Shown one piece after another: positions 1 to 44,717 of a stretch of 44,717 bases of DNA. The notes beneath the pieces are model-generated. The model was not told the origin of the DNA. It saw only the letters and a program-made list of their open reading frames with translations, and ran no database searches. Where the stretch lies: the IMG/VR virus record IMGVR_UViG_3300037423_001098, positions 1-44,717 of that record, one strand, 5' to 3'. Numbering within the stretch: the stretch's first letter is position 1; each line of letters begins with the position of its first letter. Position numbers and translations under genes: made by a program. This DNA is from a virus (Duplodnaviria; Caudoviricetes).

Positions 1-351
1 GCAGCGAGCGCGACCGGCCCCCGTGGCGCAGCGAGCGCGACCGGCACCCAAGGCGCAGCGAGCGCGACCGGCCCCCGTGGCGCAGCGAGCGCGACCGGCA
101 CCCAAGGCGCAGCGAGCGCGACCGGCACCCAAGGCGCAGCGAGCGCGACTGGCGACTATGGCGCAGCGAGCGCGACCGGCCCCCGTGGCGCAGCGAGCGC
201 GACCGGCACCCAAGGCGCAGCGAGCGCGACTGGCGACTATGGCGCAGCGAGCGCGACCGGCACCCAAGGCGCAGCGAGCGCGACCGGCTACCAAGGCGCA
301 GCGAGCGCGGCCGGCTACCAAGGCGCAGCGAGCGCGACTGGCGAAAAGTCA
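1..351 (+). repeat. 13 tandem 27-bp coding repeats GCAGCGAGCGCGAC(C/T)GGC-N6-GGC
   Basis: Read directly; variable hexamer encodes PR,TQ,PR,TQ,TQ,DY,PR,TQ,DY,TQ,YQ,YQ,EK. Confidence 0.95.
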
Positions 352-534
352 GCCGCAATGGCCTCTGGATATGAGGGCTGCGTGAGTGCCGCCAAGGGCT
401 GCGCGATCTTCGCCCTCGAACGCGACGACAACTGGAACATCGTTTCGACCGCCTCCGGCATCGTCGGGCGCGACGGCCTGAAGGCTGACACTTTCTACCG
501 CTGCGAAGGCGGCAAGTTCGTGGAGGTCCGGTAA
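1..534 (+). CDS. C-terminal part of phage repeat protein (AASATGxxG repeats); continues from 44215-44717
   Basis: Frame 1 reads (AASATGxxG)n...[31 protein letters not shown]...[19 protein letters not shown]; TAA 532-534 overlaps next ATG; not in ORF track because its start lies at the other end. Confidence 0.85.
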
Positions 535-818
535 TGGCCGATATTCTCATTTTCCCCGCCGCCAGCTCCCTAGGCGACGGTCGCGCGGCGGCTTCGGACG
601 ATGTGCCTGACGCCGGAGTCGCCGCGCCTTTCCGCGAATGGCTCGACCCGAACACGCTTCCAGCGATCATCGACGACCGCCCGGACTGTGCCGAGCTTCT
701 GCGCGCGAACGCGGTTCCCGATGAGCCGGTCAGCGACTGGTGGATCGTGGCAGCGGGTGCGCTTGCCGGGCTGCTGTGGGCGGTGGTGTTCGTCGCCGTG
801 AAGGGTGGATTGCTGTGA
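534..818 (+). CDS. hypothetical protein with C-terminal TM helix
   Basis: Coupled to upstream stop; WWIVAAGALAGLLWAVVFVAV. Confidence 0.7.
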   Translation: MADILIFPAASSLGDGRAAASDDVPDAGVAAPFREWLDPNTLPAIIDDRPDCAELLRANAVPDEPVSDWWIVAAGALAGLLWAVVFVAVKGGLL

Positions 819-1162
819 CGGGAGCGTTCACGAAGGGGCCGTGGGAATACGTCCCAAGCACGGAGCATCACGGCCCCTACGTCGTGTCGTCTGTCGGCTG
901 CACCGTTGCTGACCTCTACACCATGACGCACCCGCGCGAGGCAAGCACGCTTAACGGCGGCCCGAGCAAGCCAGTGCCGTTCCTGCACGAAATGGCTGAT
1001 CCGAACGCCCGCCTAATCGCAGCAGCACCGGAGCTGTACGAAGCGTTGGTTGCATTGGCGGAATTTGTGGACCGCCATGTCATTTACGCTGACTCCGACC
1101 CGCTGCTGACTGCCGCCGAGCGGGCTATCCGCAAAGCACGCGGCGAACAGGTGCCGGCATGA
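815..1162 (+). CDS. phage early hypothetical protein (TKGPW...NARLIAAAPELYEAL type)
   Basis: GTGA overlap at 815; motif common in phage early genes. Confidence 0.75.
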   Translation: MTGAFTKGPWEYVPSTEHHGPYVVSSVGCTVADLYTMTHPREASTLNGGPSKPVPFLHEMADPNARLIAAAPELYEALVALAEFVDRHVIYADSDPLLTAAERAIRKARGEQVPA

Positions 1163-1398
1163 CCGCCCGGCTTCACTACTCCGTAGACGGCACATGGTTC
1201 GACTATGGCGCGAACCAATACGAGCAGATGCCCGCGTGCGGCAACGACTTCCACGGTCGCAAGAAGCTCACCGAGGACTGGCGGGAAGTGACCTGCCCGA
1301 CCTGCCGCGAGTGCTGCGGGTTCACGGAGGCCGAACAGCTGACTGCGGTTGCTCGCGACACTGACCCGCAATCTGGAAACGAAAGGGTGGCGGCATGA
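1159..1398 (+). CDS. small hypothetical protein with CxxC motif
   Basis: ATGA overlaps at both ends; VTCPTCREC. Confidence 0.65.
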   Translation: MTARLHYSVDGTWFDYGANQYEQMPACGNDFHGRKKLTEDWREVTCPTCRECCGFTEAEQLTAVARDTDPQSGNERVAA

Positions 1399-1706
1399 GC
1401 GACTGGCAGGTTGGCGATTTGGCGGTGTGTGTGGATGACACGCAGCAATGCCGCGTCGAGACTGGCGAGCTCACCCATGCCGAGCGGAAAGCCGGTTTGC
1501 GGTTTCTTGTTCGTGGTCGAGGATACATCATAACGCGGATCGTCGAACATTGGACGGGCCGGCAGGGCGTGTTCATTCAAGGGCAGCCAGTAGCGCGCCC
1601 ATATGCGGCCGACCGTTTCGCCAAGCTCCGCCCCGACGCACACGAGAAGCGCGAGGAAGAGTTCGTCACGCTCCTGAAGCGCTCGCGCAAGCGGGTGTCC
1701 GCATGA
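1395..1706 (+). CDS. hypothetical phage protein (WQVGDLAVCVDD)
   Basis: ATGA coupling; resembles 11545-11760. Confidence 0.7.
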   Translation: MSDWQVGDLAVCVDDTQQCRVETGELTHAERKAGLRFLVRGRGYIITRIVEHWTGRQGVFIQGQPVARPYAADRFAKLRPDAHEKREEEFVTLLKRSRKRVSA

Positions 1707-1897
1707 CGATCCACCATCTCATTCCACGACAGCAGCGGATCGACGCCGAACGCTATCGGAGAGTGGTCGAGGCAATCGAACGCACCACGCCAGCCCAACA
1801 ATGGCTGCTGTCAGTCAGAGGATTGGCAAAGCAGCTTAACGAGCAATCCACAAGGGAGGCGGGGCCAGTCCAACAAACGCCCGCTCGCAATTCGTGA
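1703..1897 (+). CDS. hypothetical protein
   Basis: ATGA overlap at 1703 (MTIHHLIPRQQR), GTGA overlap downstream. Confidence 0.55.
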   Translation: MTIHHLIPRQQRIDAERYRRVVEAIERTTPAQQWLLSVRGLAKQLNEQSTREAGPVQQTPARNS

Positions 1898-2517
1898 ACG
1901 CGCAAACGAAGATCGAGGCCGGCGGCGTCCACCGGAAGCTGTCGCGGGCGCGACAGAAGTTCCACACGCTTGAACTCAAGAAGTCGGGCAAGAACACGTT
2001 CGCCGGCTACGAGTATTTCGAGCTGGGCGACTTCCTCATCCCCGCACTCCAGGTGTTCGACGAAATCGGCCTTGGGTCCACGATCAGCTTCACCGCCGAT
2101 CTGGCGACAATGACGATCCGCGACTTGGACAATCCCGAGGACGCGATCGAACTCACCTCTCCGATGGGAAGCGCGGCGCTCAAGGGTTGCCATGAGGTGC
2201 AGAACATCGGCGCGGTCGAGACTTACCAGAGGCGTTACCTGTGGGTGGCCGCACTGGAGATTGTCGAACATGACGCACTCGACGCAACCAATGGCAAGAT
2301 CGCGCCCGAGACGAACGGCAAGGTGAACGACAAGCAGTTCCGCGAGCTTCAGAAGGCCGTGGACCGCACCGGAGCCGATCTTGCCCGCTTCTGTGCCTAC
2401 TTCCAGGTGCCGAGCCTCAAAGACGTTCCCGCCGAACGCTACGCGGAGGCGCTTCAGGCGCTGGAGGCGAAGGCCAAGCGCGCCGCACCCAAGACCGAAC
2501 CGGAGATGGCGAAATGA
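1894..2517 (+). CDS. erf: ERF-family ssDNA annealing protein
   Basis: KSGKNTFAGYEYFEL and GAVETYQRRYLW motifs; adjacent exonuclease. Confidence 0.8.
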   Translation: MNAQTKIEAGGVHRKLSRARQKFHTLELKKSGKNTFAGYEYFELGDFLIPALQVFDEIGLGSTISFTADLATMTIRDLDNPEDAIELTSPMGSAALKGCHEVQNIGAVETYQRRYLWVAALEIVEHDALDATNGKIAPETNGKVNDKQFRELQKAVDRTGADLARFCAYFQVPSLKDVPAERYAEALQALEAKAKRAAPKTEPEMAK

Positions 2518-3146
2518 ACGAACAGGGCACACAGGAATGGCTGCAAGAGCGCTGCGGCAAGGTGACGGCCTCGCGCATCGCTGACCTCATGGCGCGGACG
2601 AAAACCGGATGGGGCGCAAGTCGCGCCAACTACGCCGCGCAGCTCGTCGCGGAACGGCTAACCGGGTGCGTCCAACCGTCTTTCACGAATGCCGCGATGA
2701 TCCACGGCACCGAAACCGAGCCGGAGGCGCGCAGGGCTTACGAGTTCTTCGTTGATCGCGACGTTCAGCAGATCGGATTCGTCCCGCATCCCGCAATCGA
2801 AATGGCCGGCGCGTCTCCTGATGGCCTTGTCGGTGACGACGGGCTTTTGGAGCTGAAATGTCCCAACACGGCAACGCATATCGAGACGCTGCTGACCGGA
2901 TGCATCCCCGACAAGTATTTCAAGCAGATGCAGTTCCAGATGAGCTGCACGGGCCGCGCCTGGTGTGACTTCGCCAGCTACGACAACCGCCTTCCCGAGC
3001 GGATGCGCCTGTTCGTCAGTCGCGTGGCGCGCGACGATGCGGCCATTGCCGAGATCGAGCGCGAGGTTTGCGCCTTCATCGCAGAAATCGACGAGACAGT
3101 GGGAAAGCTGCTCGCCGCATACGAACCGGAAAAGGAAGCAGCATAA
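2514..3146 (+). CDS. YqaJ/lambda-exonuclease family recombination nuclease
   Basis: QGTQEWLQERCGKVTAS, ASPDG, LELKCP, QMQFQM. Confidence 0.92.
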   Translation: MNEQGTQEWLQERCGKVTASRIADLMARTKTGWGASRANYAAQLVAERLTGCVQPSFTNAAMIHGTETEPEARRAYEFFVDRDVQQIGFVPHPAIEMAGASPDGLVGDDGLLELKCPNTATHIETLLTGCIPDKYFKQMQFQMSCTGRAWCDFASYDNRLPERMRLFVSRVARDDAAIAEIEREVCAFIAEIDETVGKLLAAYEPEKEAA

Positions 3147-3409
3147 TGGCCTACGAGCAAAAGCCGAACACCGGCAGCCTCTTCAAGAACGACAAAAAGG
3201 AAGCCGACAGCCACCCGGACTACAAGGGAACGGCGCTGATCGACGGCCTTGGCGAATGCTGGCTCGACGCCTGGATCAACACCAGCGCGAGCGGCACCAA
3301 ATACATGTCTCTGAAGCTGAAGCCGAAAACGGCCAGTTCGGGGCGCGGCGAAAGTCGGCAGCCGTATGAAGAAACGCTCGACGAAGATTCGGATTCGATT
3401 CCGTTCTGA
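3146..3409 (+). CDS. small SSB-like protein
   Basis: GSLFKNDKKEADSHPDYKG...AW...KYMSL; acidic tail DEDSDSIPF; TAATG coupling. Confidence 0.7.
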   Translation: MAYEQKPNTGSLFKNDKKEADSHPDYKGTALIDGLGECWLDAWINTSASGTKYMSLKLKPKTASSGRGESRQPYEETLDEDSDSIPF

Positions 3410-3867
3410 TGGCGAAGTCCTGCCATAAGTGCGGCGTGAGCAAGCCGTTGGAGTGCTTCTACAAGCACCCAATGATGCACGACGGCTATCTCAACAAGTG
3501 CATCGAGTGCGCCAAGGCTGACGTTCGCGCCAATCGTGCGGCCCGCGTCGAATACTACCGCGCATATGACAGGGCGAGGGCCAATGAGCCGAACCGCCGC
3601 GCCGATAGAATAGCTCGCGCCAAAGCGGCTCCGCGCCCGCGGCCAGAGACGGACCCCCGAAAGCGCGCTGCCCGTGTGGAACTCGGCAACGCCCTGCGCG
3701 ACGGGAAGATCAAGAAGGCTCCTGAGTGCGAAATTTGCGCCGTCTGCGCCGATCTGCACGGGCACCACGAGGACTACAGTAAGCCACTAGAGGTCATTTG
3801 GGTTTGCTCGGCGTGCCATGCGTTCATTCACAAATACTGGCGCGCGCAAGAGAGGAGAGTGGCATGA
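3409..3867 (+). CDS. zinc-finger/HNH-like protein
   Basis: CHKC...CIEC, CEIC...HGHHEDYSKPLEVIWVCSACH. Confidence 0.75.
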   Translation: MAKSCHKCGVSKPLECFYKHPMMHDGYLNKCIECAKADVRANRAARVEYYRAYDRARANEPNRRADRIARAKAAPRPRPETDPRKRAARVELGNALRDGKIKKAPECEICAVCADLHGHHEDYSKPLEVIWVCSACHAFIHKYWRAQERRVA

Positions 3868-4208
3868 CCCTCCCCGCCCGCATCGATCAGCGCGACCTAC
3901 GCGGAAAGCCTAAGCTCCGGTCTCCGGCGCACCGCGACTGGGTTCGCAGCCACTATTGCTCCGTCGATGGCTGCTGCGAAATGCCGATAGAGTGCGCCCA
4001 TGTGCGTCGCTCGTCAAATGCGGGAACGGGCATCAAAAGCTCGGACGCCTACTGCCTGTCGCTATGCCGGGAGCATCATCGCGAAAGCCATCGCGGCGAG
4101 CAGACATTCGAGCGCAAATACAAGATCGATCTCATGGCGAAGGCGAGAGAGTTTTACGAGCGCTCGCCGTTCAAGTCGCGACTGGATAATCCGTGGGGCG
4201 GCAAGTGA
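3864..4208 (+). CDS. putative HNH-like nuclease (DUF968-like)
   Basis: RSPAHRDWVRSHYCSVDGC...AHVR...SDAYCLSLCREHH. Confidence 0.7.
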   Translation: MTLPARIDQRDLRGKPKLRSPAHRDWVRSHYCSVDGCCEMPIECAHVRRSSNAGTGIKSSDAYCLSLCREHHRESHRGEQTFERKYKIDLMAKAREFYERSPFKSRLDNPWGGK

Positions 4209-4585
4209 TCGGCCAGACCGTCATCCTCCGCTCGCCCGCAAGCCGCGACGGCGCAAAGCGGTTGATCGAGCTTGCCCCACCGGGCGCGATCCTCAACATT
4301 CGCCCGGCAACGCGAACCAATGAGCAAAATGCGCTGCTTTGGTCGCTTCTGTCAGAAGTGTCGCGCGCAAAGCCAGACGGTCGGCAGCACACGCCCGATG
4401 TCTGGAAATGCCTGTTCATGCAGGCTTGCGGACACGCCGTTCAGTTCGAGGTCGGACTTGACGGCAAGCCCTTCCCGCTCGGCTTTCGCTCATCGCGCAT
4501 GACGAAAGAGCAAATGACCGATCTGATCGAGTTTATCCTGCAATACTGCGCCGAAAAGGGCATTCATTTGAAGGAGGCAGCATGA
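4205..4585 (+). CDS. ninB: NinB/Orf-family recombination protein
   Basis: RTNEQNALLWSLLSEVS...WK...RSSRMTKEQMTDLIEFI. Confidence 0.85.
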   Translation: MIGQTVILRSPASRDGAKRLIELAPPGAILNIRPATRTNEQNALLWSLLSEVSRAKPDGRQHTPDVWKCLFMQACGHAVQFEVGLDGKPFPLGFRSSRMTKEQMTDLIEFILQYCAEKGIHLKEAA

Positions 4586-4710
4586 AGCTCGGCCATCGCC
4601 AAACACTAGACCCCTCCCAGGTCAAATCATCCACTGGACGCAATCCAGAAGCATGGCCGCTCCGAATCAACGACCGGCGTGAAGATCGGGCGGAGAAGGT
4701 GGCGGCGTGA
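4582..4710 (+). CDS. 42-aa hypothetical protein
   Basis: AAGGAGG RBS, ATGA overlap, ends ...EKVAA*. Confidence 0.45.
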   Translation: MKLGHRQTLDPSQVKSSTGRNPEAWPLRINDRREDRAEKVAA

Positions 4711-4714
4711 TGTC

Positions 4715-4800
4715 GGGGCGCGCCCTTCGGGCCGGGCTTTCGTCCCTTCGGGATCGAGCCGCTGCGCGTCTCGCCGGTTCCCGCTTCAATCCCTCGCGCG
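4715..4800 (-). repeat. dispersed structured element, copy B
   Basis: Minus strand GCGCGAGGGAT..CGAGACGCGCAGCGGCTCG..AGCCCGGCCCGAAGGGCGCGC; same fold as other copies. Confidence 0.85.
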
Positions 4801-4849
4801 AGCTTGTGCTCGTGATTGGCGCAGCGCTTGCGCTTTGGTTCGTAAGCCG

Positions 4850-5107
4850 GTGAACCGCGCCGCGCTTCCCAACTGGCCGCGCTTGATGGGCGTCGACCTC
4901 GCCTCCGCCTATCTTGGGCTGAGCACGACGACGCTGCGCCAGAAAGGCCCCGCGCCGAAGGAATACGGGAAGCGCCGCCTCTATGACCGCATCGACCTAG
5001 ACAGGTGGGCGGATCGGCTTGGCGGACAGCCTTTGGGTGTGGCAGAACAAAAGGCGGAAGAGCGCGATGTGGAGCGCCGATTCCTGGAGCAAAGGAAGCG
5101 GGCATGA
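4850..5107 (+). CDS. excisionase-like HTH protein
   Basis: WPRLM..ASAYLGLSTTT..RRLYDRIDLDRWAD; upstream of integrase. Confidence 0.75.
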   Translation: MNRAALPNWPRLMGVDLASAYLGLSTTTLRQKGPAPKEYGKRRLYDRIDLDRWADRLGGQPLGVAEQKAEERDVERRFLEQRKRA

Positions 5108-5295
5108 ACGTCACATTCTATGGAGGGCCGAAGGATGGACAGGTCATGGCATTTGCGCATGGCGACATCGTTACATTTCAGGCGGGGCCGCCAGTGATCG
5201 ACTTTTCGGTTCCGACTGTTGAACCGATCCGATACGAAACGCACCTCTACCGTCGTTCGCTCAAAACACCCTCAATCTTTGTCTATCAGCCATGA
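5104..5295 (+). CDS. hypothetical protein (FYGGPKDGQ)
   Basis: ATGA overlaps at both ends. Confidence 0.65.
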   Translation: MNVTFYGGPKDGQVMAFAHGDIVTFQAGPPVIDFSVPTVEPIRYETHLYRRSLKTPSIFVYQP

Positions 5296-6293
5296 CGGAA
5301 ACCCGCCTCCCCTTCACCTATGTCATCGGCGGCAAATACTGGCGCTTCCGCCGTGGCGCTCTCAAGGCCGCCCTTCCCGGAAAACCGGGCGATGCCGCGT
5401 TCCACGCTCGCTACGCCGAGCTGCTGGCATTATCCGAGCGCAAAGCGCCGGAGCCGGATCGGGAGAGTTTCGCGTGGCTTGTCGCCCGCTACCGCAAGAG
5501 CGCCGAGTTCAATGCGCTCCGGCCCCTCACCCGCCTCGATTACGACAAGACGCTCGATCTGGTTGTGGCGGAGCTTGGCGAGCAGCCGTTCGCCCTGACC
5601 ACCGCGCCGATGATTAAGCGGGTCCGTGACGATCACGCGGCGACCCCGCGCAAGGCCCACAAGCTGCGCCAGATGCTATCCAGGCTCTATTCGTGGGCCG
5701 GAGAGGAGGGGTTGACCGAGAACGGCCACAACCCCGCAGCCAAGATCAAGCGCCTCAAGGTGCGCGCCAAGGCGATCACGCCCTGGTCGGAAGATGAAAT
5801 CGCGCGGTTCATGGCCGCCGCGCCCCTGTGGCTTCAGACGCCGATCCTGCTGGCCCTCTATACGGGGCAGCGGCGCGAGGACGTGGTTCGGATGACGTGG
5901 GCAGACTACCAGGGGTCGATCATCCGCGTGCGCCAATCAAAGACAGGCGAACCGCTGGACATTGCGTGCCACAAGGTTCTGCGGTCGCACCTGTCATCTA
6001 TCCGAACGGCGTTCGGCGGTCCCATAGCGCGAAACGCCAAGGGCAAGCCGTTCACCGCCAATTCGCTCAGTCAGGCGATCCGCCGGCAGGTAGAGGCGAT
6101 TGATGGTTTCCCGCACGACCGCAGCATCCACGGGCTGCGCTACGCCGCCGCAGCTAGGCTTGACGAAGCCGGATGCACGCTCACCGAGGCGGTTGCGGTT
6201 CTGGGCCACCGCACCTATCAGATGGCGCACCGCTACATGGCGCAGCGCCGCGCTTCCGAGGCCGCAATGGCCCGTCAGGAGGTGCGGGGGTGA
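5292..6293 (+). CDS. int: tyrosine recombinase / phage integrase
   Basis: YTGQRRED (R), QSKTG (K), HGLR, LGH...Y catalytic set. Confidence 0.95.
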   Translation: MTETRLPFTYVIGGKYWRFRRGALKAALPGKPGDAAFHARYAELLALSERKAPEPDRESFAWLVARYRKSAEFNALRPLTRLDYDKTLDLVVAELGEQPFALTTAPMIKRVRDDHAATPRKAHKLRQMLSRLYSWAGEEGLTENGHNPAAKIKRLKVRAKAITPWSEDEIARFMAAAPLWLQTPILLALYTGQRREDVVRMTWADYQGSIIRVRQSKTGEPLDIACHKVLRSHLSSIRTAFGGPIARNAKGKPFTANSLSQAIRRQVEAIDGFPHDRSIHGLRYAAAARLDEAGCTLTEAVAVLGHRTYQMAHRYMAQRRASEAAMARQEVRG

Positions 6294-6347
6294 ACCGTGA
6301 ACGAACCGCGAAACTGCTAAAACGCACAGGACTCGCGGTGCTAAAAT

Positions 6348-6387
6348 GGCCCGATGGCGGAGTGGTTACGCAGAGGACTGCAAATCC
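6348..6387 (+). other. attP core: 5' half of tRNA-Cys(GCA)
   Basis: GGCCCGATGGCGGAGTGGTTACGCAGAGGACTGCAAATCC gives acceptor 5' strand, D arm and GCA anticodon arm with no T arm after it; directly downstream of int; TGCTAA repeats at 6315, 6339, 6472 may be arm sites. Confidence 0.8.
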
Positions 6388-6477
6388 GCTTCCGCTGGCG
6401 CATTTCCGCGATAGTTTGCTGGTTTCACCGTCTGTTCCGCACATAGCTTATCAAGGGCTTATGCGGGCGAGTGCTAA

Positions 6478-6563
6478 CCGCGCAAGGGATACCCGCCGAA
6501 TGGTGGAGACGCGCAGCGGCTCCATGCGAAGCACGGGTAGCCCGGTCCCGTAGGGATGCGCCC
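6478..6563 (+). repeat. dispersed structured element, copy A
   Basis: CGCAAGGGATACCC..GGAGACGCGCAGCGGCTCC..GGGTAGCCCGGTCCCGTAGGGATGCG. Confidence 0.85.
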
Positions 6564-6588
6564 AAAACCAGTCGTCAGGAGGTGTGAA

Positions 6589-7023
6589 GTGAAAGAGATA
6601 CCGATCATTGCAGACAGGTTCTGGTCGAAGGTCGATAGGCGCGGCCCGGACGAATGTTGGCACTGGAACGGTTGCCGTGTTGCCAGGGGGTATGGCCGCT
6701 TCAAGTTCCGTGGGCGGGACGCTCCAGCCCATCGCGTAGCGTGGGAACTGTCGAACGATCAGGAATTTCCGCCAGGGATGCTCGCTTGCCACAAGTGCGA
6801 CAACCCGAGCTGCGTCAACCCCGCGCACGTATGGCCTGGAACGCCGGCTGACAACACACGCGATATGATGGCGAAGGGCAGGCACCACTATCAACGGGAT
6901 CGTTGCCTTCGTGGGCACTTGTATGAGGGCCAAAGGCCGCACCCGTCCGATCCCGGAAAACGATGCCTCATTTGCCAGAGGATGAAGATGCGAGAGCGCC
7001 GCGCGAATGGCGCGAAGGGTTGA
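6589..7023 (+). CDS. HNH endonuclease
   Basis: RFWSKVD..ECWHW..GYGRF..AHRVAW..CHKCDNPSCVNPAH..DNTRDM; AGGAGG RBS before GTG 6589. Confidence 0.9.
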   Translation: MKEIPIIADRFWSKVDRRGPDECWHWNGCRVARGYGRFKFRGRDAPAHRVAWELSNDQEFPPGMLACHKCDNPSCVNPAHVWPGTPADNTRDMMAKGRHHYQRDRCLRGHLYEGQRPHPSDPGKRCLICQRMKMRERRANGAKG

Positions 7024-7035
7024 GGAGAAAGCGAG

Positions 7036-7287
7036 ATGCAAGAGTTGTCCATCGTGGAGAAGCTGGAGCGCAACCACGGCACTGACGTCATGGGCGAAGC
7101 ACTGCTGTGCAACCCCGACGGCCCCGAAGCCGCCGCGATCATCAAGGAGCTGGTGGCTGCGCTGGACGAGGTTTGTGCAAGCAGCATTCGTCCTGGCTCT
7201 CGATACAAAGAGCGATTGGCCCGCGAATACGAGCGCATCCGGCGCATCGCCCGCGCCGCCCTCTCTCGCGCACAGGTGCGTCCGTGA
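7036..7287 (+). CDS. hypothetical protein
   Basis: GAGGAG RBS; NPDGPEAAAII. Confidence 0.65.
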   Translation: MQELSIVEKLERNHGTDVMGEALLCNPDGPEAAAIIKELVAALDEVCASSIRPGSRYKERLAREYERIRRIARAALSRAQVRP

Positions 7288-7604
7288 GCCGCGAAAGCAC
7301 GGATATGGTGGAGCGGGTTGCGCGGGCGATGTGGCGCAAGCAGTCCGCAGCCGCATGGGAAGCGGGAATCTACGAGCGCGATCAATTCCGCGCGTTCGCC
7401 CAAGCCGCCCTCGAAGCATCCCATCATGCAGAGCTTGTGGAGGCTCTGGACCCATTTGCGAGGGTCGCGCGACTTAATGACGCTGCGGGACTCGATGCTT
7501 CCGACGAGCGCCCATGCCGGGATTTCTTTCCGGGCATGTGGCCAACGCTAGGTGACTGTCGCCGAGCTGCCGCAATTATCGCCAAGATCGGAGGTGAAGC
7601 ATGA
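7284..7604 (+). CDS. hypothetical protein
   Basis: GTGA overlap; MVERVARAM motif. Confidence 0.65.
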   Translation: MSRESTDMVERVARAMWRKQSAAAWEAGIYERDQFRAFAQAALEASHHAELVEALDPFARVARLNDAAGLDASDERPCRDFFPGMWPTLGDCRRAAAIIAKIGGEA

Positions 7605-7744
7605 GACTGTGGTTCGCAATTCCCTTCGGTGCTGCGATGCTCAGGTGGCCACTGGTCGCAGAGTGGTTCGTGCTTAGCTGCCTGGTGCTGGCGGTGATCT
7701 TTGGAAGCATCGCTGCCGTGCGCGTGATCGGAGGTGGCCAATGA
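7601..7744 (+). CDS. 47-aa membrane protein
   Basis: GGAGG RBS; MRLWFAIPFG...VLSCLVLAVIFGSIAAV; ATGA overlaps. Confidence 0.55.
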   Translation: MRLWFAIPFGAAMLRWPLVAEWFVLSCLVLAVIFGSIAAVRVIGGGQ

Positions 7745-8031
7745 CCGCCTTCAGACTCTGGCGAAAACGCACGATCCCGCGCGTCGTTGTGACCGCGACC
7801 GTCGAGGCGTTCAAATGCGATAATCCGAACCACACGAAGGGGTGCGGGTTGGGCTGGCGGCTCATCCCCTCTTCTGAGGAAGAGGCGCACACCTGGATCG
7901 CGTCGATCGGATCGGACGGCCTCGTGCTGTGGCAATGCAGGTCAACGGAAGGCACGTCGCGGGAAACGGCGACGAAAGCCATGCTCGACCGGCTTGCGGA
8001 AGGAGTCGAGATTAGGTGGGTGCAGCCGTGA
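7741..8031 (+). CDS. hypothetical protein
   Basis: Translationally coupled ORF. Confidence 0.6.
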   Translation: MTAFRLWRKRTIPRVVVTATVEAFKCDNPNHTKGCGLGWRLIPSSEEEAHTWIASIGSDGLVLWQCRSTEGTSRETATKAMLDRLAEGVEIRWVQP

Positions 8032-8252
8032 GCAAGGAGGAGATGGTGGAGCGCGAACTGCCGCCGAATTATGATTGGAGGCGCGGTTACTATTCCGCCG
8101 CCGACGAGCTGATGAATTTTATCAACGCGCTGGACAGTAGCGAAATGTCAGGGCGCGAAGTCCGGTCGGCGATCTACGGCAAAGCACTCGAAATGCGACC
8201 GCCAGAGACCGCCCAACCCCCACGATCAGAACACAAGGGAAGCATCCGATGA
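8028..8252 (+). CDS. hypothetical protein
   Basis: GTGA/ATGA coupling. Confidence 0.6.
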   Translation: MSKEEMVERELPPNYDWRRGYYSAADELMNFINALDSSEMSGREVRSAIYGKALEMRPPETAQPPRSEHKGSIR

Positions 8253-8743
8253 ATGAGGAAGTGAAGGCGTGTGCGAACACCGATCGCGAACTCTGGCGTG
8301 AGCGTGAAGGCGACTACTACGCCAATTCGATCCATGTCACTGAGCACGGCGGTGTCGGCATCAATGTCGGCGGCCACGTTATCGTCAAACCGCTCACAGA
8401 CTGGCACGCGCTTGCCCGCACCCCCGCCTCATGCTCACCCGATGTGGTCGCTTTGCGGGAGAGATTGTTGGCAAAGGTGGCGTCACTAGAAGCTGACGAC
8501 GACGATGCGCTCATGTTCGCGGATGAGCTGGCAGGCGAGTTACGGCAAGCCGCCGACGCTCTCGAATCAATGATGCGTCGAGTAGATGCGATGGAGGTCA
8601 ACTGGGAGGAGCTTGCCATCCAGCATGGGCAGCAAGTCACAGTGACATTCAAGGACAAAGCGGATGCGTTCGCGCTATTCAACGAACTAAAAGCCCGCGC
8701 AGCTCTTTCCGATGGCATAGAACAGAAGAGTGATGCCGACTGA
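8249..8743 (+). CDS. hypothetical protein (NTDRELWRE motif)
   Basis: Coupled ORF. Confidence 0.65.
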   Translation: MNEEVKACANTDRELWREREGDYYANSIHVTEHGGVGINVGGHVIVKPLTDWHALARTPASCSPDVVALRERLLAKVASLEADDDDALMFADELAGELRQAADALESMMRRVDAMEVNWEELAIQHGQQVTVTFKDKADAFALFNELKARAALSDGIEQKSDAD

Positions 8744-8768
8744 TGGTGATTGGTTTTGGAGCTGTTAA

Positions 8769-8828
8769 CCCGCTACCCATGAACGGAACCAATCTTCGTT
8801 GTTTCCGCCCTTCGGGTGGGTATCGGGG
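8769..8828 (-). repeat. dispersed structured element, truncated copy F
   Basis: Minus strand CCCGATACCCACCCGAAGGGCGGAAAC..GGTTCCGTTCATGGGTAGCGGG; close to copy D but lacks the last hairpin. Confidence 0.75.
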
Positions 8829-8844
8829 CTAAAGGAGAAATAGG

Positions 8845-8988
8845 ATGCCGTGGATCGCAACCGAGCTAGACGAGGGATGGGACGTTCCGGCGGACGATGA
8901 TTTCATGGATAGCGACGAGAGCGACAACTGTTGCGAAGCGCCGAGCATGGGAATCGACGGAACCTGCCTCAATTGCGGGCAGAATTAG
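8845..8988 (+). CDS. 47-aa acidic Cys-rich protein
   Basis: AAGGAG RBS; MPWIATELDEGWDVPADDDFMDSDESDNCCEAPSMGIDGTCLNCGQN. Confidence 0.55.
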   Translation: MPWIATELDEGWDVPADDDFMDSDESDNCCEAPSMGIDGTCLNCGQN

Positions 8989-8990
8989 CA

Positions 8991-9269
8991 ATGCCCGATA
9001 ACAGGGAAAGGCTGGTGGAGTTGGCGGAGCGGCTGGAGTCTGTCGTTGCGGGCGATCTGCAGTCGGGGCGCGCGGGCGAGGGAACTGTGGCGCTACTGTC
9101 CGCCGCGAACGAACTGCGGCGCAGGACCAGGAACGCGCTAGACGGGCCAATCGCAGAGGCGGTCGCAGCGGGAATGAGCCTCCGGTCTGCTGCAGCCTCG
9201 TTCGGCGTCACACTCGGTCATGTTCGCGGCGCGGTAGCTCGTTCCCGCTCCCACGATAGCCGAGACTGA
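8991..9269 (+). CDS. hypothetical protein with possible C-terminal HTH
   Basis: GMSLRSAAASFGVTLGHVR; last gene of the + arm. Confidence 0.6.
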   Translation: MPDNRERLVELAERLESVVAGDLQSGRAGEGTVALLSAANELRRRTRNALDGPIAEAVAAGMSLRSAAASFGVTLGHVRGAVARSRSHDSRD

Positions 9270-9288
9270 CCGAACCCGCTAAGCGGCC

Positions 9289-9462
9289 CTAGCCCTTCTT
9301 CGCCTTCTTCGCCGCCAGTATAAGCAGCGCGGCAATCTCCAGCGCATCGTTGGGCGTAATTTCCGTCCCGAGGCATCCGCGATTGGCCCACAAGCTCATG
9401 CGGATTGTTCCGAGGTCTGCGCTGACGACAACCTGACGACCGCCGGAGAGGTCAACGGTCAT
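9289..9462 (-). CDS. 57-aa hypothetical protein
   Basis: MTVDLSGGRQVVV...ITPNDALEIAALLILAAKKAKKG; ATG immediately follows element copy C. Confidence 0.5.
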   Translation of the reverse strand: MTVDLSGGRQVVVSADLGTIRMSLWANRGCLGTEITPNDALEIAALLILAAKKAKKG

Positions 9463-9549
9463 GGGCGCATCCCTTCGGGACCGGGCTTGGCAGTCCTGAG
9501 GGACCGGAGCATTCGCGTCTCCGCGCTTCGCGTGCCATCCGTTGCGCGG
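9463..9549 (-). repeat. dispersed structured element, copy C
   Basis: Minus strand GCGCAACGGATGGCACGCGAAGCGCGGAGAC..CTCC..TGCCAAGCCCGGTCCCGAAGGGATGCGC. Confidence 0.85.
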
Positions 9550-9577
9550 CGCTGCGAATTGTGATAGTTCAGCGCCG

Positions 9578-9730
9578 ATGTCTGAGTGGGCACAAATGAC
9601 CTCCGCTGAGAAGCGCGATCACTGGAACACCGCCAAGATGAAGGACGGTGAGTGCTGGGGTTGCGTGTCGGTGTCCGTTTGCCCGCGCCGGTCGTCGTGC
9701 CACCATTGGACGCTCCTGAGCAAACGCTGA
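9578..9730 (+). CDS. 50-aa Cys/His-rich hypothetical protein
   Basis: MSEWAQMTSAEKRDHWN..CWGC..C..CHH; just upstream of the tRNA. Confidence 0.4.
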   Translation: MSEWAQMTSAEKRDHWNTAKMKDGECWGCVSVSVCPRRSSCHHWTLLSKR

Positions 9731-9740
9731 CCCTTGGTTG

Positions 9741-9816
9741 GGGTCGGTAGCTCAATAGGTAGAGCGGTGGCCTTTTAAGCCGAGGGTTGCGAGTTCGAAT
9801 CTCGCCCGACCCACCA
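9741..9816 (+). tRNA. tRNA-Lys (anticodon UUU)
   Basis: GGGTCGG/CCGACCC acceptor, TAGCTCAATAGGTAGAGC D arm, loop CTTTTAA, GCGAG-TTCGAAT-CTCGC T arm, encoded CCA. Confidence 0.92.
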
Positions 9817-9820
9817 GCCG

Positions 9821-10546
9821 TCATGCCTTCACCCGCTTGCCCGACTGCCACGATCCACACCGCTGGCACTGAAGCCGCTGAATGAAACTCGCCTTGGTCC
9901 GCCGCACTCCCCGCGATTGCACCTGGTTCGACCCGCAGGAGCCGCAGGCGAGCGCTGGCGTCATTCCCATGTGCGGGTGATCGAACACATAGGCCCTCAC
10001 CCGCTCATAGACTTGCTCGGTCAGGTCCACGTCGCCGGCACAGTATCGCGCCATGCGCTTCTGCGCCTTCGCGTCACCGTCCATGACGGCCAGCCACATC
10101 TCCAGTCCGTCGTGCTTCACCTTGGACCCAAGACCGAGCAGCGGGGCAACATAGTCGAGCTTGTTGCAGATGAAGCCGAGCTTGCGGACGGCCTTGTAGA
10201 TGTCGAGTTGCGTGGGGGGTGGGGGCGGCGGCATATCGGCGATCAGGAACTCGCCGAGGAGCTTGGGAATGTCGAAGCTCGCGCCGTTGTAGGTCGCCAC
10301 AGCATCCGCCTCTGACAGATGCTCGTGAACGATGCGGAGCATTTCGGCGTGGCCGTGCTCCCAGTCGGAATAGACCCTGGTTCGCTTGCCTGCCCATTTG
10401 AGACCGACACAGATCACGCCGCCGTCGCGGAGAATCTGCTTGTGGCCGATGTGCTGGTCACGAATGCCGAAGCTGGCGATTATCGCGGGCTTGGTCTCGA
10501 TGTCGAGAAACAGGACGCGCGGTTCGTTTTCATTGGCAAAATCCAC
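9821..10546 (-). CDS. RNase H-like (DnaQ-fold) exonuclease with C-terminal Zn ribbon
   Basis: LFLDIET, YNGASFDIP, KLDY, YCAGDV; CGSC...CQRC. Confidence 0.85.
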   Translation of the reverse strand: MDFANENEPRVLFLDIETKPAIIASFGIRDQHIGHKQILRDGGVICVGLKWAGKRTRVYSDWEHGHAEMLRIVHEHLSEADAVATYNGASFDIPKLLGEFLIADMPPPPPPTQLDIYKAVRKLGFICNKLDYVAPLLGLGSKVKHDGLEMWLAVMDGDAKAQKRMARYCAGDVDLTEQVYERVRAYVFDHPHMGMTPALACGSCGSNQVQSRGVRRTKASFIQRLQCQRCGSWQSGKRVKA

Positions 10547-10571
10547 ATTGCGTCCCCCGCAATTGATCCGC

Positions 10572-11126
10572 TTACTTCTTCGGCCACACCTTCAGCACCT
10601 CGTCGTGCCATGTGCGCCATGCTTGGACCTCGGCTAGGAGCTGGTCGTGCTCTTCGGAGCGCTGGACGAGCCAGTTCCAGGGGACGGCGGACAGGTCTTG
10701 CCCGTCGTCTGGAGGCAGTGCAGGTCCGGCAGCATCGGGCTTGGCAGGGCGCGTTCCGTCACTGGAGGGGGCGGAAAGTCGGGGACAGACAGCCTTTCCG
10801 GGGCCTGACACGCTGAGGCCATGAGCATCAGCAGCAATGGCGCGGTTCTGTTCATCGGTCGCCTTTCTGAGTTTTTCGGACAGGGCTTCGTTGAGGTCCG
10901 TGATCTTGAGCGCGGCGGCCAACGCTGCGGCTTCGCGCTTCTGCTCTGCGACGAGCTGCTGTTGCCGGTGAGTGGCGACGGCTTTCCAGCGATTCACGCG
11001 CACCGTCTGGACGCCAGCGACGAGCAGCGCGGCGATCAGCAGCAATTGCCAGATGCTGAGCTTGCCGAGGAACGATAGCGCACTAGCGCCAATGCGCTGA
11101 ATGGCGGCCCAGATTGCGAGGGTCAT
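10572..11126 (-). CDS. Rz-like inner-membrane spanin
   Basis: N-terminal TM plus coiled coil; ATGA coupling at 11126; nested lipoprotein ORF. Confidence 0.7.
   Translation of the reverse strand: MTLAIWAAIQRIGASALSFLGKLSIWQLLLIAALLVAGVQTVRVNRWKAVATHRQQQLVAEQKREAAALAAALKITDLNEALSEKLRKATDEQNRAIAADAHGLSVSGPGKAVCPRLSAPSSDGTRPAKPDAAGPALPPDDGQDLSAVPWNWLVQRSEEHDQLLAEVQAWRTWHDEVLKVWPKK
10634..10855 (-). CDS. Rz1-like outer-membrane spanin lipoprotein nested in Rz
   Basis: MNRTAPLLLMLMASA-C lipobox, Pro-rich mature part, alternative frame inside Rz. Confidence 0.7.
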   Translation of the reverse strand: MNRTAPLLLMLMASACQAPERLSVPDFPPPPVTERALPSPMLPDLHCLQTTGKTCPPSPGTGSSSAPKSTTSS

Positions 11127-11275
11127 GCGCGCGACCGCATCAGGGCGGTTAGCGCGGGCCACGATAGCCCCGCGAACAGTCCGCGCCGCTTCATGTCCGC
11201 CAGCGCCTTGAGATCGTCAGCGTCGGCCAGCCCAAGGTCGGCAAATACGTTGCCGCAGCTACGCTCAACCTTCAT
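11123..11275 (-). CDS. 50-aa protein resembling the N-terminus of XRE antitoxins (xxGNVFADLG)
   Basis: MKVERSCGNVFADLGLADADDLKAL...; no HTH follows. Confidence 0.55.
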   Translation of the reverse strand: MKVERSCGNVFADLGLADADDLKALADMKRRGLFAGLSWPALTALMRSRA

Positions 11276-11308
11276 AGCGAAACCCTCTTGAATTGCAAGC
11301 GCTTTGAT

Positions 11309-11447
11309 GCTACGCAGGGTCCGGTTGCGGAGGTGAGAACACGCTCCTCACGCGCGCCCCTTAGCGGTGGGCGCACAGTAGGTCGGGACCAAAGCCGCTG
11401 TATTATCCCGACTGAAGAGATGCCGAGGTGGCGATCCGGCCCGCAGC
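11309..11447 (+). ncRNA. candidate structured RNA with kissing loops
   Basis: Closing stem, three internal hairpins, loop-loop complement TAGCGGT/GCCGCTG; family unknown. Confidence 0.45.
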
Positions 11448-11450
11448 CCA

Positions 11451-11552
11451 TCACTCAATCCCGCCGAAGTAAGCTGCAATCCAATCGGAAAGCAGGGACG
11501 CGCCCCAGATGAGCGCAACAAAGATTCCGGCGATGCACAGGGCCTCAGTCAC
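11451..11552 (-). CDS. 33-aa membrane peptide
   Basis: MTEALCIAGIFVALIWGASLLSDWIAAYFGGIE. Confidence 0.45.
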   Translation of the reverse strand: MTEALCIAGIFVALIWGASLLSDWIAAYFGGIE

Positions 11553-11760
11553 ACGACACCTTGAGGAACCTTCGAGAGTCCCATCCCGTGAACCGCGCAG
11601 AGGTCGGAGCGCCTTCGAGCTTCAGCCCGGTCTCAGCAATCCCGTCCCGAATGCAGATACCGCCGTGGATCACGCCCGTGACGAGATAGGTTGCATCCTC
11701 AATCAAGCTGTCCGTGGGGACGATGCACAAGGCACGGTCGCCCTCTTGCCAGTGGCTCAT
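11545..11760 (-). CDS. hypothetical protein (WQEGDRALCI)
   Basis: ATGA coupling at 11760. Confidence 0.6.
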   Translation of the reverse strand: MSHWQEGDRALCIVPTDSLIEDATYLVTGVIHGGICIRDGIAETGLKLEGAPTSARFTGWDSRRFLKVSCD

Positions 11761-12338
11761 GCGACAGCCCCCTTGCAGACCGGCTCCGACTTCAGCTCTT
11801 GCGACCAGCTCAAGCCGTCCTCGAAGTTCTCGGCGTTCACGACACCGACGACGCGCCCGGTTTCCGCGTCGATCACGGGACCGCCGCTCATTCCAGGGAT
11901 CACTGGCACCATGCCGACGAGCAGCGCCATTCCGTGATCGTGCTCGCCAGTCCCGACGAGATCGACCGTGGTTACGGGAGAGATGCCCCGCGCAAAGCCG
12001 ATGGCGATGTAATGCCGGTCCTTGACGAAGCCCTTGCAATCGATCGGTAGATACGGTCCCTCGTCGCCAAGCAGCTCGGAGAAGTCGCTGGTCGGAGACT
12101 TCCACGCGAGATTGATCGGCTTGCCTCCGATGAAGCATTGCTCGGGTCCGGAGGTGACGTGGTTGACCGACAGCAGGAATTGCGGGCCGACGCGGAACGC
12201 TGTCCCGGCGCTTTCGCTGTCCTTGCCGAAGCAAAGCACCTGGACGATGGAATCCGGCTGCACGACGACCAGCGGGAGGGTTTCGGTAACGCTTGCGGAC
12301 GGGATCAGCAGCGCCAGCGCGAGGAGGCTACGAAGCAT
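11757..12338 (-). CDS. secreted trypsin-like serine protease
   Basis: Signal peptide; GTAF, VNHV (His), SDFS (Asp), PGMSGGPV (Ser). Confidence 0.8.
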   Translation of the reverse strand: MLRSLLALALLIPSASVTETLPLVVVQPDSIVQVLCFGKDSESAGTAFRVGPQFLLSVNHVTSGPEQCFIGGKPINLAWKSPTSDFSELLGDEGPYLPIDCKGFVKDRHYIAIGFARGISPVTTVDLVGTGEHDHGMALLVGMVPVIPGMSGGPVIDAETGRVVGVVNAENFEDGLSWSQELKSEPVCKGAVA

Positions 12339-12507
12339 TGTTCACGCTTCCGTCTGGCGTCAGTGCGCCGATCACACCGACCACGAACGAGATGAGGTTC
12401 CACGGCCAGCCCAGCGCGGCAGCGGCGGTTACGGACGCACCGATGAGGAGCCAGGTCGAGCGCTCTTCAAGCCGCGCACGAATGTAGGAGATGACGCGGC
12501 GGATCAT
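12328..12507 (-). CDS. holin-like two-TM protein
   Basis: MIRRVISYIRARLEERSTWLLIGASVTAAAALGWPWNLISFVVGVIGALTPD; lysis region; below ORF-track cutoff. Confidence 0.6.
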   Translation of the reverse strand: MIRRVISYIRARLEERSTWLLIGASVTAAAALGWPWNLISFVVGVIGALTPDGSVNNAS

Positions 12508-12729
12508 TCACACCCTCCTGTCGAGACCGCCGCCACAAGGCTTGACGCGGCGAAGTGAGACGAGCGGCAGGATTGCGCGGCGATCCTTGGCCCAAACGAC
12601 GAGCGCATGGTCGCCATTGACGGACTCGATGAACGCGACGCCGCGATAGCCGACGACGCGAACCGCATCGCCCGCTTCAAGGTCTTTGAGCGACTGAAGG
12701 AACCAGCGGCGAAGGAAGAACCGGCCCAC
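12508..12729 (-). CDS. hypothetical protein
   Basis: Operon-oriented ORF. Confidence 0.5.
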   Translation of the reverse strand: MGRFFLRRWFLQSLKDLEAGDAVRVVGYRGVAFIESVNGDHALVVWAKDRRAILPLVSLRRVKPCGGGLDRRV

Positions 12730-12847
12730 ATCAAGCCGCCCTCGCGAGTTGCGAACAAACGGCGAATCTGCTGGGGGCGAAAGGGCGGACCGAGGTGGCG
12801 ATGCAACGCCGCCCCGGCCCTGACCAAACGAGCGATTGGAGCGCCCG

Positions 12848-13402
12848 ATGGCTGAAAACGAATATACCCACGAAGTCTGGAAGCCGATACCCTTCGCGCC
12901 CGATTATGCGGCGAGCAGTTATGGTCGCATCCGCAGGGAAACACCGGGAAGAAGCCGCCTCGCGAGTATGGCCATCCCCGGAAGGATTCTGAGACCCGGC
13001 CCACAGGGCGAGTGGAACGGGTCCCGTCGGCGATACCTTGGCGTCCAGATCGTTTTCAACGGCAAGGCGCGCAAATGCAGCGTCCACAAGGCCGTCGCAT
13101 GGGCATTCCACGGACCGCCGCCGACAGCGCGGCATGTTGTCGCTCACAACGACGGAGATGGCCACAACAACCGTCCGGAGAATCTGCGATGGGCGACGCA
13201 GGCCGAAAACTTGGCAGATCGCTCCGTGCACGGCACGCACGACAGGGGCGAACGAAATGTCCAGTCCAAACTCACGGAGGACGACGTTCGCGCGATCAGG
13301 TTGTCCGCCCTTCCTGAAAAAGTGTTGGGGCTTCGCTATGGGGTTGCCGCGACAACTGTGGGTCGGATAAGGCGCCGCGAGCGCTGGGCGTGGCTGCCGT
13401 AA
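12848..13402 (+). CDS. NUMOD4-HNH homing endonuclease
   Basis: EVWKPIP..YAASSYGRIR (NUMOD4); VHKAVAWAFHG..AHNDGDGHNNRPENLRW; antisense inside the lysis cassette. Confidence 0.9.
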   Translation: MAENEYTHEVWKPIPFAPDYAASSYGRIRRETPGRSRLASMAIPGRILRPGPQGEWNGSRRRYLGVQIVFNGKARKCSVHKAVAWAFHGPPPTARHVVAHNDGDGHNNRPENLRWATQAENLADRSVHGTHDRGERNVQSKLTEDDVRAIRLSALPEKVLGLRYGVAATTVGRIRRRERWAWLP

Positions 13403-13404
13403 CA

Positions 13405-13830
13405 TCACGCAAGGCCCTCCGATTTAAGCCACGCTCCGACATCGAAACTGGGGCAGGCTTTGTGGACGCCGGGCCAATCACGGTGGCCGAGGACCTTGAT
13501 GCCGGGATAGCGGTCCATATAGCTCTTCACCAACGCCAGCATTGCTTGGCGCTGAAGAGGCGTTCTGGTGTCTTTGGGTGCCATGTGGATATCGCATCCG
13601 CCGACAAAACAGATGCCGATATTGTGACTATTCTGGTGCGCGACGTGAGCGCCCAGAACGTCATCCTGGAGCGAGCGGTGAGTGTGACCGTCAAGCTCGA
13701 TGATCCAGTGATACGAAGGCTGGTTGAACCGCGCCACGTCCCACTGCTCGACCTGCTCGGCAGAGACGTTGCGGCCCTCCGGCGTGGCAGCACAATGTAT
13801 TGTCAGGAACCTGATGGGAAGCATACTCAT
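13405..13830 (-). CDS. endolysin, N-acetylmuramoyl-L-alanine amidase (T7 lysozyme-like)
   Basis: IHCAATPEG, YHWII, GAHV, IGICFVGG, GHRD, KACPSFDV. Confidence 0.92.
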   Translation of the reverse strand: MSMLPIRFLTIHCAATPEGRNVSAEQVEQWDVARFNQPSYHWIIELDGHTHRSLQDDVLGAHVAHQNSHNIGICFVGGCDIHMAPKDTRTPLQRQAMLALVKSYMDRYPGIKVLGHRDWPGVHKACPSFDVGAWLKSEGLA

Positions 13831-13979
13831 CGCGCGCTCCCCGTCTTGCGGTCGAGTTCGGCGACTAGCTTGAGCATGTCGTCAGGCACACGCTCATAAA
13901 CGACTGCGGCATACATCGCGCGCAGGCCGTCACCGAGCGTGCGGGCTTTCTCGTTGCGGTTGAGGGGGAAGCTAGTCAT
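13827..13979 (-). CDS. NepR-like anti-sigma factor
   Basis: LGDGLRAMYAAVVYERVPDDMLKLVAELD fits the NepR core pattern (I/L)GxxLRxxYxxVVxExVPDxxxxLLxxLD. Confidence 0.7.
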   Translation of the reverse strand: MTSFPLNRNEKARTLGDGLRAMYAAVVYERVPDDMLKLVAELDRKTGSAR

Positions 13980-14178
13980 CGGCCCGCCTCCCGAGGATCG
14001 GTCGCCCGGTGACTCCGCGCACAGTGTCACTCTCCCATATCCTTATGGCTAACCACACGATGGTCAGCAGCGCGGCGATGGACGGGAGAACCTGCGCCAG
14101 CGTGCCAATGGCGATGACAGCCGCTCCGGCGTCGGCTAGATGTTTCGTCTGGTCCGAAACATGGGCGAGCACGTTCAC
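13972..14178 (-). CDS. putative holin
   Basis: AAVIAIGTLAQVLPSIAALLTIVWLAIRIWESDTV; upstream of endolysin. Confidence 0.7.
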   Translation of the reverse strand: MNVLAHVSDQTKHLADAGAAVIAIGTLAQVLPSIAALLTIVWLAIRIWESDTVRGVTGRPILGRRADD

Positions 14179-14316
14179 GGCAGCGGTTCTCTTTTACGCA
14201 TGTTACTCCCCCGTTGGTCTGGCAATGCTTGACCGTTTCGCGCTCCGTGAAGCGCTATTCACACCGCTCGCGTAAGCCGCTATTGCACTGCGGATGCTCT
14301 GGCTTCTCCCGGCGCG

Positions 14317-14946
14317 ATGGTGGCACTGATGAGTGTCCCGACGGATTGGTATGCGAGCCATGCCGAGTATGCCCACGCGAGGTGGCGCTATCGCGCAGGT
14401 GTGGTCCGTCGCGCCCTTCGGGCAATGGGAAAGGCGGCTTTCGATCTCACCAGCCTGACGCGCCAATTCTGGTTTCGCGCCCTCTATCCGGGGTTGCGGT
14501 TCGGACGTGGTGTCCGCATCGGTTCCGGCGTCAGGATCGTTGTGCGGGACGGTGCCGCTCTTACCATCGGCGACCGCACCGACATTGAGCCGAACTGCCA
14601 CCTTCGGTCGGACGGCATTCTCGAAATCGGCTCGGACTCGTTCATCGGGCAGGGCAGCGTTGTCGTTGCGGTTAAGCGCGTTTCGATCGGTGCCGACGCC
14701 CTGATTGCGTCCGGCGCTGTAATTCGCGATCAGGATCACGGCAGGGGTTCTCCTTATCGCGCGCAACCCCTGGTGGCAGCTCCGGTGAATATCGGCAGCA
14801 ACGTGTGGATTGGAGCGAACGCGGTAGTGCTGAAAGGCGTGACCGTGGGCGACAATGCGATCATCGGTGCCGGATCGGTGGTAACGAAGAGCGTCCCCGA
14901 GGGCGGGGTTGTGGTTGGTGTTCATGCTATGCCGCCACCGCCTTGA
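14317..14946 (+). CDS. hexapeptide-repeat (LbH) O-acyltransferase
   Basis: IGDRTDI, IGSDSFI, DQDH, PVNIGSNVWIGANAVVLKGVTVGDNAIIGAGSVVTKSVP; start could be 14329. Confidence 0.88.
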   Translation: MVALMSVPTDWYASHAEYAHARWRYRAGVVRRALRAMGKAAFDLTSLTRQFWFRALYPGLRFGRGVRIGSGVRIVVRDGAALTIGDRTDIEPNCHLRSDGILEIGSDSFIGQGSVVVAVKRVSIGADALIASGAVIRDQDHGRGSPYRAQPLVAAPVNIGSNVWIGANAVVLKGVTVGDNAIIGAGSVVTKSVPEGGVVVGVHAMPPPP

Positions 14947-17869
14947 TGACGGCAACGTTCAGGACCACTGCCTCGGACAGCGACCCGGCTGAGATATTGT
15001 GAAGAAGGATGTGACAGCTCCCCGCCGCCACCGCATCGACCGTCACCGTGTAGCTATTCGCCGTGGCTCCCGAGGCGATGTTGACGACCACAACGTCCGT
15101 TGCCGCGATCTGCGTGTTGGTAAGGGTGAAGCCGACAGCGGCACCCGCCGCGAGCGCCGCAGCGTTCATCGTGATCTGGCCGCAGAGCTTGCTTAGCGTG
15201 ACGCCGGTGGATTTGCTCGTCGCCTGAGTGGTTGTTCCGCCAGCACCGGTCGCGTAGCCGACGTTGCCTACTCCATAGCCGTTGTAGAGGGCGGTCCATG
15301 TCCCCGGAGTTCCGGCGGTGGTGCATGTCCATGCCCACGGGCCAACGGCGGTCGGGCCGGTGTTTATGCAGAGGTCCCCGCGAGCGTGCTCGCCAGTGGT
15401 CGGGGCCGCGCTTCCGTGGGAGATTTGCCTGCCGTTGAAGGTGAACAGGGCAACGGGAGCGAAAGCGTAGGGAACGGGTGCCGTCCGGCCGAACGTCATC
15501 AATGTGTTCGGGCCGGTGATGTAATGTGACGTAAACGATCCCTGATAGATCGTCTGAATATCGCCGTTCAGAAACCTCTCAATCCAGCCGAGCGGCGCGT
15601 CAGCTGACTGCACTAACTTGCGGATTTGCTTCGTGCTCGGGGAGCCGCCAACGGTGATGTCGGTGACTCCGGCAACCGGATCGGCAATCGTATTATACGA
15701 CCGCATTCCCAGGCCGACGTTTACAAGACCAGTGAGGGCCGAGAGCCTCCCTCGGTTGAGGTAAACCTGCGAGCCAATCGTGCCGCCAATGAACAGCCCT
15801 TGACCGCCGGGGTTTTGGATCGGGGATTGCCCGCCCTCGGTGTAGAGGCCAACGAACGTGACGGGCGCGGACTGTCCGATAACGGCTGCGGCACCGCCCT
15901 CCTTCCACGTCATTCCGCTTACCCAAGCGGGAACAGCCGAAGTTGGACCGCCCGTTCCAGGGTGTTGCGCCCAAACCGTGTAATTGGTGCCGGGAACAGT
16001 CGTTGAGGCTGCTGCCGCCTGTCCGATGACGACGAAATACCACAGCCCGCCGTAAGAGCAGGCCGAGGCCGCGGCGACGTTGGTATCGACGGTGCGGCCC
16101 GATCCGGCGTAGCCGTTCCCGGCCATCTGGCCGCCGATGTAAACATTGGCGAGGCCGGAGTTCTCGTAAATGCCCCAGGTGCCGTTAGAGATGCACTGAA
16201 TGCCCCGGAAGTCCCCGGCATTCGCATCCGAGCCCTGCACAAACAAACCGCAGCCGTTGTTGTGGGATGAGATCAGGCCGTCGATGTGCGTGGAGTTGGG
16301 GCCGCCAGCGGCATCGCCCGTCGCCCCAGAGGTTCCCTCCACGACGCAACCGTGGTCGCCCCACTCCTGCGTGGAGACGTTTATCAGGCGGCAGCCGCCG
16401 ACACGAACCCACAGGCCGTAGTGATGGGTCGTCGTCCCGCCCTGCGAGATGAACAGGATGTTGGAGATGATAGAACCGTAAGCGCCCCGCGCATTCGGCT
16501 GTGGCGTGGGGTCGTTCGTCTCCCCCATCGACTGCCCGTCCTGAAGCGTGAGGCCGCCGACGCCGGCGGCAAACTCGAACACGGTTCCCCATCCACCATT
16601 CTGGATGCCGGGGCTTGGCGCTCCGCGAAGGTCGAACGTCCCGATCTTGCAGTCCAGCCTCGTCCCGAAATGATAGGCCGTGGGCGAAAAGCTAACCGGG
16701 ATCAGGTGGCGGTAGTAGGGATTTGTCGAGAGCTGAATTTGCGTGGTGAGCAGGAAGTCCTGCATTGCCAGCCACGCGGGGTAATCATCGGTTACCCGGT
16801 CGCCGTAAGCCCCGAATGCGTCGAACGGCACCGAGCCGGAGCTGTAGTCGATCCTGAAGCCGCGACCGTCCTCTGCGAGAAACGACCATGTCGGATGAGC
16901 GGCAACGAACGCTGAATCAACCGCCGGATCATAGATGTAATCCGCCGCCCCGACGCCGCGCGTTCTGTAACCAAGACTGCGGACCCGGATGACAGTCGGC
17001 GAGACGGTGATCCCCGCCAGATTCGTGAACAGCGCCTGTCCGGTTGTCGCCGCCGAATCGGCGATGGTGATCGCGTCGCGCTTGCGGACCCACGCGCCGG
17101 ATGCTCCGGTGGTGTCCGTTGCCGGGGCAACGTAGAACCACTGCTGCGTGTCGGCGGCGACGTTCGCGCTGTTGTTCGAGCTGTCGAATACGAACGTGCC
17201 TTCGCGCCCGGATTCGGTGAGGTAGGCAGGAAGCGTCGTGCTGAGACCGGCGAGGATCGCGCGAGTTGCCGCCTTGACCGTCGCGTTGTTGAGCGTTCCC
17301 GGTGCGATTGCTGCAGCAATGGCGTTGTAGGACGACGACGAGAGGGCCGCGGAAGCTGCGGACTGTGTTGCGCTCTCCGCTGAATTGGTAGCCGAGGAGG
17401 ATGCTGCGCTGGCGCTTGAGGCGGCGCTCGTGGCCGATCCCGCAGCGGCGGTAGCGGAATTGGCCGCGTTGGTTGCGGAGGTCGCGGCCGCGCTAGTCGA
17501 TGCGGCTGCGGCAGAGGCGCTGTTCGCAGCGTTGGTGGCGGAGGTTGACGCTGCGGCCTGGGCCGCCTCCGCAGCCGCCGCCGTGTCAACGTCGATGCTC
17601 ATATCCCAGTTCGCGATTGCGTGTGCGGGCGTGATGCCGTCCGTCGCGTAGATATTGAGCGTGTAAACGCCGACTGGGCAGTAGAACTCGCAATTGCCGT
17701 TGCTATCGACCCTTGCGGTGTCCGCCACGCCAGAAACAGACGAGATGGGCGTGAGGCTGGGGTCGGCGTAGAGCGATACGCCAGCGCCGCCGCTATCGGT
17801 GACGCGGACATAATAGCCCGTCAGCGCGTTCCCCTTGTTATCGGTGATCGCGTCGAAAAAATGGTGCAT
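14927..17869 (-). CDS. tailspike / tail fibre with putative beta-helix depolymerase
   Basis: Ala/Ser-rich stalk, FGAYGDRVTDDYPA motif, Gly/Asn-rich beta-helix-like region. Confidence 0.8.
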   Translation of the reverse strand: MHHFFDAITDNKGNALTGYYVRVTDSGGAGVSLYADPSLTPISSVSGVADTARVDSNGNCEFYCPVGVYTLNIYATDGITPAHAIANWDMSIDVDTAAAAEAAQAAASTSATNAANSASAAAASTSAAATSATNAANSATAAAGSATSAASSASAASSSATNSAESATQSAASAALSSSSYNAIAAAIAPGTLNNATVKAATRAILAGLSTTLPAYLTESGREGTFVFDSSNNSANVAADTQQWFYVAPATDTTGASGAWVRKRDAITIADSAATTGQALFTNLAGITVSPTVIRVRSLGYRTRGVGAADYIYDPAVDSAFVAAHPTWSFLAEDGRGFRIDYSSGSVPFDAFGAYGDRVTDDYPAWLAMQDFLLTTQIQLSTNPYYRHLIPVSFSPTAYHFGTRLDCKIGTFDLRGAPSPGIQNGGWGTVFEFAAGVGGLTLQDGQSMGETNDPTPQPNARGAYGSIISNILFISQGGTTTHHYGLWVRVGGCRLINVSTQEWGDHGCVVEGTSGATGDAAGGPNSTHIDGLISSHNNGCGLFVQGSDANAGDFRGIQCISNGTWGIYENSGLANVYIGGQMAGNGYAGSGRTVDTNVAAASACSYGGLWYFVVIGQAAAASTTVPGTNYTVWAQHPGTGGPTSAVPAWVSGMTWKEGGAAAVIGQSAPVTFVGLYTEGGQSPIQNPGGQGLFIGGTIGSQVYLNRGRLSALTGLVNVGLGMRSYNTIADPVAGVTDITVGGSPSTKQIRKLVQSADAPLGWIERFLNGDIQTIYQGSFTSHYITGPNTLMTFGRTAPVPYAFAPVALFTFNGRQISHGSAAPTTGEHARGDLCINTGPTAVGPWAWTCTTAGTPGTWTALYNGYGVGNVGYATGAGGTTTQATSKSTGVTLSKLCGQITMNAAALAAGAAVGFTLTNTQIAATDVVVVNIASGATANSYTVTVDAVAAGSCHILLHNISAGSLSEAVVLNVAVIKAVAA

Positions 17870-17880
17870 GGATACCCTCG

Positions 17881-18369
17881 CTAGGAAGTGCTGCGCGTGG
17901 TCAGGGTTGCGACGACGTTGCTGGTGGTCGCGGTCGTGCCGAGGCTGTCGGTGACGGCGCAGCGAATGGTGCAGGTGTTGGCGGCGTCGAGCGGAAGGCC
18001 CGTTCCGGTGACGGTGGTGGTCGCCATCGCGTTGGAATTGATGGCGTAGCTTTGCCCGTCAGTCGAAACGAACGACCATGCGTAAGTGTATGGAGCGAGG
18101 CCGCCCGATGGTGTCGCGGTGACGCCGTTGGTCGTTACGGTCGTGCTATTGAGCGCGCCGAGGCCGCTGATGGTATTGCTCGACGTTGTGACAGCCAGCG
18201 AACCACCGCCGCCGCCACCGCCCCCCGGCGGCGTGAAGTTGGCGGCCTGCCGCCACGCGCCCCCGGAATAGACCTGTGCCGCGACAAGCTGACGCCACGC
18301 CCCGCCCGCGTAAACCTGTGCTCCGGTGATGACTCTCCACGCGCCGCCAAAGCGGACCTGGATCGCCAT
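17881..18369 (-). CDS. tail-associated protein (GGAWR repeats, Ig-like C-terminus)
   Basis: 3x GGAWR; GGLAPYTYAWS. Confidence 0.65.
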   Translation of the reverse strand: MAIQVRFGGAWRVITGAQVYAGGAWRQLVAAQVYSGGAWRQAANFTPPGGGGGGGGSLAVTTSSNTISGLGALNSTTVTTNGVTATPSGGLAPYTYAWSFVSTDGQSYAINSNAMATTTVTGTGLPLDAANTCTIRCAVTDSLGTTATTSNVVATLTTRSTS

Positions 18370-18707
18370 CAGTATTGCAGAACCACGGTCCCCTCGGCGG
18401 GAGAGGACGGAAGCGCCGTTGAAGAGGGCTGTGTGTAAACCGGGGCCGTGGCTTGGGTTGCCCCGGCGTGATACCAGTAGCCCCCGGCGCTGGAGCGGGT
18501 GATCGAGCCGGTGAAGGCCCCGCCCGACTTCGGCATGTATGACGATACGTCAATTGCGGCCACGATGTCATAGAGTTGGCGGCCCGACGCGCAGATATAT
18601 CGCGCCACGTCGTTCATGTTTGCGGCGGCGCAGTTCTCCGCGATGGAGAAGCCGCCACATGAGACGTTTACGCTAGGCGTCGTCGAGAACTCGGCGAAAG
18701 CGGCCAT
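18369..18707 (-). CDS. tail-associated structural protein
   Basis: IAENCAAANMND, YMPKSGGAFTG; position. Confidence 0.6.
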   Translation of the reverse strand: MAAFAEFSTTPSVNVSCGGFSIAENCAAANMNDVARYICASGRQLYDIVAAIDVSSYMPKSGGAFTGSITRSSAGGYWYHAGATQATAPVYTQPSSTALPSSPAEGTVVLQY

Positions 18708-18748
18708 TCAGCGTTTCCTTTGACTGTGATTTCGGGTAGAATTGGTCC

Positions 18749-18868
18749 GTGGACCGTCAGCAGCTCGCCCGCCGCCGCCGCCGTGAGTGGCTACTTACGT
18801 TTTCTCCGGGCGAGTGGATTTGGGTAGCGCTGGTCCTTGCGGTGTTTGCGGGCTTAATTGCCGTTTAG
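18749..18868 (+). CDS. 39-aa membrane peptide, antisense moron
   Basis: [39 protein letters not shown]; TAGAAT at 18737-18742 just before the GTG. Confidence 0.5.
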   Translation: MDRQQLARRRRREWLLTFSPGEWIWVALVLAVFAGLIAV

Positions 18869-21466
18869 GTATTTCGCCTGTTGGGCTGCGGCGAGCCATG
18901 CCGCGTAATTCCCGAGCGGACTTGGCATAAGCGGAGCCTGATCCAAGGCCCCGCCGTTGCGGGCAATGAGTTCCGCGTTATCGGCGGCCCTGATCCCCAT
19001 GCGTGTGGCACCGACCCTTCCCAAGATACCAAGACCGGCCAATCCGCCGCCAAACATGCCACCGGTCGCCGGGCTGGTCATCGCGCCAATGCCTAGGGCG
19101 GGAACCACGCTCCCCATGCCAGAAACGGGTCCAGTCGGGGCGAGGCGACCAAGGCCGCGCAGGGTGTTGCTGACCGGCGTTCCCCGCGCAACGGTTTGGA
19201 TCGCATCGGTCACATCGGGTGAGAAGTAATTCTGCCCCTTGATATTGGCCCTATCGAGGCCGCGATATTCCGTCCGCAGCGCATTCTCGAAACCAGAGCC
19301 AGTGAACTGACTTGCGCGAGCGCCAGCAAGCTCGCGGGCGCGTTCAAGGTCTTGCGCCTGCAAATACCGGCTCGCTACATCCCTGGCCTGGTCAAACTCC
19401 GGCGCGAGCGGACTTGCCCATTCGTCAAAATGGTCGAGCAAGATGCTGCCGAGGCGGCGGTCGGCGGGATCGGCGCTCTGACGACTATCGGAAAGGACGG
19501 TGCGAACCGTATTCATCTCCTTGGGCGTCATCTCCTTGCCGGCATACTGCTGGATGAGGTTGAACGCCTTGGACGTGTTCGTGTCCGCGTTGGTGATGGT
19601 CCCGCTCGGGCCGATTTGCCCTTCGTCCCGCAGAATGCCGTGGATGCCAGCCGCAAGCTGCTGCGTTTGCTCGGGCGAAGCGACGACGCCGTTGGTCTCG
19701 GCCTTGCGATAAAGGTTGCCAGCCTGCGCCTTCAAATCCTCAACCGTTGGCACGGCCGCTTCGATTCCCCGCTGGGCCGCGCGCTGCCCAGCTTTCATCA
19801 GGCCAAGGCCCGTCAAGCCGCCACCGACAAGTTCTCCGCCCATTTCAGCGAGGGGATTGCCCGGCGCGACCTGCTGTGCGGTTGCTCCGCCGATACCGCC
19901 GCCCAGACCAGAAAGGAGCGCCGCGCCCATCTTTGGAAGCGATCCACCGAACATGCCCGGAACAGCGGCAGAACCGACCGACTCCCCGACGCGCCGAACA
20001 AACTGCTTCGATGGGTCGTCTGAGGGGGGAACGATGCTCCCAACGCCAGACAGAATTTGTTTCCACTGGCCGCTGCCAAGGAGCGGGTTGGTGATCTCGG
20101 GAATATGGGTGTTGGCGACCGCGTTAATGCCCTTCGGGATCAGGTTGATCGCAGCCGTGGCAAGGTCCGCTGGCGCACCGAGAACGCTGGCAAGGCCCTC
20201 ATTTGCTCCCGACAGCCCCTGCCCGAGATACGAGTTGGCATAGGTCTTATCGTCGGCGGGCAACGATAGCGCCTTCGTGTAGGGCCGGTTTGCCGCCGTC
20301 TTGTCTTTCATCGCCAGCCCGAACTGGCGCAGATACGCATCGGCCGCGTCCGGTCCCTGCTTTTGAAGGATGTTGAAGAACTGCGCCTGCTGTTCTGGAG
20401 ATGGGGGCTTTGGGCCAGTGTCGGTGTTCGCGATTCCGGCAAGCGACGCCGCCGCATTGTCCCGCCCTGACGCGGCCTGGACAAACTTCTGATAGCCCTC
20501 GGGATCGATCTTCATCAGCACGGCCTTGGCCTCGGGACTGAGGTAGTCGATCGGATGATTGCCGCCGAGAATATCGTTGGCGTGCGCAAGGCTCGCGATC
20601 TTGCCCGCGAACAAATCCATGTCGGTCTTGAGGGACGCCTCTTTCGCGTCCAGCGGAAGGTTCATGCTGAGCGGCGCTTGGGCCTGCTCGCGTTCTCCGC
20701 CCGTGTTGACGCCATACGCCCGCGCACTTTCCGGGCCATATTTCTGCAAGATGCTTTGATACTTCGTGACCTCGGGACTGCCGCCGTGCCACCAGTTTTC
20801 CAGCGCGTTGACCGCCTTGGACGCAACGGTGTCGCCAAAGATGCTTGAACCCGCGACTTTGGGGGCTTGGTCGTATAGCATTCCCGCATGAGCGATGGCC
20901 GTGTTAAGCGCGCCGAGCTGCGAATTTGGGTTTGTGATGCCCTTCATCAGCGCCACGCGCTCGTCATAGCGGCCCGCGTCAAAGTTGCCGTTCGTGGCGT
21001 GCGCCGCAGCCAACGCCGCCTGCATGACGACCGGATTGCGGGACGTTGTGATTGAGCCTTTGTAATTGCCTGACAGCATCTCCTTAGTGAGATCGCCGAC
21101 GCCGGGAGGCAGAGATGCGATGTAAGCCGCCCCGGTCTTGGAAAGGTCACCCGGAGGAGTTCCGGCCTTGGCGTTCAGGTCAACCTGCGCGGTCTTGACG
21201 TCGAGGCCGGATTTCGCCGCCTCATTTTCCGCCTTGACGCGGTTTGCTTGCGCCGTGGCACGGGCCTGCTCAAGCTCGAACGCCGTTTTCGCCGCGCCAA
21301 CATTCGTGCTGTTCAGCTCGGCCTGGGCCTTCGGGCGCTGGAGATCATATGTTGGCGACGCAAGCGGCGACGCAGCCCCGGTGGGGTGCCATGTTCCGTT
21401 CGCATCTCGGGAGTAGATGACGCCGCCAATCGTGCGCGTGTCACCTGCTTTGTATTGCGCCATCAA
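18854..21466 (-). CDS. large internal virion / DNA ejection protein
   Basis: 870 aa, Ala/Gly-rich, last of the ejection cluster; no tape-measure gene in the genome. Confidence 0.75.
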
Positions 21467-21777
21467 TATGCTCCGATAGCGCCGCGCGTTCCGGGAAGGT
21501 ATGGAACCCGTCCATACCCCGGCAGCGTGACGTGAATGTGATTGCCCTCATTCAAGTAACGGGCGTTCGGCCCGAAATAGCTTTCGAGCGCCGATAGCGG
21601 CGCGCCAACGTAATCCGCCGCGTCGCCATTGAGGTGGTGGCTATTCGGAACACCGCCGACGAGCCTGTTGCCTTCGACCGTGCGACGCCCGGAGGTCATG
21701 TGTCCGGGGGCCTTCATCGGATCGGGGAAGCTAGTAGCGGTGATAGGGGCCGATGTCGGAGAAGCCGCCGGAGCCGA
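21463..21777 (-). CDS. peptidase M15-like peptidoglycan hydrolase domain, probably a +1 frameshift extension of 21731-22366
   Basis: [26 protein letters not shown] zinc peptidase motifs. Confidence 0.65.
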
Positions 21778-22366
21778 GAAAGCCGCCAGACTGCGGGGCA
21801 GTCTGACCTCCATCCATTTTTGCAATGTCAGCATCGGTGAGCGGCTTCGCGTTCATCGCTCCCGTAATTTGCGAGCGGAGCATCATGCCCTGTGGTGTGA
21901 CGACGGCAGGGTCGAGCTGGTTTTGCATTCTCGTCTGCATCGCCTGCGTCCACTCGGGCGATCCGGGCTTTATGCCCGAGGCGTAGAGCGTTTGTGCAAA
22001 GTCGCCGTCGGGATACATGAGCTTGAGCTGCGCCTGGAGCGGAAGCATTGCCATCTGGCGCTGCATTTCCAAGTCCTGCCGATGCTCGTAGATTTGCTCC
22101 TCCAGCGCCATCTGCCTACGGGAAGCGACGCCCTGCTGGAGGGCTTGCAAACCCTGCAATCCAGCTTCGCGCTGCGGTCCCGGCATTCCGGCGTTGAACC
22201 CGTTGAGCATGGCCGCGATGATTGAAAGCGTTTTGTTGGGCGCACCGCCGCCGAACATGCCGCCGGTGGGGGCCTGTGGAGCGCTTGGCACGTTGACGAA
22301 CTGCCCGCGCTGCTGCGGCATAAGCGGATTGTCGGGAGCGGTGGGCGAGGGGAACAGCGGGTTCAT
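21731..22366 (-). CDS. internal virion / ejection protein
   Basis: Gln/Gly/Met-rich, ejection cluster. Confidence 0.7.
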
Positions 22367-22656
22367 TATTTGAACGCTCCGAACATGCGGGCGAAGCCGA
22401 GCGCAGGGGAAATGCCGAACATTGCAGCGCCGGGGTGAGAAGCCATCAGGCCCGCCATCGGAGAGAGAAACATCAGCGGGTTAATGCCACCGTGATGCTG
22501 CTGCTGTGACGGATCGCCCATCGCCGGAAGCTGCTGCGGAGCCTGCTGCTGCTGCGTGTATGACGGGAGCTGACCCACCGGCTGCTGACCCATCGGTTGG
22601 GCGGCCTGCTGCTGCCGGATCATTTGCTGAATCTGAAAAAGCTGGATCGGGTCCAC
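22366..22656 (-). CDS. small Gln-rich virion protein
   Basis: GTG at 22656 overlapping upstream stop; MDPIQLFQIQQMIRQQQ. Confidence 0.6.
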   Translation of the reverse strand: MDPIQLFQIQQMIRQQQAAQPMGQQPVGQLPSYTQQQQAPQQLPAMGDPSQQQHHGGINPLMFLSPMAGLMASHPGAAMFGISPALGFARMFGAFK

Positions 22657-23546
22657 TATGCGACACTCCCAAGCGCGCCATAATCGACGCCATCGTAAAT
22701 CCCGTTGACGAAGCCCTTGACGAACGCCCACGGGCGCAGCTTCTCGACCTCATCGGCAAGGACGCCCTTGACGGTCGGGCCGTCAGGATCGCTGCGCCAT
22801 TTCCAGGTATAGATTCCGAGGCCGTCCTTTGCCTCGCCGACCTTCTCGATTTTCGTTTTCAGGCGACGATCCGACATCATCGCAGCCATGCTCGCGCCCT
22901 GTGCCGCCGAGTTCATCAGGCCACCAAGCCATCCGCCGGGCTGAGTGCCGGTTTGCGTTCCGTAGCCGTTGTAGAGGCCGCCGATGTTCCCGAGCGCGTT
23001 GGCGCCATAGTAGGGGAGCTGTCCGCCGAGCTGCTGCGCGCCAAGGAGGGGGCTGTAGCCAGCGAACTGCGAGGTGCCGTATCCCGGCAGCATTCCGGCC
23101 GACTGTCCCTGAACGCCCTGGTTGAACTGAAGGTTCTGGAGCATCGGGGCAAGCTCGGCCTGCGTCACGCCGCGCGCGAGGTCCGTTGCGTGATTGCCCG
23201 ATCCGGTGCGACCCGCCTGCGAGAAGGCGGAATTGATCGAGTTGCCCGCTTGCTGTCCGGCATAGTCGCCGAGCGCCTGAGCCTGCGCCTGTCCGGTTTG
23301 CAGGTAGTTCGAGCCGAGCGTCGAGTTGAGGTAGTTGTATCCGGGCTGAAGCTGCTGGCGCTGGTCGCCGATCTGCTGCTGAATGCCGGGGATCGTGCTT
23401 CCGGTGATGCCGCTCTCAACGTTGTTCAGGTTTCCCTGATTGTTGTTGACGGTATCGGTGATGCCCTGACCCGCGCCAAGGAGCAGCGGCTGCGCCGGCG
23501 TCCACGGCGTTGATGTGGACGTAGTTTTCGTGCTCTTCTTGCCCAC
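22656..23546 (-). CDS. ejection/pilot protein with C-terminal S74-like chaperone motif
   Basis: MGKKSTKTTSTSTPW start; SDRRLKTKIEKVG..GVLADEVEK..VDYGAL. Confidence 0.75.
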   Translation of the reverse strand: MGKKSTKTTSTSTPWTPAQPLLLGAGQGITDTVNNNQGNLNNVESGITGSTIPGIQQQIGDQRQQLQPGYNYLNSTLGSNYLQTGQAQAQALGDYAGQQAGNSINSAFSQAGRTGSGNHATDLARGVTQAELAPMLQNLQFNQGVQGQSAGMLPGYGTSQFAGYSPLLGAQQLGGQLPYYGANALGNIGGLYNGYGTQTGTQPGGWLGGLMNSAAQGASMAAMMSDRRLKTKIEKVGEAKDGLGIYTWKWRSDPDGPTVKGVLADEVEKLRPWAFVKGFVNGIYDGVDYGALGSVA

Positions 23547-23550
23547 CCGA

Positions 23551-23949
23551 TTATTCCCCTAGCTTCCGCTCGAACAGCCAATGGTCTTCGATTGGCCGAC
23601 ACACTTCCCAACCCAGCAGTTTCAGGCTTTTCGCCCATCCCCTGCGCCCAATTGCGATCATCCGCGTTGCCCCCGCATCGCGTGATGCCGCCCCAATCAC
23701 TTCGTTCAGTTCGCTCAGCCAGCGGCGGTGATCCCGACCGCCGACCAGCTTCACTTCGACAATTCGCTCAGTGCTCAGCCACGCGGTTGCGACGGCAAGC
23801 AATTCGTCCCCGTCCATCACCGCGAAAAGCACCTCGTCAGACTCAAGGCATGACGGAAAGCCGCCCCTTGCCCGCGCCGGTTCGAGAAACGCTTCAGCCT
23901 GAGGCCACCGATCCCAATTGAGAGGATCGGGGACGCTGCCAACAATCAA
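23551..23949 (-). CDS. tail assembly protein, possibly GNAT-like
   Basis: LVGGRD..W..GATRMIAIGRRGWAK; TTGA overlap at 23949. Confidence 0.6.
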   Translation of the reverse strand: MIVGSVPDPLNWDRWPQAEAFLEPARARGGFPSCLESDEVLFAVMDGDELLAVATAWLSTERIVEVKLVGGRDHRRWLSELNEVIGAASRDAGATRMIAIGRRGWAKSLKLLGWEVCRPIEDHWLFERKLGE

Positions 23950-24863
23950 GAAATGACGCCGTGCGTAATCAGCGCAGTGCGGATGAAGTTCAGCAGCGTG
24001 ATCGCTGTCGCGAGGTCGGTTGCGGCGGAGGGGCATCCGGTCTGTCGTTGGCCGAGCACCTGAAGCCCGTTGTTCCACAGCGCGCGACCGGCACCCATCA
24101 AGCCGATGTCGCCGTTCACCACCTCAAGGTTGAACGTCGTGGGTTCGGTGTTGTCACCCACTCTGACTTTGCCGGCAAAGGAACTCGGCGCGCTCCCAGC
24201 GCCAAGGAACGTCCATTTGCCGGTTCCCGACGACATCTGCGATCTGAACGCGGCGGTGATCGGTGCGCCGCCAGTCATGTTCGCCGCGTCAAATCCGACC
24301 GACGCGACGGTCACTCGCGAAGCGTGTCCCTGATCGCCGCAGAAAAACCCGCGCATCGTCCCGATGGTGCCGTTCGCGCCGGTGCGATCAAGGTCAACGT
24401 CAGAGGCGAAGAAGTCGGTAGCCTCGCTAATCGCCGCGCTGTTGCTGCTCTTGTTCGCGGTATGCCACTCGATCCCGCGACAGGCTGTAACCGTTCCGGT
24501 TGGAACCCCCGATGCTCCGGGACCGCCAAGCGAGTTATAGCCCTGGATACCGTAAGCGAAGGTCAGGTTTCCGGCAGTGTGGTTGATGTTGAACTGCTGG
24601 TTGAAACCGTCGACCTGGGTAGCGCCATATCCCCCGGAATAGGTCGTGCGATTGAGAAAGGCCCGCCAGTCGCTGGCCCCGCCCGGATCGCCCTCTGCGG
24701 TCTTGTCGAACAATATCGGATCGTAGGTCGTGGACGCCGGAAGCGTGCCGTAATCCTCAACGCCAGAAATCGCGTTGTCTTCAGCGGTCTTCAGTGCGGT
24801 GTTGACCGCCGTAGCCACCTGTCGCGCATCGGAAAGGTGGCTTACACGAAGAGCGGTCGTCAC
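23946..24863 (-). CDS. tail structural protein (needle/short fibre-like)
   Basis: Position after nozzle gene; C-terminal NGLQVLGQRQ..LITHGVIS. Confidence 0.6.
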   Translation of the reverse strand: MTTALRVSHLSDARQVATAVNTALKTAEDNAISGVEDYGTLPASTTYDPILFDKTAEGDPGGASDWRAFLNRTTYSGGYGATQVDGFNQQFNINHTAGNLTFAYGIQGYNSLGGPGASGVPTGTVTACRGIEWHTANKSSNSAAISEATDFFASDVDLDRTGANGTIGTMRGFFCGDQGHASRVTVASVGFDAANMTGGAPITAAFRSQMSSGTGKWTFLGAGSAPSSFAGKVRVGDNTEPTTFNLEVVNGDIGLMGAGRALWNNGLQVLGQRQTGCPSAATDLATAITLLNFIRTALITHGVIS

Positions 24864-26266
24864 CGTCCGTCTCCGGCCTCGAACTCAAGCTCGCAGCCCT
24901 GAATGTAGCTCCATTGCACGCCGGCGGGGATGGTCGCCGTCACGCTGTTGTAACGCCCGTTGGCCCGGATCGGCATTTTGCCGTTCGAGCGCATCGTTGC
25001 CGCCGACTGGATGCTTTCCCCGTCTCCCGCGCGCATTCTCGCATCGATCGTCACGCTGGCCTCGGTGGCGTCCGTGACCAGCCGAACTTCGCGGATGCGC
25101 GACCTGCGCCCAGGCGTAGGCTCCAGATCAACGACCTTCAGCGTTGCCTCAAGGTTCGGCCCCGTGAGCGCGTTGAGCACGTTCGAGCTGTCCGCGATCA
25201 GCAGCAGCGGATTGCCGCCCTGCAATGATGGGCTATCGAGGCTGATCGTCATTGCATCGAGGTTGCCGTAAATGGCGTCGAGCGCGTCGAGCGTGATGCC
25301 GGACGTGTAGCCGGTGAACAGGCCCGCAACGTCCACCCGGATCGTCGTCGCGCGCTTGAGCACCCAATTGTAGGCGATGATGGTTCCGGGGTTTCCAGGC
25401 ATGGCCCACAGCACCAGCGAGTTGCGCGGATCGATGGTCGACCAAATCTTCGCAATGTCCGAACGCGAGAACGAGTTGAAGAACCAGCGGTTGAACTTCT
25501 CGTCGGCAATCGGCGTCACTTCCTGACCGTCGCACATCTCAAACCCGCGCTCGGACAGGAAGAAGATCAGACGACCGACATTGCACACGGACCCTGCGGC
25601 CATGCACCCGACTTCCTGCGAAATCTGGTCGAACTGCCAGATGATGTTCAGCGCGCCCTCGACGCCGACGTAGGTTGCGCGAATGACGCCCTTGTCGGTC
25701 AGGAGGATGCCATATTCACCGCCGACAACCCGCTTGAGATGCCCCCACAAGCTCGGCTGCTTGTCGGCCTGGTTCGTTCCCGTCGTCCATGTTGCGGAAT
25801 CGTTGAACTGACACCACTGCACCGCGTTGTCGGTCGTGATCGCCATGACGAAATCGCGAACCTGCGCCGCATCGATCGCGTCGGGTGCGTCAGTCGGGGT
25901 CGTGACAGTTCCGCCGGTCAGGCTGTATGATTGCAGCGCCGCAGACGTTCCGAGCGCCATCAGCACGTTGTCGCCGAACTGCGCGAAATAGACAGGCTGC
26001 GACGGGTTCAGCCCGGAAATCTCGACCCATGCCGTCCCGGAGTATTTCCAAAGGCTGGATGGCGTGGCGGCGAGCATCGTTGTGGTGCCGGTCGAATCGA
26101 CAAATGCCCCGGCCCCGTTGAAGGAATCGCCGAGCGCAGCAGTGACCCCTTGCGGCTCGCTGACCGGCGCATAGCCGTTGGCAATCGCCAGAACATTGCT
26201 TGCAACGCTTAGTCCGCCTGGTTGGTCAGGAAGCCACTCGGGTAGGGGATAAGCCTTGCTCGGCAT
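24860..26266 (-). CDS. tail nozzle / tubular protein
   Basis: MPSKAYPLPEWLPDQP start at 26266; FAQFGD, GCMAAGSV; follows adaptor. Confidence 0.75.
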   Translation of the reverse strand: MPSKAYPLPEWLPDQPGGLSVASNVLAIANGYAPVSEPQGVTAALGDSFNGAGAFVDSTGTTTMLAATPSSLWKYSGTAWVEISGLNPSQPVYFAQFGDNVLMALGTSAALQSYSLTGGTVTTPTDAPDAIDAAQVRDFVMAITTDNAVQWCQFNDSATWTTGTNQADKQPSLWGHLKRVVGGEYGILLTDKGVIRATYVGVEGALNIIWQFDQISQEVGCMAAGSVCNVGRLIFFLSERGFEMCDGQEVTPIADEKFNRWFFNSFSRSDIAKIWSTIDPRNSLVLWAMPGNPGTIIAYNWVLKRATTIRVDVAGLFTGYTSGITLDALDAIYGNLDAMTISLDSPSLQGGNPLLLIADSSNVLNALTGPNLEATLKVVDLEPTPGRRSRIREVRLVTDATEASVTIDARMRAGDGESIQSAATMRSNGKMPIRANGRYNSVTATIPAGVQWSYIQGCELEFEAGDGR

Positions 26267-26925
26267 CAGGAGCGCGCCGCCCGAACCTGCGTAACGGTGT
26301 TCGGAACCAGCGGCCCCGCGCCGTAGCGATTGTTGCGCGCGGTCTTGTTGATGCGGTCGACAACCTGGTCGAGCAGCCCCTTCCACTGCTGCGCGCGGGT
26401 AGAATTGTCGAGAAAGGCCTCCGCGTTGAACAGCGTTCCCCACAGATAGGCGTCGGGATGCTTTTCGAGCAGCCAATTCGACGGCGCGAACACGGTCAGC
26501 GGATCGAGCGTGCCGAAATAGTCCATTGTCAGCAGCGTCGAAGAGGACGGCGGCGGTGCGAGCCTGATCCCGCCCGCGACAAGAGAGTAAGCGGTCGGAA
26601 TGTCGCTCGTGCCGTCATACTCCTGACGAAGCGCGGCGGGCGACATGCCCTTGAGCGGACGGTCGGGCGACCCCTCGATGTAGATCGAGCGCATGGCCTG
26701 AAAGTCACTCGGCAGCGGAGTGTCTTCACCCGTCGCCGTAAAGGTGCTCGTCACCTCCATCTCGGGGCAGCGCAGCTCGCGGTTGAACTGCGCTTCCGCC
26801 ATCTGGATGAACACGGGAATCTTCGCCGCAAGGTCGTCGCGGTCGAGCCAGTCCTGCACTGTCGAGATGAGCGTGTCGCGGTCGGGAATTGCACCCGGAA
26901 CCGATATCGCAAGGGAGATCGACAT
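26266..26925 (-). CDS. head-tail adaptor protein
   Basis: WLDRDDL..IPVFIQMAEAQFNRELR, LPSDF, SNWLLEKHPDAYLWGTL. Confidence 0.8.
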   Translation of the reverse strand: MSISLAISVPGAIPDRDTLISTVQDWLDRDDLAAKIPVFIQMAEAQFNRELRCPEMEVTSTFTATGEDTPLPSDFQAMRSIYIEGSPDRPLKGMSPAALRQEYDGTSDIPTAYSLVAGGIRLAPPPSSSTLLTMDYFGTLDPLTVFAPSNWLLEKHPDAYLWGTLFNAEAFLDNSTRAQQWKGLLDQVVDRINKTARNNRYGAGPLVPNTVTQVRAARS

Positions 26926-26938
26926 TAGTGGAACTCCC

Positions 26939-27277
26939 TCAGATGATGATGTTGCGACATTTCAGGTAGCGATAATCGGAGCTGTTCAGCAGCCGCTTCA
27001 CGCCGTCCTGATGGTGCGGGTTCCAGCAATCGACGCCATGTTTGGTCAGCCACTCATACATGACGCCGACCGGGATTTCGGCGACCTTCTCAACCTCGCG
27101 CATCCGGCCAGTGTTGTAGTGGTTCTCACCCTCTTTGTTCCGCTTGAGGATTGCGTCGATGCTCTTCGCATCCTGCTCGTAGCGGACGAGCACTCCGTCG
27201 GGATCGTCGGGGTGGTCCCCGATGTATTTCTTGAGGCCGGTGTCGCGGTTCCAGTCGATGAGTTCCCAGTTGCTCAT
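26939..27277 (-). CDS. conserved phage hypothetical protein
   Basis: VAEIPVGV..W..LNSSDYRYLK. Confidence 0.7.
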   Translation of the reverse strand: MSNWELIDWNRDTGLKKYIGDHPDDPDGVLVRYEQDAKSIDAILKRNKEGENHYNTGRMREVEKVAEIPVGVMYEWLTKHGVDCWNPHHQDGVKRLLNSSDYRYLKCRNIII

Positions 27278-27289
27278 GGGCGTCCCTCA

Positions 27290-27323
27290 AAGAAAAGGGG
27301 CCGGACCCGAAAGCCCAGCCCCT
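27290..27323 (-). terminator. rho-independent terminator after the capsid gene
   Basis: Minus strand AGGGGCTGGGC-TTTCGG-GTCCGGCCCCT followed by TTTCTTT. Confidence 0.7.
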
Positions 27324-27332
27324 CCGTAGTCA

Positions 27333-28298
27333 TTACTGAATGTCGCGGATCGCGCCCGACGCCGCTTCGTTGCGGCAAACGAGCGTCGACTCCTGGTAGA
27401 GCGCCTTGCGCGTGGCAAGGCCGGTCTTGGCCAGATCGATGATCTTGAGCGAATCCAGGTCCGCGATCGCCCAATACTCGGGGTCGATCACGAGCGTGTC
27501 ACGAGCCGACATGAAGCGCGACGGCACAAGGTTCACGCTGCCGCCGTCGCCGGTATAAACTTCGGCACCGGCAACAATCGTGATGAGCTTCGTGCCAGTC
27601 TCGCGACGCTGCGATACGAGGCCGGGGAACGCCGCAGCCTTCCGCTTCATGGCCATCGAAGAGATCGCCATCGTCGGATTGCCGCCGGCGCTCCAGATGC
27701 TCGCCAGCATGTTGGCAAGGTTCGTCTCCGCGTAGGTGCGAAGCGTTCCGTTGACGGCCGCCGTGGTGACGTAGCCGGTGGTGTTGCCGCCTGAGTAAAC
27801 CGGAGCAACGCCAGTCGCGCCAAGGTCGTTGTTGGTCTTGATGAAGCCCAACGCACCCGCAGACTCGCCAGCGGTGCCAGAAGCCGGCGGAACGGCGGCG
27901 AAGTTGCCGCAGAACCGAGACTCCGCATCCGTGTTGAGTTCGCGGCCAGCCTTCATGATCTCGCGAGCGAGTTCACTGGCGCGGCCTGCGGTCTTGGTCG
28001 CCTCCATCGTGGTGGACGAACCAATGACCTTCTTCATGATCTGCGTGTAATTGCCCTGCCGAACGGTATTCGGTCGGGAATCGTTGGTCAGATCGTCGCC
28101 CTGAATGGTCTTGTTCTGGGCGTTGGCAGCGGCAAGAGTGTCGGTTTGCCATTCGTGAAACGTCTGGCTCGCCGATTCCCGAGCGCACGCCTTGGAGAAC
28201 GGGCAGTCGTCCGGGAACAACTGGTAGATTTTGTCAGACAGGTCTTCGCGGACGCCGACGCGCCCAACCGCCTGAATGCTGTTGGTAGGAACGGTCAC
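27333..28298 (-). CDS. major capsid protein
   Basis: GVREDLSDKIY, HEWQTDTL, NYTQI, LAKTG; downstream of scaffold. Confidence 0.9.
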   Translation of the reverse strand: MTVPTNSIQAVGRVGVREDLSDKIYQLFPDDCPFSKACARESASQTFHEWQTDTLAAANAQNKTIQGDDLTNDSRPNTVRQGNYTQIMKKVIGSSTTMEATKTAGRASELAREIMKAGRELNTDAESRFCGNFAAVPPASGTAGESAGALGFIKTNNDLGATGVAPVYSGGNTTGYVTTAAVNGTLRTYAETNLANMLASIWSAGGNPTMAISSMAMKRKAAAFPGLVSQRRETGTKLITIVAGAEVYTGDGGSVNLVPSRFMSARDTLVIDPEYWAIADLDSLKIIDLAKTGLATRKALYQESTLVCRNEAASGAIRDIQ

Positions 28299-28368
28299 TG
28301 TTTAATTCCTTCTGGCCCCGAAGGGCGCTGGGACTCGACGCCTCACGGCGTGGAATCTTGGTGGAGGG

Positions 28369-29385
28369 CTAAATCATGCCCTGTTCTTTGAGGTATGCGG
28401 CGAAAGCCTGATCGCGGACTTGTCCCTTCGAGTTCTTCGCCGTTTCCCATGCTGCGGTCGCGCGATTTGCGCGGAGCTGGTCGGTTCCTTGGCTAACGCC
28501 TGGGGTGGCTACCTTGGGCAGTCCCTTTGCGGCGCGAACCTTCTCCATCTTGGTCTTTTGCAAGGCGCGATACTTCTCAGCATCGGCCTTCCATTCCGCC
28601 GCTTGACGGATCGCAAGAATGTCGGTCGCTCGTGCTTGTCCGATCAGCTCGTCGGGATAGCCCAACTCCTTGGCGACTGCCGTGAGCTTGCGCTGCAACT
28701 CAGGGCCGGTCGTAGGGTCGGCGTATTCCGGGAAACTATCGACGATGATGCGGTGCTGTTCCGCTGCTTCCGCCTGGGCAATCTGCTGTGCGCGAAGCTG
28801 TGCCTGCTGGGCGTATTGCTGAGACTGCTGCTGCAACTGCTGCTGCTGGGCAACCTTGGCCTCGTAATCCGCCTGCATGGCATAGAACGCCTGCGGGTCA
28901 TGCTGGAGCAACGCCGGATTGGGGCGCTGCGGGGCAATCTGCTCGGCGTATTGTGAAAGCTGCTGCGCCACCTGGGCTTCGTAAGCCGCGACCTGTTGGA
29001 TCGCTGCCTGCTCGGCTTCCTGCTTGGCGCGGGCCGCTTCCTGGGACTTGGACTGAACGAATTTCTCGCGCTCGCTTTCCCGCTTTGCGATAACCTCCTG
29101 GGCATCGCGCGGCAGTTCCGCGAACTTGGCTTTCGCTTCAGCGTCCCACGATACCGGCGCGTCGATGGGAGGAAGATCGTCAACTTCCTCTTCGAGTGTC
29201 GGTTCGTCTTCGGCTTCTTCGGCGCTATCAGGCTGAGCCTGTTCACCTTCTGCCGGTTGTTCCTCTTCGTCCGTTACGCCGAACTGCTCTTCAGCAAGCT
29301 GCGTGAAATAGTCTGCTGCATTGGTCGGTTCGGCTGCGGGGGTGGATTCGCTGCCGACTGCCGGGGTTTCCGACTGGGTCGTCAT
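28369..29385 (-). CDS. capsid scaffolding protein
   Basis: Acidic N-terminus, APVSWDAEAKAKFAELP, Gln-rich coiled coil. Confidence 0.8.
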   Translation of the reverse strand: MTTQSETPAVGSESTPAAEPTNAADYFTQLAEEQFGVTDEEEQPAEGEQAQPDSAEEAEDEPTLEEEVDDLPPIDAPVSWDAEAKAKFAELPRDAQEVIAKRESEREKFVQSKSQEAARAKQEAEQAAIQQVAAYEAQVAQQLSQYAEQIAPQRPNPALLQHDPQAFYAMQADYEAKVAQQQQLQQQSQQYAQQAQLRAQQIAQAEAAEQHRIIVDSFPEYADPTTGPELQRKLTAVAKELGYPDELIGQARATDILAIRQAAEWKADAEKYRALQKTKMEKVRAAKGLPKVATPGVSQGTDQLRANRATAAWETAKNSKGQVRDQAFAAYLKEQGMI

Positions 29386-29483
29386 TGCTAAGTCCTTCTT
29401 TGGGAACCGGCGTCATCTCGACGCGGGTATCTCCGCCTTGATTGGCGGGATTGGTGTGGCGAGGTTGACCCTCGCTCGTATGG

Positions 29484-29804
29484 TTATCCTGCAATCCTGA
29501 GCAGCCGCTGCTTTGCGTCAGTCATGCCCTCGATACGTTCGGACTTGAGCTTGTCGCGCTTCGCCAGTTCGCCGTCGCGGATTACCTCCGCCATTCCGGC
29601 TTGCAGGGAATCGACAACCTTCAGCGCCACCGACAGCGCGGTAATCGCTTCCGAGCGCGTGGTCGGGTGAAGCTCGGTCGTTGCAACGTGCGAGATGCGG
29701 GCGGTGTATTCGTCGCGCAGCTCTGCAAACAGCGGCGACAGGAACTCGTCCATGAACATTTGTGCGCGATGGGCGCGGGCGATGCGGTGCGAGGTGTCGG
29801 TCAT
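29484..29804 (-). CDS. hypothetical protein
   Basis: Between portal and scaffold; coupled to portal stop. Confidence 0.7.
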   Translation of the reverse strand: MTDTSHRIARAHRAQMFMDEFLSPLFAELRDEYTARISHVATTELHPTTRSEAITALSVALKVVDSLQAGMAEVIRDGELAKRDKLKSERIEGMTDAKQRLLRIAG

Positions 29805-31825
29805 GCGTCGAGTTTCCCACCGGGCCGCATCTTCGCAATCTTCTGCTGACTATCGAGCTGCGCCGCGTGCTTGTGCGCCTCGAGGATCATCTGCTGCTGG
29901 TCGATGAATGCCTGGAGATTCTGCTGGCGAACAGCAATCGCCGCCTCCTGGTGCTGTTTCAGAAGCTCGATCTGCGTCTCGTCGGCGTGCTGAGCCATCA
30001 TCTGCTGCAACTTGGCCGCGTCGGCCTGCTGCTGAGCCTCAATCGCCTGCTGCTTCACCTGAATCTGGGCCATCAGCGCCTGCGCCTTCGGGTCGGGCGG
30101 CTGCTGTTGCGGGATCGGATTGCCCTGCTCGTCCTTGGGCGGCTCGGTGAAATAGTCGTTGGGCTGCAACCCGAAGGCGCGAGCCAGGGCCGTGCAGGCG
30201 TTGTAAACATTGTCGTCGCTGACGATTTGCGAACCGGCCATCTTGAGCATCGACTGGACCTGCCCAATCGTCTGAAGGCCCATCACCCGGTTCTGCTTCG
30301 ACCCGGAACCGAGGCCAGCCTTCACGGCAACCTCCATGTCCTCGGGCCACTGCGACGGGTCGATGGTGCGATACTGACCATCAACCCTGATCTGGAACGG
30401 CTGCGCGTAGCGGCGCATCAGCCCGACCTTCTTCATGAACAGCCGAGCAACGCCCTCCACAAACTGGCGGATGACGTAGCGCTCCATTTGCTGCCCGCGC
30501 GCCATGAGCTGCGCTTGGCCCCTGGCCGTGTCATTGAGCGTGTCTTCATCCACGCCCTTGTTGAGCTGCGTAATGCCGGTCGCATTCTCGCGGAGCCGCG
30601 ACATGAACTCGACCGCGTTGAACGCGATCTGGCTTACGTCGTTTTTCTTTTCCGGGATCGGCGCAACCTGTCCGGTGTAGCGCACAAGGCGGTTGGGCCT
30701 GACCGTCAGCAGGTCGTCAATCGTGTGGTCGCCGCAGCTATCCTCGTGGACGTAATGCCCCGGTGCAACCTGCGAGTAGAGGCTGTCCAGCGCGTTACGC
30801 AGAAGGACCGAATTGACGACCTGGAAGTCCATCGTCTTGTCGGCCTGCGACTGTCCAATGAGCCGCCCCTGCATCGGGAACGGGCACCAATACTCGAACG
30901 GCTGATAATCGACCGGCTCAATCGCCGGCTTGCCCGTGTCAGACCTCGTAAGGATCGTGTTGCCGACGCGGCTAACACAGAGGCGTTCCGAGATTCCGTC
31001 GCCGTCAAGATCGTAGAGGACATATTCCTCGTTGAACGTGACGGTGCGGTTGACGCCATCCCTGTCTATCGCGCCATACCAACTGTTGCGCCCATCGTCG
31101 CGCGCATTGCCGAGTGTATTCAGGAATGAGTTGCTGCCCTGCGACAGATCAAGGCCGCTAACATCGAAGCCCATCTCGGTCAGTTCCGAAATGCGCTTCT
31201 GCGGCAGGTGCGCGAGATAGACGGCGTTGTCGAAGTCCCGAGCGTCCGCAGCAATGCGGAACTCCTCCAGCGGGACGTGATAATCTGGGAACGTCGCGGC
31301 GGTCTCTTCGAGCGTGACCGCGTGAATCATCGGCGAACCGTCAACCGGGTGCGGCTCGTCCGTCTGCGTCGCCTCGATCGCATTGTCGGGCAGCATCGCC
31401 GGGTGATACAGCGCCTCAACGCGCTTCTTTTTGCGCTCGACGCAGCTTTTAACGATCGCTATCTTTTCGAGCAGCCCCGCCTTGCCCCAGTCATGCATGA
31501 GACGGAAGCCGTTCTTGCGGCGGTAAATGTAATGCATCGCCACGGTGGCGTCGTCGCAGCCCTGCTCGTCCGCCTCTCCGGTTGGCTCAAACTCCACGAT
31601 GTGATCGGAGCCAGCCACAACGTCGAGCAGGCTCGTGAGCATGTAATCGGCAGACTCAGACACGTCGCCAGCAACGACCTGCGAACGCCCCTCTTCCTCG
31701 TTGCCGTATGCGTCGCGGTTGTATGAGCGAAGCGCCGCCTCTACCTCTTCGAGCAGTGTTCCATCATACGAGCGCGATTCCTCCTGGTTGAGGAAGGCGA
31801 GGAATTGGGGATCAACGTCAGTCAT
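29801..31825 (-). CDS. portal protein
   Basis: 674 aa after TerL; GNEEEGRSQVV, Gln-rich C-terminal barrel. Confidence 0.9.
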   Translation of the reverse strand: MTDVDPQFLAFLNQEESRSYDGTLLEEVEAALRSYNRDAYGNEEEGRSQVVAGDVSESADYMLTSLLDVVAGSDHIVEFEPTGEADEQGCDDATVAMHYIYRRKNGFRLMHDWGKAGLLEKIAIVKSCVERKKKRVEALYHPAMLPDNAIEATQTDEPHPVDGSPMIHAVTLEETAATFPDYHVPLEEFRIAADARDFDNAVYLAHLPQKRISELTEMGFDVSGLDLSQGSNSFLNTLGNARDDGRNSWYGAIDRDGVNRTVTFNEEYVLYDLDGDGISERLCVSRVGNTILTRSDTGKPAIEPVDYQPFEYWCPFPMQGRLIGQSQADKTMDFQVVNSVLLRNALDSLYSQVAPGHYVHEDSCGDHTIDDLLTVRPNRLVRYTGQVAPIPEKKNDVSQIAFNAVEFMSRLRENATGITQLNKGVDEDTLNDTARGQAQLMARGQQMERYVIRQFVEGVARLFMKKVGLMRRYAQPFQIRVDGQYRTIDPSQWPEDMEVAVKAGLGSGSKQNRVMGLQTIGQVQSMLKMAGSQIVSDDNVYNACTALARAFGLQPNDYFTEPPKDEQGNPIPQQQPPDPKAQALMAQIQVKQQAIEAQQQADAAKLQQMMAQHADETQIELLKQHQEAAIAVRQQNLQAFIDQQQMILEAHKHAAQLDSQQKIAKMRPGGKLDA

Positions 31826-33072
31826 ACGATCCCCTTGCTGGAATACTTGATCGGCTTCATCTCGGGCCGGTTGGTGTGTCCGACCGCGAAATACCGCAGC
31901 GCGTCCGCGTAATGGCTGGTCCAGTCATGCAGCGGGTTCACTCGGAACTCCTGCCGCTTCTCGTCATATTCGCGGCGATACATGCGCAGCGCCTCGATGC
32001 CGGTCTTGCACTTGTCCTTGTCGAACCAGCAGGTTGGCAACAGCATCCTCACCGCCTGGATTCCGTCAGCAATCGGAATGTTCGGGCAAACCGTCGCCTT
32101 GATGCCGAGCGCGGCCAGAACCTCTTTGCGGGACTTGCCGGTCCCCAGCTCCCGAACCTCAACGTCGTGCGGCAGATAGTGATTGCCCCACACATAGTCT
32201 CGCTCGGATAGCCGCTTGGCATACCAGTCGAGACCGACGCCCTCACCCTTCAGCACGTCGATGATGCGCGTTTCTCGGCCCGATACCTGGATGAACCAGA
32301 TGACCGTCGAGTCCGCGACGCCCAAGTCCCATGCCGTATGCACGGGAAGGCGAGGATCGTAAGGCACGCCAGCGATCCGCTCCTCGGCGTCGTTCATCTC
32401 CTTGCCGTAGTAAGCGCCCTTGACCGCAGCCTCGAACGAGCACTCGTATTCCTGAGCGTATTCGTCCTCGCTCATCATGCGGCGGGCGTCGGCCAATTCT
32501 TTGGCGTCGAGTAGGCCCGTCTCCGACGCCTTCAGCATCAGCCGCGTCCAGTCTGGATCGTCCTCAGCTTCCGTCCAGAGCCGGTGAAACGTGTTCTTGC
32601 CCTTGGGCGTGCCGATGAAGCAGGCCCATCCCTTGCGGTCGCTCAGCGCGGGGCGAATGACCTGCGACCATATCGTCGGGTCCATGTCCCCGAACTCGTC
32701 GAGCACCACGCCGTCGAGATAGATGCCGCGCAACCTGTCCGGGTTGTCAGCTCCGTAAATCCTGATCCGCTTGCCGCCCGGAATCTCGACCCACAACTCG
32801 CTTTCGTTGATCTTCGGCGACAGAAACGCCGTGTATTCCTTGAGATAGACCCAGGCGATGTCCTTGGCCTGATTGAGCTGCGGCGCGACGTAAGCGAATC
32901 GTGGATTGGGCTTCGCGCACTTGAGCGCGCCAATCACCAGCTCGTTGATGTCCGCGACGGTCTTTCCCGCCCGCCTGTGCGCCACGCCGACGAACCAGCG
33001 GGTCTTCCGTGTGTGAAGCGGTCTAAATTGTTTGCGGACCTCGTATGGCGATACGAGTTCAACCGTCGTCAT
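31822..33072 (-). CDS. terL: terminase large subunit
   Basis: HRRAGKT, LRGIYLDGVVLDE, GTPKGKN, WDLG, HDWTSHYADA. Confidence 0.95.
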   Translation of the reverse strand: MTTVELVSPYEVRKQFRPLHTRKTRWFVGVAHRRAGKTVADINELVIGALKCAKPNPRFAYVAPQLNQAKDIAWVYLKEYTAFLSPKINESELWVEIPGGKRIRIYGADNPDRLRGIYLDGVVLDEFGDMDPTIWSQVIRPALSDRKGWACFIGTPKGKNTFHRLWTEAEDDPDWTRLMLKASETGLLDAKELADARRMMSEDEYAQEYECSFEAAVKGAYYGKEMNDAEERIAGVPYDPRLPVHTAWDLGVADSTVIWFIQVSGRETRIIDVLKGEGVGLDWYAKRLSERDYVWGNHYLPHDVEVRELGTGKSRKEVLAALGIKATVCPNIPIADGIQAVRMLLPTCWFDKDKCKTGIEALRMYRREYDEKRQEFRVNPLHDWTSHYADALRYFAVGHTNRPEMKPIKYSSKGIV

Positions 33073-33340
33073 TCAGGCCCTTGAAGATGGCAACGCCGAT
33101 TGCGCCGCCACCCTCGCCAGTCAGTTGAAGCGGCAACAGCTTGGGGTAGATCGTGCCCCAGAACGTGTGCTCGTTCTTCTCGTCCTCTTTAGCCCACGCA
33201 ACGAGGCGGTCCGTTCCGCCCAGCCGCTCGGCCGCCAGCGCAATCGCCTCCTTGGCGATCAGCGTGGTCTTGTTCTTCGCGCCCCTGGGACGGCCCTTGC
33301 CGGCGTTCCCCCTATTCGCGCCTATTTTAGGCTCGCTCAT
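33059..33340 (-). CDS. terS: terminase small subunit (putative)
   Basis: GKGRPRGAKNKTT..KLLPLQLTGEGGG directly upstream of TerL. Confidence 0.75.
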   Translation of the reverse strand: MSEPKIGANRGNAGKGRPRGAKNKTTLIAKEAIALAAERLGGTDRLVAWAKEDEKNEHTFWGTIYPKLLPLQLTGEGGGAIGVAIFKGLNDDG

Positions 33341-33430
33341 GCGCCCCTCCGTTTGCCGCTCCTCATCGAGGTGGGCGGTGTCCTTGGCTATTCGTCGTCG
33401 GATATCAGCGTGTCGGCGAGCGTGTGTAAC

Positions 33431-33655
33431 TCACCAACGGATGCCATCGCGATCATTCGCCGGTCCAACCCACCAGATGCGATAGCCGTCCGTGTGGCGC
33501 TCGACCGCAGGTATCCACCGCTCACTCACCGTGAAGCGCATCTCTTTCCAGAGAACAGGCTTCCTGGTCGGCAGATACCGAGCGCCCCTGTCCACAATGC
33601 CCCGAGCCGTGGCACTAATTCTTACAGGGTGGTCATCGTGGACGAGCTTGAGCAT
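33431..33655 (-). CDS. hypothetical protein
   Basis: GGAGGG RBS; operon orientation. Confidence 0.45.
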   Translation of the reverse strand: MLKLVHDDHPVRISATARGIVDRGARYLPTRKPVLWKEMRFTVSERWIPAVERHTDGYRIWWVGPANDRDGIRW

Positions 33656-34262
33656 CGACCACCCTCCGGTGAATAATCCCCCCGGCGCAGCGTCACCTCA
33701 GCGTGCGACAATGCGCTTCTGTGAGTGCGTTGGTGGCTGGCCGGGAGGGCTGCCGCGCTGTGTCTTGGTGTCTGCGGCAGAAAGTTACGCTGCCTCTTTG
33801 TGCAGCAGATGCTGAAGCGACTTCCAGCTCCTGCCGCGCCAGATGTGCTGGACTGTCCAGCGACTGACGCCGAGAGCTTTCGCAATTGTCTTTTGGCCTT
33901 CGCCATTGTTCAGGCGAGCAATGATCTCTAGCGCCGTCGCCTCATCCGTGGTCCACGGCTTAAGTTGCGTGCCGTGCAGGGTGCGGTCGGACTGATTTTC
34001 TGATCGCGTGGCCCAGCGCAGGTTCTCTGGCCGGTTGTTATCCCTCGTGCCGTCGCCATGCGCGACCTCATGCCTGTCAGATGGCGGTAAGCCATGGAAG
34101 GCAAGGCACACCGCGCGATGGACAGAAAGGACTCGCCTCTTGCCCTTCACGCACAAATTGACTGTCGGATAACAGTTAACCGGAAAAGGAATCAGGACTG
34201 GCAATTATATACTTGACAAAACACAGGAGGGGGCTATGGTGGTTCGCAACAGGAGCCCACCG

Positions 34263-35174
34263 ATGTTCGACCTCACCAATCCGGTGTTTCACGATGAGAC
34301 CGCAGCCCGCGAATATCTCGAAAGCCTTCATTGGCCGGACGGTGCGGAATGCCCTCACTGTGAGTCCATGCGCGTGACCAAGGTGGGCGGCTCTACCGCT
34401 CGCCCCGGCCTCTACATGTGCAACGCTTGCCGCAAGCAGTTCACCGTGACGGTCGGCACCATCATGGAGGACAGCAAGATCCCGCTCACCAAGTGGCTTC
34501 TCGCGTTCCGCCTGTTGAGCGCTGGCAAGAAGGGTCACTCGGCGAGCGAACTAAGCCGCTCGCTCGGCATCACCTACAAAACCGCGTGGTTCATGGCCCA
34601 CCGCATTCGTGAAGCCATGAAAGAGGACAATCCCTCGCCGCTCGGCGGTCCCGGAAAGACCGTTGAGAGCGATGAGGCTTTCGTTGGCGGCTTCAAGAAC
34701 AACCGGTTGAGCGGCAAGGTCGCACCGAAGAAGAAGATCGTCACCCTGATCGATCGCGACGCTGGCCGCGCTCGCAGCTTCCACATCACGCACGTCAATT
34801 TCGATATCGTGCGCAACGCGCTCGTCACGAACGTGGACCGCTCGTCGCATCTGCGCACCGACGATGCGCGTTTCTACAACACCATTGGCCGCGAGTTCGC
34901 CAGCCACGCGACGACGCTTCACAGCAACCGCGAGTTTTCGCGCGGCAACGGCAATCACTCCAACAATGCCGAGAACTTTTTCAGCATCCTAAAGCGGGGC
35001 GTCGTTGGGACCTACCATCACTGGTCCGTCGCCCATACGCACCGTTACCTTGCCGAGTTCGACTTCCGTTATTCAACCCACACCCTGACGGACGCGGAGC
35101 GCACCGCAGAGGCGTTGAAAGGTGCGCGCGGGAAGCGCCTCACCTACCGGCAACCTAGCAGCCTCGCCGCCTAG
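34263..35174 (+). CDS. IS1595-family transposase
   Basis: CPHC..CNAC Zn ribbon, VESDEAFVGG, LRTDD, NNAENFFSILKR, YLAEFDFRY. Confidence 0.95.
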   Translation: MFDLTNPVFHDETAAREYLESLHWPDGAECPHCESMRVTKVGGSTARPGLYMCNACRKQFTVTVGTIMEDSKIPLTKWLLAFRLLSAGKKGHSASELSRSLGITYKTAWFMAHRIREAMKEDNPSPLGGPGKTVESDEAFVGGFKNNRLSGKVAPKKKIVTLIDRDAGRARSFHITHVNFDIVRNALVTNVDRSSHLRTDDARFYNTIGREFASHATTLHSNREFSRGNGNHSNNAENFFSILKRGVVGTYHHWSVAHTHRYLAEFDFRYSTHTLTDAERTAEALKGARGKRLTYRQPSSLAA

Positions 35175-35275
35175 ATTCTTTGAGCCTCCACCTTGGTGGG
35201 GCGAGCGGCGGAAGCGCTGGACTCGCGGGTAGCGTCGGCTACTCTCAAGACGCTCGGTTCGCGTGGGAGCACGAC

Positions 35276-35785
35276 ATGGACATGGCGGCCATTGGAGGCG
35301 CGGTTAGCGGCCTCAAAGCAGCACTTGATATCGGTAAGGGTATTCAGGCGCTCAACACCTCGACCGAAGTTCGGCAGAAAACCTCCGACCTGCTTGACGC
35401 GTTGCTCGATGCACGGATGAAACTGGTAGAAGCCGCTGACACGCAATCTGCGCTCTTGGGTCAGATAGAGGAGCTGAAACAGGCGATAGCGAGCTTCGAA
35501 CACTGGAATAGCGAGAAGCAGCGCTACGAACTTAAGGCTATCGACAGAGGCGCTTTTGCCTACATGCACAAGGCGGGCATGGAGAACGGAGAGCCAGCGA
35601 TATGGCTTTGCCAAACATGCTTCGAGCAAAGGCATAAATCTCCGCTCCAGTTTAGGGGACAACCCCGTGATCCGGGGGGCGGCAGGGGCATGCATGCGGT
35701 ATGGGGCTGCAATCGCTGCAAAGCCGAGATTGTTGTGTATTACGCCCGCAAACCGTCGGAACCTTACGCGGAAAAGGACGGCTAG
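35276..35785 (+). CDS. IS passenger: coiled-coil plus Zn-ribbon protein
   Basis: GGGAG RBS; EKQRYEL, WLCQTCF, CNRC. Confidence 0.75.
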   Translation: MDMAAIGGAVSGLKAALDIGKGIQALNTSTEVRQKTSDLLDALLDARMKLVEAADTQSALLGQIEELKQAIASFEHWNSEKQRYELKAIDRGAFAYMHKAGMENGEPAIWLCQTCFEQRHKSPLQFRGQPRDPGGGRGMHAVWGCNRCKAEIVVYYARKPSEPYAEKDG

Positions 35786-35910
35786 CTCCGCCTCCGCGCT
35801 TCCTTCGACCGCCGCTCTATCTCTTCATTGCTGATCGGGGGCGTTTTGAGCGCGCGCCGCACCAGTTGCTCGAAGTTGTCTGTCTTCGGCTTGTCTGAAT
35901 CGTCTCTCAT
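35782..35910 (-). CDS. IS passenger: 42-aa peptide
   Basis: MRDDSDKPKTDNFEQLVRRALKTPPISNEEIERRSKEARRRS; ATGA coupled. Confidence 0.5.
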   Translation of the reverse strand: MRDDSDKPKTDNFEQLVRRALKTPPISNEEIERRSKEARRRS

Positions 35911-36494
35911 GCGACCACATCCGCTCCCCAGACATACGGCATGAGTCCGCCGCGCCGATACTGCATGAGCCGCTTAATGTTGGCCTCAACGTTGGGATGG
36001 TCCTGGTTGGCTTCATACCACTCTACCACGGCGCGGTTCATGTGTTTGCAGAACTCGGTGGTGCTGTAGAGAAACGCGTCATCGGCTTTGCCCATGCCGA
36101 TGACGGTCGAAACGGATTTCGGCAGAAAGACAATCCTCGCGACGCTGTGCTTCAAGTCGCCGAAACGACCGTTGTGAAGCACGCCGCAGCGGATCGAATA
36201 GAGATCATCCGGAGTCGCGTAGTCGAAGCCGGCCTTCAGATTATCTTTGCACCATTGTTTGTAGCGCTGCGGAGAAGTGCGCCCGTCATCAGATATGAGC
36301 GATACACAAATATCAGGCAGCGCTACCGCCATTGATATGGCGATCAGGTCAAGCCCGTTATCGGCGGCAATGTTGATTTGAGTCAGAATGTTAAAGAGGG
36401 GCGATCGAAGCTCCGACCCGATCTCTCTCCCACCCCCGAGCGGCTCCCAAGAGGTCGAAGAGGTCGACTTCGGTGTAGGCGTTCCCGCACTCAT
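35907..36494 (-). CDS. IS passenger: HEPN-like protein (start uncertain)
   Basis: ALPDIC..Y..W..LYSIRCGVLHNG contains an RxxxxH motif. Confidence 0.6.
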   Translation of the reverse strand: MSAGTPTPKSTSSTSWEPLGGGREIGSELRSPLFNILTQINIAADNGLDLIAISMAVALPDICVSLISDDGRTSPQRYKQWCKDNLKAGFDYATPDDLYSIRCGVLHNGRFGDLKHSVARIVFLPKSVSTVIGMGKADDAFLYSTTEFCKHMNRAVVEWYEANQDHPNVEANIKRLMQYRRGGLMPYVWGADVVA

Positions 36495-36630
36495 TGTAGG
36501 CCCTTATCACAACGCGGCCCTCACCCGTAAGCCAAAGCTCTACGGGATCACCATCAGTTCGCTCCCGCACCGCATCCAGCGTTGCGAGCTTAGTAAGCGC
36601 TTTGGTTAGAAGCCGGCCTGTCTCTTTCAC
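36391..36630 (-). CDS. IS passenger: hypothetical protein
   Basis: RVVIRAYNECGNAYTEVDLFDLL; starts just inside the right TIR. Confidence 0.5.
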   Translation of the reverse strand: MKETGRLLTKALTKLATLDAVRERTDGDPVELWLTGEGRVVIRAYNECGNAYTEVDLFDLLGAARGWERDRVGASIAPL

Positions 36631-36831
36631 TCATGCGACTCAATTGATGTTTTGTAAAGTATATAATTGCCTCAGGACTTTCGACCGCTGCCATCGGCAG
36701 TTGCGGCCCATCCTCACGATCCGAGCGACTGACCGAACGCGGCCCAGGCTGCTCGCTTCGTATTTTCCTTCATATCCAGGGATGCTGCGCCAGACCTCGC
36801 CTTCTTCAGGCGAAATTCTGAGCATTGCAGG

Positions 36832-36860
36832 AGACTACCATAATTCAGGGGCCGCGTCAA
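36832..36860 (-). promoter_or_regulatory. sigma70-type promoter, likely late promoter
   Basis: TTGACG-17 bp-TAGTCT with TG extension; predicted start near ATG 36825 (leaderless). Confidence 0.6.
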
Positions 36861-36878
36861 GTCCCTACGCGACCAACG

Positions 36879-37013
36879 CTACCGCCCGCAATTGGTTCCG
36901 ACAAACGCATCGCACCGCTTGCACCGGCTAATGTCCCACACCTTGCGGCCGTCGCATTGCCGACACACCCATTCGCCGACCCTGTGGCCAAACACTAGAC
37001 AGATGAACTTCAC
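36879..37013 (-). CDS. 44-aa Cys-rich protein (DUF1660-like)
   Basis: MKFICLVFGHRV..CRQC..CKRC; GTGA overlap. Confidence 0.6.
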   Translation of the reverse strand: MKFICLVFGHRVGEWVCRQCDGRKVWDISRCKRCDAFVGTNCGR

Positions 37014-37627
37014 GCCGCCCTCCTCTCATACCGCCCGCGCATCCCCGCATCGTAAAGCGCGAACAGCCCGCGAATGCTCGCCTGCAAAAGCTGGTAGTCG
37101 TTGCCCGTCGGAAAGCGGAAGAACGCGGGCTTGCGATTGCGCTTCAGCAATGCCTCGGACACAATCGAAACCACCCACGGTGCGTTTTCATCCCCACTGG
37201 GCCAGCTTCCGACAATCGGGTCGATCAGCAGCGAATAGAGCGCGTGCCGCTCGTATCCGGTCAGGCAATCGTCCATGCGGTCCATGCGCTCGCTGTGCCT
37301 CGGCTCACGCTCCCGCGCCTTGTCCATGCGCTCGTATCCGCCGGCCTTGAACCCCTGCTTGCGCAGGAGCGTCACGAACCAGTCGCGCCACTCCCTGCCG
37401 ACATTGCGAAGCTCAAGGCTGTCGATCGGGTAGCCGTCGAGCAGCCCGAGCGCGTGGAGCTGGCCGATCCCGTCGCACACGTCCTGGTCGATATTTCCAT
37501 CTGAGACGAACGAGAACATTTCCCTTCTCCTCGCAATGTGTTCGGGCGGCGGAGTGAAGCGCCCGCGCTCAAGCGTTCCGTCGAGCTTTCGCGGTCCTGA
37601 CTTCCTCGGCCTTCCACGCTTCGCCAT
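37010..37627 (-). CDS. putative late transcription regulator
   Basis: AT-hook-like KRGRPRK start; Q-like position before the late promoter. Confidence 0.55.
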   Translation of the reverse strand: MAKRGRPRKSGPRKLDGTLERGRFTPPPEHIARRREMFSFVSDGNIDQDVCDGIGQLHALGLLDGYPIDSLELRNVGREWRDWFVTLLRKQGFKAGGYERMDKAREREPRHSERMDRMDDCLTGYERHALYSLLIDPIVGSWPSGDENAPWVVSIVSEALLKRNRKPAFFRFPTGNDYQLLQASIRGLFALYDAGMRGRYERRAA

Positions 37628-37765
37628 CTCACTTCCCCCGCTTGGAACCTATCTCACCGGACTTGCGTTGAACGCATTGCAACGAGACCCACCCAAAGTA
37701 GATGTTCCTGAAGACTCCCCCGCTCTTCTGGAGATGTTGAAATGGGTGGGTCTCGGATGATTCAT

Positions 37766-37854
37766 GGCGCGTCCCTGACGGGACCGCGCTACCCATGAAC
37801 CAAGCCGCAATCTTCGTTCCGTCTTGGCCCTTCGGGTGGGTATCGCTTGCGCGG
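37766..37854 (-). repeat. dispersed structured element, copy D
   Basis: Minus strand GCGCAAGCGATACCCACCCGAAGGGCCAAGAC..GGCTTGGTTCATGGGTAGCGCGGTCCCGTCAGGGACGCGC; begins right after the MTase stop. Confidence 0.85.
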
Positions 37855-38703
37855 TCATGTCGTGACCACATCACCGAACATGCCCGCCTCTGCGGCAATC
37901 CTGCGCCGCGCTATTTCAGCATACTCTTCGTTGAGTTCGATCAAGATTGCATGGCGTCCAAGCCGATCAGCCACCAACCCCGTCGTTCCCGCGCCGCCGA
38001 ATGGATCCAAAACCACCCCCCCCTCCGGGCATCCCGCGAGAATGCACGGCTCGATCAGTTCGGGGGGATAGGTTGCAAAGTGCGCTTCGGCGAACGATTG
38101 CGTGGGGACGGTCCAAACCGAACGCTTCTTCCGCTTGTCACGAATGGCACGGAACGGCTGCTGAATCTTCTTGTCCGTGTTTCCCGCCCGTTGGCCGCTG
38201 AACGCCCCCTTGGGCCTGCCCGTGCGTCCGCTCTGCGTGTTGTAAATCGCGTCCTCTTCGATCGCCGCCCCGTCAAAATAGTAGATTGGCGATTTGGCTA
38301 GCAGGAAGATCTGCTCGTGAGCGTTCGTGCAGCGATCCTTGACGCTCTCCGGCATGGGATTTGGCTTCGCCCAGATGATCTCTTGGCGAAGGGTCCAGCC
38401 ATCAGCCTGAAGCGCGAATGCCAATCTCCAAGGAATGCCGAGAAGCTGTTTCTTGGATCCGTTTGTGTCACCGATGTTCAACCACAGCGTCCCGTCATCT
38501 CGCAGCACGCGCCGCACCTCGCGGAACACCTCAACGATTCTGGCGACAAACTCGTCTGGTGTCGGCTCAAGCCCGATCTGCGCCTCATGCCCGTAGTCCC
38601 TGAGCTGGAAATACGGCGGGCTAGTCACGCAGCAGTGGATAGACCCGCTTTCGATCTCCGAAAGGCGCTCGCGGCAATCGCCGACAATGATTCTCGTTGT
38701 CAT
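37855..38703 (-). CDS. N4-cytosine/N6-adenine DNA methyltransferase (beta class)
   Basis: TSPPY before DPFGGAGTT; start MTTRIIVGDC at 38703. Confidence 0.92.
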   Translation of the reverse strand: MTTRIIVGDCRERLSEIESGSIHCCVTSPPYFQLRDYGHEAQIGLEPTPDEFVARIVEVFREVRRVLRDDGTLWLNIGDTNGSKKQLLGIPWRLAFALQADGWTLRQEIIWAKPNPMPESVKDRCTNAHEQIFLLAKSPIYYFDGAAIEEDAIYNTQSGRTGRPKGAFSGQRAGNTDKKIQQPFRAIRDKRKKRSVWTVPTQSFAEAHFATYPPELIEPCILAGCPEGGVVLDPFGGAGTTGLVADRLGRHAILIELNEEYAEIARRRIAAEAGMFGDVVTT

Positions 38704-38764
38704 GCCGCGCCTATGCAATGTATCTGCCGCCTGGACAGATCTGAAATTCGGGTAGTTTCGCCAG

Positions 38765-38841
38765 CGAAAGTGATCGAAGCCGACAGGCGGAAACGCGAAG
38801 CGGTTCCGTGAGGAGCACGAGAGCGCGGTCCGAAGGGTTCG
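38765..38841 (+). repeat. dispersed structured element, copy G
   Basis: CGAAAGTGATCGAAGCCGACAGGCGGAAACGCGAAGCGGTTCCG..CGAGAGCGCGGTCCGAAGGGTTCG. Confidence 0.75.
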
Positions 38842-38875
38842 ACCGTATTCCGGTATCCGATGGTGACGGGCTGCG

Positions 38876-39274
38876 TCATGCCGCACCAATCGACTTGATG
38901 AGCTTCCGAACTTCGGCGGCGCTCACATACTCGGGCTCGGCGGAGTCAAGGCGTGGCGCATGGCGATTGGCAAACGCCTGCCGTTCCCACTCAAGCTGCT
39001 GAACGCGATGTTTCCAGCTCGCTTCCGTGGTCTCGAAAATCACCGGCACGATCTCGGATGCAAACCGGCACCGCTTGCGCGCCTCCTTGCATCCCACGGC
39101 CAGGAGATCGGCGGGAATGCCGCTGAGCGTCGCGCGGGCGACTTTCACCCACGCATCGCGATCCTCGGCGCTCATTCCGGTCGGCGCCACCAGCGTCAGG
39201 CAGGCCATCAGCTCGGCAGTTCCCGCCGCCGCGCTTGCCGTGCGAACCTTGGCTTCCGCCCTAGAAAGGCTCAT
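38876..39274 (-). CDS. replication-associated protein (gpP-position, loader-like)
   Basis: Follows the initiator; LSGIPADLL..CRFASEIVP; start may be 39352. Confidence 0.55.
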   Translation of the reverse strand: MSLSRAEAKVRTASAAAGTAELMACLTLVAPTGMSAEDRDAWVKVARATLSGIPADLLAVGCKEARKRCRFASEIVPVIFETTEASWKHRVQQLEWERQAFANRHAPRLDSAEPEYVSAAEVRKLIKSIGAA

Positions 39275-39848
39275 CGGGATCGAGGCCGGCTGTGGCGAGG
39301 CGATAAGCTGCCTGAGACTTTCCGATTCCGTTTGCTTGTCCGTGTCGCTCATCGTGCCGCCTCGTGATCCAATTTCGCCAAGCCTGATCCCAGTCGAGCT
39401 TTCGCCCCTTGCCGTTCTTGTCCTCGGCGTTCGCGGCCCATCGCCGGAACGACGCGAGTTCGTCGTCCAGGCAACCAGGCGGCCAAAGATCGACTTTCGC
39501 TAGGATCGGTGCTGGCAGAGGGCGCGGAACCCAATCCTCGGGCAGCCTGTGCCAAACGCCTCGCGCCCGTCTCACACACGGGATGGGATTAATTTCTTTA
39601 GGGGGTCTGGGGGACGTTTCTTTATCAAGGGAAACCCTGTCCGTGACATCGGCGTGACATGGTGTGACTTGTCCCGTGACATCGGCGGATTTTTCATGTT
39701 CCCGTTGCGCCCGCTTGCGATCCCTGTCCGCGTGACGGCGCGCTTCGAGACACGCTTGCGCGGCCTCAACTTCCTCGACGGCAAGCGCGATCATCTCGTG
39801 CGTCGCGCCGAGTTCGCCCATGCGCCTGACGAGGTTGGCAATGCTCAT
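39261..39848 (-). CDS. phage replication initiator-like protein
   Basis: DRDRKRAQRE linker, internal iterons, RLPEDWVP..F..W..KLDWDQAWRNWI C-terminal domain. Confidence 0.75.
   Translation of the reverse strand: MSIANLVRRMGELGATHEMIALAVEEVEAAQACLEARRHADRDRKRAQREHEKSADVTGQVTPCHADVTDRVSLDKETSPRPPKEINPIPCVRRARGVWHRLPEDWVPRPLPAPILAKVDLWPPGCLDDELASFRRWAANAEDKNGKGRKLDWDQAWRNWITRRHDERHGQANGIGKSQAAYRLATAGLDPDEPF
39585..39690. promoter_or_regulatory. putative replication origin (iterons plus AT-rich tract)
   Basis: CCGTGACATCGGCG at 39641 and 39674, further GTGAC repeats, next to ATTAATTTCTTTA and TTTCTTTATCAA. Confidence 0.65.
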
Positions 39849-40147
39849 GCCGCCAGCGCCCAGATTGCATCCCGCAGGCGCGCGGAGCCGTTCGCGGGAT
39901 CGCGCAGCGCAAGGATTGCATCGCGCAGCTTTGCCGAGCCGATTTCGGCCTCGCGCCGGAGCTGTTCATCTGTCGGCGGTAAGCCCATCCACTCGGCGCA
40001 AGTGCGCGCGGGATACGGGAAGCCGCCAACCGCAGCGCGTGGCGGATCGAGCTTGGCGCGATACTTCAGGCCCCACAGGCGCGCGGTGGCGCAGCGTGAA
40101 GCCTGGTCCGCCTGCATGAGCGCAATCTGTTTTGCGGTCTGTGCCAT
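39845..40147 (-). CDS. hypothetical protein
   Basis: Coupled to the initiator; GSAKLRDAI/GSARLRDAI internal duplication. Confidence 0.55.
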   Translation of the reverse strand: MAQTAKQIALMQADQASRCATARLWGLKYRAKLDPPRAAVGGFPYPARTCAEWMGLPPTDEQLRREAEIGSAKLRDAILALRDPANGSARLRDAIWALAA

Positions 40148-40155
40148 CGCGGATT

Positions 40156-40746
40156 CTATGCTGCCTGGCATTCGCGGTCGCCAACCGATTGTTGGCGGTT
40201 ATCCCCAGAATACCGGCACTCGCTTGAAACAATTGACGAAATGATCGTTTTTACTAAGTGCCTGAACGCTTCGTCCTCGCCCATAATCCGCTCGACTGTG
40301 CGGACGGCGTGAATGACGGTCGTGTGGTCGCGATTGCCGAAGTGGCGTCCAATGTCGGGCAGGGATCGCGGCGTCAGGCGCTTGCAAATATACATCGCAA
40401 CCTGACGCGGACGGGCGACCTCTCGCGAACGGCGCGCGGACACCATCTCGTCCACGGGAATGCGAAACTCCGCCGCCGTGATGCGCTTGATGCGCGCGAT
40501 CGGCGTCTCGAACTCGGGCGGAACGGGAAGCTCGGAATTGAGGATAGCAGCCGCACCCTCACCCTTGGCGCTAAGACTGTAATATGGCGGCCAGCGCTTT
40601 TCTGGCGGCATATCCAGGTTCAGGAAACCAAGCTCCCACAGGCGTTTCAGCACGCACCCGTTGACGCCCAGGTCGGGCGCTGTAACCGACCTGTTGCCGA
40701 TGCTCGCCAGCACGCTCGTCATGCTCGGCGTGAGGTCCGCAATCAT
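40156..40746 (-). CDS. protein with DnaA C-terminal DNA-binding domain
   Basis: SARRSREVARPRQVAMYICKRLTPRSLPDIGRHFGNRDHTTVIHAVRTV. Confidence 0.88.
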   Translation of the reverse strand: MIADLTPSMTSVLASIGNRSVTAPDLGVNGCVLKRLWELGFLNLDMPPEKRWPPYYSLSAKGEGAAAILNSELPVPPEFETPIARIKRITAAEFRIPVDEMVSARRSREVARPRQVAMYICKRLTPRSLPDIGRHFGNRDHTTVIHAVRTVERIMGEDEAFRHLVKTIISSIVSSECRYSGDNRQQSVGDRECQAA

Positions 40747-40964
40747 TTTCCTTCTCCAATGTCATCGCTGATTGTTGCCGGCGGAATCTTGGTGAGCTGT
40801 TCCCGCTCGAACCGCTCAAGCTCTTCGGCCCACAGCTTGCGGACCTTTGCTTCGGTGGAATCGTATGTGGTCGCCCACCTGGAGACGTTAATCTCCGGCC
40901 GCTTTGTGCCGTTTGAGATGGCAAGCTGGATTGCGGGACGGAGGGTGAGGGAGAGGTGGTTCAT
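40743..40964 (-). CDS. hypothetical protein
   Basis: ATGA coupling at both ends. Confidence 0.55.
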   Translation of the reverse strand: MNHLSLTLRPAIQLAISNGTKRPEINVSRWATTYDSTEAKVRKLWAEELERFEREQLTKIPPATISDDIGEGK

Positions 40965-41314
40965 TGGCCGATCACCACGACAACGCGGGCATCCTTCACC
41001 GGCTCGGCGAAGTGATAGCTCGGCAGGAAGCGGCGGTCGTTGACCTTGAGGGCGTCGGCAATGCCGTCCCAATAGGGCTTCATGCGGTTTGGAAAATTCG
41101 TGCGATCCCCGCGTCTGTCTGGCGGGTAGAACGTCACCGAAATGCGAATGTCGCCCTCTAGGTCGTATCCGCCATCTCCCCACGCCGCCGTGGTCGCGAT
41201 CCGCGCCCATTCACGATGTTTGGCGACTGCGCCAGTCTTGGCTCGCCAATGACCCGTGTTGTGGCCAGACAGTGCGCCGACCGGGAATGGCAGTTCGATG
41301 ACGACGCCGCTCAT
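40961..41314 (-). CDS. rusA: RusA-like Holliday junction resolvase
   Basis: IELPFP, FYPPDRRGDRTN..KPYWDGIADALKVNDRRF. Confidence 0.75.
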   Translation of the reverse strand: MSGVVIELPFPVGALSGHNTGHWRAKTGAVAKHREWARIATTAAWGDGGYDLEGDIRISVTFYPPDRRGDRTNFPNRMKPYWDGIADALKVNDRRFLPSYHFAEPVKDARVVVVIGQ

Positions 41315-42006
41315 GCCGCCTCCGCATTCATGGAGGCGAGGATTGCGATGTTCAGCAGCGCGTCACGGAACGCGGGCGGCGTCTCGAGCGCCTCCTGTTT
41401 TTTCATCACGGGCAACTTGCGGTCAAAGAGTCCGATTTGGTGCGAACCCTTGCACGCTCTCCAGTTCAGCGGCGGGGGCGGGCAGTTCCCGTGATAAAGC
41501 AGCCACGTCCGCTTGCGGGCGCGATGTCCATACGCGGCCTGGTCGACCTCGGTCGTCCAATCGCCGTCGATGTTCTGCTGCCAATATCCTCGAGACGGTT
41601 CTGGGATGCCGTGAAAGCGGAAGGCTCGGCTTTCGGCGGGATGCTCGAGAACGCCGCCCCATGTGCGAACCGCCGCTAGGGCTGACGCAAAGCAACCGCC
41701 GTCCTCGTTGATCTTGAAGCCCCAACGCTTGTGATTGACGGCGGAAAGCTGATGCCAACGGTCGCACGGCGGATGTGCCACGACCGGATATGGGCCAGCA
41801 TACAGCCGCGCGTCGCGCCGCTCATCCCAAGGATCGACGCCCGGAATACCGAAGTAACAACCGCCGGTTTCGACGTAGAGCGCCGCAACGCGCAATGGGA
41901 TTGAAGCCGGAACGGGCGAGACAACTTGTTGGCTCGACGGCGTAGCCGCGAAAGCCCGGTCGGCGGAGCCGATGCGCCCAGACTGATTGTCCCCCGCCCT
42001 ACTCAT
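41311..42006 (-). CDS. phage Dcm-like (C5 cytosine MTase-like) protein with element-derived N-terminus
   Basis: VAALYV, DARLYAGPYPVVAHPPC, GGVLEHP, GHRARKRTWL. Confidence 0.65.
   Translation of the reverse strand: MSRAGDNQSGRIGSADRAFAATPSSQQVVSPVPASIPLRVAALYVETGGCYFGIPGVDPWDERRDARLYAGPYPVVAHPPCDRWHQLSAVNHKRWGFKINEDGGCFASALAAVRTWGGVLEHPAESRAFRFHGIPEPSRGYWQQNIDGDWTTEVDQAAYGHRARKRTWLLYHGNCPPPPLNWRACKGSHQIGLFDRKLPVMKKQEALETPPAFRDALLNIAILASMNAEAA
41890..41979 (+). repeat. dispersed structured element, copy E
   Basis: GCGCAATGGGATTGAAGCCGGAACGGGCGAGAC..GGCTCGACGGCGTAGCCGCGAAAGCCCGGTCGGCGGAGCCGATGCGCCC. Confidence 0.85.
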
Positions 42007-42149
42007 CAGGACACCCGCGCCTTAAGCGCAGCCTCTCTCCTCTTCCTGTAATCCTGAACACGGAAAGAGGAGGCGTTCTGTGACACCATGCGCTGGAGCT
42101 TTCGGCAGGCGCGCTTGTGGCGATACATGAAGAGGAGTTCGCGGATCAC
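42006..42149 (-). CDS. 47-aa basic protein
   Basis: GTGA overlap; MIRELLFMYRHKRACRKL..YRKRREAALK. Confidence 0.5.
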   Translation of the reverse strand: MIRELLFMYRHKRACRKLQRMVSQNASSFRVQDYRKRREAALKARVS

Positions 42150-42358
42150 CGAAGCCTCCGCAGATCGTCCAGCAGTTCCATGGCGAGCGGCCGCCAGAGC
42201 GAACGGGAAAACTCGCCGCCAGCGATGAAGGAGAAGCAGCACGCGCCGATTGCGCTGACCACATAGAAGATGGCGGCTCCGGTATAGATCGCAGCGGCGA
42301 GACAGAAGGCCGCCACGGCCCCCTCGAATGCGAGAGCAGAAATACTCTGCTTGGTCAT
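42146..42358 (-). CDS. small membrane protein
   Basis: MTKQSISALAFEGAVAAFCLAAAIYTG..; ATGA coupling. Confidence 0.55.
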   Translation of the reverse strand: MTKQSISALAFEGAVAAFCLAAAIYTGAAIFYVVSAIGACCFSFIAGGEFSRSLWRPLAMELLDDLRRLR

Positions 42359-42669
42359 GCAGCCTTCTCCCTTCGTGTCGGCAGTTCGAGGTCGAGCGCG
42401 CGTTGCTTGGAGCGGAGGGCGCGTTCGGCGGCTGTCTCCGCCATGCGCTCGGCAATCTCGGGCCACGCATCCTTGACGCGCTCCCATGTGACGAAGCCCA
42501 TCTCGGCTTCACCGGCGATGTATTGCGCGACGCTCTCGCGGGTGCGGTGAATCTGCGCGCCCATCTCTTCGAGGGTCAGGCCGCGAGCGTTCTTGACCTG
42601 GAGGAGCGCGGTGCCAGCATCCGCCACGACGGCGTCGCGGGATCGGCCAAGGATAATTGACGCGGACAT
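42355..42669 (-). CDS. CII-position HTH regulator
   Basis: GLTLEEMGAQIHRTRESVAQYIAGE. Confidence 0.65.
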   Translation of the reverse strand: MSASIILGRSRDAVVADAGTALLQVKNARGLTLEEMGAQIHRTRESVAQYIAGEAEMGFVTWERVKDAWPEIAERMAETAAERALRSKQRALDLELPTRREKAA

Positions 42670-43003
42670 CGTTATAGGGCCGTTCCGTCATGGAGTGCGA
42701 CCTGACTCGTGAAGAGGCGGCTGCCCGCAGCTCGCTCCCCCGCCCGGTTCCTGGTGGCCGCCTCTGTTCCCCGCAGCTCATCGGGCAAGCGGGGCCAGTC
42801 TCCATAGATTGTGATTTCGCGGGGGTGCATCTAGCGGCGCCCCCCTTCCTCAACGCCGCCCGTTGGCAGCGACTTGAGAAACCTGCGAAACTCGCGGCGC
42901 TTTCTCGCGGGCATTGCTTCGGCCGCTTCCGCCAGCATGTCGGCGATATAGGCGCGACGGAAACAGTCGAACTTGTCCGCCCTGATCTCCCCCGCCATGT
43001 GCG

Positions 43004-43180
43004 TCACCTTTCCGCTTGTGCTGAACGGGTCAGCCTGTGACGGCGCTCGAAGTCTCTGATTTCGTCGGCTGTCGGCTCATGGCCGGTCACGCGGACGTAG
43101 CTGGTTATGAATTGGTCGAGCTGCGGGTGAACGCGCTCGATTGTGAGCGACCGCGACGGAGCGGGCGCAAACGCGATCAT
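43004..43180 (-). CDS. 58-aa hypothetical protein
   Basis: ATGA overlap with cro stop; MIAFAPAPSRSLTIERVHPQLDQF. Confidence 0.45.
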   Translation of the reverse strand: MIAFAPAPSRSLTIERVHPQLDQFITSYVRVTGHEPTADEIRDFERRHRLTRSAQAER

Positions 43181-43371
43181 GCGGCCATTCCAAAGAAGTC
43201 ATTCGCAGTGACTTCCCCGTTCGTAGCCTCGGCGATCCTGTGGAGTTTTTCGATCTCCGGGCGGCGGTCGCCGACGATGTAGCGGCGCACAGTCTCCTTG
43301 CTCACCCCGATGCTTTTGGCGAAGTCGGCGGGGGAGATGGAATTGCGCGTGAGATAGTCTGAAAGCTTCAT
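43177..43371 (-). CDS. Cro-like XRE HTH regulator
   Basis: MKLSDYL..SPADFAKSIGVSKETVRRY..RRP..IAEATNGEVTANDFF. Confidence 0.85.
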   Translation of the reverse strand: MKLSDYLTRNSISPADFAKSIGVSKETVRRYIVGDRRPEIEKLHRIAEATNGEVTANDFFGMAA

Positions 43372-43376
43372 CGCAC

Positions 43377-43414
43377 CACCAGAATGGCGGTGAACGATGG
43401 ACTTGTCAACACCA
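43377..43414 (-). promoter_or_regulatory. cro promoter/operator
   Basis: TTGACA (43404-43409)-17 bp-CATTCT; operator-like CACC-N8-GGTG at 43377-43392. Confidence 0.6.
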
Positions 43415-43459
43415 ATTCAGCGTATGGCGCTCAATACCCACGTGGGCCAATCAGGCCTC

Positions 43460-43897
43460 ATGTTGGCCGAGACGATCAGCAAGAACATCCAGCGCGTTCG
43501 CGAGTCCAAGGGCGTCTCCCGCCCGCAGCTCGGCTTGCGAATGAACCCGCCTACATCGAGCCAGCAGATCGAGCGCCTGGAGAAGGGCGAGCGCCGCCTG
43601 ACGGTCGAATGGATAGAGCGGATCGCGAAGGGGCTGGGCGTCGATCCCGCCGAGCTGATCGCCGGCGAGCCGCAGCGCTTTACGATGACTCCAGAAGTCG
43701 CAAATGAGATCGCGGTTGAGCTTGCCCGCGTTGTGCTTCAAGGCGGCGAGCCGTCGCCGGAGATCGTTGCAGACCTCTCTCTAGTATTGCAAGCGTTGTC
43801 CGAGACGTTCGCACGGCATCCAGCAGCGCGGCGCGATCCTGAAGTGGCGCGTCCCGTAATTGATCTTCTAGCGCACCGATTCGCTCGGCAATCTTAG
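43460..43897 (+). CDS. CI-like XRE HTH repressor (no S24 peptidase domain)
   Basis: RESKGVSRPQLG..SSQQIERLEKGERRLTVEWIERIAKGLGVDPAELI; divergent from cro; start may be 43424. Confidence 0.8.
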   Translation: MLAETISKNIQRVRESKGVSRPQLGLRMNPPTSSQQIERLEKGERRLTVEWIERIAKGLGVDPAELIAGEPQRFTMTPEVANEIAVELARVVLQGGEPSPEIVADLSLVLQALSETFARHPAARRDPEVARPVIDLLAHRFARQS

Positions 43898-44140
43898 CGG
43901 CTGACCGCTCTAGCCAAGCCGCCTTTCCGTAGTCGTCCGCATATACGCGCAGCGCCGCCATATCCTGTGGCACCTCACCAGTCCCTCCCCGACAATCCGA
44001 GCAGCCGAGTAGACTAACGGCAACCAACCTTTCGTGTTCCTTAACATCGTTTAATAGAGCCACGGGCCACATCGTTGCCATTTTGTTCTTCTAGCAGAGT
44101 CGCGCGCCTGTAGGAAAGCGGGGCGACAACTTTTTTACGG

Positions 44141-44186
44141 CACCTCTATTTTGGTGTTGACAGCGCCACCGGATTGGTGGCAAACC
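44141..44186 (+). promoter_or_regulatory. early + arm promoter/operator
   Basis: CACC-N8-GGTG at 44141-44156 abuts TTGACA at 44157; TGGTGTTGACA mirrors the cro-side sequence. Confidence 0.6.
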
Positions 44187-44214
44187 ATGCTCATCCGAAG
44201 CGAAAGGATGAGCG

Positions 44215-44717
44215 ATGGCAACGGCGGGGAAGTCAAAGAAAGCACCGGCGACCAAGCTGCGCGCGAGAAAGGTCAAGGAGCCTGCGATCCTCGCGATCAA
44301 GGGCATGGACCAGAACCTCCGCTGCCGTGGCTTCCAGTTCGAACAAGGCAAGACCTACGAGGTCAGCGGAACAATCCGCGCTTGTGCGAACGGCTTTCAC
44401 TCCTGCCCGCTCGACGATGACGGCCACCCGCTGTCGGTGTTCGAATATTACGCGCCGGGCATCTCGCGCTATTTCGAGGTCGAGGCGAAGGGCGAGACTG
44501 ATCGCCAGGGCAGCAAGATCGCCAGCGCCAAGATCACGATTGGCGTCGAGGTCAGCATTGGCGAGCTGACGCGCCGCGCGATTAAATGGGTTTTCGCCCG
44601 TGCCAAGCCTGAAGGTGAGAGCGCGACTGGCGACTATGGCGCAGCGAGCGCGACCGGCCCCCGTGGCGCAGCGAGCGCGACCGGCACCCAAGGCGCAGCG
44701 AGCGCGACTGGCGACTA
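44215..44717 (+). CDS. N-terminal part of the repeat protein (DUF7666-like N-domain); continues at position 1
   Basis: MATAGK..IKGMDQNLRCRGFQFEQGKTYEV..CANGFHSC..VFEYY..SRYFEV..SKIASAKITI then [13 protein letters not shown] repeats; open to the window end. Confidence 0.85.
   Translation, partial: MATAGKSKKAPATKLRARKVKEPAILAIKGMDQNLRCRGFQFEQGKTYEVSGTIRACANGFHSCPLDDDGHPLSVFEYYAPGISRYFEVEAKGETDRQGSKIASAKITIGVEVSIGELTRRAIKWVFARAKPEGESATGDYGAASATGPRGAASATGTQGAASATGD

Follow-up and report, generated by a model that had tools for sequence, protein, structure and literature searches.

Integron attC sites are kept in fold instead of sequence, act as single-stranded DNA (ssDNA), lie at gene borders and can hold stop codons in their outer stem, and the element described here appears to resemble them in each of these respects. 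However, attC is one long hairpin, imperfect and marked by R and L boxes and extrahelical bases, whereas the element is branched and multi-hairpin; attC sites stand in direct orientation, one per cassette, whereas the elements of tailed phages alternate in strand (107 of 151 neighbouring pairs), bracket their cargo from both sides and, unlike attC, are translated as N- and C-terminal tails. The two-junction fold and the alternating orientation rule out identity with attC. An attC site recombines as folded ssDNA through a tyrosine recombinase; no integron integrase was linked to the elements, and the attC-like models of Rfam gave no match.

The single-strand origins, i.e. the M13 minus origin, the phiX174 primosome assembly site, the G4-type sites, RSF1010 ssiA/ssiB and sso, likewise consist of folded ssDNA with mini-hairpins. 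Minus-strand origins of filamentous phages lie just 5′ of rep on the virion strand, as the element does in inovirus-like loci, and inverted element pairs recall RSF1010 ssiA/ssiB. In contrast, our element models R1 and R2 gave no match in the phiX174 genome or ColE1, the two replicons of this kind that were compared; on this ground a phiX174-type primosome assembly site was rejected, with the reservation that a family model need not detect a functional analogue. To our knowledge, no single-strand origin or priming signal matches the element in its copy numbers of up to 19 or in its in-frame cargo.

In plasmid F, the element shares a 550-nt repeat and the strand with Frpo1/Frpo2 (ssiD), upstream of the leading operons. 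Nevertheless, it lies ∼92 nt further 3′, beyond the published ssiD, and its consensus, ∼70% GC and free of AT-rich hexamers and T tracts, has no AT-rich promoter stem. It is absent from ColIb-P9 (0 matches to the element models), despite the Frpo homologues there (ssi1-3), yet present in phages; identity with Frpo/ssiD was therefore rejected.

Three kinds of repeats also come close. The IncN CUP repeats and the direct repeats of the R388 leading region resemble the element in that it forms part of leading-region repeats. In R46, it lies in separate 63–124-nt repeats upstream of the 300-nt CUP-type repeats; it may be one of the 'cryptic repeats' of which Delver and Belogurov reportedly wrote in 1997. 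Loss of a 5.2-kb CUP region through recombination between repeats has been proposed (PMC3490853). PeSL cassettes of T4-type phages (PMC2839356) are dispersed intergenic repeats that mark module exchange in hyperplastic regions and consist of a σ70 promoter plus terminator, whereas the element is GC-rich, kept in fold, found on both strands and read through by ORFs. REP/REPIN sequences with their RAYT and the ends of IS200/IS605 share with it the inverted doublets of hairpin DNA and the use of ssDNA substrates, but the element is about three times longer, branched, divergent within a genome and separated by gene-sized inserts.

Seven copies in a soil phage

The window, i.e. the whole 44,717-nt stretch of soil phage DNA analysed here, carries seven copies of an element of ∼90 nt that is conserved in shape, not in sequence. 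All seven were confirmed at the places and on the strands of the original prediction, with the stems, AT/AG and AC/GG pairs, GG linker and C-GNA-G loops described there. Copy 1 (4715..4801, minus strand; 79.8 bits with model R1) lies between ninB and a xis-like gene, and copy 2 (6478..6564, plus strand; 88.5 bits) after int/attP and before an HNH gene. They are the left and right members of a divergent pair around a xis–int module (4802..6477, plus strand) with the xis-like gene, a small ORF, a tyrosine integrase and the tRNA-type attP that the integrase adjoins. This 1.6-kb cargo is 70% identical to the insert of a divergent pair in another phage (locus L312 of G030), and Sphingopyxis phage VSN-002 has an element at copy 1's place and strand, after ninB.

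Copies 5 (37764..37854, minus strand; 56.7 bits) and 6 (38762..38845, plus strand; 67.8 bits) enclose a complete DNA methyltransferase gene (37855..38761, minus strand; phrog_67, E 3e-79), the ORF filling 95% of the 907-nt insert. Copy 5 begins directly behind the stop codon of this gene and has ATGA at both sides, spaced 93 nt apart and in frame; copy 6 is upstream of and antisense to the gene. Another methyltransferase is bracketed in the same way in G052. Copy 7 (41888..41980, plus strand; 69.1 bits) is inside and antisense to the 5′ end of an ORF (41311..42006, minus strand) that starts with an ATG 26 nt beyond the copy's 3′ end and reads through the element; its phrog_12600 domain begins at residue 39, directly behind the element. 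The 3′ end of copy 4 (9462..9549, minus strand; 57.2 bits) adjoins the ATG (9462) of a 57-aa gene.

Copy 3 (8769..8828, minus strand; 17.6 bits, model positions 9–66) is truncated: the final hairpin is missing, as predicted, and so is the outer stem P1. In runs X1 and X3, contigs go on beyond 8775, and both the last hairpin and the P1 arm are complete there. Six window copies and 12 outside copies went into model R1, which scores its six window copies at 56.7–88.5 bits, partly by construction; copy 3, outside the training set, ranks next (8770–8826, 17.6 bits, E 0.086). The R1 scan gave no eighth window copy, the next-best match reaching 14.4 bits. None lies between 9550 and 37763, the stretch with the lysis, tail and head genes, in keeping with the earlier remark that head–tail genes are free of copies.

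The fold covaries and its loops are DNA-like

The consensus has two junctions and 3–4 hairpins. A three-way junction joins outer stem P1, stem P2/P3, in which an A-G mismatch is fixed, and a GG linker with the last hairpin; an inner junction holds 2–3 GNA-capped hairpins. The stem covariation noticed in the window extends far beyond it. One alignment of 83 distinct copies had 95.1% of its cells paired and double changes in 25 of 29 pairs, and a second, from a different seed, gave 94.8% and 26 of 29 with 113 distinct copies. None of 500 shuffles came up to these figures, and slid controls stayed at 46% paired or below. Both alignments, having been fitted to the model, lean towards it. As single molecules, three of the seven copies folded clearly better as DNA than dinucleotide shuffles (z –3.6, –5.2 and –3.9), while the other four did not (0.2 to –1.9), so that it is covariation, and not folding energy, that supports the fold.

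Across 195 distinct copies, 5017 of 5348 pair cells were Watson-Crick, 58 (1%) G-T and 38 A-C; neither strand was wobble-enriched. Among 643 simple hairpins we counted 448 C-GNA-G, 483 GNA triloops, 48 GNNA tetraloops, 10 GNRA and no UNCG loop. The loop spectrum and the scarcity of wobbles are DNA-like. Together with the position of the element on the strand that is single-stranded in inoviruses and, by our assignment, in conjugative plasmids, this supports the proposed ssDNA element recognised by its structure; the fold presumably forms in vivo. The original prediction had assigned no named family, and Rfam 15 (including PAGEV, GEBRO, ARRPOF, DUF1874 and C4) indeed matched none of the seven copies, either at gathering score or at E ≤ 10.

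Inoviruses and conjugative plasmids carry the element

The family is widespread in the mobile DNA of Proteobacteria, with members in inovirus-like replicons, Pf1, plasmids F, R46 and R388, and tailed phages. It appears that a structured DNA signal in textbook plasmids and Pf phages has gone undescribed so far; it bears on how hosts handle incoming single-stranded plasmid and inovirus DNA. Inovirus-like replicons have a single copy. In all 21 informative loci (of 23 tested) it was on the strand that codes for rep/zot and, where rep had a match, on the virion-sense strand just 5′ of rep (19/19); since many inovirus loci, and some cassettes, are related, such counts overstate independence. This copy is strongly conserved and away from the ends of the provirus, as would suit an essential replication signal better than an exchange site. 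Pf1 has one copy on the coding strand, far from rep.

In each plasmid all matches are on one strand: two each in F and R388, three in R46, and five each in pAOVO01, pKPNEU28_3 and pECL_B. R751 has one weak match only (22.7 bits). With the transferred strand assigned from relaxase position and gene direction, the element is on that strand upstream of leading genes in F, R46, R388, pAOVO01 and pKPNEU28_3. This strand is the template for most leading-region genes, but in R46 the element is on the sense strand behind stbC, and hence its orientation is tied to the transferred strand, not to the direction of genes. In plasmids and filamentous phages alike, the element therefore likely sits on the strand that travels as ssDNA. 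In F, R388 and R46, its 3′ end is also where the repeats stop.

Inverted pairs and in-frame cargo in tailed phages

Tailed phages have up to 19 copies, where annotated in accessory regions only, and use both strands (96 of 186 copies on the plus strand); direct, same-strand arrays were confined to plasmids and ICE-like clusters. Strands alternated in 107 of the 151 neighbouring pairs < 5 kb apart in the window and 22 phage records (80.8 ± 5.8 after shuffling; 0/5000). Divergent pairs ≤ 600 nt apart numbered 28 against 13.4 expected (0/5000), and convergent pairs 16 against 13.4. The cargo of divergent pairs consists of genes, or of domains without start and stop that stay in frame: insert length was a multiple of three in 28 of 34 inserts with an open frame (p 6e-9 versus 1/3; 1e-4 versus 1/2), but in only 5 of the 26 inserts with a closed frame. 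Of 179 copies, 44 had an SD-like motif plus ATG directly beyond the 3′ end, from which reading proceeds antisense through the element, compared with 6 on the opposite side and 9.2 ± 2.9 at random places. The frequent CGCG of P1 has its centre in the same codon phase at both cargo ends. No empty back-to-back pair occurred among 59 divergent gaps, the smallest being 126 nt.

Homology breaks at the elements

Elements mark breaks in the homology between phages, with 20 groups sharing the 5′ flank only and 8 the 3′ flank only. L105, for instance, matches the window in the 5′ flank but L308 in the 3′ flank, and copy 2 agrees with L105/L313 and L109/L314 in 5′ flank and element while its 3′ flank is different. 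L315 has the 5′ flank of copy 2 without the element body; this site may be what a deletion left behind, not an empty site of ancestral type. In G050, one 225-nt cargo is present twice (83% identity) with different outer flanks. Elsewhere its domain is found alone (82–95 aa), with element-type tails (P0003, P0015), or fused at the same residue to five different N-terminal parts. Breakpoints are scattered, some at the 5′ core, some inside the element and some at the 3′ end; scattered breakpoints could also arise by ordinary homologous or homeologous recombination between repeats. No CGCG scar was present at the junction in five element-less cargo-domain homologues with DNA (all < 50% identity), no circular cassette was seen, and contigs of four soil runs, which drop rare forms, contained no inversion at elements.

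The inverted pairs of tailed phages are likely places where gene and domain cassettes are swapped, which bears on the origin of the sharp borders in the mosaic of phage accessory genes and domains. For the element itself we favour, at a chance somewhat below even, a folded-ssDNA exchange site for cassette shuffling, read by a putative host enzyme. The fold would likely form only when the DNA is single-stranded; the enzyme, probably host-encoded, would break and rejoin DNA or switch template at the element; and genes and protein domains inside inverted pairs would be swapped as cassettes. The codon phase of CGCG suggests the GCG/CGC of P1 as exchange point. Frame-keeping cassettes, comparable to symmetric exons, would prevail because they could be inserted into other ORFs. 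A host factor is suggested since no recombinase or other gene common to inoviruses, plasmids and tailed phages was found. Such a cassette system would differ from integrons by its inverted, translated sites and frame-symmetric cargo. Broader still, and doubtful, is the proposal that Proteobacterial mobile elements share one folded-ssDNA recombination site used by a host enzyme, with exon shuffling at the DNA level in temperate phages and remodelling of plasmid leading regions during transfer. Start-less, stop-less domains between inverted sites would then be frame-symmetric cassettes that take start and stop signals from outside the sites, and swapping or fusion would build mosaic accessory proteins.

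Other functions considered

The original prediction had left the function between a recombination site, a mobile unit and a priming signal. While the first is favoured, the main rival, which we consider rather unlikely, is a single-strand initiation signal (sso/ssi type) for complementary-strand synthesis towards the element's 5′ side, whose fold a host priming machine, most plausibly RNA polymerase, would recognise. Divergent pairs would prime convergently and copy the cargo out, mosaic junctions being a by-product, and plasmids and phages would have a broad-host-range priming signal in common. The location 5′ of rep and the presence in the unrelated Pf lineage speak for it, as do the six MOBF plasmids with the element set beside ColIb-P9 and R751, which carry their own primase. 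Mini-hairpins also occur at the G4/St-1/alpha3 origins and ssiA (PMC13037366). Against it, a gap of ∼92 nt separates the published F ssiD (PMC11541004, Suppl. Table 2) from the element (ssiD ends at 9268 and 14657, elements at 9175 and 14563 of L090), and phiX174 and ColE1 are without matches. Near ssp1a/ssp1b (Frpo), rifampicin abolishes early conversion (bioRxiv 10.64898/2026.01.09.698686), so that priming of the PriA or DnaG type is disfavoured there. Priming also leaves unexplained up to 19 alternating copies confined to accessory regions and the frame-keeping inserts. Priming signal or exchange site, either would imply a host protein that reads the element.

Alternatively, though improbably, the element would act on ssDNA as a structural roadblock or protective cap, stalling complementary-strand synthesis or exonucleases. 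A stall just 3′ of ssDNA promoters and genes would prolong early expression, and stalled ends would recombine without a dedicated enzyme. In F, the element is 3′ of both Frpo copies on the presumed T-strand, ∼470 nt upstream of the gene start, so that an incoming polymerase would meet it first, and template switching would fit the scattered breakpoints. A ssDNA stem–loop roadblock is reported for F in the same preprint, but it is ssp2, not the element site. Moreover, a roadblock has to be stable but has no need of fixed A-G mismatches or a GG linker, and a virion-strand block would hinder replicative-form synthesis of inoviruses.

A non-autonomous, REPIN- or MITE-like mobile DNA, moved as ssDNA by an unlinked HUH transposase and tolerated in genes if in frame, would account for the many dispersed copies in inverted doublets, the ATGA flanking copy 5, the element-less site in L315 and the high summed contig depth over elements in soil runs. 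It is nonetheless distinctly improbable: copies within one phage are divergent rather than near-identical, no consistent target duplication surrounds them, no HUH transposase was found among 149 neighbouring ORFs scanned, inoviruses have a single fixed position, and in one host family a match was found in 8 of 61 genomes (1–4 copies each, as a lower bound). REPIN/MITE identity was rejected on the divergence and the lack of a transposase in these neighbours, the single element-less site being ambiguous. Finally, a structured RNA (cis-regulator, antisense RNA or processing site) is highly implausible, for although the element folds stably as RNA and an RBS or start codon often adjoins its 3′ end (42/179), GNA triloops dominate, GNRA and UNCG are nearly absent, wobbles are enriched on neither strand, and the orientation to genes is mostly antisense in plasmids, sense in inoviruses and both in tailed phages.

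In Pf, the element overlaps the C-terminus of PA0719, which is reported to vary among Pf prophages (PMC12328805).

A covarying fold with DNA-type loops

All seven copies that the original prediction had placed in the window were found, starting at 4715 (-), 6478 (+), 8769 (-, truncated), 9462 (-), 37764 (-), 38762 (+) and 41888 (+). For the covariance model R1, six copies from the window were aligned with 12 from elsewhere and the structure was set by hand. The model recovered the six window copies used in training and ranked the truncated copy (8770-8826) next; all else in the window scored ≤ 14.4 bits. The compensatory changes proposed for the stems were borne out on a larger scale: 25 of 29 pairs covaried in 83 distinct copies, and a different seed, which yielded 113 copies, gave 26 of 29, both alignments having been fitted to the model. 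None of 500 shuffles reached this level, and slid controls were at most 46% paired. In folding energy as isolated DNA strands, only three of the seven window copies clearly surpassed shuffled sequences.

Conservation is highest at the GCG/CGC of the outer stem, the GG linker and the GNA loops, together with an unpaired A and two A-G mismatches; the arms vary in number and length. Long insertions in one arm occur at loci L034 (2997-3157), L068 (702-846) and L092 (20077-20212), one of which nests a second inner module; these variants show that the arms are unconstrained in length whereas the core of the junction is preserved. Among 5348 paired cells in 195 distinct copies, 5017 were Watson-Crick, 58 G-T and 38 A-C, so RNA-like wobble is absent from both strands. 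The 643 simple hairpins included 483 GNA triloops (448 with C-G closing), 48 GNNA tetraloops, 10 GNRA and no UNCG loops; triloops of any kind totalled 522, with 93 unclassified loops excluded. Mini-hairpins of the GCGNAGC type are unusually stable as DNA and are found at phage origins and ssiA (PMC13037366). The element most probably acts as DNA rather than RNA, and both its fold and its link to ssDNA are well supported.

Carriers of the element

A 22-nt pattern detected 25 viral loci and 58 loci in bacterial genomes, the latter mostly from Alphaproteobacteria and Acidovorax, with approximately 15 of the 58 being chance pattern matches that lack a model match. Adjoining genes are of mobile-element type (ParAB/RepB, ArdC, DUF2958, DUF3768, SSB, relaxase, Toprim, Rep_trans and Zot). 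Control phage loci, 80 in number and chosen by methyltransferase homology (the best 61% identical to that of the window), contained no match, and in one host family at least 8 of 61 genomes had matches, with one to four each as a lower bound. Together, these counts indicate that the element is not a housekeeping repeat. A full-text literature search, which covered older subscription papers and two large supplements incompletely or not at all, returned no description of the motif.

Paired elements and their cargo in tailed phages

Matches were present in 42 of 50 viral records chosen by a 17-nt seed, with up to 19 per genome. A second model, R2, was run on 22 records, 7 of them entire and 15 in part (40 stretches in all), and detected 179 copies; phage records G050 and G052 had no copy between the terminase and tail genes. 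Neighbouring copies alternated in strand in 107 of 151 cases (80.8 ± 5.8 expected). Among closely spaced pairs, divergent ones, whose 5′ ends face inward, were enriched (28 versus 13.4 expected), whereas convergent ones were not (16 versus 13.4).

Long inserts carry entire genes, e.g. the methyltransferase and the xis-int module of the window. Many short inserts consist of an open frame that has no start or stop of its own, the ORF running from an outside ATG through the element, the cargo and the second element; window ORF 41311-42006 has an N-terminal tail of this element-derived kind. An SD-like motif with ATG lay outside the element on the antisense read-through side of 44 of the 179 copies; the opposite side had 6 such cases, and randomly chosen places gave 9.2. 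Insert length was divisible by three in 28 of 34 open inserts versus 5 of 26 closed ones, which places the CGCG centres at both ends in the same codon phase. Pfam matched none of 23 cargo peptides.

Mosaic borders and a tentative exchange function

Flank comparison across 340 distinct contexts revealed 20 groups with only the 5′ flank in common and eight with only the 3′ flank. As far as its 3′ end, copy 6478 matches loci L105 and L109 in flank and body, and the 3′ flank of L105 recurs at L308. In G050 the same cargo is present twice with different outer flanks; elsewhere its domain stands alone, carries element-type tails, or is fused at the same residue to five other N-terminal parts.

We tentatively prefer to read the element as an ssDNA exchange site that would drive cassette shuffling. 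Like attC, it would be a site read by shape; membership tests on attC traits place it outside that class. Several results count against an exchange site. One fixed crossover point was not supported, as breakpoints were scattered over the element (few pairs; pairs among 29 unaligned matches were dropped). No empty back-to-back pairs or cargo circles were seen, five distant fused homologues of the cargo domain had no CGCG core scars, and no enzyme gene common to element carriers was found. Locus L315, which keeps the flank of copy 6478 and CCGCG without the element body, may be a deletion remnant.

Contigs of four soil DNA sequencing runs (X1-X4), which cover the window in part, contained no inversion joints at elements. 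Weak hints were an X1 contig terminating at 37855, another matching 38764-38841 with a different 5′ flank, and X3/X4 contigs joining 41340 to 41889 with unidentified DNA in between.

Single-strand replicons and the priming alternative

That the element might instead be a priming signal for the complementary strand is possible but doubtful. Each small Rep_trans replicon contains a single full copy, and such a conserved single inovirus copy suits a replication signal better than an exchange site. In all 21 informative inovirus-like loci (23 tested), the coding strand of rep or zot carried the element, and every one of the 19 loci with a rep match had it on the 5′ side of rep, the genomes counted being related to each other. 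A second, 41-nt GC-rich hairpin (20-23 bits) lies on the same strand ∼80 nt 5′ of the element in the inovirus-like replicons L005, L008, L010, L012, L016, L018, L019, L024 and L025. In the Pf lineage, unrelated to these replicons, 15 Pf-type records matched; the Pf1 prophage copy (54 bits, coding strand) overlaps the end of PA0719. PMC12328805 reports that the C-termini of PA0719 differ between Pf prophages and that the mutation made in this gene is confined to its start; that mutant therefore does not test the element.

Three BLAST-derived plasmids had five matches each, all on a single strand (3 of the 15 < 30 bits). Among six preselected reference plasmids, F had two, R46 three, R388 two and R751 one weak match, and ColIb-P9 and ColE1 none. 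Relaxase position and gene direction suggest that plasmid copies sit on the transferred strand. Both F copies, one of them at 58090-58174 of NC_002483, lie at the distal edge of the 550-nt Frpo repeat, ∼470 nt upstream of a gene start; in R388 a repeat of 533 nt and in R46 one of 124 nt also stop at the 3′ end of the element. Bacterial chromosome G079:C1 has four ICE-like clusters (near 2.27, 5.47, 5.67 and 6.15 Mb) with three same-strand copies each, in the vicinity of Toprim, AlkB-like and DUF5372 genes.

Against priming, the F elements lie outside ssiD, ∼92 nt past its published position (PMC11541004, Suppl. Table 2). Moreover, rifampicin inhibits early conversion near Frpo (bioRxiv 10.64898/2026.01.09.698686), leaving RNA-polymerase priming as the only priming route. 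A leading-/lagging-strand rule around the putative origin of the window (∼39.6 kb) was rejected, since only three of seven copies obeyed it.

A roadblock function is unlikely, and a REPIN/MITE-like mobile unit quite improbable. Membership tests speak against identity with Frpo, PAS and REPIN, and the element is probably not a PeSL (PMC2839356) either; the coordinates disagree with ssiD/Frpo, and the model finds nothing at the phiX174 PAS. A structured RNA is very improbable. Rfam gave no match at any copy under two thresholds. Four short motifs had no match in six files of the Fremin 2023 supplement; the element may yet be a listed candidate RNA in Weinberg 2017 or Fremin 2023.

Setting of the elements in the window

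The window is a complete 44.7-kb temperate phage record whose head and tail genes are of podovirus type. It also carries an ERF/exonuclease/SSB/NinB recombination block, a repressor pair, genes for a tyrosine integrase and a methyltransferase, and several HNH genes; its layout resembles that of Sphingopyxis phage VSN-002. A partial tRNA-Cys match right behind the integrase (6347-6387) is probably the attP core, because contigs of runs X2 and X4 extend from it into the full tRNA. A phage-encoded tRNA-Lys gene (anticodon UUU; 9741-9813, +) lies on the strand opposite to its adjoining genes, and a Skipping-rope RNA match at 11323-11448 (+), which contains a 43-nt insertion, scored 40.8 bits and so exceeded the gathering score. 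HNH endonuclease genes or fragments of them were located at five places (3798-4208, 6556-7023, 12836-13402, 33785-34204 and 36640-36825), one directly 3′ of the second element copy. Two 51-nt direct repeats, 73% alike (39854-39955), lie immediately 5′ of the ORF for the replication initiator, and the record ends (44592-44717 and 1-405) are spanned by a tandem repeat, probably coding, whose 27-nt unit (9 codons) occurs at least 13 times. The protein family phrog_1273, of unknown function and without a Pfam match, is common to the window (740-1162) and both annotated high-copy phages (L273, 10554-11042; L276, 18522-19145), and is a candidate partner of the element.
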